Shown here piece by piece: positions 1 through 64,000 of a stretch of 64,000 bases of DNA. The stretch lies in the NCBI GenBank assembly GCA_046759445.1, contig JBHICG010000009.1, positions 1 through 64,000 on the forward strand, given 5' to 3'. The stretch's first letter is position 1, and every line of letters begins with the position of its first letter. Under the pieces are notes generated by a model. That model was not told the DNA's origin, did no database searches, and saw only the letters and a program-made list of their open reading frames with translations. Source of the DNA: Candidatus Scalinduaceae bacterium. Its GTDB lineage: Bacteria; Planctomycetota; Brocadiia; Brocadiales; Scalinduaceae. The translations under genes and the position numbers were made by a program.

Positions 1-1
1 T

Positions 2-169
2 GCCATTAAAAAGGAAGCGGAAATACTTTCAGATGAAATTGATGACCCAGAGTTTCTTAACTTTGCTATAGAGAACTTCAGCGAAATGATGGGGTATATT
101 GCTACTGGTAGAGTAAATATAAGGATTCACATGGCTATAGAAGGCAAGATGTGGTTTGGAGTGGGTTAG
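2..169 (+). CDS. C-terminal fragment of a hypothetical protein (5' end outside window)
   Basis: Open frame from base 2 (AIKKEAEILSDEIDDPEFLNFAIENF...KMWFGVG) ending at TAG 167-169; translated by hand. Confidence 0.6.
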   Translation, partial: AIKKEAEILSDEIDDPEFLNFAIENFSEMMGYIATGRVNIRIHMAIEGKMWFGVG

Positions 170-311
170 ATTGTATTTATGGAGAATAATAGGGCCAGCG
201 ACTATTTTTTGTAAGGGAACTTTTTTTCTCATCCAGTATTTATCAAATCAAGTTTGTGTTTGAAATATTTGTAATTTTCCGAATTGACAAAGATATTACG
301 CTACGTCTCAA

Positions 312-755
312 TTAACTCGATTCAAGATCCATAATCTTACCAATGCGGCGGGCATGCCTCCCCCCTTCAAAGGGTGTTTCTAGCCATAGCTTTATTTTTT
401 TCTCCAATAATTTATGGTCTACCACATCCGCACCCAGACACAGTACGTTAGAATCATTATGTCTTCTACTCATCTCTACAGTATAAAGGTCATGACACAC
501 CGTAGCCCGTACACCCTTTACCTTATTTGCAACAAGCGACATCCCTAGCCCTGTTCCACAAACCAAAATGGCTCTTTCGCTTTCACCTCTGGATACTGAC
601 CTGGCAGCCTGAAGTCCATAATCAGCGTAGTCTACTGAATCCGTACCATTTGAAGTGCCATAATCAACGATTTCATGACCAAGATTTGAAAGGAATGTCG
701 CAATCATATCCTTGAACTTAAATCCTCTATGATCTGCCGCCAATGCAATTTTCAT
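312..755 (-). CDS. rpiB: Ribose-5-phosphate isomerase B
   Basis: ADHRG, VDYADY, CGTGLG, RRHNDSNVL and FEGGRH motifs. Confidence 0.96.
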   Translation of the reverse strand: MKIALAADHRGFKFKDMIATFLSNLGHEIVDYGTSNGTDSVDYADYGLQAARSVSRGESERAILVCGTGLGMSLVANKVKGVRATVCHDLYTVEMSRRHNDSNVLCLGADVVDHKLLEKKIKLWLETPFEGGRHARRIGKIMDLESS

Positions 756-1359
756 TTAAGCACCCGTTAATCCTTTCTTCTTCAATTAAACCATGACGAA
801 TGATTTCAAAAGAATCATCCATAATCTTTACTACAGTAGAAGGAGTTCTTGATGGTGTTGGCCCATCATCTAAAACAACATCAATCTTGTCACCAAGGTT
901 ATCTATTACTTGTTGGGCATTTATGGCAGGAGGTCTTCCAGTAATATTTGCACTTGTCGAAGTTATTTCCACTTTAGCACACTTGATAAGGTCTTTTACA
1001 ACATGATTACTTGGATTTCTAATGCCTATGGTTTTATTACCAGGAAGAACAAAAACTATGGTTAAAGGACCCGGCCAGAATGAGCTTATTAATTTTCTGG
1101 CAGTTGGTGGTATGTCTTTTACATATTTTGTCACGTCATCCGGCTCAGCAATCATTATAGCTAATTTCTTGCTTATAGGTCTTTGTTTCATACTATATAA
1201 ACGTTTTATTGCAGCACTGTTGTTAACTTCCACGCCGAAACCATATACTGTTTCGGTCGGAAACGCTATAATATTACCAGAGATCAATGCCTGTGCGGCT
1301 TCCCTTATGTTTTCCCTATATAAAACTGCATTTCTTAAATCTAAAAGTTTGGTGACCAT
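727..1359 (-). CDS. tsaC: L-threonylcarbamoyladenylate synthase (YrdC/Sua5 family)
   Basis: FPTETVYG, KQRP, FWPGPLT, STSANITG and PSTVV motifs; overlaps rpiB start. Confidence 0.93.
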   Translation of the reverse strand: MVTKLLDLRNAVLYRENIREAAQALISGNIIAFPTETVYGFGVEVNNSAAIKRLYSMKQRPISKKLAIMIAEPDDVTKYVKDIPPTARKLISSFWPGPLTIVFVLPGNKTIGIRNPSNHVVKDLIKCAKVEITSTSANITGRPPAINAQQVIDNLGDKIDVVLDDGPTPSRTPSTVVKIMDDSFEIIRHGLIEEERINGCLNENCIGGRS

Positions 1360-1605
1360 ATTCTTTTATTAAGAGCACTATATATTGTCATTATAGCAAA
1401 TTATCAACAGACTGATGAATAAGGCTTAAGGCTTTTTGAACGGTTTTTAATTTCGTATTATATATTTTTTCTAAAAATAGTTTGGAAAATATTTTTTATT
1501 AAGTAATATATCACTTTAAAGACATAATATCAATATTTTATGTATAGGACATATGTTTAAGTCCAAATTAATATTTATCAAATTACACATAAAAGGATAT
1601 ATATA

Positions 1606-3450
1606 ATGGAAATTATAAAAAAAATAGCACTTCTTTTTATTTTTAAATTGTTGGTAAGTTTTTGTGTGGTAGCAATACCTACGCAAAATAACGTCTTGGC
1701 AATTGAGTTAATGAATGTTGATGAAATTACACCTGGTATGAAGGGTTATGGAAAAACAGTATTTTCAGGACAAAGGATTGAAGTCTTTAATATAGAAGTC
1801 TTGGGAGTACTAAAAAATTGGGAAGCAAGAAGCGACATGATACTCATAAAAATGACAGGAGGTCCTTTAAACAAGACCGGTATTGTAGCAGGAATGAGCG
1901 GCAGTCCCGTATATATAGATAATAAGCTGGTTGGTGCTGTATCACATGGTTGGAGCTTTTCTAAAGAGGCCATTGCAGGAGTGACTCCTATAGGAGTCAT
2001 GCTGGATGTACTTAAAATAGAACCACAAACCGAAAAATCAGCTTTTACCAAAGAAGACAGTGCATGGAGCACACCATTAAATACACAAGACGTGGAGGTT
2101 GTTAACAAATTATTATCTCATGGAATTTCATTTGAAGATAAATTATCCGCAAACTCCAATTTTCAACAACCTTTTACAATCGATCTTGTGCCTATTCAAA
2201 CACCATTAATAACATCGGGTTTTGATAATAGAAGCCTTAAAAGGATGAACTCGTTATTCAACAAACGTGGTTGGTTACCATTTCAGAGTAATAAAGGTAG
2301 CACAAATTCTCCCAACTATTCGCATAATCTGGTACCAGGCGCAGCTATTGCAGTCGAAATGGTTAGAGGCGATTTAAGTGTTTGTGCAATTGGTACCATA
2401 ACTTATAAAGAAGGTAATGACATTCTCGCTTTCGGCCACCCTTTAATTCAGTCAGGTACTACGGATCTGCCAATGTCAACAGCACACATTTACACTATAT
2501 TGGCAAGTCAGTCCGGTTCAGTTAAAATGGCAGTACCCGGAGAAGTAATAGGCAGAATTACACAGGATAGAAGATCGTCCATTTCCGGAAGACTGGGAGA
2601 ATATGCACAAATGATTCCATGCCAGGTAGAGATTAAGGGCTCTTTAAACACTAAATATAATTTCGAAATAGTTCACGATAATCTTTTAACGCCGAATCTT
2701 ATACAAATGACGGTTGAAAGTTCATTACTTGCCACTGAAAAGTCTATAGGTGAAAAATTCGTAAATCTTAGACTCGATATTGAAATAGATGGCAGACATA
2801 AACCAATTACTATGGAAAACATCTATTATGATCCAGGGCCATCATGGTTTTCTATATATAAAATTGTTCATCCTATAGCAACATTACTTAATAATAAATT
2901 TATGGATGTTAAAATAAAATCCATAAAGCTAGTCGCCAACATTACGGAAACTAAGAACATCGCTTCCATCGAAAGCATCTGGGTTAGCAAAAAATGGGTT
3001 ACCCCGGGAGACGAAATATACTTAAAAGTTAAATTGAAGCCTTTTGCTCAAGAATGTGTTTCTATACCTTTAGAGATAAAAATCCCGGATGATGTAACCC
3101 GTGGAAGCACAATAAGGATAACTGTCTGTGATGCTAATCATAGTGAGATGTTGAAAAGAACAAGCGCTCCAGGCCGTTTAATGCCAACAAGCTTCGAGCA
3201 ATTAGTTAGCAATTTAGAAGATGTGGAAAATAACAAGAATTTGATTACTAGAATACAGTTGAGTAGAAGAGGTCTAACATATATGGGTGAAAGCTTCCCA
3301 TCACTACCGAATTCCTATCTAAGCATAATGTCTTTATCAAATCGAAGTGGCATCGGACGTTTACGGGGTGAAATGATTAAACGTATCCCGACAAACTGGC
3401 TTATTACAGGCAAACAATCTGTTAATTTATTTGTAGAGAATAATAATTGA
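1606..3450 (+). CDS. Secreted SpoIVB-like serine peptidase (S55 domain)
   Basis: Signal peptide; GIVAGMSGSPVY serine motif; AFGHP. Confidence 0.85.
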   Translation: MEIIKKIALLFIFKLLVSFCVVAIPTQNNVLAIELMNVDEITPGMKGYGKTVFSGQRIEVFNIEVLGVLKNWEARSDMILIKMTGGPLNKTGIVAGMSGSPVYIDNKLVGAVSHGWSFSKEAIAGVTPIGVMLDVLKIEPQTEKSAFTKEDSAWSTPLNTQDVEVVNKLLSHGISFEDKLSANSNFQQPFTIDLVPIQTPLITSGFDNRSLKRMNSLFNKRGWLPFQSNKGSTNSPNYSHNLVPGAAIAVEMVRGDLSVCAIGTITYKEGNDILAFGHPLIQSGTTDLPMSTAHIYTILASQSGSVKMAVPGEVIGRITQDRRSSISGRLGEYAQMIPCQVEIKGSLNTKYNFEIVHDNLLTPNLIQMTVESSLLATEKSIGEKFVNLRLDIEIDGRHKPITMENIYYDPGPSWFSIYKIVHPIATLLNNKFMDVKIKSIKLVANITETKNIASIESIWVSKKWVTPGDEIYLKVKLKPFAQECVSIPLEIKIPDDVTRGSTIRITVCDANHSEMLKRTSAPGRLMPTSFEQLVSNLEDVENNKNLITRIQLSRRGLTYMGESFPSLPNSYLSIMSLSNRSGIGRLRGEMIKRIPTNWLITGKQSVNLFVENNN

Positions 3451-3469
3451 TACAAGAGAATTAATAATA

Positions 3470-5737
3470 ATGAAAACGCTTTTTTTTGTGTTTATGATTA
3501 ACTTTTTTATCATTTCTTTTTTAACCACAAATACACGATTTCTGTTTGCAGTCACAACACAAATGTGGATAGAAAATAACACAAACGACTTTGCAAAGGG
3601 AAAATTAGAAAATGTGTCCGTACATAGTAGTGGGGAACTCACCTTATCGCCTCATAAGAGTAAGATAAAGGAGATACCGGCTGCATATGTTTGGTGTCTG
3701 GCAACAGATGAAACAGACTCAATTTTTGCGGGCACTGGCGATCCTGGTTCAATATTTAAAATTACTCAGAATGACGTAATCGAGTTTTACAAAACATCAG
3801 AGTTACACGTCCACACTATTGCTATAGATGCTTCAGGAAATATATATGCAGGTACATTACCCCATGGCAGGATTTATAAAATAACATCTGATGGTAAAGG
3901 AAAAATATTTTGCGAACTTCCTGATCCTTACGTTTGGGATATGGTTTTCGATGGGAACGGGGATTTATATGTTGCTTCAGGTAATAATGGCATAATTTAT
4001 AAAATCTCAGAAGAAGGAGTTCCTTCAGTTTTCTTTGATTCTCAGTACTCAAATATCCTTGATCTCGTTGTAGACAAGGATAACAATATTTATGCAGCTT
4101 GTGAACCAGAGGGTCTTATTTACAGGATAACCACAAATGGTAAGGCCTCTGTCCTTTATGATGCAGAGGAAGATGAAGTTCATTGTTTGGCTATAGACAA
4201 AAATGGTATATTATACGCAGGAACGTCATCTGGCATACCTCCAGTACTGCCTACCCCCAGGATCCCCACGAAACCAGAGATACAACCTCCACCTCCTATC
4301 GAAGAGTTTCCTTACGAAACAAACAATGTTATGCCATACGATGTTATTTCAAACACAAACACAAATAATTCAAAACGTCCTTCTGCTGAAGAAGATCATA
4401 CTGAAGATAAGATTGAGGAAAGACCTATTACGGCAAAAATAAATTCAATTTATAGAATAGATAAAGAAGGAAAAGTAAAAGAAATATTTACGGCAGAAAG
4501 GGTCTTTATCCTTTGCCTGGCTGTAGATAGTAACAATGATATTCTTGTGGGTACCGGAAACAAAGCAAAGCTTTTTAAGATTGATAGTAATGATGAAGAG
4601 ATTGCCTTGCTTTACGATTTCTATGAGTCACAAATCCTGGATGTTCTTCCACATAAAAACGGACGTAAATACATAGCGACTGGAAATAACGCAAGCGTTC
4701 ATCTGTTGTCCAATAAATATTCTAATAAAGGGAGCTATGAGTCTGTTATTCATGATGCCTTATTTAATTCTCTGTGGGGATGTATATCATGGAAGGGCAA
4801 TATCCCTTCGCATACCAACATAACTTTGTCAACAAGATCTGGAAATAGTAAGAAACCTGATATTACGTGGAGTGATTGGTCTAAAGAAGGCCGATCTAAT
4901 GGTGAAAAAATAAAAAGTCCTCCAGCCCGTTTTATACAATATAGAGTTAACCTTACTACTGATAATACTTCAACCACACCAGTTCTTGATAATATTAGTA
5001 TTGCATATTTACCACAAAATCAAACACCCATAATTAGAAGCATTAAGATTAATTCCTCAGGAAATTCTAACAAGAAAAAAAATAAAACCAGTAATAATAA
5101 AACGTCAACAACACCCCCTTATCCACCAGAACGACATAATCGTGCAGGTTCAGAAAAAGACAAAACTAACTATGGGCTAGAAATACACGAACCTAAAAAA
5201 ATAATTAAGTGGGAAGCTGATGACCCTAATTACGACAGATTGAGATTTGATCTGGAATATAAAAGTGTAGACGAAAGCAAATGGAAAGAACTTAAAAGAA
5301 ATATTAATGGAGAAAGAAAATACTACTGGAATACAAATAGAATACCTGATGGATATTATCAGGTTAAAGTCATAGCAAGAGATGACCCCGACAATCCGAT
5401 AGAACTATCACTTAAAGAAGAAAAAGTTAGTAATACGTTTATTGTAGATAATACAAGACCTACACTATCAGATCTTAAAAAGATTAAAAAGTCAAATAAT
5501 ACCTTAATTATATCTGGTGTTGCAAGAGATGAGATAAGTCACATAACTGAAATTCAATATTCCCTGGATTCAGAGGAATGGAGTACTGTGTTCCCTGTAG
5601 ACTTAATCTTCGATGCTAAGGAAGAATCTTTTATACTCAAAATCCCCTACTTTTCGTCAGAAGAATATACCGTAGTAATTAATGCAATAGACGCTGAAGG
5701 TAATATAGGCAGTAATAGAATAGTATTCAACCCGTAA
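3470..5737 (+). CDS. Secreted beta-propeller protein with C-terminal Fn3/Ig-like domains
   Basis: Repeated D-x-x-G-N-I-Y-A-G-T...G-x-I-Y-K-I blades, Pro-rich linker, DGYYQVKV and VDNTRP Ig-like motifs; 19 bp after the peptidase gene. Confidence 0.75.
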   Translation: MKTLFFVFMINFFIISFLTTNTRFLFAVTTQMWIENNTNDFAKGKLENVSVHSSGELTLSPHKSKIKEIPAAYVWCLATDETDSIFAGTGDPGSIFKITQNDVIEFYKTSELHVHTIAIDASGNIYAGTLPHGRIYKITSDGKGKIFCELPDPYVWDMVFDGNGDLYVASGNNGIIYKISEEGVPSVFFDSQYSNILDLVVDKDNNIYAACEPEGLIYRITTNGKASVLYDAEEDEVHCLAIDKNGILYAGTSSGIPPVLPTPRIPTKPEIQPPPPIEEFPYETNNVMPYDVISNTNTNNSKRPSAEEDHTEDKIEERPITAKINSIYRIDKEGKVKEIFTAERVFILCLAVDSNNDILVGTGNKAKLFKIDSNDEEIALLYDFYESQILDVLPHKNGRKYIATGNNASVHLLSNKYSNKGSYESVIHDALFNSLWGCISWKGNIPSHTNITLSTRSGNSKKPDITWSDWSKEGRSNGEKIKSPPARFIQYRVNLTTDNTSTTPVLDNISIAYLPQNQTPIIRSIKINSSGNSNKKKNKTSNNKTSTTPPYPPERHNRAGSEKDKTNYGLEIHEPKKIIKWEADDPNYDRLRFDLEYKSVDESKWKELKRNINGERKYYWNTNRIPDGYYQVKVIARDDPDNPIELSLKEEKVSNTFIVDNTRPTLSDLKKIKKSNNTLIISGVARDEISHITEIQYSLDSEEWSTVFPVDLIFDAKEESFILKIPYFSSEEYTVVINAIDAEGNIGSNRIVFNP

Positions 5738-5796
5738 CGAATGGGCACACTTCTATACACAAATTCATGAGACTCTGGCATCTAGCGTTTTTCGCC

Positions 5797-5818
5797 CATG
5801 CCACCTCGAGGTGGCATG
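5797..5818. terminator. Perfect 22-bp palindrome between convergent genes; likely bidirectional terminator or REP hairpin
   Basis: CATGCCACCTCGAGGTGGCATG is self-complementary. Confidence 0.5.
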
Positions 5819-5826
5819 CTTAATTC

Positions 5827-6126
5827 CTATTTTGCTTTTTGGGGTTCTTCACTCTTTATTTCTTCCACATTGCTCTTAGCAGATTTACTCTTCTTTTCTG
5901 CCTCTTTTTTTGCTTTTTCCTGCAACATCTTCATCCTTTTCGTATCTTCAAGTCTTAACTCTTCTTCAAGCTCCTTAGTAAACCTTTCTGGAGTGGTCAC
6001 ACTATCTTCCATAACAGGCGTCAATTCAAATTTTGTCGTATATCTTTCTGTTTTACATCCTAAAAGAATAAGTGTTGTAAACAAAGCAAATACACTCAAG
6101 CAGATGAAATATTTAAAAGATATCAC
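5827..6126 (-). CDS. Hypothetical lipoprotein
   Basis: Hydrophobic N-terminus ending LLGC (lipobox-like), charged tail, GGAG RBS. Confidence 0.65.
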   Translation of the reverse strand: MISFKYFICLSVFALFTTLILLGCKTERYTTKFELTPVMEDSVTTPERFTKELEEELRLEDTKRMKMLQEKAKKEAEKKSKSAKSNVEEIKSEEPQKAK

Positions 6127-6167
6127 AAATATTCTCCTTACAAAGTTTCATTAAGGGGTTGTATATT

Positions 6168-7223
6168 TCATGTGTTATTTTCAATTATACTCTTAACCTT
6201 TTCAGTATTTGGATTATTAATTACTCCCCTTTCAGTAATAATAGCTTTTATATTTCCTGCCGGTGTAACATCAAAGGCAGGATTAAATACCTTAATATCA
6301 TCCGGTGCAAACTTATTACCTAAAATATGCGTGACTTCTTCGGAATTCCTTTCTTCAATAGGGATTTCATCACCAGAAGATATACTTAAATCAAAAGTTG
6401 AAGACGGTGCTGCAACATAAAAAGGGATATTGTGTTCCTTTGCAATTATGGAAAGATTATATGTACCTATTTTGTTTGCAGTATCCCCATTGCCGGCAAT
6501 TCTATCAGCACCAACAATTACACAATCAATCTTTTTTTGTTTCATTATATGAGCGGCCATATTATCACATATCAATGTTACATCAATGTCGGCATTCTTG
6601 AGTTCCCAGGCTGTAAGCCTTGCACCCTGGAGTAACGGCCGTGTTTCATCCGCATACACGCTAATATTTTTGCCCTTCTCCACTGCTGCGAAGATTACGG
6701 CTAATGCAGTACCAAAATAGGCGGTTGCTAATCCCCCTGCATTACAATGGGTTAGCACACAATCATTGTCCTTCAAGAGCAATTCCCCATTTTCGCCTAT
6801 CTTCCTGCATATTTCTTTGTCTTCTTCAAGGATAGTTTTTGATTCATCAAGAAGTAAGTTTTTTATATCTGGTATGGGTCTGTCACTATTCTTTGTAACG
6901 ACATCTTTCATGCGCTTAAGACTCCAGAATATATTTACGGCCGTTGGCCTGGAAGAACCCAGATGTGAAGTTATTTTTTCCAGTTCTTTTTGAAAATCCT
7001 CATAATTTCCTGAATTTTTATCCCTGATACCCAGGACAGTTCCCATTGCAGCAGCGATGCCAATTGCCGGTGCCCCCCTAACCATTAATGTCTTTATTGC
7101 TTTATAAATGTCTTCTACATTATCACAGTAAACATACTTCAATTCATTAGGTAATAGAGTCTGATCAACAATCTTCACCCTTCCATCAATCTCACCAATC
7201 CATTCTATAGTTGGTACAGGCAC
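6168..7223 (-). CDS. mtnA: S-methyl-5-thioribose-1-phosphate isomerase
   Basis: VRGAPAIG, SRPTAVN, THCNAGGLAT, DETRPLLQGARLT and ANKIGTY motifs. Confidence 0.96.
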   Translation of the reverse strand: MPVPTIEWIGEIDGRVKIVDQTLLPNELKYVYCDNVEDIYKAIKTLMVRGAPAIGIAAAMGTVLGIRDKNSGNYEDFQKELEKITSHLGSSRPTAVNIFWSLKRMKDVVTKNSDRPIPDIKNLLLDESKTILEEDKEICRKIGENGELLLKDNDCVLTHCNAGGLATAYFGTALAVIFAAVEKGKNISVYADETRPLLQGARLTAWELKNADIDVTLICDNMAAHIMKQKKIDCVIVGADRIAGNGDTANKIGTYNLSIIAKEHNIPFYVAAPSSTFDLSISSGDEIPIEERNSEEVTHILGNKFAPDDIKVFNPAFDVTPAGNIKAIITERGVINNPNTEKVKSIIENNT

Positions 7224-7267
7224 AAAAAACTCCTTTAATATAATTGGAAACCGAGAGAAGCACGATT

Positions 7268-7342
7268 CCCCTTACTCCCCCACTTCTTGCTTTCGCATCG
7301 TGCCGATACGGTGCAAGAAAGCAGTGGGGGGAGGAACAGGGG
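7268..7342. repeat. Nested REP-like hairpin
   Basis: Outer CCCCTT..CTCCCC/GGGGAG..AGGGG, middle CCCCACTTCTTGCTTTC/AAGAAAGCAGTGGGG, inner GCATCGT..ACGGTGC. Confidence 0.7.
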
Positions 7343-7349
7343 TATTTAA

Positions 7350-7862
7350 CTATCCCATTCTTTTCAATTTTCTTTTTACGTTTTTATCCTTCTGTATTAC
7401 TTTTTCTGCTAACTTTTTCTTATAACTGATAACTTTCTTTTTAAGGTTTTTGTCTGAAGTGCTTAAAATTTCTATTGCCAGGATTGCCGCATTCTTTGCC
7501 CCTGCCTTTCCTATTCCTACAGCCGCAACTGGAACACCACCCGGCATTTGAATTGTTGAATAAAGGGAATCTACCCCTCCCAGATCATGTGTCAACATTG
7601 GAACTCCAATAACTGGTAAAGTTGTTAACGCTGCTATTATTCCGGCCAAGTGTGCGGCCCCCCCAGCGCCAGCAATAATAACTTTATAGCCCTTCTTCTC
7701 CACATCATTTGCATATTTAAAAGCGCGGTGGGGTGATCTGTGGCAGGAAATCACATCAACATCAAACTTAACCCCAAATTCAACTAATACATCAAGTGTT
7801 TCTTGCATAGTACTCAAATCAGAATCACTACCCATTACAATTCCAATTTTTTTATCAGCCAT
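7350..7862 (-). CDS. purE: N5-carboxyaminoimidazole ribonucleotide mutase
   Basis: MGSDSD, SCHR, AGAGGAAHL, PVIGVP and QMPGGVPV motifs; start taken at ATG 7862 after GGAGGT. Confidence 0.96.
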   Translation of the reverse strand: MADKKIGIVMGSDSDLSTMQETLDVLVEFGVKFDVDVISCHRSPHRAFKYANDVEKKGYKVIIAGAGGAAHLAGIIAALTTLPVIGVPMLTHDLGGVDSLYSTIQMPGGVPVAAVGIGKAGAKNAAILAIEILSTSDKNLKKKVISYKKKLAEKVIQKDKNVKRKLKRMG

Positions 7863-7907
7863 TTTACCTCCCATAATTGCTATATTAGATATTAAAAAAG
7901 ACTTGTA

Positions 7908-8690
7908 TTAAGCTAACATTTCATCATAAAGAGAAGGTATATATTGTAACATGAATGATGACAACCTCTTAACTGCAGTTTTAGTCTGTTTATTTAGGCG
8001 TCTCAGATTAGCTAATTGTTGTGGCTCTTTCATTACTTTCAAGGCTAAATTAGAAAACCTGACTTTTCCTTTATCAGATATAAGGTTACTATAATCAATG
8101 TCCAAATCATCCTCTATATCATCTGAAATTGAACGTATAGCCACAAACTCAATACCCCTTTCATGAGCAACCTCAGCCACCGCAGCGCTTTCCATGTCCA
8201 CAGCCAAAAAAGATGTTTGATCTCCAATTTTTTTTTTAGTGGTTGCCTGGTCTATGACATTATCTACAGTTAATGTATTGCCATTATGAGACCTCAACCC
8301 CAGGTCACTACAAAGTCGTGCCGCCAATTGAACAAAATCTTTATTACAGGAAAAATTGGTTTCTACTTGCAATTCTTCACTCTTAAATTCACTATTTTTA
8401 CTATAGCTAACATTTTCTGCTATAATCAAATCACCTATATTAATCCCGTGCCTTATCCCTCCTGCTACCCCAGAAGAAATCAACAATTTGACCTTTAAAT
8501 TCTGTAATAAAAGATCAATTGCCTTAATAGCTTTTTTTCTACCAATTCCACTTTGAACAAGTGTAACAGGCAGGCCATTCAGGTCTGCCTGATAGAACAG
8601 CACATCTTTTAGTTTATACCTTTTCGAAACGTTCAAATGAACCTTAATAGGATAAATCTCTTGTCTTAAAGCACTTATTATTGCTATCAT
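7908..8690 (-). CDS. Nucleoside phosphorylase/nucleosidase, probably hopanoid-associated HpnG-like
   Basis: SGIG, GVAGG, VDMESAAVA and RSISD motifs; divergent from hpnH. Confidence 0.75.
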   Translation of the reverse strand: MIAIISALRQEIYPIKVHLNVSKRYKLKDVLFYQADLNGLPVTLVQSGIGRKKAIKAIDLLLQNLKVKLLISSGVAGGIRHGINIGDLIIAENVSYSKNSEFKSEELQVETNFSCNKDFVQLAARLCSDLGLRSHNGNTLTVDNVIDQATTKKKIGDQTSFLAVDMESAAVAEVAHERGIEFVAIRSISDDIEDDLDIDYSNLISDKGKVRFSNLALKVMKEPQQLANLRRLNKQTKTAVKRLSSFMLQYIPSLYDEMLA

Positions 8691-8832
8691 CTTTCCTCTT
8701 GACAGTTATTATATTATAAATATATATTACACATAAATTCTTCGAAAATACAGCTTGAATACAGCTTGGGGAATTTAGCATAACTATATATTTATGTCAA
8801 ATCATTTCATAATAACCCATGGTTTCTAAAAA

Positions 8833-9831
8833 ATGAGAGTTTCTTTAAGGTTAACGTCTTCCCTTGTCAGATACATAATAAAAAACAAGTTTTTTTCTGT
8901 TAAACGATTTCCACTTGTACTAATGCTTGAAATTACACACAACTGTAATCTTGCATGTGAAGGTTGTGGTAGGATAAGGGAATATAAGGATACAATGAAT
9001 AAAATGATGAGTGTTGAAGAATGTTTGTCCATAGCTGATGAATGTAAATCGCCAGTGGTTACGGTTACTGGTGGAGAACCTCTTTTACATCCAGATATAG
9101 ATAAGATCATAGATGGATTAATAACCAAGAAACGACACATTTACCTTTGTACAAATGGAATCACACTGGCGGATTCACTTAAAATATTTAAGCCCAGTCC
9201 ATATTTAAACATAAACGTGCACCTTGATGGGTTATCAGAGACTCATGATAAAATTGTTGGCCTAAAGGGAGTATTCACAAAGGCAATAAATGCCATAAAA
9301 GAGGCAAAAAAAATGGGGTTCAGGGTTTGCACCAATACAACAATCTACAAGGATACAGATCCAAAAGAAATAGAAGAATTGTTTGTACTACTGACTGAAA
9401 TGCGCATTGACGGTATGTTAGTCTCACCGGGATTTAGTTTTGTAGACAACACAAATGATGTTTTTCTTAATAAGGAGGAAGTTTATCAAAAATTCAGTTT
9501 TATTTATGACCTGTCAAAAAAATACAAGATTTTGAATTCATCCCTTTACCTGAAATTTCTAAGTGGCAAAAGAGATCTAACGTGCACACCCTGGGGTAAT
9601 CCAACAAGGAATTATCATGGATGGAAAAGCCCCTGTTATTTAATCACAGATGCGCATTTTAAAACCTTTGAGGAATTTATGAATACTACTGACTGGGATA
9701 GATATGGGAACGGAAAAGACCCGCGCTGTCGTAATTGTATGATACATTGCGGATTCGAACCTACAGTCGTTCTGGAAACAGGAAAAAGCTTTAAGGATGT
9801 ATATGAAATGGCAAAATGGAGTTTGAGCTGA
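8833..9831 (+). CDS. hpnH: Radical SAM adenosyl-hopene transferase
   Basis: FPLVLMLE, CNLACEGC, CTPWGNPT, PCYL and DPRCRNCMIHCGFEPT motifs. Confidence 0.92.
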   Translation: MRVSLRLTSSLVRYIIKNKFFSVKRFPLVLMLEITHNCNLACEGCGRIREYKDTMNKMMSVEECLSIADECKSPVVTVTGGEPLLHPDIDKIIDGLITKKRHIYLCTNGITLADSLKIFKPSPYLNINVHLDGLSETHDKIVGLKGVFTKAINAIKEAKKMGFRVCTNTTIYKDTDPKEIEELFVLLTEMRIDGMLVSPGFSFVDNTNDVFLNKEEVYQKFSFIYDLSKKYKILNSSLYLKFLSGKRDLTCTPWGNPTRNYHGWKSPCYLITDAHFKTFEEFMNTTDWDRYGNGKDPRCRNCMIHCGFEPTVVLETGKSFKDVYEMAKWSLS

Positions 9832-10029
9832 TGTCTCAGTTTTTATCCATTTGAGTAATCTGCAAATACTGTAGAAATTGAAGAGAACACATAAATAATT
9901 TTACCATACATTGGAATCAATCTATAAGCCAATCCATAAGCAAAAAAAAACCTGATTGTACTCATGGACAGAACCAAGGCTTTATTTTAATCACTCCTAC
10001 AATCTACAATCTAAAATCATCAATCGAAA

Positions 10030-12069
10030 TTACTTAACCATATTCCTATACTTGCTCAATGCTAGAAGTGGAAAGTAACTCCTGTACATATGGTATCTAA
10101 GGTAAAAGACCCGTGGGAATCCTGTACCCGTAAATTCCTCTTCGTCCCATGTCCCATCTTCGTTTTGATTATTTAATAAATATTTTATACCTTTTTTTAC
10201 AGATTCGGAATCTCTTTCTTCTGTGCATAAGAGCCCCAATACCGCCCATGATGTTTGAGAGACCGTACTCTTCCCAATCGCCTTTAGAGACGGATTCCAA
10301 TAAGATTTGATTGTTTCTCCCCAACCACCATCCCTATTTTGTACGTTCTTTAACCATAGTGCCGCCTTTTTAACATATTCTTGAGACATATCTTCTTTAA
10401 TTGAATAAAGACCAGACAATACTGACCATGTACCATAAACGTAATTTACACCCCAGCGTCCAAACCAGGAACCATCTCCCTCCTGTTCATTTTTAAGAAA
10501 TTTAAGAGCTTTCTTTGCGGGAGAGTAACTCACATCATATCCCAGTTTTCCCATGAGGTCCAGTACACGCGCAGTAAGGTCACTGGTACTTGGATCAAGG
10601 AGAGCGTTCCAATCGGCAAAAGGAATTTGATTCAAAATGGCCTTGTTATTGTTTCTATTAAAAGAACCCCATCCCCCATCGTCACTCTGCATTCCTAAAA
10701 GCCACTTAAAACCTCTTAGCATTGCTTCCCTTTTTCCATCTCTGTCAGGCAAATCAATAAGCCATAAGGCCATCAAAACAACTGCCGAGTCGTCACTATC
10801 CGGATAGAACTCGTTAGCATGTTGGAAATACCATCCACTCGGTTCCTTAACAGGATTTTTGAAACTCCAATCCCCAAAACTCCTTGCCTCCTTCGATAAA
10901 AGCCATCGTCCAGCTTTAACCAGCGCAGGATGATCACTCGGCAGACCAGACTCTGAAAGCGCCAAAATTGTCAATGGTGTATCCCATACAGGTGATACAC
11001 AGGGCTGCATGTGCAATGTGTCTTTATCATGCACTTCAAGTTTTTCAATCTCTAACATGGCCTTTTTTAAAGCAGGATGTTCATCCTTATAACCAAGGCA
11101 TTTCATGGCTATTGCAGAATTAACCATACCAGGCCATATCGCACCCAGGCCTCCAGATTTTTCTAAACGCTGTAAAATCCACTTTTCTGCCTTTTCAACG
11201 GCAACTTTCCTTAAAGGCGTAAAAGGTTGCCTTTCATAACGTCTAAGGATTGTGTCTATATTTACAAAAACGTTCTTTATCGAGAACTTACCTTGATCTC
11301 TGGCCAGTCGATAACTCACCTTGTCCTTAGGTATTACATACAACTCATCCAGTGCCGCATTTCCACCAACATTACAACTTGGCTTCATTGCCATAATTAT
11401 ACCTAAAGGAACTACTATGCACCTTGACCAATAGGACATCTCATAAATGTTAAAATAAAACGAATTTGGTAGAAGAATTATTTCTATTGGCAATGCTGGT
11501 ATCCCTAGCCAATCAAATTGCCCGAAAATGGCGAGGTATATCTTTGTAAATGTATTTGATCTCATTATCCCACCCATTTTTAGAATACATTGCCTGGCTT
11601 TTCTCATAAATGGTTCTTCTTTTGAATAACCTGCTAATTTCAGGGCAAAATAGCATTTTACTGAAACGCTTATGTCACTGGGACCTTTATAGTAAATATT
11701 CCATCCGCCGTCCTTTTGTTGTGATTCTATTAGGTAATTGGCTGCCTTTTCTTGTTTTACAATATCAACACATTTCATAAAATTCACTAACATCATATAT
11801 TCGGCAGTTAATGCTATGTCACCCTCTAATTCACCAATCCAGAATCCCTCTCTCTTGTCCTGTTCTCTGAGTAAATTGTATTGTGTTTCTTTAATGGCCA
11901 AATCCAGTTTATTTCCCGAAGATAACTCATCTATTTTCTCTCTAAGTGTTCTTTCGAAACAAAGATGATCAGGAACAACTTCAGGTATATGACGTCCGTT
12001 TCTGCCATTCAAAAACTTATAGCTAACCTTATCTATCTTGTCGATAAATTCAAGCAATGGATTAATCAT
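10030..12069 (-). CDS. shc: Squalene-hopene cyclase
   Basis: YPDSDDSA (DxDD), multiple QxxDGxW repeats, GRWGVNY, FTGTGFPRVFYLRY. Confidence 0.97.
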   Translation of the reverse strand: MINPLLEFIDKIDKVSYKFLNGRNGRHIPEVVPDHLCFERTLREKIDELSSGNKLDLAIKETQYNLLREQDKREGFWIGELEGDIALTAEYMMLVNFMKCVDIVKQEKAANYLIESQQKDGGWNIYYKGPSDISVSVKCYFALKLAGYSKEEPFMRKARQCILKMGGIMRSNTFTKIYLAIFGQFDWLGIPALPIEIILLPNSFYFNIYEMSYWSRCIVVPLGIIMAMKPSCNVGGNAALDELYVIPKDKVSYRLARDQGKFSIKNVFVNIDTILRRYERQPFTPLRKVAVEKAEKWILQRLEKSGGLGAIWPGMVNSAIAMKCLGYKDEHPALKKAMLEIEKLEVHDKDTLHMQPCVSPVWDTPLTILALSESGLPSDHPALVKAGRWLLSKEARSFGDWSFKNPVKEPSGWYFQHANEFYPDSDDSAVVLMALWLIDLPDRDGKREAMLRGFKWLLGMQSDDGGWGSFNRNNNKAILNQIPFADWNALLDPSTSDLTARVLDLMGKLGYDVSYSPAKKALKFLKNEQEGDGSWFGRWGVNYVYGTWSVLSGLYSIKEDMSQEYVKKAALWLKNVQNRDGGWGETIKSYWNPSLKAIGKSTVSQTSWAVLGLLCTEERDSESVKKGIKYLLNNQNEDGTWDEEEFTGTGFPRVFYLRYHMYRSYFPLLALSKYRNMVK

Positions 12070-12396
12070 TTCACATATCTACCATTATATTCCAGGATTT
12101 AAAATATAATTTGTTAAAATCAAACGTTCAGGAATATATAATATTTTTGGAATATTTTCAAGTAAAATCTTTCGCATTACATTAAACATTTGTATTATAT
12201 CTTGACATAAGATTCAGCTTAATTACAATATGTAGTATGTTTATGTAAGAGTCTTCAATGATAATATTTGTGAAATTAGCTTAAAGATTTATTTTAATAT
12301 TTATTCTCTACTAACACCCTCACCGTTGGTGAGGATTTTGGCTAATAAACAATTGGAAATTTAAATAATGTTTAACTTAACCTATCAATAAATAAT

Positions 12397-13251
12397 ATGG
12401 GCAACTTAAAAACACATGATTTTAATTTAAAATATACGTTGGAAAGTGGACAAATTTTTAGAATTAAAAAAGTCGACGACTGGTATTATTTGAATGCACA
12501 AGATAAATTTATTAAGATTAAACAAATTAAAAATGAACTAGAATTTTATGGTGTTGGCAAAACATTTATCATTCGTTTTTTCTCCCTGAATGAAAATCTC
12601 CCAAAAATACTTAAGGAAATAAACAGAGACACACACATAGGAAAGGCAATTGCCAAATACCGAGGGCTGAGAATCATCAAGCAAGAACCCTGGGAATGCT
12701 TGATATCTTTTATGTGTTCTTCCGCGTCAAATATTCCAAGGATAAAATCAAAACTTAATGCACTATCAGAATATTTTGGCAAAAAGCTTTTATTCGATGG
12801 TCATAAAAGTTATACATTCCCATTACCTGGCAAAATTAATGACTTCAAGAAAATCATGGATGCAAAAACCGGGTTTCGTGCAGAATACATTTTTGAGGCA
12901 AATAATACTATAGATATTAAACAACTAAATTCATTAAGAACTAAATCATATGAATACGCAAATGACGAACTAAAGAAAATAAAAGGAATAGGAGACAAAG
13001 TAGCCGATTGCATTTTACTCTTCTCTCTTGGTTTCTATCAGGCATTTCCAGTAGATACCTGGATAAAGAAAATAATACAATTGTTGTATTTTAACAATAA
13101 TATTGTGCCAAACAATAAAATCAGAGAATTCGGAATGGATTATTTTGGTAGACATGCTGGCTATGCCCAACAATATTTATATTTATATTCCAGGAATATT
13201 AAAAGAGATGATTATCAGGAATTCATTTCTAACAAAACGAAATATACTTGA
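12397..13251 (+). CDS. 8-oxoguanine DNA glycosylase/AP lyase (OGG1-like, HhH-GPD)
   Basis: TLESGQIF, KGIGDKVADC, FPVDTW and AGYAQQYL motifs. Confidence 0.9.
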   Translation: MGNLKTHDFNLKYTLESGQIFRIKKVDDWYYLNAQDKFIKIKQIKNELEFYGVGKTFIIRFFSLNENLPKILKEINRDTHIGKAIAKYRGLRIIKQEPWECLISFMCSSASNIPRIKSKLNALSEYFGKKLLFDGHKSYTFPLPGKINDFKKIMDAKTGFRAEYIFEANNTIDIKQLNSLRTKSYEYANDELKKIKGIGDKVADCILLFSLGFYQAFPVDTWIKKIIQLLYFNNNIVPNNKIREFGMDYFGRHAGYAQQYLYLYSRNIKRDDYQEFISNKTKYT

Positions 13252-13358
13252 CTTTTAAAGGTTAGCTGAAAAAGTCTTTATGCAAATATAACAGATATAA
13301 GAACTACTTTGAATGACATAATGCATGGTATTAATATATTGAATGTAAAAAACAAGAC

Positions 13359-14825
13359 ATGAATGAAAAGTTAATATTTGAAAAGACATCACCAGGGCGT
13401 ACGGCATATTCTTTACCTGATTGTGATGTTCCCGCAAAACCAATTGAAGAACTTATACCCAAACGGCTTTTAAGAAAAAAAATAGCCGAACTACCTGAAT
13501 TAACTGAGATTGACGTTACAAGACATTTTACAAGGTTATCTCAGCTAAACTTTAGTATAGACACCAATTTTTATCCGCTTGGTTCATGTACGATGAAATA
13601 CAATCCAAAGGTTAATGAAGACATTAGTAAGTACGACGGATTTACCAACCTACACCCTTATCAAAACCAAGAACAATGCCAGGGAATTCTTCACATTCTA
13701 CACAAAACTGAAAAGTCTCTTACCGAAATATGTGGTATGGATGCATTCACTCTGCAACCTTCTGCCGGCGCACACGGTGAACTAGCGGGTATGTTAATAT
13801 CTCGGGCTTACCATCTGAAAAATGGCAGGATGAGGAAAAAAATAATCATTCCAGACTCTGCACACGGAACAAATCCTGCATCGGCAGCAATGTGTGGCTT
13901 TGATGTTGAAGTTGTAAAATCAAACAGGCATGGTCTCATTGACACAGAAGCATTAAAGGAGATCATTGATGATGATGTTGCTGCATTGATGCTAACCAAT
14001 CCAAATACTCTCGGTTTATTTGAAAAAGACATCATAAAAATTGCCGAAATTGTACATAACGTAGACGCGTTACTGTACATGGATGGTGCAAACATGAATG
14101 CTCTTATTGGAATTACAAGACCTGGAGATATGGGGGTAGATATATTACACCTTAATCTTCACAAGACCTTTTCCACTCCACATGGTGGAGGAGGTCCTGG
14201 CTCAGGTCCATTAGGAGTAGTAAAAAAACTTATACCTTTTCTACCAATTCCAAGGATTGTGATAGTTGATGGTTCATATAAATGGCAATACAACTTTCCT
14301 GAATCAATAGGACAAGTAAAGGCTTTTTATGGTAATGTAGGCGTTATCATAAAAGCATATGCATTCTTACTTTCAGTTGGGAATGAAGGGCTTAGGAGGA
14401 TTGGAGAAAACGCAATTATCAACGCCAATTATCTCCTAAAGAGACTCTCCCGTCATATTGAAATACCTTATGGAGAAAGGTGTATGCATGAGTTTGTAGC
14501 ATCTACAAAGAAAGTAGATGGTGTTACGACACCGGATTTTGCTAAGAGACTTCTGGACTATGGATTCCATGCACCAACTATATATTTTCCATTGATAGTA
14601 GAAGAAGCTCTCATGATTGAACCAACGGAAACAGAAACAAAAGAAACATTAGACGAATTCGTAGAAGCTATGATCAAAATCCTGGAAGAATCCGTAAATG
14701 ACCAGGAATTGTTAAAGAACGCCCCACATACAACACCAGTATCAAGGATTAACGAAGTGCAAGCCGCCAGAAAACCAAATTTAAAATGGCAAAAAAACAA
14801 AGGAGATAACGCACCGTCTAAATAA
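13359..14825 (+). CDS. gcvPB: Glycine dehydrogenase (decarboxylating) subunit 2
   Basis: YPLGSCTMKYNP, PDSAHGTNPAS and NLHKTFSTPHGGGGPG motifs. Confidence 0.96.
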   Translation: MNEKLIFEKTSPGRTAYSLPDCDVPAKPIEELIPKRLLRKKIAELPELTEIDVTRHFTRLSQLNFSIDTNFYPLGSCTMKYNPKVNEDISKYDGFTNLHPYQNQEQCQGILHILHKTEKSLTEICGMDAFTLQPSAGAHGELAGMLISRAYHLKNGRMRKKIIIPDSAHGTNPASAAMCGFDVEVVKSNRHGLIDTEALKEIIDDDVAALMLTNPNTLGLFEKDIIKIAEIVHNVDALLYMDGANMNALIGITRPGDMGVDILHLNLHKTFSTPHGGGGPGSGPLGVVKKLIPFLPIPRIVIVDGSYKWQYNFPESIGQVKAFYGNVGVIIKAYAFLLSVGNEGLRRIGENAIINANYLLKRLSRHIEIPYGERCMHEFVASTKKVDGVTTPDFAKRLLDYGFHAPTIYFPLIVEEALMIEPTETETKETLDEFVEAMIKILEESVNDQELLKNAPHTTPVSRINEVQAARKPNLKWQKNKGDNAPSK

Positions 14826-14898
14826 TCAGTTAAAACGTGTATTTAGGATTAATGCAATTAACTTCATTTTTTTGCATTTCCAGGACAATTCCTACCAC

Positions 14899-15978
14899 CT
14901 ATCGGTTAAAGCGTACCACTACCACATCTCCATCCCGTACTTCGTATGTCTTGCCCTCTATGCGTTGTTTGCCTGCCTTGGCCGCAGCGGCTTCACTGCC
15001 GAGTTCAACCAAATCATCGTAGGTAATTACCTCCATCCTGATAAACCCCTTTTCCATATCCGTATGTATCTTACCAGCAGCTGTAGGTGCCTTGTCACCT
15101 TTATGGCAAGTCCAAACGTGGACTTCCTTTTCTCCAGCAGTAAAGAAGTTAACCAAGCCCAATATCAGATTTGCTGAACAGAGCAACCGTTCCATTGACG
15201 ATTCCGCTAAGCCAAGATCCTTCAGAAAAACCTGCTGGTCCTCCGGTTCGAGCTGACTAATCTCAGCTTCATCCCTACCACACACTGTTACCATCTCGGA
15301 ACCTTCGGCGTCAGCGATTGACTGGAGCACCTTCACATAACGATTGTTGGCATCATCTATGGATTTTATATTAGCAATGTAAAGCACTGGCTTAAAGGAT
15401 AATAGATTACACTCGAGTACACTTGACAATTCATGTTCATTCATGCCCTGTTTGCGTGCGGGTATTCCTTCTTCGAGGTTAGCTCTTATCTTTTCACAGT
15501 CAGTCACCTCACGGGCAACATTTTTATCGCCTTTGCGTGCCTTTTTAGTCAACCTGTTTATTTTATTCTGCAGGGTTTGACTATCAGCAACTATTAGTTC
15601 TAAATCCATAGTCTCAACATCACGCACAGGGTCTATGGTATCGTATTCAAACGGAACGTTATCGTCCTTGAAGCATCGTACAACGTGCAATAATGCTTCG
15701 ACGTCTTTGATATGACCCAGCAGTTTGGTACCATGCCCTTCCCCTGCGGTCGAACCAGCTTTGAGACCTGGAATATCTACAACTTCAAGAGTTGCAGGAA
15801 CCACTTTTGGGGGGTTGTATATCTTTACCAGTGCCTGTATGCGAGGATCTGGTACGTTGACGATAGCACGGTTCATCTCTGTACCATCATAACTTGCAGC
15901 CCCAGCGGCGGTGATTGCATTTAAGATAGTAGTTTTACCACAACTGGGAAGACCCACCAAGCCACAACTCAGCCCCAT
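14899..15978 (-). CDS. ychF: YchF/OLA1-family ATPase, atypical paralog
   Basis: GLVGLPSCGKT, HVVRCF, AAGKIHTD, GFIRMEV and TGS C-terminus; switch I is divergent. Confidence 0.85.
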   Translation of the reverse strand: MGLSCGLVGLPSCGKTTILNAITAAGAASYDGTEMNRAIVNVPDPRIQALVKIYNPPKVVPATLEVVDIPGLKAGSTAGEGHGTKLLGHIKDVEALLHVVRCFKDDNVPFEYDTIDPVRDVETMDLELIVADSQTLQNKINRLTKKARKGDKNVAREVTDCEKIRANLEEGIPARKQGMNEHELSSVLECNLLSFKPVLYIANIKSIDDANNRYVKVLQSIADAEGSEMVTVCGRDEAEISQLEPEDQQVFLKDLGLAESSMERLLCSANLILGLVNFFTAGEKEVHVWTCHKGDKAPTAAGKIHTDMEKGFIRMEVITYDDLVELGSEAAAAKAGKQRIEGKTYEVRDGDVVVVRFNR

Positions 15979-16071
15979 AATAATATCCCTTCTAAAAAGC
16001 CCGGGTAAATAATCTCTTTATTTAGCCCTTCCGGTTTTATGAAACTAAAAAATTTCCAAAAATACTAGCAC

Positions 16072-16677
16072 TCATAATGCCTCCTGGAGTGCACGATACG
16101 ATTCCAATAGTAAAAGCTCTACTTTGTCCCAGTCGCATAACTTGCCACCCTTGTCACGTATATGAGCCGCTTTTGCTCGTAGAAGTCCAGCCTTCTCATA
16201 ATCCTGTTGACTCTTACCAAAAAGTAAAGCGTAAAGCCTCGCAATCCTTCTCCCAACCTCCTCAGGGCTATCAATTCCAGGAGTACGACGGGCTACCCAC
16301 CAATCTAGTTCAGCATAAGCAGCTTCCTTCGGGTTGAAGGATACTCCCCATATCTTCTTAAGTCGTGTGTATGCCAATTCAAGATCTGGGATCACCATAG
16401 TTTTATAGTTGCTTTTAATCTTTTCAAACTTCATGGTTGCACGTGCGAGAGGTTCTCCAACATCCATCGCTTCCAATAGAGATATATTAAATTGGCTACG
16501 CAGGAGTTTTACCAATTCCTGCCAAAGAGCTCTGTGATTATCTGCGTAATAAGCCTTCCACATGCGAACTTCAGCAGTAGCAACTCTATCAGGATCAATA
16601 GAGAGGCTTGTTAACCATACTGTTTATGCTAAAAACAAGCTCAGCAACATCCCACTCACTGAAATTATCCTTTTCAT
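16072..16677 (-). pseudogene. Hypothetical exported/membrane protein with in-frame stop near the N-terminus
   Basis: ATG 16677 reads MKRIISVSGMLLSLFLA*TVWLTSLSIDPDRVATAEVRMWKAYY; TAA at 16624-16626 is in frame with the 163-aa ORF. Confidence 0.6.
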
Positions 16678-16812
16678 AACATTTAGATTATCCCATACTT
16701 TAAGTCTATACATGTGTCTATTTATTCTTTTATTCTTTTATTTTTTTATTTTTTTATGTATAAGATTCCCATATATCACGTAAATATGTATTCAGCAATT
16801 AATGTTTTATAT

Positions 16813-16982
16813 AATTAGTTTCTGTTGCGGAAAGCTTATATTGTCACCCTGAACTCGTTTCAGGGTCTCTTAACACATTGATATATATAGATTCTGACCC
16901 CCATAGCTTCCTTGCGTAAGCTAGGAATGGGGGCAGAATGACATCTTTTTTATATTTAAGCTTTCCACAACAGATACTAATT
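16813..16982. mobile_element. MITE-like element (~170 bp) with 26-bp terminal inverted repeats and internal REP doublet
   Basis: AATTAGTTTCTGTTGCGGAAAGCTTA / TAAGCTTTCCACAACAGATACTAATT (24/26); internal GTCACCCTGAACTCGTTTCAGGGTCT ... AGATTCTGA[hairpin]CAGAATGAC. Confidence 0.7.
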
Positions 16983-17007
16983 GAATTTTGGGTAAGCTTT
17001 TTCTGCA

Positions 17008-17415
17008 TTAAGCCTCTGTCTTTTTCTTAAAAAACAACCATTGCTTCTCGCCAGCTTTTGGAAACCTTACCAGACAGAAGTTACCTTTGAGTTTCTTACC
17101 CTTAATCGCAAATATAATCTTATTCTTCGAACGTTCTGTCAAATCGAATGTCCCGTTATCCCATATATTGACCTGGCCTGCACCATAATGTCCTTCTTCA
17201 ATCTCGCCTTCAAAGTCAACGTAATCTATGTCATGGTCTTCTACCTGTATAGCAAGATATTTCTTTCCCGGAATCTTGCCAGGTTCCTTTGGGATTGCCC
17301 AGCTTTTCAGTACTCCATCCAGTTCTAACCTAAGATCCCAGTGAAGGTGTCTGGCATGGTGTTCCTGAATGACAAATCTATTCAACCCTGTGAATTTATT
17401 CTCTTCTGCTTTCAT
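17008..17415 (-). CDS. Stand-alone LigD 3'-phosphoesterase domain protein
   Basis: FVIQEHHARHLHWDLRLE, SWAIPK, LAIQVEDH, YGAGQVNIWD motifs. Confidence 0.92.
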   Translation of the reverse strand: MKAEENKFTGLNRFVIQEHHARHLHWDLRLELDGVLKSWAIPKEPGKIPGKKYLAIQVEDHDIDYVDFEGEIEEGHYGAGQVNIWDNGTFDLTERSKNKIIFAIKGKKLKGNFCLVRFPKAGEKQWLFFKKKTEA

Positions 17416-17479
17416 TAAAATAGAATATAATGCTTAGGACATATTTCAGATTTGCATATTAGAAATAGTTTACGCTATA

Positions 17480-17911
17480 ATGAAGTTAATAATGAACGCC
17501 CACCATGAAAACAATTCGGATATAGTTGCAATATATAACAAGCTCGATATAGCACTTTCTAAAATTAATCCAGGTTGCCATTCATGCGGTACATGCTGTC
17601 ATTTTGATATATTTGGTCACGAATTATATGCATCAACAATTGAGGCAAACTATATCTTAAGAAACGTTGATGTACCACCTTTTGATACTGACCAGAGTAC
17701 GTGTCCTTTCCTCATAAACAAGAAGTGTACCATTAGAGAATATAGAACACTTGGATGCCGAGTATTCTTCTGCAATCCCCAATATAAAGAAACTTCGCAG
17801 GATATATATAATAAATACTATAAAATGATCAAAGATATAGCAATTAGAAATCAAATCGAGTGGCATTATGCACCTATGTTGAAATTGCTTACTACACAAA
17901 CGATATTATAG
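17480..17911 (+). CDS. YkgJ-like CxxCxxCC Zn/Fe-S cluster protein
   Basis: CHSCGTCC, CPFL, CTIREYRTLGCR motifs. Confidence 0.8.
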   Translation: MKLIMNAHHENNSDIVAIYNKLDIALSKINPGCHSCGTCCHFDIFGHELYASTIEANYILRNVDVPPFDTDQSTCPFLINKKCTIREYRTLGCRVFFCNPQYKETSQDIYNKYYKMIKDIAIRNQIEWHYAPMLKLLTTQTIL

Positions 17912-18003
17912 TAAAGAAATCGCTGTAGCAAAGCTATGAATCGGGTGAAAAGTCATTTCCACAATCACTTCTCCACCATTTGTTTATCATTTGTGTCTGA
18001 GAT

Positions 18004-19206
18004 TCAGTAAGGGGTGAATTCCTTCCCTAAAATTTCTCTGCTAATTATCATCTTCATGATGTTCTGAGCCCCTTCTGCCCCGATTATATAAGAGGCTACA
18101 CCCCTTAAACCCTTTTCAAGACCGGCTTCTTTGGTATATCCATATGCTCCATACCATATTAATACATCCTTTATAATATCAAAGGCCATTGTAGGCGCAA
18201 TAAGTTTGGCTGAAGCCACGGCTTTATTTATGTCTTTGTGGCTGAACCCGTTTTTTTTGGCGTACATCTGATCAAGCATCCACGCTGCTTTATAAACAAG
18301 CAATCTTGCGGATTCAAGTCTTGTATAATTCTCCGCCAGTTGAAATTGTATTCCTTCATATTTAGCGAGAGAAACGCCGAATGCTCGTCTTTCTTTTAAA
18401 TACTCCACTCCAGATTCTAAGGCTTTTTCGGCAGCGCCAATACATGCTGCAGATACCAGCGTCCTTGCACAATTAAAACCTTCCATGGCATAGTAAAAAC
18501 CACAGTTCCATTCCCCTATGAGGTAATGCGCGGGTATCGCCACATCTTTTATATTTATGGTGCCAGTAGATATTCCCTCTCTACCCATCTGCTTAAAGAT
18601 ACTGATAGTTACTCCTGTAATATCTTTTACGGGAAGGTAGCAAAGCGATATGCCTTTATGTTTGAGTTTCATATCTGTTTTTACGATTGTAACAAAACCT
18701 CCTCTATATTTTGCTGCTTCCCTGACACCGCTTATAAAGGTCTTTGCTCCATTTAGTATCAGTTTCTCATTCCTTCTCTCCATTTTAGTAGATACAGATG
18801 CAATATCAGAACCCCCGGATGCCTCAGTAGAAGCTATACCCAGAAACATTTCTCCTTTTGTTACGTCGGGGAGAATTTCATCTTTGACTCTCTTGTTTCC
18901 ATATCTATCCATCAGGAAACCCCAACCAGCTTCTACCAGATAATAAACAGCAGTGGCCATGCTCACATCTGCCCTGGCTATTTCCTCGGCTGCTATTGCT
19001 GCTGTAATAAAGTCTGCTCCTGCTCCACCATACTCCTCCGAAATAGTTATGCCAAGAAGTCCTAAAGCTGCCATATCCTCCAGAACCTCATGAGGAATTT
19101 CTCCTTTCTCATCGATTACGCCAGCCTTTGGAGCAAGCTTTTTTTCACAAAATTCTCTCACTGACTTTCTAAATAATTCTTGTTCTTCAGTAAAGGAAAA
19201 ATCCAC
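18004..19206 (-). CDS. Acyl-CoA dehydrogenase
   Basis: FTEEQE, EEYGG, TEASGGSD, LNGAKTFIS, RRAFG and GAYGY motifs. Confidence 0.92.
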   Translation of the reverse strand: MDFSFTEEQELFRKSVREFCEKKLAPKAGVIDEKGEIPHEVLEDMAALGLLGITISEEYGGAGADFITAAIAAEEIARADVSMATAVYYLVEAGWGFLMDRYGNKRVKDEILPDVTKGEMFLGIASTEASGGSDIASVSTKMERRNEKLILNGAKTFISGVREAAKYRGGFVTIVKTDMKLKHKGISLCYLPVKDITGVTISIFKQMGREGISTGTINIKDVAIPAHYLIGEWNCGFYYAMEGFNCARTLVSAACIGAAEKALESGVEYLKERRAFGVSLAKYEGIQFQLAENYTRLESARLLVYKAAWMLDQMYAKKNGFSHKDINKAVASAKLIAPTMAFDIIKDVLIWYGAYGYTKEAGLEKGLRGVASYIIGAEGAQNIMKMIISREILGKEFTPY

Positions 19207-19512
19207 AGTTATCCCTCCTTGACTTAAAGTGTTACTCTGAAAAATTATATATGGTATTATGCATCCACGAAGACATTACTGCCACCTAGATGCTGTTGTT
19301 GGCTGAGGTCTTAAAGTCTTCATATTTGAGCTCTTTACCTTCCGACCCTTAATATATTCCATGATAGCCTCTCGTATGCCTACTATTCAACCCTAAATAG
19401 TTTATAGATGATTGGGAATAATTTGGCTTGTACTTTATTATGAATGAAAAAATTATCAGATTTGAAACTAATTGAAAGGTGTGTATTCTCAAGCGAAAGC
19501 CTGTTTTCTAAC

Positions 19513-19605
19513 TGGCGGAGAGGCCGGGATTCGAACCCGGGGTCCCACTAACAGCAGGACAATGGGTTAGCAACCCACCGCTTTCAACCACTCAGCCACC
19601 TCTCC
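19513..19605 (-). tRNA. tRNA-Ser (GCT)
   Basis: GGAGAGGTGGCTGAGTGG..., anticodon arm GTGGG-TT-GCT-AA-CCCAT, long variable arm, GGTTCGAATCC, CCA end. Confidence 0.96.
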
Positions 19606-19661
19606 TAACGATGTCAGTTTTTGACTTGCTCTTATTAAATTGATATGCTTAGAATTTTTTA

Positions 19662-19753
19662 TGGCGGAGGGAGTAGGATTCGAACCCACGGTCCCGATTC
19701 CTCAGGACTGCAGTTTTCAAGACTGCCGCCTTCAACCACTCGGCCATCCCTCC
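19662..19753 (-). tRNA. tRNA-Ser (TGA)
   Basis: GGAGGGATGGCCGAGTGG..., anticodon arm GCAGT-CT-TGA-AA-ACTGC, long variable arm, GGTTCGAATCC, CCA end. Confidence 0.96.
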
Positions 19754-19807
19754 TGATAACTTCTACCAAGATTTACCGATTAAGTTGTAGTTATATAGCC
19801 CAAGCTA

Positions 19808-20233
19808 TTATAAGTTATCCAATTTACATACTTCTTCAAGAACCTTTTTGGCCACATATATTGGTGTGTTCCTTTGCATAGCCAATGCGATAGCATCGCT
19901 TGGTCTTGAGTCAACCTCTAAATTATTACCATTTTGATTTATGATTATTTTGGCATAAAAAGTATTATTTCTTAAATCACTTATTTCAACCCTTTCAATC
20001 CCACTACTCAGTTGCGTTATTATGTTTGCAAGCAAGTCATGCGTGAGCGGTCTTGGCGTTGGAATTCCTTTCACAGCTCTATCAATTGCCCATACTTCAT
20101 GCAAACCTATGACAATTGGAAAACTCCTTTGGCCTTCCTTTTCTTTAAGGATAATTATCTGATGGTCGCTTGTTTCTGAAATCATTATCCTGGATAACTC
20201 CATGTGTATTAACATTCTATTCCCCTCTAACAC
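19808..20233 (-). CDS. Bifunctional nuclease family protein (DUF151)
   Basis: FPIVIG, PRPLTHDL, FYAKI and DSRPSDAIALA motifs. Confidence 0.92.
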   Translation of the reverse strand: MLEGNRMLIHMELSRIMISETSDHQIIILKEKEGQRSFPIVIGLHEVWAIDRAVKGIPTPRPLTHDLLANIITQLSSGIERVEISDLRNNTFYAKIIINQNGNNLEVDSRPSDAIALAMQRNTPIYVAKKVLEEVCKLDNL

Positions 20234-20425
20234 ATATTTTTAATTCTGAAAAAATTCTAACATACACAGTGCCTTTGTCAACATTATTTTCAAGTACAGC
20301 AAAGTAAAACTTATTGACACTATATATATCGACTGCTATACTCAAAAAGCTTTCTTTTAAACAAAAGAATTTCTTCTAAGTAATAAACAGAATACAGATT
20401 ACGTAAATATTTTTTTTATTTAAGT

Positions 20426-21253
20426 TTGTTAATGATAACAAAAACCATAATCCTTGGCATCGTCCAGGGTTTAACAGAATTTCTACCAATTAGCAGTTCT
20501 GGCCACTTAGTAATTTTCAAAGAATTTCTGAATATTGACACTCAAGGCGCTATTTGGGAAATATCATTACATCTGGGTACTCTTTTTGCCATTTTTGGAG
20601 TGTTTTTCAAGGACATATACAATATATTTAAAGATGTATGTCTATCATGTAAAAAGCTGGTTTATGGAGAAAGATTAATTAATATTTTTAGAAATGAAAC
20701 CCATACTCGTTTTTTCCTTCTTGTCATAATCGGCACAATACCGACAGCCCTTATAGCATTCTTTTTTAAAGATAAATATGAGAGTCTTTTTGATAAACCT
20801 GTATCAGCGGGCTTTATGTTACTTGTAACTGGCACAGTACTCTGGTTTACGAGAAAAAATTCAACCGTTAATAGTAATAAAAGGGATTTAAGTGTTTTTG
20901 ATGCGTTATTAATCGGGACTGTACAGGGACTTGCAATAACTCCAGGAATATCCCGGTCAGGCACAACGATTGCCGCAGCCATTTTCAGGGGCGTTGACAG
21001 GGAATTTGCGGCAAGATTTTCCTTTCTGTTGGCAATACCAGCAATCCTGGGAGCAATGGCAATAATAATGAATGATACTCTAACCCTTAAAAACGGAGAA
21101 CTTTCTCTTCTCATAATAGGTGGTATTACAGCAGCAATAACGGGCTATGTCGCTTTACGTTTTTTAATAAAAATCATTACGATCGGCAAGCTTTATGTCT
21201 TTTCATACTATTGTTGGCCTGTAGGATTATTTGCAATCCTGTTTTTCTTATGA
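20426..21253 (+). CDS. uppP: Undecaprenyl-diphosphate phosphatase
   Basis: GIVQGLTEFLPISSSGH and PGISRSG motifs. Confidence 0.96.
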   Translation: MLMITKTIILGIVQGLTEFLPISSSGHLVIFKEFLNIDTQGAIWEISLHLGTLFAIFGVFFKDIYNIFKDVCLSCKKLVYGERLINIFRNETHTRFFLLVIIGTIPTALIAFFFKDKYESLFDKPVSAGFMLLVTGTVLWFTRKNSTVNSNKRDLSVFDALLIGTVQGLAITPGISRSGTTIAAAIFRGVDREFAARFSFLLAIPAILGAMAIIMNDTLTLKNGELSLLIIGGITAAITGYVALRFLIKIITIGKLYVFSYYCWPVGLFAILFFL

Positions 21254-21332
21254 GGAATTGCAGTAAACACATGATATTTATGATTTTTTTTAATCCTCTG
21301 GTCTTACACATAAAAGTGAGGAATCTTTAAAA

Positions 21333-21959
21333 ATGGAAAATATAATAGTAGCAATTACGGGTGCTAGTGGCGTGGTTTATGGTCAACGCCTACTACAGGT
21401 TTTGTGTGATAAATCCTATTCGATTCACTTATGTGTATCAGAGTCGGCTATAAAGGTGATAGAAAGTGAGCTTAATCTTTCTCTAGAACTCAATAAATTC
21501 GATGTTAATAAATTCATAAACAGAAATAACCCCCTTGTGACTTATCACCACGTATCTGATATTGCTGCACCAATATCAAGTGGCAAGCTCAAAGTCAAGG
21601 CAATGATTATAGCGCCATGCAGTATGAACTCACTTTGCTCTATTGCAAATGGGGTTACGCTTAATCTTATTCATCGCTCTGCCAGTGTAACCCTGAAAGA
21701 GGGAAGAAAGTTAGTTGTTGTGCCTCGTGAAACTCCTTTAACTTCTATTCATTTGGAAGGCATGTTAAAATTATCGAGGGCACAGGCTTGCATTCTGCCA
21801 GCTATGCCAGGATATTACTATCATCCGAAAACAATAGATAATCAGGTCGATTTTATAGTAGGGAAAATCCTTGACTATATCGGGATAGAATATTCACCAT
21901 ACACAAAAAAAAGATATGGAGAATTGGACTTCCTGAGTTCAGATCTGATGGTAACATAA
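21333..21959 (+). CDS. ubiX: Flavin prenyltransferase
   Basis: ITGASG, APISSG, APCSM, PRETPL and PAMPGYY motifs. Confidence 0.93.
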   Translation: MENIIVAITGASGVVYGQRLLQVLCDKSYSIHLCVSESAIKVIESELNLSLELNKFDVNKFINRNNPLVTYHHVSDIAAPISSGKLKVKAMIIAPCSMNSLCSIANGVTLNLIHRSASVTLKEGRKLVVVPRETPLTSIHLEGMLKLSRAQACILPAMPGYYYHPKTIDNQVDFIVGKILDYIGIEYSPYTKKRYGELDFLSSDLMVT

Positions 21960-22002
21960 TAACGGCAAAGTTCAGTAAATTATCGTTTGAATCGAGACCA
22001 CA

Positions 22003-23067
22003 ATGAATGACACAAAAAAAAGAAGCAGTTTAGGTTTCTGGATATCAACGTCACTGGCAATATTCTTTTTTTTATGCAGTGTAGTATTATTCTTTTCGGT
22101 AATAGGTCTTCTTCTAATTAAGGGTACTTTATCGCCACAAGGTGAAGAAGAAAAGGCCAGAAAATTATCTGAGGTTGTAGTAGAAGGAACAGGGACTAAC
22201 AAAATAGTAATAATCCCCGTTAAAGGTATTATTACGGCTCAATCGTCTAAAAAGCTCTTTTATGAAATACCAAGTATAGTAGATATTGTGAAAAAGCAAC
22301 TCGAACAAGCAAGTGATGATGATGATGTGAAGGCCGTGATATTGGAGATCGATAGCCCGGGTGGTGGAATAACGGCAAGTGATATAATTCATAAAGAAAT
22401 CTTAGATTTCAAAGAAAAGACAAAGAAAAAAGTAATTGTCAGTATGCAGGACGTTGCAGCCTCAGGCGCTTATTACATCTCTGTTACTGCTGACGTAATC
22501 ATATCTCACCCAACAACAGTTACAGGAAGCATAGGCGTAATAATGCCTCTTGTTAATATTGCCAGCCTGGTAGAGAAATATGGTATTGAGGATGCTTCTA
22601 TAAAGTCAGGAGACATGAAGAATATCGGTTCACCACTTAAAAAGATGTCTGACGAGGAAAGAGAAGTTTTACTTGACATAGTAGATGAAATGTACACAAG
22701 ATTTTTAAAGGTCATTTCAGAAGGCAGAAACATGAAAATAGAAGATGTTAAAAAGCTGGCAGATGGAAGAATTTACACTGGAAAGCAGGCATTGGATAAT
22801 GGATTAGTTGATCAAATAGGTTATACTGAGGACGCAGTCAAAGTCACCAAAGAAATGACAGGTTTGGAAGAGGCAAAAATAATAAAGTACAAAAGAACGT
22901 TTACGTTAGGGGAGATTTTTGCAGGTTCTATGAACAATTTGGTTATTGACCACACAATCAAGATTGACATAAATACCCTGACAACAGAAAATGATTTCCC
23001 AAGATTTATGTATTTATGGACAGGATATCAACGTAATTACTTCCTCCAATGGCCTGCATTGAATTGA
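22003..23067 (+). CDS. sppA: Signal peptide peptidase (S49, short form)
   Basis: IDSPGG, AASGAYY, TGSIGV and ADGRIYTG motifs. Confidence 0.93.
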   Translation: MNDTKKRSSLGFWISTSLAIFFFLCSVVLFFSVIGLLLIKGTLSPQGEEEKARKLSEVVVEGTGTNKIVIIPVKGIITAQSSKKLFYEIPSIVDIVKKQLEQASDDDDVKAVILEIDSPGGGITASDIIHKEILDFKEKTKKKVIVSMQDVAASGAYYISVTADVIISHPTTVTGSIGVIMPLVNIASLVEKYGIEDASIKSGDMKNIGSPLKKMSDEEREVLLDIVDEMYTRFLKVISEGRNMKIEDVKKLADGRIYTGKQALDNGLVDQIGYTEDAVKVTKEMTGLEEAKIIKYKRTFTLGEIFAGSMNNLVIDHTIKIDINTLTTENDFPRFMYLWTGYQRNYFLQWPALN

Positions 23068-23097
23068 AAAATTACAAATTTTAAATCATAACTAAAG

Positions 23098-24564
23098 ATG
23101 ACCCTAAAAATATACAACACATTAACAAAACAAAAAGAGTTATTTACTCCGTTTGAGGCGGGGAGAGTCGGAATTTATGTGTGTGGTCCAACCGTTTATG
23201 ACCACCCACACATCGGACATGCCAAGAGTTACGTTAGCTTCGATGTAGTGGTGCGATATCTGAGACATATAGGCTATAAGGTACGATATGTGCAGAATAT
23301 TACAGATGTCGGACACTTAACGGACAATGCTGATGAAGGAGAAGACAAGATTGAAAAAAGGGCTAAGCATGAGAAAGTAGAACCTATGGAATTAGTTGAA
23401 ATGTACATGCGAAGCTATTATGAGGACATGGATGCGTTGAACAATATACGACCCGATATTTCTCCTCGTGCGACAGGACATATTCCAGAGCAGATAGATT
23501 TGGTTAGGAAACTTATTGACAAAGGATTTGCTTACGAGGCAAATCAATCTGTTTACTTTGATGTATCTAACTTTAAGAATTATGGAAAACTTTCCGGGCG
23601 AAGGCTGGATGAACAAGAATCCGGGGCACGGGTTGGGATAAATCCAGAAAAAAAACATCCAGCGGATTTTGCGCTTTGGAAAAAAGCAGAACCCGGACAC
23701 ATCATGAAATGGAACAGTCCATGGGGTGTTGGTTTTCCAGGCTGGCATCTCGAATGTTCGGTTATGTCGATGAAATATCTCGGTAAAACGTTTGATATTC
23801 ATGGTGGTGGAATTGAAAACGTATTCCCTCATCATGAGTGTGAGGTTGCGCAAAGCGAGGCTGCTAATGAAGTGCCTTTTGCCCGCTATTGGATGCACAA
23901 CAATATGGTAACCGTTGACGGGCAGAAGATGGGAAAATCATTAGGCAATTTCGTTACACTGAAGGACGCATTTAAACAATACTCATCTATAACAATACGT
24001 TTTTTTGTCCTAAACACCCATTACCGTAACCCCATTGATTATGGTGATGAGGCATTACGTGCAGCAGAAACAGGATTAGAACGATTACATAATACTCTGC
24101 GCAACTTAAGAGAAAGATTGAGTTCTTCCAAAGGAACTAAAATAAATAAGGTTTGGAAGGAAAAGCTAGAAAAATACAAACAAACTTTTGAAGAAGCCAT
24201 GAATGAGGACTTCAATACTGCAGAAGCAATTGCAGTTCTTTTTAATTTGGCAAAAGAAGTAAACACTCTCCTGAACTCCGGAGACTTAATCTCCAAAGGT
24301 ATTCTATCCGAAATAGATTCTTTTTATCATATTTACGGAGGTAATGTTCTTGGAATTATTTCAGAGAATATCGTTCAGCGCAATTCACATGAAGGAGATG
24401 GTTTTAAAATGGAAGACAATCTAATAAAGTCATTGATCGATACAAGGGATGATTTGCGGGCATCTAAGCAATGGGAACTGGCTGATAAAATAAGAAATAG
24501 ATTAAGTGAGTTGGGCATTATCCTTGAAGATAAAAAAGAAAAGGTTACCTGGCGGAAGAAATAG
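23098..24564 (+). CDS. cysS: Cysteine--tRNA ligase
   Basis: CGPTVY, HIGH, PGWHLEC, FPHHECE and KMGKS motifs. Confidence 0.97.
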   Translation: MTLKIYNTLTKQKELFTPFEAGRVGIYVCGPTVYDHPHIGHAKSYVSFDVVVRYLRHIGYKVRYVQNITDVGHLTDNADEGEDKIEKRAKHEKVEPMELVEMYMRSYYEDMDALNNIRPDISPRATGHIPEQIDLVRKLIDKGFAYEANQSVYFDVSNFKNYGKLSGRRLDEQESGARVGINPEKKHPADFALWKKAEPGHIMKWNSPWGVGFPGWHLECSVMSMKYLGKTFDIHGGGIENVFPHHECEVAQSEAANEVPFARYWMHNNMVTVDGQKMGKSLGNFVTLKDAFKQYSSITIRFFVLNTHYRNPIDYGDEALRAAETGLERLHNTLRNLRERLSSSKGTKINKVWKEKLEKYKQTFEEAMNEDFNTAEAIAVLFNLAKEVNTLLNSGDLISKGILSEIDSFYHIYGGNVLGIISENIVQRNSHEGDGFKMEDNLIKSLIDTRDDLRASKQWELADKIRNRLSELGIILEDKKEKVTWRKK

Positions 24565-24594
24565 TTTATTCAATGACAGATGAAACGTTATAAA

Positions 24595-24762
24595 ACCTAA
24601 ATTGAGCGATTTTATCGCTATATCCTCATGGAACATTGAAAATATATGTTCTTCTATAAATATTATCTTCACCTGTTAAGTGAAGGAATTCGTCATTCCC
24701 GCAGTCTGTTGAGCGGGAATCACGGGAATGACAACATAACTTTAGAATCGCTCAAATTAGGT
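24595..24762. mobile_element. MITE-like element (~168 bp) with 20-bp terminal inverted repeats and internal CGTC-type REP
   Basis: ACCTAAATTGAGCGATTTTA / TAGAATCGCTCAAATTAGGT (18/20); internal CGTCATTCCCGC...GCGGGAATCACGGGAATGAC. Confidence 0.65.
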
Positions 24763-24771
24763 AAAAATAAA

Positions 24772-25182
24772 ATGAAAAAAGTTTTGAATCAAACCTTAAC
24801 GTTTACGGTTATCATATCTTTACTCATCTGTTCTCCAGGTTTTTTCACGTCCAAATCTATTGCCAGAGAAGCTTTCAAAAACATTTCTGTTTTAGAGGCA
24901 AATCAAATGATTAAGCTTCAAACAATTCATATTCTTGATGTGAGAACAGATGTTGAATATGCGCAATCCCACATCAAGGATGCCGTACTTATCCCTCTTA
25001 TGGTCTTATCCAGTAGGTTACATGAGCTTAAGGATGAACAAAATATCTTAGTATATTGTTATAGTGGTAATAGAAGCAAGACGGCTTGCGAATACCTTGC
25101 ATCAAAAAGTTTTAAACACGTTTATAATATGCTAGGTGGAATAAGTTCATGGATAGAAGCAGGCTACGAAGTTACAAAATAA
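24772..25182 (+). CDS. Exported rhodanese-like protein
   Basis: Signal peptide from ATG 24772; LDVRT, HIKDA, VYCYSGNRS and GGISSW motifs. Confidence 0.88.
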   Translation: MKKVLNQTLTFTVIISLLICSPGFFTSKSIAREAFKNISVLEANQMIKLQTIHILDVRTDVEYAQSHIKDAVLIPLMVLSSRLHELKDEQNILVYCYSGNRSKTACEYLASKSFKHVYNMLGGISSWIEAGYEVTK

Positions 25183-25234
25183 ATCTGACAGGTTAATGGT
25201 TTCGCAGCTACAAAATATTATATTGTCATGTTTA

Positions 25235-25615
25235 TTACGTATCTAACCCAAGAACGTCAACTATCTTTTCAACAATCTCATCAACATCAAAAGGTTTTGT
25301 CATATAAACGTCAACACCAACATCTCTCCCCTTCTGTTTATCAATTTCCTGCCCCATTGCCGTAAGCATTAAAACATAAATATCCTTAATTCCAAGCTTA
25401 TTCTTTATAGCATCACATAATTCATATCCATCCATTCCCGGCATCATTGCATCAAGAATGACCAGTTCAGGTTTTTCCTTTTTTATACACTCAAAAGCCT
25501 CTATTCCATCGCTCGCTATAAACAATTTTACACCTTTTTCTTCAAGCTCCTCGAAGGTTTGTTCCAGCAACATTCTCATCCCAGGCTCATCGTCTGCTAT
25601 CAATATCTTTGGCAT
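25235..25615 (-). CDS. Single-domain response regulator
   Basis: ILIADDE, ILDAMMP, MLTA and TKPF receiver motifs. Confidence 0.92.
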   Translation of the reverse strand: MPKILIADDEPGMRMLLEQTFEELEEKGVKLFIASDGIEAFECIKKEKPELVILDAMMPGMDGYELCDAIKNKLGIKDIYVLMLTAMGQEIDKQKGRDVGVDVYMTKPFDVDEIVEKIVDVLGLDT

Positions 25616-25910
25616 ATATTTTCCCTGCAAACGTTCGTAGCGACCTTATGGTCACCACGAATTATTAAAATGAATAAACAAATTGGACTCCCCGCAAAAG
25701 CGGGATTACTTCCTCCCTGTCTAACGTTCGCTTTATGTTATTCCTTCACTTTGTTCAGAACGGCGTCTGATCCCTTTACCTTATATCATCTAAGCTGAAG
25801 TCAGAGAATCTTTAATCAAGAAATATTTCGAATTAGTTTTTTTAAACTTGACAGGTCACCTATTAATTCGTTTCACGCAGCCCTTTAGAGCCGAACTCCA
25901 TACCCCCCCC

Positions 25911-25951
25911 CATCGCCCTTTGACAAAAATAAATCATGACAAAAGGGCGAT
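25911..25951 (-). terminator. Stem-loop just downstream of the 101-aa ORF
   Basis: ATCGCCCTTT...AAAGGGCGAT inverted repeat about 20 bp past the stop. Confidence 0.45.
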
Positions 25952-25970
25952 CGATGAGGCAAAAGCTCGA

Positions 25971-26276
25971 TTAAGCATCACAGTAATATTGAATGCCTTC
26001 CCACCAACAATCTTCATGATGAACCCACCATGTACATAAACATAAATTAGATTTTTTTGTTTTATACAACTTAATTGTCATTGTTGGTTCATTTACATCA
26101 ACACCTTCAGGTATTTCTTTATGCTGAAGTTTTTTTTCAACTTTATCAAAATTTAATGAATCTAAACTAGAAGTATCTTTATTAAGGATTTTAGGAGAAG
26201 AACCAGTAGCGTCAAACGAAAGAACTATTTTGGGTCTCCGATTTGCATCTGTAACTCTTTCATCATCGTTTTTCAT
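25971..26276 (-). CDS. Small hypothetical protein with Cys/Trp/His-rich C-terminus
   Basis: Strong RBS (AGAAAGGA) before ATG; tail CLCTWWVHHEDCWWEGIQYYCDA; downstream hairpin. Confidence 0.65.
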   Translation of the reverse strand: MKNDDERVTDANRRPKIVLSFDATGSSPKILNKDTSSLDSLNFDKVEKKLQHKEIPEGVDVNEPTMTIKLYKTKKSNLCLCTWWVHHEDCWWEGIQYYCDA

Positions 26277-26480
26277 TTTTTATTTCCTTTCTGATACGTA
26301 ATCCATAAATGTATGTTTCAATAACTACTTTGTTTGAAACCTCTAACGCTCTCATATTACATTCAATAAAACCACCCCCTCTTTCTTATATGACGGTTAA
26401 GGATTCTGCAAAATTAATCCAATAGCATACTTTATAATTTTGCAGAAATCTTTTATAAAGGTCATTAAATGATTCTAAAC

Positions 26481-26567
26481 AACCCTACCCGAACAAGTCG
26501 TACGTAGAATTCAGGCTAGGGTAATTCTCTGAATTACGTATAATTGCCTTAATTGCACGCTTTTCTA
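26481..26567 (-). repeat. Copy of dispersed GCAATT/AGCCTAAATTC repeat family
   Basis: Reverse complement aligns by eye with 37197-37306 and 51736-51816. Confidence 0.65.
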
Positions 26568-26837
26568 CGTGCATCGTAGCAACGATACTTAAAGAGTCAA
26601 GGGTTGTTTTTGAAAAGGCAAAAATACCTTGGCTGTTCCACTATTAGGTGTAACAGCCGCTTTGGTCTTTTATTTGTCAGGAATAATACCTAAAGGGTAA
26701 ATTTCTAAATGTTGTGTTTAAAAAGTGGTTACGATCTGGTCGGTATTAACTCTTATAATGAACGCTATAAATAAGAAAATAGCGGTCTGTCATTTTTATC
26801 CCATCTTCCGCGAGGATATACTCCATCACTTACATTA

Positions 26838-27032
26838 TCATTCCCGTGAAAACGGGAATCTAAAGCAGATTCCCGATCAAGTCCGGGTGTGATTCTGTCT
26901 GTCTTTCGGACAGTTTAGCAGAATCACCTAAGTAATTCCGCTTTTGCGGAATTGCCAATGACATTACTTGTTTGGAAATCTATATCAGATTCCCACCTGC
27001 CTACCGACGTCAGGCTCTCACGGGAATGACAA
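26838..27032. repeat. Cluster of CGTC-type REP-like hairpins
   Basis: TCATTCCCGTGAAAACGGGAATCT, AGATTCCC..., AATTCCGCTTTTGCGGAATT and ...CGGGAATGAC. Confidence 0.65.
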
Positions 27033-27060
27033 TTTGGACACTTTAAATTCACTCATGTAA

Positions 27061-27196
27061 CAAGTTAAGCTGCCTTTGGCAGCGACTTTCATACTCCCCT
27101 CTAAAAAGATGATCTGTGGGGGGTGTATAACCCTTCTTATGGAAGGGACGACATATCTATACACCCCTTAATCCCCTCTTTCTAGAGGGGAAACTA
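27061..27196. repeat. CCCCT-N-AGGGG REP-like composite; first 49 bp repeated at 30729-30774, last part repeated at 38685-38730
   Basis: CAAGTTAAGC..CCTTTGGC..ACTTTCA..CCCCTCTAAAAAGA; CATATCTATACACCCCTTAATCCCCTCTTTCTAGAGGGGAAACTAT. Confidence 0.7.
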
Positions 27197-27219
27197 TGAT
27201 TAAATTCCTAAACATTAAA

Positions 27220-30200
27220 TTAGTAAGAGAATGTAAACCTGGCAAAAATCAACTGATCAGGAGATATCACCGGATTTGTGGGATCCGTATCCTGAAACTT
27301 GAACTCTTCGTCGAACAAGTTTTTAGCTCCGATGCTGATGATGCCCCACCTTTTAGGTAAGCGGTAACTAATAGATCCATCGAATACCCAAAATTGATCG
27401 TCTCCCGGTACAACAAACGTACCTCCTGTAACGGGATCTCCAAATTTACCATCCTGATCAATATAGGTTGCCTTAAGCCGCGCGCTAAATCCCGAGGGGT
27501 GGAAAAAATTTATCCCCAGGGGCACACGGTTCGTTTTGATCTTGTGAAATGACTCTGGACCGAGGAGCCCTCTCGCCCTTTCAAGCCACTCATATTGATA
27601 TTCTGCACTAAGAGACAGCCAGCGATGAGGTGTCCAGTAAAGGTAAGCGCGTATCAGTTCTTCTTCTGAACCTAATCTACTGAACACAGTCGTTGTGGGG
27701 CTTGTTCGTATAAACGGTATTTCCATGTCCCGCCTGGAGTATTCCGCACCGCCATACAATGATTTTGAGAACTTCTGATCTACGGCAACACCGTAACGCC
27801 ATGCCTCTGTACCATTAGGATCGTCAAAAAACTGGTTAAAACCAGCCACCTGTGTGGGCTCAATGGTTTGATCCGACAGAAGCTGCCTTTTCAGGGTTCT
27901 AAATGCAGCGGCGCGGAGCGTAGTACCGGGAAGAAGGTCCCAGGTCAGCCCGAATTTCGGATTACCCTGGACATATTCCCTGACGATACCTTCGAAAAAA
28001 TCTACACTTCCTCCTATCGTCCAGGTAAAATTTTCCAGAAAATTAATCAATGAGTACACATAGAAGTTAGTATGTCGAATATCAAAATCTCCTTGTGTTA
28101 TTCTCGGTGGTTGCGGTGGTGGAAATGTGATAATACTGGTATTATTTCGTTCCGAGCTGTTACGCCCTATACCTCCGGTAACGTGAAATCGTCCCGATTG
28201 AGACCGATACAGATGCCGGATTTCACCCGTCCAGCCATCGTTTTCTAAATCGCTCTCAAAGCCGGGTGACATTCCTAAAGGTGAGGGAGAAGGACCTCTC
28301 AAAATATTTTTTGTGTCAGAATCTAGATTAAAATAGATGAAAGAGGCTATGAAATCTGAATTGGGCGTAAAGGAGTGATGAAGACCCAACCTTAGGTTAT
28401 CTACTTCGGATTCTTGCCTTTGGTCAGGCCTAAAATTATTCGGGTCGAACCTCAGTTCTAGATCTCCTTTCTCGGTATCCGTAAATCGATATTCTGCCTG
28501 CACGCTTGTCTTGTGCGATAGACTTGCCTGGAAGAATGCATTGTAAATATCCGTGTTCAGCCCATTATTTCTTCGGAATCCACCGGTCTCGTAATGGAAC
28601 TGACCCAGGCTATAAGACATCCTTCCCAGCACGCCTGATTGAACGAGATCATTACCCACAGTATCTCTCTCGGCTATAACACCGTTGGCTTGCAGCGCCA
28701 ATCGATTTCTATTAAAGAGCGGGTTATATTCGTTAAAGGAAGGATCTTGCGGACCAGACCCCTCCAGTATGAAGAGATTGCTCTCAGCGAGTTGGGGCTG
28801 AATCGGTGTGATGTTAATGGGCTGCAACAGTTGAGACTGTAAGAGTTCACTAACCCTGGCAATCTCGTGGCGCGGTAGAGCCGAATATGTATCCGCCAGG
28901 AATCTGTGAGCAGAATAATTGCTTGGATCAACATTAAGTGATTTCCAACCCTCTATCAGGGCTCGCTGTTGAAAACCCAGGTCTTTATAAATTCTGCCAA
29001 TACTGGCGCTTCGTGAAGCCAGGTCTTCATCCAGCAAAAGCCGTGACCTGTAAATTACCCGATTTTCATTTAACTCAATGGATTTCTGCATGTCATGCAA
29101 TGCCTCTACCGGGCGGTTCACGGTCTGTTTCCGAATCGCATCATAGAACCAGGGTGTTGGATCTTGCGGGTCAAGTTCCCTGGCAATGTCTAATTGACCT
29201 GACGCCTTTTTATCACGTTTTTCTTCGAAATAAGCCTTGCCAAGATAACTGCGGATAAGCGAGTTATTGGGGTCAAGAATTGCAGCTATCTCAATTTCAC
29301 CACGACCCTCTTTCAGGTTACCTTCTCTAATCTTTGCTAATCCGAGGCCCAAACGTGGGAGAGAATCTGCCTGATCCAGTTCGATAGCCTTTTCAAAGGC
29401 ATTCTTAGAATCACGAATCTTTATTTGAGTAAGATAAGCAAATCCCAAAACGGTTTGTGTGCGTGCCAGATTAGGATTCAGTGTTACAGCCTCCTGTGCC
29501 GCGTCACCTGCCTTATTGAGATATCCTTTGGATAGCCATAGTTCGCCTAATCTTGCCCACGCCAGGGCATTTGCTGCATCTCGCTTTACGGCTTCCTGCA
29601 GACTCTCTAGCGCCCCATCAATGTCATAATTGGCTTGCTGAGCATAGGAGAACGCAATTCGTGCAGTTGCTGAACGGGGATCTGTCTCAATAGCTTTTTG
29701 AGCAAGACTGAGAGCCCTGTCTTTATCATTTTGTGCCACAGCGATGATTGACTGAAGCGCAATGGCATGACTGTTGCCAGGTACTAAATTCAGCACCCGC
29801 TCGACGTCTAAACGTGCTTCATCAACACGGCCTACAGTGAGAAGCAACGAAGCACGATAGTTGAAAAAACGTGGGTCACTGATTTTCTCAGTTATTTTTT
29901 CAATACTGGAAAAAGCATCTTTTAAATCTCCCTTCCAATAAGACTGGATGGAATCTAGAACCATTGCCTGCCACTTCGTTTTACCAATATCCGGAAAATC
30001 TATAGTGCGATAATATATAACAGGCGGATAATAAAGCGCCCATTGGACTGCATCCCTGGGGCGCACTAAAATATACGGTACAGGCGCCTGCCCTGCCCTG
30101 GCTATTGCAGAGTGACCACTTTTAAGTGTAAGGCTACCCGCTTTATTCGTAGCTAACACTTGCCCTTCAAATACCGTAAGAGACGTTCTATCTACCCCAA

Positions 30201-30666
30201 CATTAACCAGGAATTCAGTACCTTCCACAGTCCCGTCAACAAATGGTGTTGTTACCTTTAATGTCCATGGCATGCGGCTTAGGAAGTGTACACCCCCTGC
30301 GAGTATATCAAGCAAAGAGAGTTTTTTCTTTTCCCTACCAGAAAAGGTTATTGTAGTATTCTCATTGAGACGAATGAGTGTATCAGTGCTAATGAGGATG
30401 GCTGCACGGCTTCGTTCCTGCACCCTGATCATGTCGCCAATGTTGTATGTATCATTTAATTTAATAGGTTTCCACTGCATTTCATCTTTTTTTTTGGCCT
30501 GTACGTTGCCTTGCACAGAAACAACTTTGGCCATCCATTCCTTACGTGTTTCTGCATCGGCTGAATCTGTAAAAAGCAACCCTACCGGTATGCTCAAATA
30601 TATTAGCAGGCTCAACTGACAGATTTGTATTTGTTTAATCACTTTTACTCCTTTGTATATCGTCAT
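27220..30666 (-). CDS. FecR-domain + TPR + TonB-receptor-like beta-barrel outer-membrane protein
   Basis: Signal peptide; FecR-like N-domain (VVSVQGNV...GDMIRV...VEGTEF...VFEGQV); about 8-9 TPRs; barrel ending ARFTFSY. Confidence 0.85.
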   Translation of the reverse strand: MTIYKGVKVIKQIQICQLSLLIYLSIPVGLLFTDSADAETRKEWMAKVVSVQGNVQAKKKDEMQWKPIKLNDTYNIGDMIRVQERSRAAILISTDTLIRLNENTTITFSGREKKKLSLLDILAGGVHFLSRMPWTLKVTTPFVDGTVEGTEFLVNVGVDRTSLTVFEGQVLATNKAGSLTLKSGHSAIARAGQAPVPYILVRPRDAVQWALYYPPVIYYRTIDFPDIGKTKWQAMVLDSIQSYWKGDLKDAFSSIEKITEKISDPRFFNYRASLLLTVGRVDEARLDVERVLNLVPGNSHAIALQSIIAVAQNDKDRALSLAQKAIETDPRSATARIAFSYAQQANYDIDGALESLQEAVKRDAANALAWARLGELWLSKGYLNKAGDAAQEAVTLNPNLARTQTVLGFAYLTQIKIRDSKNAFEKAIELDQADSLPRLGLGLAKIREGNLKEGRGEIEIAAILDPNNSLIRSYLGKAYFEEKRDKKASGQLDIARELDPQDPTPWFYDAIRKQTVNRPVEALHDMQKSIELNENRVIYRSRLLLDEDLASRSASIGRIYKDLGFQQRALIEGWKSLNVDPSNYSAHRFLADTYSALPRHEIARVSELLQSQLLQPINITPIQPQLAESNLFILEGSGPQDPSFNEYNPLFNRNRLALQANGVIAERDTVGNDLVQSGVLGRMSYSLGQFHYETGGFRRNNGLNTDIYNAFFQASLSHKTSVQAEYRFTDTEKGDLELRFDPNNFRPDQRQESEVDNLRLGLHHSFTPNSDFIASFIYFNLDSDTKNILRGPSPSPLGMSPGFESDLENDGWTGEIRHLYRSQSGRFHVTGGIGRNSSERNNTSIITFPPPQPPRITQGDFDIRHTNFYVYSLINFLENFTWTIGGSVDFFEGIVREYVQGNPKFGLTWDLLPGTTLRAAAFRTLKRQLLSDQTIEPTQVAGFNQFFDDPNGTEAWRYGVAVDQKFSKSLYGGAEYSRRDMEIPFIRTSPTTTVFSRLGSEEELIRAYLYWTPHRWLSLSAEYQYEWLERARGLLGPESFHKIKTNRVPLGINFFHPSGFSARLKATYIDQDGKFGDPVTGGTFVVPGDDQFWVFDGSISYRLPKRWGIISIGAKNLFDEEFKFQDTDPTNPVISPDQLIFARFTFSY

Positions 30667-30728
30667 TGCTCTCCCCTCCTATCTTTTATAATTCATCTTA
30701 GTGACAGGACAAAGGTAAATAAGGACGT

Positions 30729-30780
30729 CAAGTTAAGCCTTCGGCAACAACTTTCAACTTCCCCTCTAAAAAGAGGGGAA
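30729..30780. repeat. Direct-repeat partner of 27061-27109 ending in a CCCCTCT/AGAGGGG hairpin
   Basis: CAAGTTAAGCCTTCGGCAACAACTTTCAACTTCCCCTCTAAAAAGAGGGGAA. Confidence 0.7.
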
Positions 30781-30963
30781 GTATCATTGCTCCACGCTCT
30801 TTATTCCTCCCAGAGTTGTGGGTAACGATAAGCCCTGGGGGAGGTTAGTGTAAGTAGAAACTGTATTTTACTGATTTATAAGTAATCAAAATAGAAATCC
30901 CTATACAATCGAGTTGCCAAGCCAGCAAAAGTCTTAAATAATATTCAATAACAAAGCGCAAAT

Positions 30964-33192
30964 CTAAAATGCACTATAATTTTTGTCTATGCAAACTACT
31001 CCGTCCCACGATTCCTCAAATGACTTATTCCTGTATTGCTTGCATAATTTTACATAAAAGAGTGAAGGACTATCTTCTCCGAATCTTTTGATAATTTCAT
31101 AAAATTTCTCTGATGCCTCTTCCCATGATTGCCTCTTGAATGCATCGAGTGCATAAGAAAATAATTCACAAAGACTTTTTTGCATATGATTGGAATCTTC
31201 CTTACGACACATTAATTCATGTACAGCAATTGGTTTTGCTCTGTCAATCAACAGGAATTTTCCAAGCTCTCTTGTCAGGAAGCAATCAATATGATTCAGC
31301 ATCTCTTCTGATAACAATATCCGTACACCTAAGTGTTTATTCAACTTATCTATCGTTTTGGCTGTATCGATTATGTCTTCTACAGAGCAGTATTCATAAT
31401 GATCTTCAGCTCCTATATTATTGAGCAATATTCGTCCATAATGCATGCCAATACGGGTTGGTATCCAACTCTCACTGGAAGATTGATTATACCTATGAAG
31501 CGCTTTATCAATATCAAGCGCTGATAGGTAGGCCTCTTTCCTTGGATCAGCATCAGAGGTCATCCATATTGCTGTTATAGGGTTCTCTTTCACGTTAGTT
31601 ATGGTACCACCATGTTGCTTTACTGGTGCACAAACAACTTTATAGCATTTTTTGATTAAGCTCTTGAGTTTATTTGAATCTATAGTTTCAAATAGCGAGC
31701 TATATAAACAAGTTCCATAAACTTTTTGATTAATATCATTTGGTAGCTGATCTACAATAACATCAGGTAAGTAGTATCCGAGTCTCTTTCTTTTATTCTG
31801 TCGCTCATTTTTCTTATTATTATACCTGCATATTATACCACCTAAAAAAGCCATTGGCGCTTGACAAAATAAAGGGACAGAAAGAGGGTATAAAATACCA
31901 TTAGCCGTAAATTGATAAAGTGTTATGGTTAAATATATCACACTTACCCCTATGACACTTACTGCCGTGATAACAGTAGAAAATAGATAACAAAAAATGC
32001 CAATTATCACTCCCCACAGAAAAATAATACCGAGATATGCATAAAAACGTAATGGCTGAATATGTGTATTTTCGTATAGATTGGCGAATGCTGTTGCAGC
32101 AATTTCAACTCCGCTCATAGGAAATTCTTTTGATGGTGAAAAGACTATCTTAAAGCCGTCTCGTTGTTCTGGATACAAATGTTCTGAAGAACCAACAAAC
32201 ACGGCCTTGCCGTTAAAGTCTATATGTTTTTTGTTGACAACCAATTGTTCCGGTAAATTCAATACATTATAATAAGGAACAGTCGTAATAGTGTGTGGGG
32301 GTCCATAAAAATTTAAATATTGACTTTTGGGACTTTGGTACATCCGTATCAGTGATTTAAGGATATGGCTCTTTTTTACATCAATAGATAACATCTTTGA
32401 ATTATGTAACTCTTCTAGCATTTTTTCTGCAATCTGAGGGTCGTGTTCAAAGATATCTCTTATAATTTGAATGACCTTTATAACACCTTTGGTATTAATT
32501 ATTTCGTCTTTGTCTTCCGGTAGTCTATTAATTAAGGACGGAGTAAACTTTTTTAATAATTTAATAAAATCATCATAATCATTTAATGTGAAGATTTGGA
32601 ATACAACTATCGGCAGAGACGGTATATTTCCTGCAGATATCTTAAACGTCCAATACTGACTTACTTTTAAAGGTACTTTGGGTATAGGAAAAGGGGCCAG
32701 GGCAATTGAGGATTGCTTAAGAGTAGGAATTGGTTGCACTACTCTTTCAATATCAATATTCCCTATATTAGAACCATCCTCATCAGTCAAAAAAGCCTTC
32801 TCCTTCTTGATTTTTTCACAAAGGACAACGTTGCCTGCCTTGCTAATCGCTCTTGCAAATAAATTATCATCCTCTGTAGAACGAGTTTCATTAAACATAA
32901 CGTCGAATGCAATTACTACAGCGCCAGCCCTGACTAAATTATCGGTTAGACGAGCGTGGTAAGAGCGAGGCCATTTCTTAAGGTCGTAGGGTAGGCTTAA
33001 TTTGTCGGCAGAAAACTTATCCATGTTGACAATAATGACATCATGCGGAGGTTGTCTCTGTCCCCTCAGCTTAAAAAACATATCTATGTCCACATTTTCA
33101 TCGAAAATAAGCCGGAAAAGAATGAGACTAACCACCAAACCCGTTATGCCTGTAAGTAGGCCAAGAAATACCGCTTTCCATATATTGACCAC
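30964..33192 (-). CDS. CHASE2 + 3TM + degenerate class III adenylate/guanylate cyclase domain
   Basis: WPRSYHA, VIAFDVMF, NFYGP and SGVEIAATA CHASE2 motifs; cyclase scaffold (HGGT, TRIGMHYG, LNKHLGVRILLSE, WDGV) lacking catalytic residues. Confidence 0.85.
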   Translation of the reverse strand: MVNIWKAVFLGLLTGITGLVVSLILFRLIFDENVDIDMFFKLRGQRQPPHDVIIVNMDKFSADKLSLPYDLKKWPRSYHARLTDNLVRAGAVVIAFDVMFNETRSTEDDNLFARAISKAGNVVLCEKIKKEKAFLTDEDGSNIGNIDIERVVQPIPTLKQSSIALAPFPIPKVPLKVSQYWTFKISAGNIPSLPIVVFQIFTLNDYDDFIKLLKKFTPSLINRLPEDKDEIINTKGVIKVIQIIRDIFEHDPQIAEKMLEELHNSKMLSIDVKKSHILKSLIRMYQSPKSQYLNFYGPPHTITTVPYYNVLNLPEQLVVNKKHIDFNGKAVFVGSSEHLYPEQRDGFKIVFSPSKEFPMSGVEIAATAFANLYENTHIQPLRFYAYLGIIFLWGVIIGIFCYLFSTVITAVSVIGVSVIYLTITLYQFTANGILYPLSVPLFCQAPMAFLGGIICRYNNKKNERQNKRKRLGYYLPDVIVDQLPNDINQKVYGTCLYSSLFETIDSNKLKSLIKKCYKVVCAPVKQHGGTITNVKENPITAIWMTSDADPRKEAYLSALDIDKALHRYNQSSSESWIPTRIGMHYGRILLNNIGAEDHYEYCSVEDIIDTAKTIDKLNKHLGVRILLSEEMLNHIDCFLTRELGKFLLIDRAKPIAVHELMCRKEDSNHMQKSLCELFSYALDAFKRQSWEEASEKFYEIIKRFGEDSPSLFYVKLCKQYRNKSFEESWDGVVCIDKNYSAF

Positions 33193-33221
33193 TGCTCAAG
33201 CTCCTTTTACAAACAATAAAA

Positions 33222-34874
33222 TTACGAAACCAATGTGATTCCATTACTACAGGGTAGAGTAAACGTGAAGTTACTTCCTTTACCCATCTCACTTTCTATC
33301 CATATCCTGCCGCCATGATGTTCTACAATCTGTTTGCAGATAGGAAGCCCCAGACCTGTCCCTCTTGATTTCTTTGTAAGTGTTCCATTCACCTGCTTGA
33401 ATTTCTCAAATACCCTAACCATATCACCCTCAGCAATGCCTATCCCTGTATCTATTACACTTACCATTATCTCATTATTTTTCTTCCTCACTCTACAGGT
33501 TATGGAACCCTTTTCTGTGAACTTAACTGCATTGGAAACCAGATTAATCACAACCTGTATAAGCCGATCCATGTCACCAACGACAGCAGGTAACCCCTCT
33601 TCAACATCTCTTATTAACTCGAGGTTGTTCTGCTCAAAGAAACTATTCGTAAACTTCGTTGCTCTTTCAATCACCTCAACTATAGAAATGGCCTTCATAT
33701 TCCATTCAATCTTTCCTGACTCAATCTTTGATATGTCAAGGAGATCGTTTATAAGATCTGCTAGCCTCTTACCCTCCAGGACTATTGTGTTAACGTTCTC
33801 ATTTATCTGCTTTATTACTCTATGAGCCTTTTTGTCTTCAACCTTGACATAAGGGAATATAACATCTTCAAGTTTCTTGCTTATAATCCTTGCGAATCCT
33901 AATACTAGTGTTAGGGGAGTCCTCAGTTCATGGGATACTACGGATAAAAATTCCGTTTTAACGTTATCCAGTTCTTGTAGTTTTTTGTTTGCCTCTCTTA
34001 ATTTAATAGTTCTGTCCTCAACTTTTTCTTCCAATGACAGGCTGTAATCCTCTAATTTTTTACTGGATATTCTCATATTTTTGGACATTTCTATAAAAGC
34101 ATTGGCAAGTACGCCAATTTCATCTTCTGAATTAATTTTGACACTTTCTGTAACAGTAAAATCCCCTTTAGCCAATTTCCGAACCGATTCGGTTAAGTTA
34201 ATAAGAGGTTTAGATAACTTGGTTGATATCATAAAGACAATTATAATACCTAAAATAATAAATATACCAGAAGTAAGGATTGACTGTATAATGATATTCT
34301 TGGTTTGATTAAAAATAGTCAACTTGAAGTTTGCAATTTCCTTATTAAGCGAATCCAATGAAAAACCAAGTCTAAGCACTCCCCATGGCTCTTCATTGAT
34401 TTTGATTGGCACAATAAATTCCATTATTGACACGTCATTTTTCTTATATTCATTAATGATTGATTTACTCTGGTTTACAGCGAACCAATCTTCGGAATTG
34501 GACAGTATTTTATTCTGAAGCTCTGGCTTTAATGTATGGATATATGCCTTGGGTGTGAAGTCTGTTACTATGACATAATCCAGATCTTTGTCCTCTTCAA
34601 CTGACTTCTTTATTATTTCTGTAACATTAGAAAGATTGAAAGTTGCAAAAGCGATTTCTGTCTGCCTGGCCAGATAATCGGAAAGTATTTTTCCTCGCTT
34701 AACCAGGTTTTCTCGCATTAGAGCAATGCGATTCTCAAATTCTCCTTCTAAAGTCATTTTATGGGTTAATGTCTGAATGATGGTCAATGTAATAAGCAAA
34801 CCAACAATCAAACCGATCATGGTAGAAAGGAGTTTTCGACGAATACCTTTTTTTATGAAAATTTGTTCATTCAT
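33222..34874 (-). CDS. Membrane sensor histidine kinase (periplasmic sensor-HAMP-HisKA-HATPase)
   Basis: [23 protein letters not shown] and GTGLGL motifs. Confidence 0.95.
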
Positions 34875-34901
34875 AAGGACTTAATCCCCCCATATCCCCC
34901 T

Positions 34902-35067
34902 TAAGAGGGTGTGTCATAATGTCATTTTGACCCCGCATCCTTGCTTCCGCAAGGAAGCAGCGGGGGAAAAATTTCTAATCGGTAACATATTTATTTATTT
35001 TATTAGATTCTGCACTTGGTTTAGAATGACAAAATGCCCATTTACAGGATTATGACACAGCCTCTTA
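34902..35067. mobile_element. MITE-like element (~166 bp) with 19-bp terminal inverted repeats and internal REP doublet
   Basis: TAAGAGGGTGTGTCATAAT / ATTATGACACAGCCTCTTA (18/19); internal GTCATTTTGA[hairpin]...AGATTCT...AGAATGAC. Confidence 0.72.
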
Positions 35068-35080
35068 GAAGAGAGGATTC

Positions 35081-37177
35081 TCAAAATTCATAACGCAACT
35101 CTACCATAAACGACCTTCCCGGCTGGGGGAAATCGGTAGGCACCGTATTTCTGGGAGCAGGGTCTTCATATCCCTTGTCAAAGAGATTACGTACTGAACC
35201 CCTTATCTCAAAGTTGTCCATAAAGTTTTTACCGATAATGGTAAGATCAACCACTGCGTATGAAGGCATATCTCTCCTGGGATCTCCAAACTCCCTTGGC
35301 CTTGGCCCACTGAGGAACGTATGCAGGTTGGCATTCGCATACTTCCAGAATCCTACGTTCACGCCAAAATTCGCCTTGTGTACGGGCACGTCAGGCAATC
35401 GATTTCTATTCCTTGTCTCTTCCGCTTTCTGAAAGGTATAATTGGCATAAGCGTAATTATCATTCCCAAAATCGGCCTTTATTTCTGCCTCAACACCCAT
35501 AACCCTTGCTCCTCCTGAATTTTGAAATTGCCTGGGGCTTCCCGTATCTAACTGAATCCTATCCCTTATACGGTTAAAAAAGTAATTCATGTTCCCCCTG
35601 ACGCTTTTAGTAAAATTATAGCCCAGGCCAATCTCGTATGTATTTATCTTTTCCGGGTCAAGCCCAGGATTACCTATAAAAGCAGGATTATTTATAAAAA
35701 ACAATTCGTTAAAACTAGGCGCCCTGAAGGCGGTTGCAAAAAGGAGCTTCAGGTATGCGTCCTCCATAAACCGCCATATCAATCCTATCCTTGGATTGGT
35801 TGTGCCCCCAAACCGCTTAAACTGGTCATGCCTCACTCCAATCGTTAAATCAATATCCTTTGTAATGTTCCACTCATCCTGCAGATAGAGAGCCCATATC
35901 TGCCTTGTAGCCCTCCTGGCAAAAGGAAGGCTACTGGAAAAGTCCCTGAATGAGGGAAGGGGAGCAAACGTCATAGGATCAACAAAGAAAAGGGGATGAA
36001 AATTAGCTCCGAATTTAACGTCACCCTGGTGAATCCATTCGTATTGAAAGCCAAATGTCAAGTCATTTCCCTCAAACAACTTATAATTAAATTGATTTTC
36101 AAAACCGACAGTCCGATATTTAATCCTCGTCAACCCCTTTAGGCCATCAGGAAAGAGAACTGGAAATGGAAACGCAGCCGTTTCCACAAAACCTTCTGGG
36201 CGCGTCTCAATAAGGGCATCACTGTTATATTGGTCATAATACACCTTTGTTGTCATATTCAGCTTTTCTCCCAGAGGTAGTCTATAAATAAGTTCACCAA
36301 ATATATATGTATCTTCCCATAACGTATCATCACTAAGGGCATTAATGAAACCTATATAACCTTCACGCCTTCTCTTCATATATTTGGACTTGAGTTCCAG
36401 GTTTTTGTATGATAGCTTCAGATTCAGGTCTGTCTTTTCCTTTCTATTTTGAGACCTCCCGGGGCTCATAGAAAAAGGAGCGGGGAAAAGAATATCCTGC
36501 TCAATCTTTTTGCTGAAACCCTCTGTGTCAAGGTAATCAAAAAAACCTGATATCTTTAGATCACCATATTCCTTTCCGAATAACATATTATAATTCTGTG
36601 TATCAAAGCTTCCACCACTTGTCGTCCACTGAAAGCCATCAATATCTTCCGTATCCTTTGTTATGATATTAATAACGGCAAGAAACGCATTCTGCCCGTA
36701 CAGGGCTGAACCGGGTCCCCTGATAATCTCTATCCTTTTTGCATTCTCAACTACAAGATCAAAAAAATTCCATACAGCCCCGCCCGACCCCGGTTCATTA
36801 ACGGAATGCCCATCTATTAGTATCTTTACCTTTTGTGTAGATTCTTCTAAGACACCCCTAACAATAATCCTTCTCGCCCCGTCGTTGTCCATTTGGATAT
36901 CAAAACCGGGTACTATTCTCAAAACATCCGTTAATGTCCTGAAACCCATTTGTTTTATCTGTTTGGCCGTAATTACGGTAACGATGCCAGGCGCCCTGCT
37001 AATCGGTATCTCACGTTTTGTAGTAATAGCCACAAAAGATTCCGCCTGTAACCATCTTATCTCTTCCTGAATCTCTTTTATTTTCTCCGCCGTCTTTGAG
37101 ACTTCTTCAGAGAAGGCTGGAGTCACATTGAAAACAAAGGTAACAAATAAGAATAAAACGATTATCTTGTTTCTCAT
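35081..37177 (-). CDS. TonB-dependent receptor (paralog 1)
   Basis: Plug motifs (APGIVTVIT, IDGHSVN, RIEIIRGPGSALYG), barrel, C-terminal YEF; start moved to ATG 37177. Confidence 0.93.
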   Translation of the reverse strand: MRNKIIVLFLFVTFVFNVTPAFSEEVSKTAEKIKEIQEEIRWLQAESFVAITTKREIPISRAPGIVTVITAKQIKQMGFRTLTDVLRIVPGFDIQMDNDGARRIIVRGVLEESTQKVKILIDGHSVNEPGSGGAVWNFFDLVVENAKRIEIIRGPGSALYGQNAFLAVINIITKDTEDIDGFQWTTSGGSFDTQNYNMLFGKEYGDLKISGFFDYLDTEGFSKKIEQDILFPAPFSMSPGRSQNRKEKTDLNLKLSYKNLELKSKYMKRRREGYIGFINALSDDTLWEDTYIFGELIYRLPLGEKLNMTTKVYYDQYNSDALIETRPEGFVETAAFPFPVLFPDGLKGLTRIKYRTVGFENQFNYKLFEGNDLTFGFQYEWIHQGDVKFGANFHPLFFVDPMTFAPLPSFRDFSSSLPFARRATRQIWALYLQDEWNITKDIDLTIGVRHDQFKRFGGTTNPRIGLIWRFMEDAYLKLLFATAFRAPSFNELFFINNPAFIGNPGLDPEKINTYEIGLGYNFTKSVRGNMNYFFNRIRDRIQLDTGSPRQFQNSGGARVMGVEAEIKADFGNDNYAYANYTFQKAEETRNRNRLPDVPVHKANFGVNVGFWKYANANLHTFLSGPRPREFGDPRRDMPSYAVVDLTIIGKNFMDNFEIRGSVRNLFDKGYEDPAPRNTVPTDFPQPGRSFMVELRYEF

Positions 37178-37196
37178 AATTTTGTATTTCTTCAAA

Positions 37197-37306
37197 TAGA
37201 AAGGTGTGCAATTCGGGCAATTCACAGAATTGCACCAAATTGCCTTAGCCTAAATTCCTCTGCTGGATTTAAGTACGGTTTTGTCATGGTAAGCTTTATA
37301 AAATCA
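37197..37306 (+). repeat. Copy of dispersed GCAATT/AGCCTAAATTC repeat family
   Basis: GTGCAATTCGGGCAATTCACAGAATTGCACCAAATTGCCTTAGCCTAAATTCC. Confidence 0.7.
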
Positions 37307-37355
37307 GCCTCGATTAAATTATTATACACTTGCCATTGAATGATAATTAACTGCA

Positions 37356-37865
37356 TCATGTGTGTTGAATACTAATCCGCTTTCTCAATGTTCTATTTTC
37401 ATATTTCCGCCCAAAATTACTGAGATCATTTTGGTGCCGCATTACGTTTGATAAAACTAATTGTTCTTGTTCTTCAGGAAGAACATTTATAGTCACCAAG
37501 GACTTAAAGATTTCATTGATTTCAGAAAACTCTATCTGGTGTGCCAACTCATAAGCGTCATCTAAATTTTTTATTGAACCTGCTAAATTTGTATTCATTA
37601 GATTCTGAATTTTTACAATGTTTTTCCACATTTGTTTATCAATATGTGACAAAAGCTGTTCCCGTGTCATAGAGTCGTAGATATCTTGCAATGTTTTCAT
37701 ATGAAGTATTTCGTCCTTAGCCAATTTGTCCCAAAGGGTTGAAATCTCTGGAAAATGGGAAAATAGCATTGATAATTTAGCATATAATTCACCAGCTTTG
37801 CATTCAATTTCAATTGACCGCTCAATAATATCAGCTACCATGTGCTCATAATGTGATTCATTCAT
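37356..37865 (-). CDS. Ferritin/rubrerythrin-like four-helix protein
   Basis: IEIE...LY...LAKDEILH pattern and second AHQIE...H helix pair. Confidence 0.7.
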   Translation of the reverse strand: MNESHYEHMVADIIERSIEIECKAGELYAKLSMLFSHFPEISTLWDKLAKDEILHMKTLQDIYDSMTREQLLSHIDKQMWKNIVKIQNLMNTNLAGSIKNLDDAYELAHQIEFSEINEIFKSLVTINVLPEEQEQLVLSNVMRHQNDLSNFGRKYENRTLRKRISIQHT

Positions 37866-38038
37866 TTGTCATTTCTCTCACCTTATGACGTAAAAGACTA
37901 AATTCCGCTGCTGGATTTAAATAGATAATATTATATTTAATTGGTTTATACTTATCCATCAGTCCTTGACATTCATTTTTTTGATTGTATACTATTTTCG
38001 TAATCTCGTTATATTGTAATTTTACAGGAGGTTTTTTT

Positions 38039-38317
38039 ATGTCTTCTATTGCCAAAATCCAGAGGAATTTCCAGATTACTATTCCAGCAGATATACGTGA
38101 AAAGGTCCACCTAAAGGTAGGAGACCTGGTTGATTTCGAAGTCACTGAAAATGGTATTTGCATCAAACCCCAGGAAACCATTGATCGAAGCCAGGCATGG
38201 TTCTGGTCTAAGAAGTGGCAAGCTGAGGAAAAGAAGGTTGAAGATGATTTCCGCAAGGGAAAAGTTCTAAAATCAAAAAATGTAGGGAGCTTTTTAAAAG
38301 AGCTTGACAAAGGATGA
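38039..38317 (+). CDS. AbrB/MazE-family antitoxin
   Basis: QITIPADIRE.VHLKVGD AbrB motif and QAWFWSKKWQ; GGAGG RBS before ATG 38039. Confidence 0.88.
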   Translation: MSSIAKIQRNFQITIPADIREKVHLKVGDLVDFEVTENGICIKPQETIDRSQAWFWSKKWQAEEKKVEDDFRKGKVLKSKNVGSFLKELDKG

Positions 38318-38574
38318 AGGTTGTTCGTTCTCCACGCTTTGACGGGGCCTATAGAAAACTTCCTGAAGAAACAAAAATGGCTTTTAGAAAAAAGATAAAA
38401 CTTCTTGCACAATCTAACCTTACTCATCCTTCCCTTCGAATTAAAAAGATTAAAGGTACCGGCTATATCTGGGAAGCAAGTATTGATATTAAACATCGTT
38501 TCACCTTTGAAAAGATCGAAGATGGCATCAAACTCAGGGTTATTGGCAAACATAATATTTTGGACCGGCCTTAG
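38314..38574 (+). CDS. RelE/ParE-superfamily toxin
   Basis: Basic 86-aa protein with HPSLRIKKIKG..IWEAS...RFTF...IGKH; ATGA overlap with antitoxin. Confidence 0.82.
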   Translation: MKVVRSPRFDGAYRKLPEETKMAFRKKIKLLAQSNLTHPSLRIKKIKGTGYIWEASIDIKHRFTFEKIEDGIKLRVIGKHNILDRP

Positions 38575-38645
38575 CCTAAATTCTACTGTTGGAAACCCCA
38601 ATATTTTAAACCTAAGTTGAGTAGTTTTTTATAAAATTAATGTAA

Positions 38646-38730
38646 CCTCCCCCCTAAAAAGAGGGGCTGGGGTGTGTATAAAGGCATATCTACACACCCC
38701 TTAATCCCCTCTTTTTAGAGGGGAAACTAT
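38646..38730. repeat. CCCCT-N-AGGGG REP doublet; encodes the last residues and stop of the 742-aa sensor
   Basis: Near-identical to 27152-27196. Confidence 0.75.
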
Positions 38731-40918
38731 TATGTGCCTTTTTTCTACTGCCCTTTTTCAGCTCCTCTTCAAGTCGCTTGCGCTCTGTAATGTCAGTGGA
38801 GATTCCACAGACTCCGTAAATAACATTATGACTATCACTTAGTGGAAACTTTAAAGAAATGTAACTGTGCGGTCCGTCATCGTGTGGGGCAATCTCCTCA
38901 AACTCTATTGAAGTTCCAGCTTTGAGCACTTTTTTGTCGTTTTCCCGAAATGCATCTGCCTTATCCTCTGGAAAGATATCGTAATCTGTCTTGCCAACGA
39001 CTTCATTTTTAGTTACATGGAAGAGGGTTTCGTACTGATGGTTTATCAGGATATAACGTCCTTTTGTATCCTTCAGGTAGATAACGGCCGTTGTGTTATC
39101 TATTATTGCCTGTAGTCTTTCCTCACTCTCTTTCAGGGCTAACTCAGTTCGCTTTTGTTCATCAATTTTCACCAGAAGTTCATTGTTTGCCTTTGCCAGA
39201 TTCGCTGTGCGTTCGGTTACACGCTGCTCCAGAGACTCGTTAAGAGTCTTTAGCTCTTTCTCAACCCGCTTGCGCTCTGTGATATCACGCGAAATCCCCA
39301 TAAGACCAATGAATTTTCCGTTTTCATCACGCAACATTGTTGCCGTAAGTTGGGCCGTAAACGTGTCACCATTTTTCCTTCTGTTCAAAACCACTCCCTC
39401 AAACTCGTCGTTACTCCTGGTAGCATTGTACACGTTCTCGCTCTGCAATGGATCAGCATATAGCATTTCAACATGTCTGCCCAATACTTCATCCCTGGTA
39501 TAACCAAAGGTCTCCTCAGCCGTCCGATTGAATGTAACTATATTTCTATCCTTGTCCACAGAAATGATCATATCATGAGAACTTTGGGTAAGGCTCTCGG
39601 AGTAGTTATTTGCCTGTTGCAGACCTTCCTGTATTCGCTTGCGTTCCATAACCTCCTTCTCTAAATCCTCCATAAGATTGACGCTTGAGGTCTGTATTGC
39701 TCTAAGCTCGTCGTAGGTATTTTTAAGCTTCTCCTCAGCTTGCTTACGATGGGAAATGTCCAGCGCCACACACACTATCCCCTCAATCTCGCCAGTAACA
39801 TCATGCATTACCGAACAAGAAAATAATACCGGTATTTTCCTGTCATTCTTTGTGCGATATACCTTCTCTATATTAGCCATATAACCTATTCTGATTAAAT
39901 TATCAAACTCCCTTCCCTCAAAGAGTTTTTCATCTGCCGTAAATATTATGTTGATGGACTTACCAATCAACTCCTTTTCTTCATATCTTAAAAGCCTGAG
40001 GGTTGCTTGATTAACTGTTTTTATTGTTTTATCGGGGCTGATTACTATCAAGGTGTCAACCATTGATTTTATGATGTTACCTGTGTAGTCCTTGGCTGAA
40101 ATGAGCTTATATCTTGAGTTTTGTAAACCTTCAGTCATCTTGTTAAAAGAAGCGGCCAGTTGACCAAATTCATCTTTTGACTTCACATCAATTCGGAAGG
40201 TGAGATCCCCTTTAGAGATCCTTTCAGTTCCTAATACTAGCTCCTTAATTGGAGCTACTAAAGCTCGCATAAAAAAGACTCCTACTGCCATGGCTACAAC
40301 CAAGATCACGAACAACAATAGGAGCGTATTTCTTAGAGTAACCATAATTGCGTGTTCTACGTTATGGCTAATCTCCCTGGCCATTAAGTTAGTGGTATTT
40401 TGGATTTCCTCAATGGAGAATCCAATACGAACTGTACCCAGTTTCTTAAGCCCAACCATAATAGGCGCAGCTACATCAACTATATTAGTCTGTCTTTGTA
40501 TTAATAAATCTTTGGCAATAATTATCTTTCTGGTATACTCGTCAGTGAGCACTTCCCCTAACAATTTAGCCTCTTTAGTAGTGTCAATCAATACTCTTCC
40601 ATTTTTATCATAGATATAGACGTAACGGAAACCCTTTTCTTTCATAGCTAGTTTTGCAAAATAATTCATTTCTGTAACATCAAGATCATTCAAAGATTGA
40701 ACTAACTCCTTAGCCAGGAGGGACGTTATCGCCCGTATCTTTTCTTCCCATTCATTCGCAAGTGCGGAGGTTACGAGTTTTGTATTGGTCTCTCCTACCA
40801 TAGAGAGATTCCGTATGTGAAGGTCGATTACTATACTAACAAAAATGCCCACTGGCAGGAAAATTGTTAAGCAGATGAACACAATGAACTTCGTTTTGAT
40901 GCTTCTGGATTTAAACAT
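38690..40918 (-). CDS. Membrane sensor with HAMP and three PAS domains, no output domain
   Basis: Two TM helices, DEFGQLAASFN HAMP, three PAS/PAC repeats ending DISHRK/DITERK; no HisKA or GGDEF. Confidence 0.85.
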   Translation of the reverse strand: MFKSRSIKTKFIVFICLTIFLPVGIFVSIVIDLHIRNLSMVGETNTKLVTSALANEWEEKIRAITSLLAKELVQSLNDLDVTEMNYFAKLAMKEKGFRYVYIYDKNGRVLIDTTKEAKLLGEVLTDEYTRKIIIAKDLLIQRQTNIVDVAAPIMVGLKKLGTVRIGFSIEEIQNTTNLMAREISHNVEHAIMVTLRNTLLLLFVILVVAMAVGVFFMRALVAPIKELVLGTERISKGDLTFRIDVKSKDEFGQLAASFNKMTEGLQNSRYKLISAKDYTGNIIKSMVDTLIVISPDKTIKTVNQATLRLLRYEEKELIGKSINIIFTADEKLFEGREFDNLIRIGYMANIEKVYRTKNDRKIPVLFSCSVMHDVTGEIEGIVCVALDISHRKQAEEKLKNTYDELRAIQTSSVNLMEDLEKEVMERKRIQEGLQQANNYSESLTQSSHDMIISVDKDRNIVTFNRTAEETFGYTRDEVLGRHVEMLYADPLQSENVYNATRSNDEFEGVVLNRRKNGDTFTAQLTATMLRDENGKFIGLMGISRDITERKRVEKELKTLNESLEQRVTERTANLAKANNELLVKIDEQKRTELALKESEERLQAIIDNTTAVIYLKDTKGRYILINHQYETLFHVTKNEVVGKTDYDIFPEDKADAFRENDKKVLKAGTSIEFEEIAPHDDGPHSYISLKFPLSDSHNVIYGVCGISTDITERKRLEEELKKGSRKKAHNSFPSKKRGLRGV

Positions 40919-40923
40919 TTTTA

Positions 40924-42576
40924 TTAAAGCTCCTCACCATTCCTAATACTGCAGGGTAGAGTGAATGAAAATACGCTCCCTCCACGCAACTCACTTTCCA
41001 CCCATATCTTTCCGCCATGATGTTCAACAATCTGTTTGCAGATTGGTAGCCCAAGTCCTGTCCCTTTTTGTTTGCCTGTATGCCTTGCACCCACCTGCCT
41101 GAATTTCTCAAATACCTTTTCCTGATCAACCTTATTTATACCTGCGCCTGTATCTATTATGCTTATAATTATCTTACCATCATACTTTTTTGCCCTGCAT
41201 GTTACAGAGCCTTCTGCTGTGAAATTCACTGCATTGGAAATAAGGTTAATCACCACCTGTATAAGCCTGTTCCTATCCCCCATAACCACAGGAAGTCCAA
41301 TCTCTATGTCCCTTATTAGCTTCAGTCCTTTTTCTTCGAATAAGCAAGCAGTAGCAGCAACTGCCCTTTCTATAACCTCAGCCATTGAAAGTAGGTCCAT
41401 CTCCCACACAATCTTTCCAGCTTCCATCTTAGATATGTCAAGGAGATCATTTATGAGGCTTGTAAGTCTCTTGCCTTCTAACATAATGATGTTAACGTTC
41501 TCTTTCACCTGATTTATTGCCTTTTGAACCTTGGTATCATCAACCATGGCATTAGGGAATACAACATCTTCGAGTCTTTTACTTATAATCCTTGCAAATC
41601 CTAATACTAATGCAAGGGGTGTTCTCAGTTCGTGGGATACAATAGATAAGAAATCGGTTTTTACCTTGTCCTGTTCTTGAAGTTTTTTATTTGCATTTCT
41701 TAATTCAATGGTTCTATCTTCCACTTTTTGTTTCAGTGTTCGGCTGTAATCCTCTAATTCCCCGTAAGACCTTTTTAGATTCCTTGACATTTCAATAAAT
41801 GTATCGGCAAGGATACCAATCTCATCTCCTGATTTAATCTTTATGTTATCTACAATATGAAAATTATCCTTAGACAGTTCCCTGGCTATTTCAGTCAAGC
41901 TGACAATAGGTTTGGATAGCCTGTTTGAAATCACATAGACTATTACAGCACTCATAAAAACGAATATAATTGAAGCAATGGTAGACCTGACAATAATGCT
42001 TCTGATCTTATTCAAGATTTCTTTCTTTGAATTAGTAATTTCATAATTAAGCAAATCTAATGAAAAACCCAGCCTGAGTACTCCCCATTGATTAGCGCTG
42101 ACATATATTGGCACAATAAACTCCATATAGGATTTTCCATCCTTCTCATATTCATTAATAACTGCTTTCTTCTGGCTAACTGCAAATATATCTTCTTTAT
42201 GTGAAAGCAGTTCCTGTTCAAGTTCAGGTCTTTGTGTATGGATGTATGCTATGCCAGAGAAGTCCATCAATATTGCATAATCTAAATCCTCTTCATCACT
42301 TACAGATTTTTTTATTATTTCCGTAACATTAGAGTAATTGAACGATGCAACGCCATTTTCAGTCTGGCGGGCAAGGTTATCGGAAATGGTCTTCCCACGC
42401 TCAATAAGCTTTTCTCTCATCAGATATATACGTCGTTCCAGTTCTTCTTCTAAAACCCCTTTTTGAGTAAATACATGAATGGGCGTAAATATCACAAGCA
42501 TGACAATAACCAGACCTATCATGACAGAAAGGAGTTTCCAGCGAATACCTCTTTTTACGATTAAGTTTTCTTTCAT
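40924..42576 (-). CDS. Membrane sensor histidine kinase, paralog of 33222-34874
   Basis: Same length and architecture; [17 protein letters not shown] and GTGLGL motifs. Confidence 0.95.
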   Translation of the reverse strand: MKENLIVKRGIRWKLLSVMIGLVIVMLVIFTPIHVFTQKGVLEEELERRIYLMREKLIERGKTISDNLARQTENGVASFNYSNVTEIIKKSVSDEEDLDYAILMDFSGIAYIHTQRPELEQELLSHKEDIFAVSQKKAVINEYEKDGKSYMEFIVPIYVSANQWGVLRLGFSLDLLNYEITNSKKEILNKIRSIIVRSTIASIIFVFMSAVIVYVISNRLSKPIVSLTEIARELSKDNFHIVDNIKIKSGDEIGILADTFIEMSRNLKRSYGELEDYSRTLKQKVEDRTIELRNANKKLQEQDKVKTDFLSIVSHELRTPLALVLGFARIISKRLEDVVFPNAMVDDTKVQKAINQVKENVNIIMLEGKRLTSLINDLLDISKMEAGKIVWEMDLLSMAEVIERAVAATACLFEEKGLKLIRDIEIGLPVVMGDRNRLIQVVINLISNAVNFTAEGSVTCRAKKYDGKIIISIIDTGAGINKVDQEKVFEKFRQVGARHTGKQKGTGLGLPICKQIVEHHGGKIWVESELRGGSVFSFTLPCSIRNGEEL

Positions 42577-42585
42577 AATGAGTAT

Positions 42586-43572
42586 CTATCTAATAATTTC
42601 ATTTACCGATTCCAGCGCCTCTATATTAAGATTTATGCCGTATTCATCCACCTTTTTCAAGTTCAAAACAATATGGGAACCGGCAGGGTTCTGTACCCTT
42701 TCAATGACTTTTTTGTTGGCTAGTATATCGAGGGCAATTCCAGCGGCTTGCCTGCCCATTGTTGAGATATCGGCAGACATTATCAATGTTGCCCCAAAGT
42801 TGGCAAATGTTCTGTTATAAGCAAAAACAGGTTTCCTTACTGCTTCGCATTGTTCAAAGATTTTCACTACAGATTCTACATTACTTATTACAATTGGGTC
42901 TGGGGTTAACCAGAGAGCGTCCACCTCTGGCAGTAATTCATCCAAGGCCGACTCAATATCATCTGATTCACTGATGTGTCTTCCAATAATATCAATACCC
43001 ACCTCCTTCGCATTTTCAATTGCAATATTCAGCCACTCCTCACTATATATCTTACTATACAGCACGCCGATCTTATTCACATCCGGGAATAAATAACGAT
43101 GCATCATCAGTTGCATACCTTGATGTAGTTCATTAGATATTCCATAAGTATTTTTGCCCATTGGAAGTCGACGCCAATTTATCGCAAGGGAAAAGACCAG
43201 ATTCTTTTTCTTTGCGAATTTATAAGCCATCTGGTACGCCTTCGAGCCAATACAATAAATTACATCGGGATCTATCTTTTTAATCCTCTTCTTAATACTT
43301 TTTTCATTTACCCACTTACTACCTAGGTCTATTTCATCTTTTAGGTCAACCATCATTGATTTGAATTCTGTATGCGCTAAAGAGTAATTTTCGATAGACA
43401 TATCCGAATTAAGGACAATAACGCTATCTCTGGCAAATAAATATTCTGAATTGAATAACGACAGCAGTATCATAATTAAAAGCCAGACAACAACTGAACA
43501 ATGTTTTCCATGGTCAAAAGAAAAACATTTTTTCAATCTGTTTATGATTTTTTTGCAAGGTATGATAGTCAT
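42586..43572 (-). CDS. ABC-type substrate-binding-like periplasmic protein (ABC_sub_bind-like)
   Basis: KIGVLYS, VDALWLTPD, GRQAA and LNLKK patterns; start 43572 forms ATGA overlap with upstream stop. Confidence 0.75.
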   Translation of the reverse strand: MTIIPCKKIINRLKKCFSFDHGKHCSVVVWLLIMILLSLFNSEYLFARDSVIVLNSDMSIENYSLAHTEFKSMMVDLKDEIDLGSKWVNEKSIKKRIKKIDPDVIYCIGSKAYQMAYKFAKKKNLVFSLAINWRRLPMGKNTYGISNELHQGMQLMMHRYLFPDVNKIGVLYSKIYSEEWLNIAIENAKEVGIDIIGRHISESDDIESALDELLPEVDALWLTPDPIVISNVESVVKIFEQCEAVRKPVFAYNRTFANFGATLIMSADISTMGRQAAGIALDILANKKVIERVQNPAGSHIVLNLKKVDEYGINLNIEALESVNEIIR

Positions 43573-44441
43573 TCCTCCAAAAATCTCCTTTCTGCGTTGC
43601 CTAATTTCTTCCATCCATCCATACCGAGCATTCTTAATTTATTTTGCCCCACTGGCGTCTTTCCCATATTTTCAAATACCCTTAACAACGAACTAATATT
43701 TTCGTCTAATTTCTTCGGGGCTGCTATAATCGGAAGTAATGTTTCCTTACTTGCCGCTAACTGCCTCAGTATTCTGTATTGTTTGAGGTTGATTTCAGCT
43801 AATTTGGTAAGGCTGCTCTCTGTAGTCAAGGCAGAGTCAGCCATTCCGAACCCAACAGCCATCAACGCATCAATATCCTTTGGAACGATTAATATTCTCA
43901 GTGAATCCACAATGCTCTTTTGATCCTCTCCCAACATCTCCAATAGCACTCCCTTTGTGTATTCCTTGCTTCCTGCAGCGGCTATAATCTTGCCCTTCAA
44001 CAAATTCACGTTTGTAATACTTTTACGCACAGTTAAAATTTTTATGTGTGTTGGTCTACCCTTAGAAACGCCAACAAGCTTGGCTTCCATTTCCATTGGA
44101 TACTCCCTCTTTAGTTTACGAAAGTGCCAGCTAGAGATCAGGTAAACCCCATCTTTCCTTCCAACTATGAATTTCTCAAATGTGTCCCTATCGCTGAATG
44201 GTTGAAATTGAAAATAGCCATAATCGGAGAGGTATCTGTCAAACTCGGATTTGATTAATGCGAAGTTATTGATGTTGGTTTCTGGGTTATAGAAACAAAC
44301 CGTATACCTAAGGTTAGCGAGAGCTGGAAGGAAACTCAAAAACAACAAGAGGATAACCAGAAGGCAGATATTAATAAACAGTAGACATCTGCTTAAGATT
44401 AAGACCGATATCCTATAACTTTTTATCATAGAATACTTCAT
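43569..44441 (-). CDS. PhnD/phosphonate-binding-like periplasmic protein
   Basis: Signal/TM segment; LKGKIIA, KDIDALMAVGFGMADSAL, PIIAA and G..KLRMLGMDGW, consistent with a type II SBP. Confidence 0.65.
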   Translation of the reverse strand: MKYSMIKSYRISVLILSRCLLFINICLLVILLLFLSFLPALANLRYTVCFYNPETNINNFALIKSEFDRYLSDYGYFQFQPFSDRDTFEKFIVGRKDGVYLISSWHFRKLKREYPMEMEAKLVGVSKGRPTHIKILTVRKSITNVNLLKGKIIAAAGSKEYTKGVLLEMLGEDQKSIVDSLRILIVPKDIDALMAVGFGMADSALTTESSLTKLAEINLKQYRILRQLAASKETLLPIIAAPKKLDENISSLLRVFENMGKTPVGQNKLRMLGMDGWKKLGNAERRFLEE

Positions 44442-44485
44442 ATTAATAACAAACTAACTCCATCACCTGAGTTGGGAGATTTATA

Positions 44486-44538
44486 CCCCCCTCACCTTAA
44501 TCCTCTCCCCACATAGGGGAGAGGGAAGGGTGAGGGGG
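44486..44538. repeat. REP-like hairpin
   Basis: CCCCCTCACC...CCTCTCCCC/GGGGAGAGG...GGTGAGGGGG. Confidence 0.7.
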
Positions 44539-44752
44539 AACAATTTTATCTTATTGATTTATAAGTAATTAAAAAGATAAAGAACTTGGCAAAGGTACAT
44601 CTTGTTCATTCAATTTGTGCTATACACTTGAAAAAATCTTTTGACATTTAAATACCACAAAAAATGAGCAATAAATTTGATTTTAATGATCGACATAAAT
44701 AGACTTAAATCCCTAAAGGACATAATCCCCCATTAGAAAAAGAGGGGGATTA

Positions 44753-46840
44753 TCAAAATTCATAACGCAACTCTACCATAAACGACCTTCCCGGCTGGGG
44801 ATAATCGGTAGGTACCGTATTTTTTGGTGCAGGGTCATCATACCCCTTGTCAAAGAGATTATGTACTGAACCCCTGATCTCAAAGTTGTCCATAAAGTTT
44901 CTACCGATAATGGTAATATCCGTAACAGTGTATGAAGGTAGATCTCGTCTGGGATCACCATGCTCCCTTGGCCTTGGCCCACTTACAAACGTATGAAGGT
45001 TGGCATTCGCATACTTCCAGAATCCTACGTTTATGCCAAAATTAGCCTTATGTACGGGAACATCAGGCAATCGATTCCTATTCCTTGTCTCTTCTGCTTT
45101 CTGAAAGGTATAATTGGCATAGGCGTAATTATCATTCCCAAAATCTGCCCTTAATTCTGCCTCAACACCCATAACCCTTGTTCCTCCTGAATTTTGAAAC
45201 TGTCTGGGGCTCCCCGTACTTAGCACAATCCTGTCCCTTATTCGGTTAAAGAAGTAGTTTATGCTACCACTTAAATTTTTAGTAAAATTATAGCCCATGC
45301 CAACCTCAAATGTATTTACTTTTTCCGGGTCAAGGTTAGGGTTTCCTATCAATACAGGATTATTTGTAAGAAACAATTCTCCAAAATCAGGCGCCCTGAA
45401 TGCGGTGGCAAAGAGGAGTTTCAGGTGTGCGTCCTCTATAAATCTCCATACAAGGGCAAACCTTGGATTGGTTGTGCCTCCAAACCGCGTAAACTGGTCA
45501 TGCCTCACACCAACTGTTAAATCAATGTCCTCTGTTATATTCCACTCATCCTGAAGATAAAACGCCCATATCTGCCTTGTAACCCTCCTTGTAAAGGGAA
45601 GGCTCTTAGAAAAGTCCCGAAGTGAGGGTAAAGGAGCTAACGTTAAAGGATGAATGTTAGAAGCAAACTTTATATCATGCTGGTGAATCCATTCGTATTG
45701 GAAGCCAAACGTCAGTTCGTTTCCCTCAAACATCTTATAATTAAGTTGGTTTTCAAAGCCTATTGTTCTTTCCTTAAGTCTTGTAAAACCCTTCATTCCA
45801 TCAGGATAGACGAATCTAATAAATGGTAAAGCTGGAAATGGTACTAAAATAAAACCATCTGGTCTACGTTCAAAAAAAGGATCGAAGTTATACTGATCAT
45901 AATATACTTTAGTTATCATGTCTATTTTTTCAGAAAGAGATAGTCTATAAATCAACTCAGAAAATATGTAAGTATCTCTCAACATCGTTTCATCATTAAG
46001 GGCATCGTCGAAACCTATATAACCTTCTCTCCTCTTCTTCATATATTTGGACTTAAGTTCAAGGTTTTTGTATGATAGTTTAAGATTCAGGTCTGTCTTT
46101 TCCTTCCTATTTTGAGACCTTCCTGGACTCTTGGAGAAGGGCGCTGGGAAAAGAATATCCTGCTCAATCTTTTTGCTAAAACCCTCTGTATCAACATAAT
46201 CAAAGAACCCGGATAATTTTAGATCACCATACTCCTTCCCAAACAGCATATTGTAGTTCTGTGTATCAAAACTTCCGCCACTTGTTGTCCATTGAAAACC
46301 GTCTATATCCTCCGTGTCCTTTGTTATTACGTTAACAACTGCGAGAAATGCATTCTGTCCGTACAAGGCAGAACCAGGGCCCCTGATAATCTCTATCCTT
46401 TTTGCATTCTCTACCACAAGATCATAAAAATTCCAAGAAACCCCACCCGTTAACGGATCATTAACAGAATGTCCGTCTATTAATAACTTCACTACTAATG
46501 AAGTCTTATTAAGGACTCCCCTCACAGCAATTTCTCTTTCACCTGTTCTGTCCATAGAGATATCAAAACCAGGCACAGTTTTTAAGACATCTACCAATGT
46601 CCTGAAACCCATATTCTTTATCTGCTTGGCCGTAATCACAGTAACGATACCCGGCGCTCTGCTGATCGGTATTTTATGTTTTGTAGTAATAGTTATGAAG
46701 GCTTCCGCCTGTAACCATCTTATCTCTTCCTGAATCTCTTTTATTTTTTCCGCCGTCTTTGAGACTTCTTCAGAGAAGGCTGGAGTTAAATTGAAGATGC
46801 CACAAACAAACATGACAAAAGTGATGTTTATTGTGCGCAT
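44753..46840 (-). CDS. TonB-dependent receptor (paralog 2)
   Basis: Same plug/barrel motifs as paralog 1 with long identical stretches; C-terminal YEF. Confidence 0.93.
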   Translation of the reverse strand: MRTINITFVMFVCGIFNLTPAFSEEVSKTAEKIKEIQEEIRWLQAEAFITITTKHKIPISRAPGIVTVITAKQIKNMGFRTLVDVLKTVPGFDISMDRTGEREIAVRGVLNKTSLVVKLLIDGHSVNDPLTGGVSWNFYDLVVENAKRIEIIRGPGSALYGQNAFLAVVNVITKDTEDIDGFQWTTSGGSFDTQNYNMLFGKEYGDLKLSGFFDYVDTEGFSKKIEQDILFPAPFSKSPGRSQNRKEKTDLNLKLSYKNLELKSKYMKKRREGYIGFDDALNDETMLRDTYIFSELIYRLSLSEKIDMITKVYYDQYNFDPFFERRPDGFILVPFPALPFIRFVYPDGMKGFTRLKERTIGFENQLNYKMFEGNELTFGFQYEWIHQHDIKFASNIHPLTLAPLPSLRDFSKSLPFTRRVTRQIWAFYLQDEWNITEDIDLTVGVRHDQFTRFGGTTNPRFALVWRFIEDAHLKLLFATAFRAPDFGELFLTNNPVLIGNPNLDPEKVNTFEVGMGYNFTKNLSGSINYFFNRIRDRIVLSTGSPRQFQNSGGTRVMGVEAELRADFGNDNYAYANYTFQKAEETRNRNRLPDVPVHKANFGINVGFWKYANANLHTFVSGPRPREHGDPRRDLPSYTVTDITIIGRNFMDNFEIRGSVHNLFDKGYDDPAPKNTVPTDYPQPGRSFMVELRYEF

Positions 46841-47051
46841 GACTTTCCCCTTTCGTGAAATCTTAATGAACTTAACCCTCTCACCCTAAATCCTGTGCAG
46901 AATGTGTTTCAGTATTGTTTCAGGGTTTCTTAAAATCAGAAGCTAATTGCTAATTCCTAAAATTGTCAGAGTCTATCCTCATGGAAATGGGGAAACATGT
47001 TTTGTATTTTGAATGTAACAACATTAGACATAATAACAATTCCCTTTCTTC

Positions 47052-49034
47052 TTACTTTACCCCATCACCATCCCCGATGCTGCAGGGCAAGGCGAACGAG
47101 AAGCTACTCCCTTTACCCAGCTCACTTTCCACCCATATCCTGCCTCCATGATGTTCTACAATCTGCTTGCAGATCGAAAGTCCAAGTCCAGACCCTCTAG
47201 GTTTGTCCATATGATGGTCGCCCACTTGACTGAATTTTTCAAATATCTTATCCCGATCAGCTTCAGCTATACCTTTACCTGTATCGATTACACTTGTGAC
47301 TATCTCGTTACTTTTCTTCCTTGTCCTGCATGTGATGGAACCCTCCTTTGTAAACTTCACTGCATTGGTAATCAGATTAATCACAACCTGTTCAAGGCGA
47401 TTCTTATCACCCACAATTGCAGGCAGTCCGTTATCAACAATCTTTATTAACTGAAGCTCATTCTGTTCAAATAAACTACTGGTTATAGCCGTCGCCCGTT
47501 CAATAACTTCATTCACTGAAAGAAGTTCCACCTCCCATTCAATCCTTCCAGACTCAATCCTTGATAAGTCAAGGAGATCATTTATAAGCTCTGTTAACCT
47601 CTTGCCCTCTAACACAATCGTTTTAAGGTCATTTCTCACCTGCATCATTGACCTCTGAACCTTGCTATCCTCTATCCTGACACGAGGGAATATGACATCT
47701 TCGAGTCTCTTGGCTATAATCCTTGCAAATCCTAATACTAATGCAAGTGGAGTCCTCAGTTCATGAGATACTGTGGACAAAAACTCTGTCTTTACATTAT
47801 TCATTTCTTGGAGTTCTTTATTTGCCTCTTTTAATTCAAGGGTTTTATCCTGCACTTTATGTTCCAGGTTTCGACTGTAATCCTCTAATTTCTCGTGAGA
47901 TATTTTAAGTTTTTCGGACATTTTGATAAACGCTTCACTTAGTTGCCCAATTTCATCCTTACTCTTTACGATTGTTACCGGATGATCTAAATCACCATCT
48001 GCTATCCTTTTAGTTTCTCCTATCAGTTTTTTTATAATTACATTTATTTTGCCGGAAATAACAAATGCAAACACAAATACCATAAGCAATGCCACACTTC
48101 CTGAAACCGCAAAAATATATTTAATCTTTGCTAGCGGCTTAAATGCCTCTTTAACATCTTTTTCTGACAGGACCACCCAATTAGTTTCAGGTACAAAAAG
48201 CGCTGAACATAGCACTAGATTACCCCTGTAATTTTCACATACTCCATATGTTTCCTTTTTTGAGCTTAGCACCTTTTGCACTGGCATTGTATTTATTACG
48301 TTACTAAAATTATGATTCCCTAAATCAATTGAACTTACTATCATTAACTTGTCTTGATTCACAATATAATTCTCATCAGAACGGCTCAAAATATTTTCTT
48401 TATCGGGTTGATACTTTGGTAACACGAGTATGTCCTTAAGTATATCACCTTTCACCTTAGTTACTAAAACCCCCAGGGGTCTTTGTAAGATTTTATCTGT
48501 TAGAATTGAGGAAAAAACTAGCTGTAATTTACTGGGGGTTTCTAAAGTATCGAGAGTGTCCATAAAATATGGACCTTTTTGTTCCTGAGAAAGGAATGGA
48601 ACTCTGAAGTAATTTTCATGAGATTTGTCTTTACCTATTTGTTCCTGGGAGGTTGAAGCAATAATCTTACCTTCCCAGTTGAGAATCTCTATTTCAAGGA
48701 TATCTGGGTCTAAGCTTTTTTTATTTATTATTAGGTGGTTGTACAACTTTTTGCTAATTTGAGAATATTCGGGGGTCTTTAATAACATCTGTTCTACACA
48801 ATCTCTGATAAAACCATCCGAACTAAAATATGTAATCCTTGATCTTCTTTCTCTCAGTAGGAGGTGTAACCTTTCCTTAAGGTTATGTGCCGTAGTCCGT
48901 AGTTGACTTAATACTTCATCTTTTGTTTTGTCATAAACATATTTATAGACTATTGCACCAGCAATACTAAGAGGAATCAGTGATACAACTAGAAATAAAA
49001 GGAAAAGTTTTGTACCAAACTTTGTGAACTTCAT
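47052..49034 (-). CDS. Cache-HAMP sensor histidine kinase
   Basis: dCache-like periplasmic domain; [17 protein letters not shown] and GSGLGL motifs. Confidence 0.94.
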   Translation of the reverse strand: MKFTKFGTKLFLLFLVVSLIPLSIAGAIVYKYVYDKTKDEVLSQLRTTAHNLKERLHLLLRERRSRITYFSSDGFIRDCVEQMLLKTPEYSQISKKLYNHLIINKKSLDPDILEIEILNWEGKIIASTSQEQIGKDKSHENYFRVPFLSQEQKGPYFMDTLDTLETPSKLQLVFSSILTDKILQRPLGVLVTKVKGDILKDILVLPKYQPDKENILSRSDENYIVNQDKLMIVSSIDLGNHNFSNVINTMPVQKVLSSKKETYGVCENYRGNLVLCSALFVPETNWVVLSEKDVKEAFKPLAKIKYIFAVSGSVALLMVFVFAFVISGKINVIIKKLIGETKRIADGDLDHPVTIVKSKDEIGQLSEAFIKMSEKLKISHEKLEDYSRNLEHKVQDKTLELKEANKELQEMNNVKTEFLSTVSHELRTPLALVLGFARIIAKRLEDVIFPRVRIEDSKVQRSMMQVRNDLKTIVLEGKRLTELINDLLDLSRIESGRIEWEVELLSVNEVIERATAITSSLFEQNELQLIKIVDNGLPAIVGDKNRLEQVVINLITNAVKFTKEGSITCRTRKKSNEIVTSVIDTGKGIAEADRDKIFEKFSQVGDHHMDKPRGSGLGLSICKQIVEHHGGRIWVESELGKGSSFSFALPCSIGDGDGVK

Positions 49035-49038
49035 TTTT

Positions 49039-49719
49039 TTAAAAACCTAAACGTTCAAGCGAAACAGTAATACTTATCCCACTACGAAAATCCCCCTCTT
49101 TATATCCAAATGCCTGGTCATATGGATAATTTTTTTCTAGAAACTGCCTTATTGATGGCCGGATTTCTTCCTTTTTACCATGACATTGTAAACAGCCTAT
49201 ATCAACATAAATTGGTTTCATGTATCTATAGATTTTCTTACCGTTTGTTTCCAAAATCTCACCAAAGCCAACATGTTTTGAATATTCTGAAGATTTCAAT
49301 AATTTCAATACATTCTTTTCCCATTCATCTGGAGCGTTAGAAGGGTTTCTGACCTTAAGGCTTGTTTGTTTTAATCTATGTCCGGTCATCAGACTGAAGT
49401 CATTAGCTACCTGCGAACCTACCACGGCAGGCACAAAGCCTTTAATGATATAATTTCCTGTTGCCGGGTCTCTATTTATAAGCTCCTGGTTCTTTGCAAT
49501 TACACTCCTGGTAGCAATTAACACGTCAATTGCTGTTTCCGCCAACTTCTGCAAGCATTTTATGTGCTCATCTTTTAAGTTTACGTTCTCCCCGCTCGGA
49601 TGCGCTTGGGTTAGCACGTCTACATCGTTCTGGCCGGCAAAATTAAGATTATTAATACTACATGTTGAAATCATAACAACAAGCATTGAAATCATTGATT
49701 TAAGCAGCTTCGGATGCAT
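49039..49719 (-). CDS. Periplasmic c-type heme protein (DUF3365/Tll0287-like)
   Basis: TSLKVRNPSNAPDEWE, YRYMKPI, CLQCHG and AFGYKEGD motifs; AGGAGG RBS before ATG 49719. Confidence 0.9.
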   Translation of the reverse strand: MHPKLLKSMISMLVVMISTCSINNLNFAGQNDVDVLTQAHPSGENVNLKDEHIKCLQKLAETAIDVLIATRSVIAKNQELINRDPATGNYIIKGFVPAVVGSQVANDFSLMTGHRLKQTSLKVRNPSNAPDEWEKNVLKLLKSSEYSKHVGFGEILETNGKKIYRYMKPIYVDIGCLQCHGKKEEIRPSIRQFLEKNYPYDQAFGYKEGDFRSGISITVSLERLGF

Positions 49720-49796
49720 AATGTTTACCTCCTTTAATTGTTTGTATAAGGTTCTGACAGTGCTCAATAGGTATTATGTGTGTTTTTCTTCAAAAA

Positions 49797-51467
49797 TTAC
49801 TTCTTGCTTTCATTATTATCCAGCTCCGTGATTATGTAAGCAAGATTCTTTAATTCCTTATTTGCCATTTCTAACTTTTTTGTCTTGTCAATCAATTGTC
49901 TTTGTAATCTTTTCTGAAAGGTTACGTCCTTAGCCAAAAGCACAAAACTATGTATTTCATCTCTTTTATCCTTAATGGGAAAGGCAGATACAAGAAAGAC
50001 TCCACCCATGTTATGGTCATCCACTTCTTCAATTTCTGGTTTAAGGCTTTTGGCGCTCTTTGCTAGTGGGCAACTATGCCAATGCTCATCTGTGCAATGA
50101 AATAACTCATTGCATTTCATATTAGACAACTGTTCTTTGCTAACGCTAAAAATTTCAAAGAACGCCTTGTTTGCATCGATAATCCTAAAATCCTTATCGT
50201 GAATGGTTATAATATCCGTAATTGCATTGAAGGTCTGTTGCCATCTGTCTTTACTCTTTTTTACCAGTAGGAATAATTGGTTGTTCTTCTCCTTTGATTC
50301 CCTGAGACTGTTCATCATTAAATTAAATGATTCAGCCAGTTCTTTTATTACGTCCTTCTTTTTACCCACTGTTATCGGGTGTTTCAAATTATCCCCTGCT
50401 ATCTTTATTGTGCCTCTGACTAACTCCTTTAATTGCCCTCTTAATCGATTTGAGAAGATAGATGAAGACGTAATCAGTCCCACGATTAAGAGCAAAACCA
50501 ATGTGCCTAACATTACAAGAAAATTGTAAATTGGAGAATAAACGATGGATTTATGAAGTCTCTCCATAAATATCCAATATCTTGCATTGTTTAAAGGGTC
50601 AAAATGAATCGGTATGAAATTGAGAATTTGTTTTTTTATCAATTCGCTTCCTGATTGTCCTGACAAAATAAGTGAGACTGCTTCTTGCGGGAAATCATTC
50701 TTTAGATTTTCTCCTGTATTAAGACAATTCGTATCCCCCCATCTCTTTGATATTTCCGGATGTAGAAGATAAAAACCCCGCTTATCCAATAAAAATGAAT
50801 CAACATCCTTGATGTATTCATGCGCCAAGATGTTTTTAAGTAGAAAATCCGCCAGAACATTTAACACAAGAATACCCCTTTTCCGCTTTTCTCTATCAAA
50901 GACAGGTATTGAATATCTCAACATAGGTTTATGGGGTAATTCTATTTCACCGTATTCTATGTTTAGGTCTAGTTGTGAAACATAGATATTCCCTTCTTTC
51001 AGGCTCATCGCTTCTTTAAAGTAATATCTGCGACTCTTGTCTTGAAGCTCTTCGGATGGAACAATGAAGGCGGATTTTTCCTCTAAATTTACCCGTACTA
51101 TTTCACGACCGGCTCTGTCAATATAACGTATCTGCTCATAGATTTTTCTACTTTCAGAAAACGTTTTAAACAAGTTTTCTACTTCGAACCTCAAACGTTT
51201 GATTTGATCTGTATCTTTACCAGCTATAGCATCAATCATATTTAAGAGAAACAGATTATTACCGAGGAAAATAATGTCATTCTCTATAGAACGTAAAAAA
51301 GCAACTGCCTTCTCTGTCTTATTCTTGGTTGTTTGTTGAAAATCTTCTATTTTATTCCGTTTTAAAGATTTTGTCGTATAGACGCCGAAAATGATACTAA
51401 TAATGATTAAGAGTACAACCACTACAGAAAGAGGTGTTACCAGTATTTTATTACGTTTAATAAACAT
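49797..51467 (-). CDS. Cache-HAMP-PAS membrane sensor lacking a kinase domain
   Basis: YEQIRYID..G.EIVRVN...LQDKSRRYYF Cache-like domain, HAMP, PAS; ends at a degenerate HisKA helix. Confidence 0.85.
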   Translation of the reverse strand: MFIKRNKILVTPLSVVVVLLIIISIIFGVYTTKSLKRNKIEDFQQTTKNKTEKAVAFLRSIENDIIFLGNNLFLLNMIDAIAGKDTDQIKRLRFEVENLFKTFSESRKIYEQIRYIDRAGREIVRVNLEEKSAFIVPSEELQDKSRRYYFKEAMSLKEGNIYVSQLDLNIEYGEIELPHKPMLRYSIPVFDREKRKRGILVLNVLADFLLKNILAHEYIKDVDSFLLDKRGFYLLHPEISKRWGDTNCLNTGENLKNDFPQEAVSLILSGQSGSELIKKQILNFIPIHFDPLNNARYWIFMERLHKSIVYSPIYNFLVMLGTLVLLLIVGLITSSSIFSNRLRGQLKELVRGTIKIAGDNLKHPITVGKKKDVIKELAESFNLMMNSLRESKEKNNQLFLLVKKSKDRWQQTFNAITDIITIHDKDFRIIDANKAFFEIFSVSKEQLSNMKCNELFHCTDEHWHSCPLAKSAKSLKPEIEEVDDHNMGGVFLVSAFPIKDKRDEIHSFVLLAKDVTFQKRLQRQLIDKTKKLEMANKELKNLAYIITELDNNESKK

Positions 51468-51650
51468 GATTGTGCCTTTACGTTTTCCTTACATGTTCAG
51501 GAATTAAAATCAATTGTACGTTCTTTCTTATCGCAAAATACATATATAAGATTCAAAAGCTTCTCGTTCTCACGTTGAGCGCCTGTCTGACCAAGTCTTT
51601 TGGACAGAAAACCTTAACTCCGTTTACAGGAATTTACCATTAGGAGTTAT

Positions 51651-51694
51651 CCCTTTACCCTGTGGAGTAATCCAGCCACTAACAGGGTGAAGGG
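51651..51694. repeat. REP-like hairpin
   Basis: CCCTTTACCCTGT...ACAGGGTGAAGGG. Confidence 0.55.
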
Positions 51695-51735
51695 TTTTAA
51701 TTAATTAAGGCATTGTGAGATCTTCCCGATACACA

Positions 51736-51816
51736 TAGAAAGGCTAAGGCAATTGCCTGAATTGCACCGAATTGCCTTAAGCTAAGTTTCGCTTCTGACT
51801 CGTCTGGTTTGGGGTT
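51736..51816 (+). repeat. Copy of dispersed GCAATT repeat family
   Basis: TAGAAAGG..GGCAATTGCCTGAATTGCACCGAATTGCCTTAAGCTAAGTTTC. Confidence 0.65.
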
Positions 51817-51855
51817 AATCCCATTATAGAATTATCTTGAAGAGGTATTATAAAA

Positions 51856-53952
51856 CTATTTCTCCTTTCCATTATTATCCAGCTCCGAGACGATATTTGC
51901 TAATTTCTCTAAATCCTTGTCTGCCATTTCTAACTTTTTCGCCTTGACAATCAATTGTCTTTGTAATCTTTTCTGAAAGGTTATATCCTTAGTTAAAAGC
52001 ACAAAACTATGTATTTCATCTCTTTCATCCCTAATGGGGTAGGTATATGCAAGAAAGACTCCATCTAAATTAGGGGCATTCACTTCTCCAATCTCTGGTT
52101 TTTGGGTTGTTGTACTTTTTGCAAGTGGGCAACTTTGCCAATGCTTATCATTGCAATGAAATAACTCATTGCATCTCATATTAGACAATTGTTCTTTGTT
52201 AATGCTAAATCTTTTTAAAAACGCCTTGTTTGCATTGAGGATCCTAAAATCCTTGTCGTGAATAGTTATAATATCCGTAATTGCATCAAATGTATTCTGC
52301 CATTCGTCTCTACTCCTCTTCACTTCTAGAAAAAGTTGAGTGTTCTTCTCGTTTGATTTCTTGAGTTTGTTCATCATTAAATTAAACGATTCTGCCAATT
52401 CTTTTATTTCACCCTTCATTTTAGTAATCACTATTGGATGATCTAAATCACTCTTTACTATCCTTTGAGTTCCTTCTAATAATTTCTTGATACATTTTGC
52501 TATCCCATTGGAAAGAAATACGGCAATCACTACTATAGCCATAATGCCAATAATCCCCATAGTAATGATGACGTTTCTTAAACGCACTATAGGAGCAAAT
52601 GCTTCTGAGACATCCTTTTCCGCTAATATAATCCAATCCATTTCTTTAAAATATATAGAGACACCAAGTATAGGAATGCCTCTATAGTCAGGATATATGC
52701 CAATCATCCCAACTCCATTATCTAGTGCAGACCGAACACCTTCTGTATTAACAACCTTTTTAAGGATAACATCTTTTATAAATCTTGATTCGGTAATCAT
52801 TAATTTATCTCTATTGACAACGTATAATTCTCCTGTCTCTCCCAGTCCTTCCTGCTGCATTAATTCACTAAATTCTTCCGAAATTCCACTTTGAGTAATT
52901 CTCCTAACGATATCACCGCTGTAACGATTAATGATTATGCCTATTGGCCTCATCCCATCCTTAATGGCAAGGAATCTTAAAACCTCGAATGTATTTTCAT
53001 TAAATTCTGGAGAGTAATGTATATCACTAATAATTGAAGAGCCTCTTGCCCTTATTTTTAAAAAAGACGATTCGCTTGAGATATCCCGGCCTATCTGGCC
53101 AATCTCAGAGGAACAGATTACTTTACCATTAAGATTAGTGACATACACCTCGAGAATATCAGGATCAAGGGGCTTCTTATATGTAGAAAGATAGGCATTT
53201 AATTGGTATATATAATAATTAATCCTATCTTCTGTCATTTCTAACTCTTCTGTGTAATCCCTGATATAGCTATCAGAGCTAAGTTCCCTTATATGGGCTT
53301 TATTTTTGGCTATTATTAATGGAAAATAATTCACTTCGGTCTCTCGTTGCGCTGTTACACTACCTTGCTTTCTATCATATCCTTGTTCAGCCTTGATTCG
53401 ACTAACAATGACCCCTATAGGCTGCTGTTCAGCACGGCTTAAGATTACTGTAGAAAAATCAATTACGACTCCACTTAAACGTCTATCATAATGTGGCCCA
53501 TCAGCAAACGCTCTTAATGGTTCTGCTTTTGAGAAATATTCTTCACTAGATAAGTCTCCACCTATTCTGCTTTCGTTTGTAGAAGCAATTACTCTACCAT
53601 TAAGGTTAATAATAAATACCTCAATAATGCTTGGGTCTAGAGACTTCTTTTTTGTAATAAGATATGTATTAATGTTGGCGGTGTAATGATTCTTCTTTCT
53701 TTCTTTTTTGATAAGTTTCTCTGTGATGTCTCTTATGAAATTATCAGAACTAAAATCATGGACACGATCTCTTTTTCCTCGTAAGAAAACATGTATTTTA
53801 TTCTGCAATTCGTCAGCAGCTATTTTTAATTGATTGAAGATATTTTGCTCCACCGTGTTTCTAACATAGAAATAACAGATTGATATCGAGACGGTTGCAA
53901 TTAAAATAGAAGGAATTAAAAACCAGAGTAATATTTTGTTTTTTATAGTCAT
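51856..53952 (-). CDS. Tandem-Cache-HAMP-PAS membrane sensor lacking a kinase domain
   Basis: Internally duplicated periplasmic module; C-terminus closely similar to 49797-51467. Confidence 0.85.
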   Translation of the reverse strand: MTIKNKILLWFLIPSILIATVSISICYFYVRNTVEQNIFNQLKIAADELQNKIHVFLRGKRDRVHDFSSDNFIRDITEKLIKKERKKNHYTANINTYLITKKKSLDPSIIEVFIINLNGRVIASTNESRIGGDLSSEEYFSKAEPLRAFADGPHYDRRLSGVVIDFSTVILSRAEQQPIGVIVSRIKAEQGYDRKQGSVTAQRETEVNYFPLIIAKNKAHIRELSSDSYIRDYTEELEMTEDRINYYIYQLNAYLSTYKKPLDPDILEVYVTNLNGKVICSSEIGQIGRDISSESSFLKIRARGSSIISDIHYSPEFNENTFEVLRFLAIKDGMRPIGIIINRYSGDIVRRITQSGISEEFSELMQQEGLGETGELYVVNRDKLMITESRFIKDVILKKVVNTEGVRSALDNGVGMIGIYPDYRGIPILGVSIYFKEMDWIILAEKDVSEAFAPIVRLRNVIITMGIIGIMAIVVIAVFLSNGIAKCIKKLLEGTQRIVKSDLDHPIVITKMKGEIKELAESFNLMMNKLKKSNEKNTQLFLEVKRSRDEWQNTFDAITDIITIHDKDFRILNANKAFLKRFSINKEQLSNMRCNELFHCNDKHWQSCPLAKSTTTQKPEIGEVNAPNLDGVFLAYTYPIRDERDEIHSFVLLTKDITFQKRLQRQLIVKAKKLEMADKDLEKLANIVSELDNNGKEK

Positions 53953-53959
53953 TTCTCGA

Positions 53960-54334
53960 TCATAAGAAAAAATTCGGTTTTGCTATAAAACCGTTAGCTC
54001 CATTTTTATAAGCCTCAGTAACTGTTTTTTTGTCATAACTCGTTGATACAACAAACACAGGGATTGAACGAAACTTTCTGTGGCCTTTAATAAATTTAAG
54101 GACTTCCAACCCTTTAACTTTTGGCAAATTAATATCCAATATAATCAATTCTATCTTAGAAATTTTCCCGTCATCTCCATTTGTGTAAATTTTCTTAAAG
54201 TAATTTATGGCCTCCTTGCCATTTTTAATAGAGATAATTTCGTTTTTATTGTCCTTTGCCTTAAGTTCTTCAATAATTAACTCAACATGGTCTGAATTAT
54301 CGTCTATTATCAGGGTTTTCTTCCTCAAAGGCAT
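53960..54334 (-). CDS. Single-domain response regulator (Rcp1-like), ends shortly after the KP motif
   Basis: IIDDN, ILDINLPK, VSTS, AKP; AAGGAG RBS before ATG 54334. Confidence 0.85.
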   Translation of the reverse strand: MPLRKKTLIIDDNSDHVELIIEELKAKDNKNEIISIKNGKEAINYFKKIYTNGDDGKISKIELIILDINLPKVKGLEVLKFIKGHRKFRSIPVFVVSTSYDKKTVTEAYKNGANGFIAKPNFFL

Positions 54335-54475
54335 ACTCCTTTTTATGCTATTTTTTTTTGATATTGTAAATATGATCTTTGATCTATTCACTGTGAAGTT
54401 CAACAATCTTTTAGATAGTTCCTCACATTTTCCACTTACTTCTTTTTATGCCATCGAAATACCTTACAGGTTTTT

Positions 54476-54841
54476 CTATCCGATCTTTGCTTTGACTTCT
54501 TCAATCAATTTTTCTCTCGTAAAAGTTTTATCAAGACACACAAGGTTTTTATCTATCTTCCTTAGGTCTTTATAGTCACGCTGTGGGTGGTTGCTGGCTA
54601 TAATAATTGGAATATCCTCGTATTCCTGCATACCCTTTAAGTATAGGAAGAATGTATCTCCCGTCATCATATCTAATGAGATATCAAGGATAATCAAATC
54701 AGGCTTCATTTCTTCCAGTTTTAACAATGCTTCATCTCCATCATAGGCATGAATTATTCCATAACCTGTGCCCTCTAGCATCTCCGAATAAAGTTCATGA
54801 AATGACTTTTCATCTTCTACTATCATTATGTTTTTATTCAT
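54476..54841 (-). CDS. Single-domain response regulator
   Basis: IMIVEDE, PDLIILDI, IPIIIAS; AAGGAGG RBS. Confidence 0.88.
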   Translation of the reverse strand: MNKNIMIVEDEKSFHELYSEMLEGTGYGIIHAYDGDEALLKLEEMKPDLIILDISLDMMTGDTFFLYLKGMQEYEDIPIIIASNHPQRDYKDLRKIDKNLVCLDKTFTREKLIEEVKAKIG

Positions 54842-55102
54842 TATTTTTACACCTCCTTCACATTTATAAAAATTAATTTTATGCCTTAGATTTACGAAAC
54901 CCTGTCAGCAAGAATATTCACTTTTGTCCCTATAATAAAATCAAAACCTCCCTGAGTAGCTTGTTTGCAGTCAGTGTGAAAGTGCCACTCTTTCTTTCAC
55001 GAGAAATGTAATTTACGTTTAATTCTAATAATTCGCGGCTATCCAAAGGTCATAAATGCTTTTTAATGACATCGATCGCTTAGGATTTTAAATTATTTAG
55101 TC

Positions 55103-55179
55103 TCTGCTGGTTCAATTGCCGTCTTCCTGCAATGGAGAGATGCGACCCCCTTCCATACATGACAGTTTAAACCAGCAGA
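55103..55179 (-). other. Long RNA hairpin in the predicted sigma54 leader (candidate sRNA or cis-element)
   Basis: 13-bp outer stem plus inner stems; G-U pairs favour the minus strand. Confidence 0.45.
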
Positions 55180-55270
55180 TGGAGTGTTTCAAGGATATTA
55201 TTTTGTACAACATCTGTTAACTCTTTGTGAAAATTATGGATTTTTTATTGCCAAAACCAAAAGCTAATAG

Positions 55271-55287
55271 AGCAAAAACAATACCAA
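55271..55287 (-). promoter_or_regulatory. Putative sigma54 -24/-12 promoter
   Basis: Minus strand TTGGTATTGTTTTTGCT = GG-N10-GC. Confidence 0.65.
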
Positions 55288-55368
55288 TATTTTTTTTAAG
55301 GATGGGAGATTTATAAGTATCTGTAAAATATAAAGATAAATTTCTGACTAGATTTCAATTTGATAATT

Positions 55369-55409
55369 TGTTACAGACCCGTAACAAATTTTGTTATAAA
55401 TCCATAACA
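55369..55409. promoter_or_regulatory. Tandem TGT-N12-ACA palindromes (putative bEBP upstream activating sites)
   Basis: TGTTACAGACCCGTAACA (55369-55386) and TGTTATAAATCCATAACA (55392-55409), 23 bp apart. Confidence 0.65.
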
Positions 55410-55685
55410 AATAACGTAGCGTATAATATTTTGAATATGAGTTTTATCAATTATGAGATGTTATATACGAAAGGAAAAATACTTATGGGGGAGTGAATAT
55501 CCTAGTAAATAAATATTAAGCAATCGCTGTTTAAAATATACAGGGACAAGTTTTGGTAAAAAAATGAGTGTTAGGCATTGGAGCTCCTACGCCTGTACAA
55601 AGGTATGCGATTAAGCCCTTTAGGGTTTATGTGGATTTTATCCTTCAGGATTTAATTCTCATCAAATAGTCAAATAAAAGGCTAA

Positions 55686-55712
55686 AGCCTAAATTCCACT
55701 TACGACTTGTTC
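55686..55712 (+). repeat. Tail-only copy of the AGCCTAAATTC repeat
   Basis: AGCCTAAATTCCACTTACGACTTGTTC vs AGCCTGAATTCTACGTACGACTTGTTC (reverse complement of 26491-26517). Confidence 0.6.
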
Positions 55713-55906
55713 AGCTTTGTGAAAGGAAACAATGAGTAATGTATGCATAGGCAATCAGAAACTGTCTGTGTTTTTCGATATGGTGGAGATTATGAGGGAT
55801 TACTCTGTAAACTCTTAGGTTTGATTTGCAACTTTATATTTAACCATTCGCAATCACTTTCTACTGTCAATTGCTAAACGTATCTTTGGTTACGGTTACA
55901 TCGTCG

Positions 55907-57400
55907 TTATGATTTAATCATTTCTTTCCAGTTTATGCCAAGCACATATATACGCTGTCTCATATTATTTTCCGTAATGCCAAACAGATCTGCCATATCC
56001 CGATATTTGAGACTGTTATTTTTTTTATCATTTTTAAGTCTACTTATACATCTTTGTAGTATTTCCTTCTGCCAATCTTTATGAGTATATTTTTTTATAT
56101 ATTCATTCCATTTGTCTTTCCCCCGCCACTTTTTCTCAAATATTTCATCTATGAGTTTTTCAATATCGAATGGGGGCTTATGTTTATTTTCCTTAACATC
56201 AATATCAAAATAGTCAGTTAACAAAATATTAGAATCACCAGCGTCAATCATGGCGCGGCGCACTGAATTTTCAAATTCTCTTATGTTTCCAGGCCATTCA
56301 CATTCGCTTAATAAATCCAGAACATCAGGCCTCAAATAATCTTTTTCTCCTTTTTTCGACTCAATAAGAATATTCTTATCATCTTCTTCTTTGAATTTTC
56401 TTATAAAGTAAGCAAGCAATTCAGGAATATCTTCTTTCCTTTCTCTCAAAGGAGGAAGATGAATCTTATACTGGATTAAACGATGAAAAAGATCTTCCCT
56501 AAAACTACCAATTTTTATTAAGTCCTCAATGTTCTTATTTGTTGCCGTAAGAACTCTAACATCAACCTTGATATCTCTATTCCCCTTCATCCTTCGAACT
56601 GTTTTTTCCTGCAAGACCCTTAAAAGCTGACCTTGCACTTCAAGTGATGCGTCACCTATTTCATCAATAAATACAGTCCCACCTATAGCTTCTTCAAATA
56701 TTCCTTCGTGGCTACTTTCCGCACCCGTAAAAGCACCCCTTTCATGTCCAAAAAGTTCACTTATAAGCATATTTTCTTTCGAAAAATCAGTACAACTTTT
56801 TGATACATATTTTCCATGACTTCTTTTACTCTTGTCTTTAATTGCCCTCGCCACCAACCCTTTTCCAACACCACTCTCACCCGTAATAAGAATTGTTGCA
56901 TTCGTAGAGGCAACATTTAAGATATCCATACAAACCTTTTTCATAGCTTCCGTTTTACCTATAACAAAATCAAACTCCTTTTGCAAAGACTCCATAGTTG
57001 CGTCTGATTTTTTTATGGCTCTCCTAATCTTCTCTGAGAACTCACTATACACATCGTCAGTACCTGATTTAAGCTGGTCCTTGGCATAGGCAAAAGCGCA
57101 ACCGGAATAGTCTTCAAGCTTGAAATCCTCTTCTGTCACTGTATTTGTGAGCATAATAACTGTAAGTTGAGGATATTTTGCTTTAATATTTCTAAACGTT
57201 ATTTTACCTTTCTTTATGTTGCCGAAACGGATATCAAGCAAAACGGCATTTGGCTTAAAAACATTTATCATCTTTAAAGCATTTTCTGCCTTTGTCTCAT
57301 ACTCAACTTCAAAGCCATTTTCTTGAAGTCCTGATTTTAGGACTTTACACCAACCCATTTCATCATCAACGAGCAATATCCTATTTTTTTTGCAATTCAA
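55907..57400 (-). CDS. Sigma54-dependent response regulator (REC-AAA+-HTH, NtrC family)
   Basis: LLVDDE/LLDI receiver, [26 protein letters not shown] and C-terminal HTH. Confidence 0.95.
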
Positions 57401-57851
57401 ACTTTATTGCCTCCAATTTATTTATTATATCTTTAAGAAGTCTTATCATGCTATCTCCATTCTCCAAGGCAGTATTCTTGTCTTTTTCAGAATACTCATT
57501 TGAATCATAAACAATATCATAAATGGTTTTATAATAATAATCCACCTCAAATAGTTGTCTAACGACATCTGTATATACATCTCTTGATACTTTCTCTAAT
57601 ATCTCTTTTCTTTTTTTTAATAACTCAATTTCTTTATCTATTCGACATTTTCCGGTTACAACAATAACGTCTCTCATATTTGCCCATCTTTTTTCTATTA
57701 CCTTTGCATCAGCAATTTTAAGCCGATTTATACTGGATGCGCTAAACCCCAGGATATTATTTAATCTATGGTTTAAAGTTTTTATGTTCTCAATATCCTC
57801 TTTTTTTGCCAGGGATTTATCTAAAGATTTTTCAATATTTGTGGTCATCAT
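57381..57851 (-). CDS. Hypothetical helical protein with H-box-like motif
   Basis: TLNHRLNNILGF resembles HisKA H-E-L-N-N-P-L; overlaps the bEBP start by 20 nt. Confidence 0.6.
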   Translation of the reverse strand: MMTTNIEKSLDKSLAKKEDIENIKTLNHRLNNILGFSASSINRLKIADAKVIEKRWANMRDVIVVTGKCRIDKEIELLKKRKEILEKVSRDVYTDVVRQLFEVDYYYKTIYDIVYDSNEYSEKDKNTALENGDSMIRLLKDIINKLEAIKFELQKK

Positions 57852-57954
57852 GAAAACTATTATTTTCTAATTCATATATGATGTTGTTTATACTCAGATC
57901 TCTTTTATCTAAAATTCAATATTTATATAGCTTATGAATGGGGAGCCAGTTACT

Positions 57955-58248
57955 TTATGGTATATAACCCCTTCTAATAAGTTCTTGACTCATAACCTCT
58001 AATTCTTTTTTAAGTCTGTTTATTTTATCAATGTCTCGACTACTATACTCAGTACCAACATACTCGTTGGGATTTCGTTGTTTAGGGTTGTAACTACCTT
58101 CACGTTTTACCATATAAAGCTTAAGGTCAGTGGCATAATATTTATCTATTAACTCTTTATCAGTTAGTTTTTCTACAGGTTTCAGCGCAGAACATGCATA
58201 AATCATAAATGGTATCAGGATAGTTATAATTGTTTTTTTCATTCCCAC
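57955..58248 (-). CDS. Hypothetical lipoprotein
   Basis: MKKT + hydrophobic stretch + IYAC lipobox-like motif. Confidence 0.6.
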   Translation of the reverse strand: MGMKKTIITILIPFMIYACSALKPVEKLTDKELIDKYYATDLKLYMVKREGSYNPKQRNPNEYVGTEYSSRDIDKINRLKKELEVMSQELIRRGYIP

Positions 58249-58439
58249 TTAGGAAATGTTATACAATTTTGCTTATAATTTCAACCTGAAATAGTAAATG
58301 AGTAAACCTTAATAATTATGATTTACTCTTTATATATCTTTCCATCACAACTTGCAAGATTCTCTTTAATTTTTTACTATTACAATAAACAAATTTTTTG
58401 ATATTATTAATCGATAACATTATTCAATAAATAGAATAT

Positions 58440-59699
58440 ATGGAACTAATGGAAAGATATGCAAGTGCAGTCCGTGATAATGTAAATGAATGGATTAAAG
58501 ATGTAAAAGACGTAAATGTCCTCGTGGGAATACCCTGTTATAATAATGAAGATACGATATCCCACGTAGTATCAACGGCAGCCAAGGGATTAAGGGCGTA
58601 TTTCCATGATAATAAGAGCGCTCTATTTGTCTCTGATGGTGGATCTACTGACGATACACGTGAAAAGGCATATACCGCTACAATCCCGGAAGGGTTTCAC
58701 AGAAGGGTTTCAATATATCGTGGTATGCCAGGGAAAGGCACCTCATTCAGGGCAGTATTTGAAGTAGCAAAGTTTTTAAAAGCAGATTGTTGTATTGTGA
58801 TTGATTCGGATTTACGAAGCATTACACCAGAATGGATAAAACTTCTTGCCGAGCCTGTCCTTAACAAAAGCGCAGGGTTTGTAGCACCGTCTTATATAAG
58901 ACACAAACATGATGGTACAATTACCAACAATATTGTTTATCCTATGACAAGAGCCCTTTATGGATTACGAATGAGACAACCAATAGGTGGCGATTTTGGT
59001 TTCAGCGGAGAATTAGCAGACCTGTACACAAAAGAAAACGTGTGGGATACAGATGTAGCTCGATATGGCATTGATATATGGATGAGCACTACAGCCATAA
59101 ACGAGGGTTTTAAGATAGTACAGGCGCAGTTACGTACAAAGGTGCATGATGCAAAGGACCCGGTTGCCCATTTAGGAGGCATGTTCAGGGAGGTCGTTAG
59201 TACTTTATTTTACCTTATGGGCAAATACGAATCTAAATGGAGAACCATAAAAGGCAGCACTCCCGTTGAAACAATAGGGGAGCCAAAAGAAGTAGCCAAG
59301 ATAGAACCCGTATCTGTAAATTTAAGCAAACTGGAAATAGAATTTTTGGAGGGTTTCTATCACTTTAATCCACTCTATAAGCAAATTATAGAGCCAGAAA
59401 GTTATAACCAACTCTTCAAAAACATACGCAAATTAAAAAAAACTGGAGAGGTTATATTTCCAACTGATTTATGGGCAAAGATATTATACGACTTTGCCTT
59501 TACTTACCAGACGTGGAGCCGAAATAGACGTAAACTTGTAGACATCTTAATACCCCTTTACTTTGGGAGAACAGCGGCATATTGCCATGAGGTCTCTGAA
59601 TTGGACGCTGAGCAATCCGAAAAGGTTGTAGAAAACCAGGCAAAGGTATTTGAAGACCTCAAACCTTATTTAATCAAGAAATACGAGGCATGGGAGTAA
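58440..59699 (+). CDS. GT-A glycosyltransferase, glucosylglycerate/mannosylglycerate synthase-like
   Basis: VGIPCYNNE, SDGGSTD, PGKG, DSDLRS, RQPIGGDF and YGIDIW motifs. Confidence 0.75.
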   Translation: MELMERYASAVRDNVNEWIKDVKDVNVLVGIPCYNNEDTISHVVSTAAKGLRAYFHDNKSALFVSDGGSTDDTREKAYTATIPEGFHRRVSIYRGMPGKGTSFRAVFEVAKFLKADCCIVIDSDLRSITPEWIKLLAEPVLNKSAGFVAPSYIRHKHDGTITNNIVYPMTRALYGLRMRQPIGGDFGFSGELADLYTKENVWDTDVARYGIDIWMSTTAINEGFKIVQAQLRTKVHDAKDPVAHLGGMFREVVSTLFYLMGKYESKWRTIKGSTPVETIGEPKEVAKIEPVSVNLSKLEIEFLEGFYHFNPLYKQIIEPESYNQLFKNIRKLKKTGEVIFPTDLWAKILYDFAFTYQTWSRNRRKLVDILIPLYFGRTAAYCHEVSELDAEQSEKVVENQAKVFEDLKPYLIKKYEAWE

Positions 59700-61174
59700 A
59701 ATTTAAGGTTATGTTTGTTTCTCCTGAAGTAACGCCATTTGCAAAGACTGGAGGGCTTGCTGACGTATCAGGTTCGCTCCCCACGTTTCTCAAGAAACTG
59801 GGTTGTGATGTGAGAGTTGCCTTGCCTTTCTACAGAATGGTAAAGGAGCAAAATATACCATTTGATACCATTTTTAAGGATCTCGAGGTACCCGCTAAAG
59901 GCGTTACACTTAAAGCAGGTATAAATCAGTCTAGCCTAAATGATGATATACCAGTTTACTTCATAAAATATGATAAGTTTTTTGACAGGGAAAATCTCTA
60001 CTCCACTTCCAGAGGAGATTACGCCGATAACGCCGAACGCTTTATTTTTTTTAGCAGATCTATCTTTGAACTCTGTCGAAAAGTAAACTTTCAACCTGAT
60101 ATTATCCACTGTCATGAGTGGCAAACAGGCTTAATCCCCACTTACTTAAGAACATTATATAATAATGACAAACTATTCTCAAAGACAGCAGCATTGTATA
60201 GCATACACAATATTGCTTACCAGGGAATATTTGAAAAGGAAGTATTTGAAAAGACATGCCTTCCAAACAGGTTATTAATTAATAAAGTCATAGAATTTTA
60301 TGGAAAAATAAGCTTTATGAAGGTCGGGATCATATATTCGGATATTATTAACACAGTAAGCCAAAAGTACAGCAGGGAGATACAAACTGAAGAATATGGC
60401 TGCGGTTTGCAAGATATAATTAAAGATAGAGCAGGTGTACTTTTTGGTGTAATAAATGGTGTTGACTACAGTGAATGGAATCCTGAAACTGACAAATTCA
60501 TTGTTGCTAACTACAATGCAAATGACTTCTCTGGAAAAGTGAAATGTAAGGAAGACCTCCTTCTTCAATTCAATCTACCTATTTCGCTTAAAGAGCGTCC
60601 TCTATTAGGTATCGTATCGCGAATGGCAAAACAAAAGGGCTTTGATTTATTATCGAAAGTGATTGATGAATTGATGACATTTGATATCGTATTTGTCCTC
60701 CTTGGTATAGGTGACGAAAGGTACCATAATCTTTTTCAAGAATATGCTCATAGATATCCTGAAAGGATAGGCGTACGTATTGCGTATGACAACAAGCTTG
60801 CCCACAAAATCGAGGCAGGAGCTGACATATTCTTAATGCCGTCTCGTTATGAGCCATGTGGATTGAATCAGATTTACAGTTTAAAATACGGCACCATTCC
60901 TTTAGTTCGCGCTACTGGAGGACTCGATGATACTATAAAGGATTACTATTCAAAGGATGGCACAGGAACTGGATTTAAGTTTGATGAATATAAGGCTAGT
61001 GTATTCATCGACAAGGTCAAAGAAGCACTATGTGTATTTGCAAATAAAGAGAAGTGGCTTCAACTGATGACAAACGCAATGTCTCAAGACTTTTCATGGG
61101 AAAGATCTGCAAGGGCATACATCGAACTCTATAAAAAAGCCATATCAACGAGAAAAGGTTTAAAGAAAACATAG
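59690..61174 (+). CDS. glgA: Glycogen synthase
   Basis: KTGGLADV, HCHEWQ, MPSRYEPCGLNQ and TGGL motifs. Confidence 0.95.
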   Translation: MGVKFKVMFVSPEVTPFAKTGGLADVSGSLPTFLKKLGCDVRVALPFYRMVKEQNIPFDTIFKDLEVPAKGVTLKAGINQSSLNDDIPVYFIKYDKFFDRENLYSTSRGDYADNAERFIFFSRSIFELCRKVNFQPDIIHCHEWQTGLIPTYLRTLYNNDKLFSKTAALYSIHNIAYQGIFEKEVFEKTCLPNRLLINKVIEFYGKISFMKVGIIYSDIINTVSQKYSREIQTEEYGCGLQDIIKDRAGVLFGVINGVDYSEWNPETDKFIVANYNANDFSGKVKCKEDLLLQFNLPISLKERPLLGIVSRMAKQKGFDLLSKVIDELMTFDIVFVLLGIGDERYHNLFQEYAHRYPERIGVRIAYDNKLAHKIEAGADIFLMPSRYEPCGLNQIYSLKYGTIPLVRATGGLDDTIKDYYSKDGTGTGFKFDEYKASVFIDKVKEALCVFANKEKWLQLMTNAMSQDFSWERSARAYIELYKKAISTRKGLKKT

Positions 61175-61228
61175 CAATTTCATAACAGAATTTTTTGATA
61201 CTAATGTGCTTATCATACGTATAAGCGG

Positions 61229-62251
61229 TTATAAATTATCTCTGAATTGTCCATGCGATTTGTAATATTTTATATCTTCCTCCACCATCTCCTGAACTAA
61301 GCTCTCAAATGACACTGTTGGTTTCCAGCCCAGTTTCTCCCTGGCTTTGGTGGCATCACCCAAGAGAACGTTGACTTCGGCGGGACGATAGAGACGTTCG
61401 TCAATCTCATAATGCTTAGTGTAGTCTAGACCAGCTATCTTAAAAGCGGTCTCAAGGAAATCCCTCACAGAATGGTTTTTGCCAGTAGCAACGACATAAT
61501 CATCTGGTTCGTCTTGTTGCAACATTAACCATTGCGCATAAACATAATCTTTAGCATGTCCCCAATCCCGCTTTGCATCTAAGTTGCCAAGCTTAATCTT
61601 GCCAGTCATGCCAAACTTTATCATTGCCGCATGAGAACTTAGTTTTCTGGTTACAAATTCAAAACCCCTTCTCGGAGACTCATGGTTAAAGAGAATTCCT
61701 GATACACAAAACATTCCATAAGACTCACGATAATTACGGGTAAGTTCAAAACCTGCCACCTTGGAAATGCCATAAGGTGAGCGAGGGTGGAAAGGAGTTT
61801 CCTCTGTTTGTGGAACTTCCTTGACCTTGCCGAACATTTCGCTTGAGCCGGCAAAATAGAATTTGCACTCTGGCATCCTCTTTTTGATTGCTGAGAGTAC
61901 ATAATGTGTACCATTTATGTTAGTCGACATAGTGGAAAACTGATCATCGAATGAATAAGAGACGAAACTTTGAGCAGCAAGGTGGTAGCATTCGTCCGGC
62001 TTTACGGTATCCACTATGTCAAAAATACTGGGATAGCTTTCCAAAGTGCCAAAATGGAAATGGATACTATCTATCAGATGTTGGATGCGCGTCATACGAT
62101 GTGTTGGGTCTTCCAGCGCTACGCGCCGAACAAGCCCGTGCACTTCATACCCTTTTTCCAATAATAGCTCAGCCAGATAGCTGCCGTCTTGTCCGGTGAT
62201 TCCTGTGATTAAAGCACGTTTTTTTCTACCTATATTCACGTTTTCCTCCAA
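61229..62251 (-). CDS. gmd: GDP-mannose 4,6-dehydratase
   Basis: ITGITGQDGSYL, SSEMFG, PRSPYG, LFNHESPRRG and RDWGHA motifs. Confidence 0.96.
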   Translation of the reverse strand: MEENVNIGRKKRALITGITGQDGSYLAELLLEKGYEVHGLVRRVALEDPTHRMTRIQHLIDSIHFHFGTLESYPSIFDIVDTVKPDECYHLAAQSFVSYSFDDQFSTMSTNINGTHYVLSAIKKRMPECKFYFAGSSEMFGKVKEVPQTEETPFHPRSPYGISKVAGFELTRNYRESYGMFCVSGILFNHESPRRGFEFVTRKLSSHAAMIKFGMTGKIKLGNLDAKRDWGHAKDYVYAQWLMLQQDEPDDYVVATGKNHSVRDFLETAFKIAGLDYTKHYEIDERLYRPAEVNVLLGDATKAREKLGWKPTVSFESLVQEMVEEDIKYYKSHGQFRDNL

Positions 62252-62320
62252 TCTTCATGTATCCACTATTCGCCTCAATTAAAACTATATCATTATTAAC
62301 AAAAATAAATGCCTTATTAA

Positions 62321-63184
62321 TCAAGCTACATTTTTTTCTAAAATCTGCACAATTCTATCTATACCGTCTTCCCATGTAGGGATTGAAATACCTAATTCTT
62401 TAGAGATTTTTTTGTTTGACATACATGTAAATAAGGGCCTTTTTGCTCTAGCCTTAAAAAACTTCATAGGAACAGGAATAACCAAATTCTCTAAGCCTAA
62501 TTTAAGGACAAGATACCTTGCCAACTCATATCTTGATGCATAACCACTATTTGTTAAATGATACAATCCATTTAACCCTCTTTCCAGACTCAAAAGTGTT
62601 ACATTAACAATATCCTCTGTATATGTGGGAACAGATACTTCATCACAACTAATCTTTAGAACTCGTCTTTTTTCTGCCCAGTTTAAAAATTTATATAAAA
62701 AATTCTGCTTTCCTTTCCCCATAACCCAGCTCAATCTAAATAGTAGAAATTCAGACAAGTGGTCTCTAACAATTTGTTCACCTTCAAGTTTACTTTTTCC
62801 ATAAATGTTGAGAGGATTTGGCTCATCATCTTCAGTATATAACGCTTGTTTTTTCCCATCAAAAACATAATCTGTACTGTAATGCACAAGAAAAATATTA
62901 TTTTCTTTACAAAGCTCTGCTAAATTTCTCACAGCATTACTATTTACCATATAAGCCAACTCAGACTTCGCTTCAGCCTCATCTACTAAATTATAGGCGG
63001 CACAATTAATAATAACTGCTGGTCTCACTCTATTTATCAGCTCTCTCATTTGCATGAAATTGGTAAAATCATATTCCTCTCGCTTAGGTGCAACATAATA
63101 TAATCCTCTTCCAGAGAGTTTATTTTGAAACTCACTTCCTAACTGTCCAGTAGCTCCTATGACCAAAAATGTCTTATCTTTCAC
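62321..63184 (-). CDS. rfbD: dTDP-4-dehydrorhamnose reductase
   Basis: GATGQLG, NCAAY, STDYVFDG and YGKSK motifs; GTG 63184 is the likely start. Confidence 0.94.
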   Translation of the reverse strand: MKDKTFLVIGATGQLGSEFQNKLSGRGLYYVAPKREEYDFTNFMQMRELINRVRPAVIINCAAYNLVDEAEAKSELAYMVNSNAVRNLAELCKENNIFLVHYSTDYVFDGKKQALYTEDDEPNPLNIYGKSKLEGEQIVRDHLSEFLLFRLSWVMGKGKQNFLYKFLNWAEKRRVLKISCDEVSVPTYTEDIVNVTLLSLERGLNGLYHLTNSGYASRYELARYLVLKLGLENLVIPVPMKFFKARAKRPLFTCMSNKKISKELGISIPTWEDGIDRIVQILEKNVA

Positions 63185-63737
63185 AATAAATAAAGTTATT
63201 TTCCGCTTTCTCAAATAAGGGTAATTGTGAATCTTTCTCTGACAATATAGGATTTTTTACAGGCCAGTCTATCTGTAATTTCGAATCATCCCAAAAAATA
63301 CCTTTGTCGTATTCTGGTGCATATTCGTTTGTGCAATAATATATTACTTCAGCAGTATCAGATAACACACTAAAGCCATGGGCAAATCCTTCAGGGATAT
63401 AGAGCATCATCTTATTCTCAGAAGATAATTTTTTACTCATCCACCTCCCATACCAGGGAGACCCTTTACGCATATCTACAATAACATCAAATACTTCTCC
63501 CGTAACAACCCTAACAAATTTACCCTGAGCCATAGGGTTTAACTGATAATGTAAGCCTCTCAAAATGTTTTTCTTAGACCATGAATGGTTAACCTGAACA
63601 AATTGTTTATTAATTCCAATTTGCTTGAATTCAGAAGATTTGTAGATTTCTGCAAAAGCCCCCCTTTCATCACCATATGTCTTTGGTTCTATTAAAATAA
63701 TATCCGGAATAGACAATTTTTCAAATTTAAACGGCAT
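63174..63737 (-). CDS. rfbC: dTDP-4-dehydrorhamnose 3,5-epimerase
   Basis: DERG, LRGLHYQ, QGKFVRV and GFAHGF motifs. Confidence 0.96.
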   Translation of the reverse strand: MPFKFEKLSIPDIILIEPKTYGDERGAFAEIYKSSEFKQIGINKQFVQVNHSWSKKNILRGLHYQLNPMAQGKFVRVVTGEVFDVIVDMRKGSPWYGRWMSKKLSSENKMMLYIPEGFAHGFSVLSDTAEVIYYCTNEYAPEYDKGIFWDDSKLQIDWPVKNPILSEKDSQLPLFEKAENNFIYCER

Positions 63738-63740
63738 ATT

Positions 63741-64000
63741 CTATACTCCCTCCACTATTTTAAGCAAATAATCTCCATAGCTGGTATTAATTCTATTTGC
63801 AAGCCTTCTTAACTGTTTTTGTGAAATATACTCCATTCTATATGCAATTTCTTCAATACAACCAATCTTTAATCCTTGCCTTTCCTCAACGGTCCTTATA
63901 AACATTGAAGCATCTATCAATGAATCATAGGTTCCTGTATCAAGCCAGGCGTATCCACGCCCTAACAAATTAACCTTTAACTTATTTTTCTCTAAATATA
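63741..64000 (-). CDS. rfbA: Glucose-1-phosphate thymidylyltransferase, C-terminal part (runs off window)
   Basis: LGRGYAWLDTGT, RQGLKIGCIEEIA and YGDYL motifs. Confidence 0.93.
   Translation of the reverse strand, partial: YLEKNKLKVNLLGRGYAWLDTGTYDSLIDASMFIRTVEERQGLKIGCIEEIAYRMEYISQKQLRRLANRINTSYGDYLLKIVEGV

Follow-up and report, generated by a model that had tools for sequence, protein, structure and literature searches.

Published precedents exist both for the receptor layout that we call type A (PahS/PahP/PahK/PahR) and for the pairing of a CHASE2 receptor with an outer-membrane partner (NsrA-CyaK). Passages of Wang et al. (2023, PMC10570129) describe PahS, PahP, PahK and PahR of Cycloclasticus sp. 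P1 as a cell-surface sensing system, which, compared by gene content, resembles our locus in that a TonB-dependent receptor (TBDR), a transporter-less binding protein (SBP), a membrane histidine kinase (HK) and a response regulator are encoded together for sensing. Parts of PMC7529298 and PMC13001267 deal with NsrA and the CHASE2 adenylate cyclases CyaK, CyaD1 and CyaD2 of Sinorhizobium meliloti, an outer-membrane beta-barrel paired with an inner-membrane CHASE2 receptor; and sections of PMC9239204 report CHASE2 cyclase/FecR/TPR clusters in Campylobacterota. The locus also has points in common with NtrC/LuxO-type regulation, with FecA-FecR-FecI signalling and with the sCache_heme/Tll0287 (DUF3365) family.

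The window, a stretch of 64,000 nucleotides from a Candidatus Scalinduaceae bacterium, holds about 21 minus-strand genes in the same orientation, nearly all of them sensory, the labels g1-g22 following the order of transcription on that strand. An earlier note had listed their content, and every listed item proved real by Pfam on minus-strand ORFs: the sigma-54 enhancer-binding protein (g3), stand-alone receivers (REC; g4, g5 and g22, all three retaining the acceptor Asp), kinases (g9, g13 and g18, each HAMP-HisKA-HATPase with the H-box SHELRTPL, by Pfam and residue check), output-less sensors (g6, g7 and g14, each Cache-HAMP-PAS and ending after the PAS domain), a heme-c protein (g8), TonB receptors (g10 and g17), binding proteins (g11, PF12974; g12, PF04392), a pseudo-cyclase (g19), a FecR-TPR-barrel protein (g20) and a small Cys/Trp ORF (g21). 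The claimed absence of ABC permease/ATPase, TonB/ExbBD and ECF sigma domains holds for all 50 ORFs scanned across the window (22 + 28). What did not survive is the idea of one co-inherited unit, which comparison with 40 relatives (draft genomes, 77-100% complete, and as kin not independent) speaks against. We consider it probable (roughly 0.6) that the block is specific to this lineage and grew by accretion of at least five signalling modules, each of them independently conserved, that it was inserted in a short spacer of a syntenic housekeeping locus, and that it was built partly by duplication of the genome's own sensor genes.

25193..57935, minus strand: lineage-specific block running from g22 to g2, inserted where a ~60-bp spacer otherwise separates a rhodanese gene from g1

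The two same-genus genomes (G001 and G002) carry CysS-rhodanese-g1-GT2-GlgA without the block, with about 1.8 kb from CysS to GT2, and blastn places one breakpoint right behind the rhodanese stop codon and the other shortly ahead of that of g1. The lipoprotein gene g1 (57955-58248) was rejected as a block member, since it occupies the same locus in these block-free genomes. It is very improbable that the block arrived in one piece as a horizontally acquired genomic island, or that it is an assembly chimera. The clean insertion would suit either, as would the G+C of up to 0.45 over g20 (about 0.37 around it) and the 50-70% identity of g19 and g20 to Desulfobacterota and Nitrospirota genes; but no integrase was found, no flanking direct repeat is evident in the junction sequences, the nearest tRNAs (19516-19753) are 5.5 kb off, and the closest paralogues or orthologues of most genes lie within the same family of genomes. 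Against a chimera in particular, an RNA-library contig belonging to a different data set runs across the right junction; the RNA evidence used here consists of assembled contigs of one study, which give neither strand nor expression level and may contain some DNA.

Paralogy is evident within the accretion. The receptors g10 and g17 are 80% identical, and a third copy on contig C13 is 77-86% identical to both (86% to g17); the kinases g9, g13 and g18 are 57-62% identical to one another (g18 and g13, 60%); g6 and g7 share 56% identity within their HAMP-PAS part, and g6 has a full-length paralogue on C58.

The genes of the receptor modules were identified by Pfam and, for g22, by orthology.

38690..46840, minus strand: type A core g10 (TonB-dependent receptor), g11 and g12 (binding proteins) and g13 (kinase), then g14 (Cache-HAMP-3xPAS, no output)
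33222..37225, minus strand: g17 (second TonB-dependent receptor) and g18 (sCache-HAMP kinase)
25235..25630, minus strand: g22, stand-alone receiver, orthologue of the receiver closing type A operons in relatives

Both receptors consist of plug and barrel. The type A order REC-TBDR-SBP-SBP-HK-REC, in which the SBPs are g11 and g12, is kept in all five fetched loci at 54-71% identity, and the type B order TBDR-SBP-HK in seven of eight, both same-genus genomes included; g22 is 55-67% identical to the REC right after the kinase in G003, G007, G010, G012, G018 and G019. An SBP match lies at most 1.4 kb from this TBDR, on the same strand, in each of the 21 family-level genomes that possess the receptor, by a distance count collated by hand, and RNA-library contigs bridge g12/g13 and g13/g14. 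The grouping of TonB receptor, periplasmic protein and sensor that the earlier note suspected is thus strongly conserved, and in the suspected order. Relative to the Pah system, type A has two unrelated kinds of binding protein, one PF12974-like and one of PF04392, its regulators are single-domain receivers without DNA-binding output, and its host is an anammox-type planctomycete, not a hydrocarbon degrader.

Such a gene set could instead serve nutrient or cofactor uptake, with a metal chelate, heme or corrinoid brought in by the receptors and binding proteins, and with kinases that do no more than regulate its import. In NCBIfam, g10 and g17 do come closest, below threshold, to B12, heme and siderophore receptors, g8 and g16 point towards heme or iron, and contig C32 carries one TonB_C gene and an ExbD gene that could energise the receptors. 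We find this reading quite improbable nonetheless: all NCBIfam receptor models stay below their cut-offs for g10 and g17, and in the five type A loci and seven of the eight type B loci the receptor is followed by SBP-HK-REC genes and not by permease/ATPase genes. A cognate importer elsewhere, which would have told against signalling, does not explain the binding proteins, because the organism's own 97%-complete genome has 0 matches to the PF02653 permease and no PhnE above cut-off (best 44.7 bits against 216.7). Use of a TBDR for signalling recalls FecA-FecR-FecI, as does the FecR domain of g20; however, neither g10 nor g17 carries an STN (N-terminal signalling) domain, no ECF sigma factor is encoded in the window, and the FecR domain shares one polypeptide with an outer-membrane barrel rather than belonging to an inner-membrane anti-sigma factor.

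Between the type A core and the head of the block lie two tight gene runs, identified by Pfam.

51856..54841, minus strand: g4 (REC), g5 (REC) and g6 (tandem Cache-HAMP-PAS without output domain)
54476-54841, minus strand: g4, stand-alone receiver
53960-54406, minus strand: g5, stand-alone receiver
47052..51467, minus strand: g7 (Cache-HAMP-PAS, no output), g8 (stand-alone heme-c Cache) and g9 (histidine kinase)

Gaps are 69 and 7 bp in g4-g5-g6, where an RNA-library contig bridges g4/g5, and 29 and 4 bp in g7-g8-g9. The product of g8 is Tll0287-like (E 3e-30) with a CLQCH motif, matching the CXXCH motif of the sCache_heme/Tll0287 family as set out in parts of bioRxiv 10.64898/2026.02.01.703092. 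Those parts state that stand-alone members of the family have no genetic association with signalling proteins; in contrast, stand-alone g8 sits 4 bp upstream of a kinase gene, and Tll0287-then-kinase pairs recur on C59 and C69.

A further pair was recognised from Pfam and from its homologue family.

27220..33192, minus strand: g19 (CHASE2 receptor with degenerate cyclase domain) and g20 (exported FecR-TPR-outer-membrane-barrel protein)

The pair is a conserved two-membrane module: of 68 loci that could be assessed, drawn from several phyla, 63 have a CHASE2 gene next to one for a FecR-TPR-barrel protein. Pairing of FecR/TPR and CHASE2 genes is widespread, the Campylobacterota clusters of PMC9239204 included. 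Among the 40 relatives, only G018 has a full-length g20 orthologue, beside a g19 orthologue, and fragments occur in G039 and G007. The C-terminal domain of g19 matches Guanylate_cyc at sub-threshold level only (E 0.021), and in the alignment its first metal Asp falls within a deletion, GD reads EN and N..R reads D..T. Judged by these residues, which are replaced or deleted, g19 is a dead cyclase, so that cAMP could not be its output and signalling would have to go by protein contact. It differs in this from CyaK; nor does the window hold a Crp/Clr-type regulator, and g20 fuses FecR, TPR and barrel in 1148 aa.

The head of the block, with its regulatory sites, is as follows.

57381..57851, minus strand: g2, 156-aa four-helix-bundle protein of a small family without Pfam match, overlapping g3 by 20 nt
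55907..57400, minus strand: g3, sigma-54 enhancer-binding response regulator, REC + AAA+ + HTH, by Pfam, alignment and REC residues
55368..55410, minus strand: two palindromes TTGTTA-N8-TAACAA, located 101 and 124 nt upstream of the promoter, to which g3 is predicted to bind (UAS)
55272..55286, minus strand: sigma-54 promoter-like site TGGTATTGTTTTTGC, 445 nt upstream of g4
55104..55178, minus strand: long conserved hairpin in the g4 leader

The g3 protein has a Sigma54_activat domain (E 6e-57), GAFTGA and Walker A motifs and an HTH-like C-terminus, and its orthologues occur in 5 of the 40 relatives (61-70% identity), each time with g2 upstream. The g2 family comprises only 13 clusters among 5.8 billion proteins; its alignment has invariant residues including His28, and fold searches with an AF2 model (pLDDT 90.8) returned generic helical bundles only. 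With its REC, AAA+ (GAFTGA) and HTH domains, upstream palindromes, a -24/-12 promoter and several kinases and receivers encoded nearby, g3 resembles NtrC/LuxO-type regulators; unlike these, it has no defined cognate kinase, no HPt domain is present, g2, to which it is translationally coupled, falls in no known family, and its predicted target is a receiver operon and not small RNAs or nitrogen genes.

G010 shares this architecture in the interval from the g3 orthologue to a g4-like REC, where the palindrome motif precedes the promoter by 125 nt; the arms of the leader hairpin are also conserved, with compensatory changes between the window and G010 (fold z-scores -4.5 here, -5.3 there). The combined promoter and UAS pattern occurs at only two sites in the organism's own genome, the second preceding a LuxR-type regulator on C47. 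A search of G009, G010 and G011 matched it 17 times, compared with 0 for the reversed control, whereas the strict promoter pattern had no match in G004 and G019, both of which have g3. In G009 and G011 the combined pattern falls inside a type A operon, directly after the TBDR, and in two relatives a promoter of this type precedes a prenyl-lipid-like operon placed within a type A module, which it is predicted to drive. The sigma-54 link is therefore real but narrower than the note had claimed, extending to g4 here and to the inside of type A modules in two relatives: g2-g3 do stand at the front, as "sigma54-headed" implied, but TGGTATTGTTTTTGC is the sole credible sigma-54 site upstream of any gene of the block.

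These results bear on the note's larger proposal, that the whole 33 kb is one integrated trans-envelope relay sensing a diffusible or surface cue, with all its genes inherited together and regulated together by the sigma-54 activator. The co-oriented signalling genes without transporter or enzyme favour it, as do the association of g3-type promoters with type A modules in the window, G009 and G011, and a partly similar accretion at G007:C14 (the end of g20, HK and REC; further on g11, g12, HK and REC). All five g3-bearing relatives also carry a g12-type (type A) SBP, which speaks for a degree of genuine coupling between the head and the receptor module. We regard a single relay as unlikely all the same. 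The block is absent from its locus in both same-genus genomes, and modules lie apart in relatives, g19-g20 being distributed on its own across phyla; island-type genes adjoin g2-g3 in only one of five relatives (G010, with a g4-like and a g22-like REC), and no relative has both g3 and g20 orthologues, so that the synteny proposed as a check found the genes unlinked. No sigma-54 promoter was found before g7, g10, g11, g16, g17, g18, g20, g21 or g22, and the block is broken by gaps of 211-1066 bp and by REP-like hairpins after g14, g19 and g20. A path from outer membrane through periplasm and inner membrane to cytoplasm is accordingly supported for single modules (TBDR-SBP-HK-REC and g19-g20), and not for the 33 kb as one relay.

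The remaining features are small.

38681..38740, no strand assigned: repeated palindromic element, REP- or terminator-like, just past the g14 stop
27152-27197 and 30759-30779: further copies of the REP-like element
37356..37865, minus strand: g16, weak rubrerythrin/ferritin-like protein (Pfam E 6.7e-6, 27 bits against a cut-off of 22.8)
25971..26276, minus strand: g21, orphan 101-aa ORF with Cys/Trp-rich C-terminus, without family

The REP-like element has copies at at least 10 other sites in the genome (blastn), and many RNA-library contigs have loose ends at 38681..38740. For g16, which is missing from the earlier gene list, the 40 relatives gave just two distant matches, and for g21 none; g21 may not be a gene. 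The ORF at 37858-38601 ('g15') is probably no gene, having no family, no relative and an odd composition.

Returning to accretion as the preferred reading, the backbone would be an expanded type A operon, which in relatives runs REC(g4)-(HK)-TBDR-SBP-SBP-HK-REC(g22) and whose order is kept here; g5-g8 would be insertions separating g4 from the g9/g10 pair, and g14-g21 insertions separating the kinase g13 from g22. We infer each protein-protein step, the ligand and the flow of phosphate to g3, and propose that g10 and g17 may let a ligand into the periplasm, where the transporter-less g11 and g12 would bring it to the periplasmic domains of kinases g13 and g18, which in turn would phosphorylate the single-domain receivers g22, g4 and g5. 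The heme-c protein g8 may modulate kinase g9, plausibly on NO or redox state, and g20 at the outer membrane might relay a surface signal to the CHASE2 receptor g19. These kinases could phosphorylate g3 either directly or via receivers and perhaps g2; g3 would then bind TTGTTA-N8-TAACAA and activate the sigma-54 promoters of g4-g5-g6 and of the C47 LuxR-type regulator. Co-orientation, several tiny gaps and the sensory nature of every gene make functional cross-talk across the whole block possible. The 33-kb block is nevertheless a patchwork peculiar to its species, made up of several sensor modules of already described kinds, each conserved on its own, and not one integrated signalling machine.

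The sensory genes studied here lie between plus-strand CysS and rhodanese genes (to 25182) and plus-strand GT2 and glycogen synthase genes (from 58440), an interval with 22 minus-strand ORFs. These are listed below in transcription order with their Pfam assignments (REC, receiver; TBDR, TonB-dependent receptor; SBP, periplasmic binding protein).

Minus-strand ORFs of the interval
g1, 57955-58248 (-), lipoprotein-like, without Pfam family
g2, 57381-57851 (-), without Pfam family
g3, 55907-57400 (-), REC, Sigma54_activat and lid
g4, 54476-54841 (-), stand-alone REC
g5, 53960-54406 (-), stand-alone REC
g6, 51856-53952 (-), Cache-HAMP-PAS, output-less
g7, 49797-51467 (-), Cache-HAMP-PAS, output-less
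g8, 49039-49767 (-), Tll0287-like, CLQCH
g9, 47052-49034 (-), HAMP-HisKA-HATPase
g10, 44753-46840 (-), TBDR, plug and barrel
g11, 43569-44441 (-), PF12974-like SBP
g12, 42586-43614 (-), PF04392 SBP
g13, 40924-42576 (-), kinase
g14, 38690-40918 (-), Cache-HAMP-3xPAS, output-less
"g15", 37858-38601 (-), probably spurious; no family or relative, unusual composition
g16, 37356-37865 (-), rubrerythrin-like, weak match
g17, 35081-37225 (-), TBDR
g18, 33222-34874 (-), sCache kinase
g19, 30964-33192 (-), CHASE2
g20, 27220-30666 (-), FecR-TPR-barrel
g21, 25971-26276 (-), orphan Cys/Trp ORF
g22, 25235-25630 (-), REC

Pfam thus confirms the genes of the earlier note, which had described an almost wholly sensory run; since none of the 50 window ORFs scanned carries an ABC permease or ATPase, TonB, ExbB/D or ECF sigma domain, that inventory is correct. 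Against NCBIfam, no island protein scored above the cut-off of a protein-specific model, and the generic PAS-domain model TIGR00229 passed its own for g6, g7 and g14 only. The sole ORF in the 1.6 kb between g22 and g20 (25631-27219) is g21, which has a long N-terminal part and a Cys/Trp-rich end; comparison with 40 genomes yielded no relative, and g21 is either a very young small protein or not a gene at all. Upstream of the block, squalene-hopene cyclase (10030-12069) and DUF3463 radical-SAM (8833-9831) genes form a hopanoid-related housekeeping context. An 819-aa ORF with an HZS_alpha domain, like the closest named g19 homologue (Ca. Scalindua), agrees with a Brocadiales affiliation.

The block is not a conserved unit; its modules are each conserved separately. 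Both same-genus genomes (G001 and G002) have the order CysS-rhodanese-g1-GT2-GlgA at this locus, with the block absent. Nucleotide homology ends about 10 nt past the rhodanese stop and restarts just before the g1 stop, and g22 to g2, about 32.7 kb, stand in place of a spacer of about 60 bp. The restart of homology assigns g1 to the flank, where both block-less genomes keep it, and the span first proposed (25235..58248) was therefore too long by that gene. Among the 40 relatives compared, g3 orthologues (61-70% identity) occur in five (G004, G009, G010, G011 and G019) and a full-length g20 orthologue in G018 only, G039 and G007 having fragments, the latter's at the end of a contig; no relative has both g3 and g20. 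The proposal that a sigma54-headed stretch of about 33 kb forms a single relay from outer membrane to cytoplasm is supported for individual modules but not for the whole, because the block is absent from congeners and its modules lie apart in relatives.

Much of the block has close copies in its own genome. The TBDRs g10 and g17 are 80% identical, and both match another copy, on contig C13, at 77-86% identity; the kinases g9, g13 and g18 share 57-62% identity with one another, and g6 and g7 share 56% in their HAMP-PAS part. Comparable runs of sensors, kinases and receivers are found on contigs C22, C38, C55, C58, C59 and C69. The genome is rich in such arrays, and a large part of the block appears to derive from duplication. 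Hallmarks of a mobile island were sought: Pfam finds no integrase domain in the block, and no flanking repeat is evident in the junction sequences. The closest tRNAs (two, at 19516-19753) are 5.5 kb off, and are the only Rfam matches at the gathering threshold, with nothing inside the block.

Two kinds of receptor module can be recognised, and in both the TBDR-SBP-sensor triads suggested by the earlier note do behave as modules. The type A order, REC (g4-like), in two of five loci an extra histidine kinase (HK), TBDR, g11, g12, HK, REC (g22-like), is kept in all five loci fetched (G003, G010, G012, G018 and G019; identity 54-71%). The window retains this order (g4, g10, g11, g12, g13, g22), with g5-g8 inserted ahead of the g9/g10 pair and g14-g21 ahead of g22, parting the terminal receiver from the kinase g13. 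The type B order, TBDR-SBP(PF04392)-HK, is kept in 7/8 loci; stand-alone RECs come next in six (G000:C13 of the own genome, G001, G002, G004, G010, G018) and a sigma-54 activator in the seventh (G030). In the own genome (C13, 59809-61965), G010 and G018 the type B receptor is also directly preceded by UbiA and FAD-reductase genes, and in G019 by UbiA with a radical-SAM gene; a UbiA/FAD-oxidoreductase link to type B receptors, found at 4/10 type B loci only, was not counted as evidence.

The receptors themselves are convincing TBDRs, with plug matches at E 2e-19 (g10) and 3e-22 (g17) and barrel matches at E 6e-53 and 7e-52, and they can be energised, since the own genome has one TonB_C gene adjoining an ExbD gene on contig C32. 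An SBP match lies no more than 1.4 kb away on the same strand in 21/21 same-family genomes with this TBDR, by a count collated by hand. Such pairs might serve import, through a cognate ABC transporter encoded elsewhere. PF04392 proteins pair with permeases of the PF02653 type, for which the own genome has no match, nor does it have any PhnE match above cut-off; at 97% completeness these absences are not absolute. The lack of either permease, together with the invariable kinase neighbour, favours sensing rather than import, as was originally supposed. In layout the modules match PahS/PahP/PahK/PahR, which likewise combines a TBDR, a transporter-less SBP, an adjacent membrane kinase and a regulator (PMC10570129). 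What is new relative to this TBDR-SBP-HK-response regulator kind is the use of two SBPs with a receiver-only output. Unlike FecA/FecR/FecI, g10, g17 and g20 have no STN match in Pfam, and the window has no sigma-70 r2/r4 protein. Among the literature matches listed, none was specific to a TBDR with a periplasmic binding protein, histidine kinase and PF04392, and none described an anammox module of TonB-dependent, two-component and sigma-54 parts.

The g19-g20 pair is another separately conserved module. Its CHASE2 match in g19 has E 9e-30, and g20 combines FecR, TPR and a TonB_dep_Rec barrel. The g19 family is a large one of CHASE2 and Guanylate_cyc proteins of about 750 aa, with the closest named homologue in Ca. 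Scalindua; the Pfam cyclase match is absent from g19 and its five closest relatives, g19 scoring 14.9 bits against a cut-off of 21.9. Class III cyclases depend on Asp/metal and Asn/Arg catalytic motifs. In the alignment, g19 has six residues deleted where homologues have the first Asp (..TDAEQYT..), has EN in place of GD at the second, and has D..T in place of N..R of GDIVNTASRIE. Judged by these motifs, g19 is predicted to be unable to make cAMP, which bears out its earlier description as a pseudo-cyclase. A profile search with the alignment as query (the g19 sequence by itself returned none) gave 80 loci from Desulfobacterota, Nitrospirota, Brocadiaceae, Binatia and others. In 63 of the 68 that could be assessed, having at least 400 bp downstream, a g20 homologue directly follows the CHASE2 gene; it lies elsewhere in the locus in three and is missing from two. 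On the Desulfonema magnum chromosome (L068, 6001-9033) CHASE2 is joined to a histidine-kinase part instead of a cyclase and followed by a receiver, with the g20 homologue divergent and upstream, so that the pair exists there in a variant with kinase output.

The pair resembles NsrA with CyaK/CyaD1/D2, where an outer-membrane protein is likewise paired with a CHASE2 protein (PMC7529298, PMC13001267), and also the CHASE2-cyclase/FecR/TPR clusters described in Campylobacterota (PMC9239204). It differs from NsrA-CyaK in that g19 has no catalytically competent class III cyclase domain and that a Crp/Clr-type regulator domain occurs in 0/50 scanned window ORFs. The dead-cyclase CHASE2 receptor is what is new relative to the known pairs.

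A further input may be provided by the heme-c protein g8 and the kinase g9. A Tll0287-like gene stands directly ahead of a histidine kinase gene three times in the own genome (g8-g9, C59:11583-14966 and C69:8999-10468). NO is an anammox intermediate and, as signalling-fused Tll0287 domains are reported to sense NO, it is a reasonable guess that g8-g9 senses NO or redox. A preprint on sCache_heme/Tll0287 describes the fused domains as NO sensors and stand-alone members as having no link to signalling genes, whereas here the stand-alone g8 type does adjoin kinase genes, in all three cases (bioRxiv 10.64898/2026.02.01.703092).

How far, then, does the sigma-54 activator g3 preside over these modules? 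It has the features of an NtrC-family enhancer-binding protein: AAA+ motifs (GAFTGA, Walker A), a phosphorylatable REC and an HTH-like, DNA-binding C-terminus. The genome has rpoN, and a predicted -24/-12 promoter with sites upstream of it lies nearby; no NCBIfam equivalog at cut-off names an orthologue. The predicted promoter, TGGTATTGTTTTTGC (55272-55286), lies in the 1066-bp gap ahead of g4, with two TTGTTA-N8-TAACAA palindromes 101 and 124 nt upstream. In G010 one such palindrome lies 125 nt ahead of TGGCATCAATTTTGC, between the g3 orthologue and a g4-like REC. This promoter is the only sigma-54 match with supporting context, the consensus (2 mismatches) not being enriched in the window (46 matches against 35.8 expected; 5/100 shuffles reached 46). 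Between promoter and g4 there is a long leader hairpin (55104-55178, minus strand), which recurs in G010 (L004, 6751-6820) with compensatory changes (z -4.5 and -5.3), and which may act as an RNA regulator or as a palindrome to which a protein binds. Scans for sigma-70 promoters (53 against 57.5 and 47 against 51.0 in the two halves of the window) and terminators (17 against 14.3 and 12 against 7.7) gave counts at shuffle level and so are no help in defining operons.

The palindrome-plus-promoter pattern occurs twice in the own genome, ahead of g4 and at C47:195. It precedes no other island gene. The C47 site (C47:1-330, L037) precedes an ORF truncated at the contig end, whose 210-aa homologue in G009 (L126, 618-1247) begins with a Cys-rich pseudo-receiver and carries a GerE/LuxR HTH, and which is likely a downstream regulator of the g3 system. 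Matches in the g3-bearing relatives number six in G009, two in G010, nine in G011 and none in G004 and G019; a reversed-pattern control gave none in any of them. The pattern is absent ahead of the type A operons of G003, G010, G012, G018 and G019. Two of these relatives, G009 and G011, have a site directly past the type A TBDR, where the operon is split by 10-19 kb. The G009 insert (L132, G009:C8 4870-13872) encodes a CrtC-like lipocalin, a UbiA prenyltransferase, a GGR/lycopene-cyclase-like flavoprotein (FAD-reductase), a B12 radical-SAM enzyme, a PhoD-like phosphatase, a HAD hydrolase and a HAMP-PAS protein, and at the corresponding position in G011 the first gene is again this CrtC-like one. 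Further sites precede a PhoD-like gene, two more sigma-54 activators, the pseudo-receiver/LuxR regulator and a 172-aa ORF without Pfam match (N-terminus g16-like by eye) followed by a g8-like gene. Because sites lie inside the type A operon in G009 and G011 and a g12-type SBP is present in 5/5 relatives with g3, g3 appears to be functionally tied to the type A receptor module and not to the 33 kb as a whole. Relative to known activators, the novelty of g2-g3 would be a defined predicted site able to sit inside a receptor operon.

The small gene g2 precedes and overlaps g3 in 5/5 relatives with g3; island-type genes (g4-like and g22-like REC) follow the two in G010 only. Its family is small (13 clusters in 5.8 billion proteins), and His28 is invariant in 18/18 aligned sequences within an H-box-like LNHRLNN motif. 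The AF2 model is a confident four-helix bundle. No family match was found in Pfam or NCBIfam, nor a usable one in the ESM Atlas; the best Foldseek match in the PDB (E 7.9e-3) was to designed bundles, and the best wide VIA-align match (Z 13.4) is at noise level for helical bundles. It is an attractive idea that g2 may act as a phosphotransferase linking the receivers to g3, but it may equally be an anti-activator.

Two metatranscriptome runs of one study contain near-identical contigs over 29/30 (X1) and 18/30 (X2) bins of 38300-58299, spanning g1/g2 (the right junction), g4/g5, g12/g13 and g13/g14. These contigs are assembled, carry no strand or level information and may include DNA, and are read here for presence only; their uncovered bins and depth figures are not interpretable. 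A 211x depth spike at 38300-38966, where there are also many loose contig ends, is due to a palindromic repeat element (GGGGTGTGT..ACACACCCC then CCCCTCTTTTTAGAGGGG) with at least 10 more copies in the genome. This REP- or terminator-like element adjoins the 3' end of g14 (38681-38740) and that of g20 (27152-27197), and also lies between g19 and g20 (30759-30779).

On a bolder and less likely reading, with a probability of roughly 15%, the block would be a phosphorelay hub with several inputs, found in only a few anammox-type planctomycetes, which feeds one sigma-54 activator and senses or controls a membrane lipid or signal derived from prenyl compounds. As inputs it would have three kinases supplied by TonB-gated SBPs, a heme-c (NO/redox) Cache protein and the dead-cyclase CHASE2/outer-membrane sensor, and these would pass phosphate to single-domain receivers. 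From these it would reach the activator through g2, acting as a new His-bearing four-helix-bundle phosphotransferase. The activator would then switch on its own sensory operon and the LuxR-type regulator; its targets in relatives would include the CrtC/UbiA/FAD-reductase/B12-radical-SAM lipid operon that lies within the receptor module.

Modules of all these kinds are already known; the variants are new. Ligands and wiring of TBDR/SBP/kinase triads and of CHASE2/FecR modules are largely unknown in general, and both kinds have unusual outputs here: single-domain receivers, a dead cyclase and a sigma-54 activator with a definable predicted site. Many sensor genes in a row do not necessarily make up a single machine, which bears on how similar "islands" are read. 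The hosts are anammox-type bacteria, in which regulation is difficult to study, and the predicted g3 site (TTGTTA-N8-TAACAA with a -24/-12 promoter) defines a directly testable regulon; the prenyl-lipid-like operon inside the receptor module of relatives gives a hint as to what these modules could be sensing or controlling.
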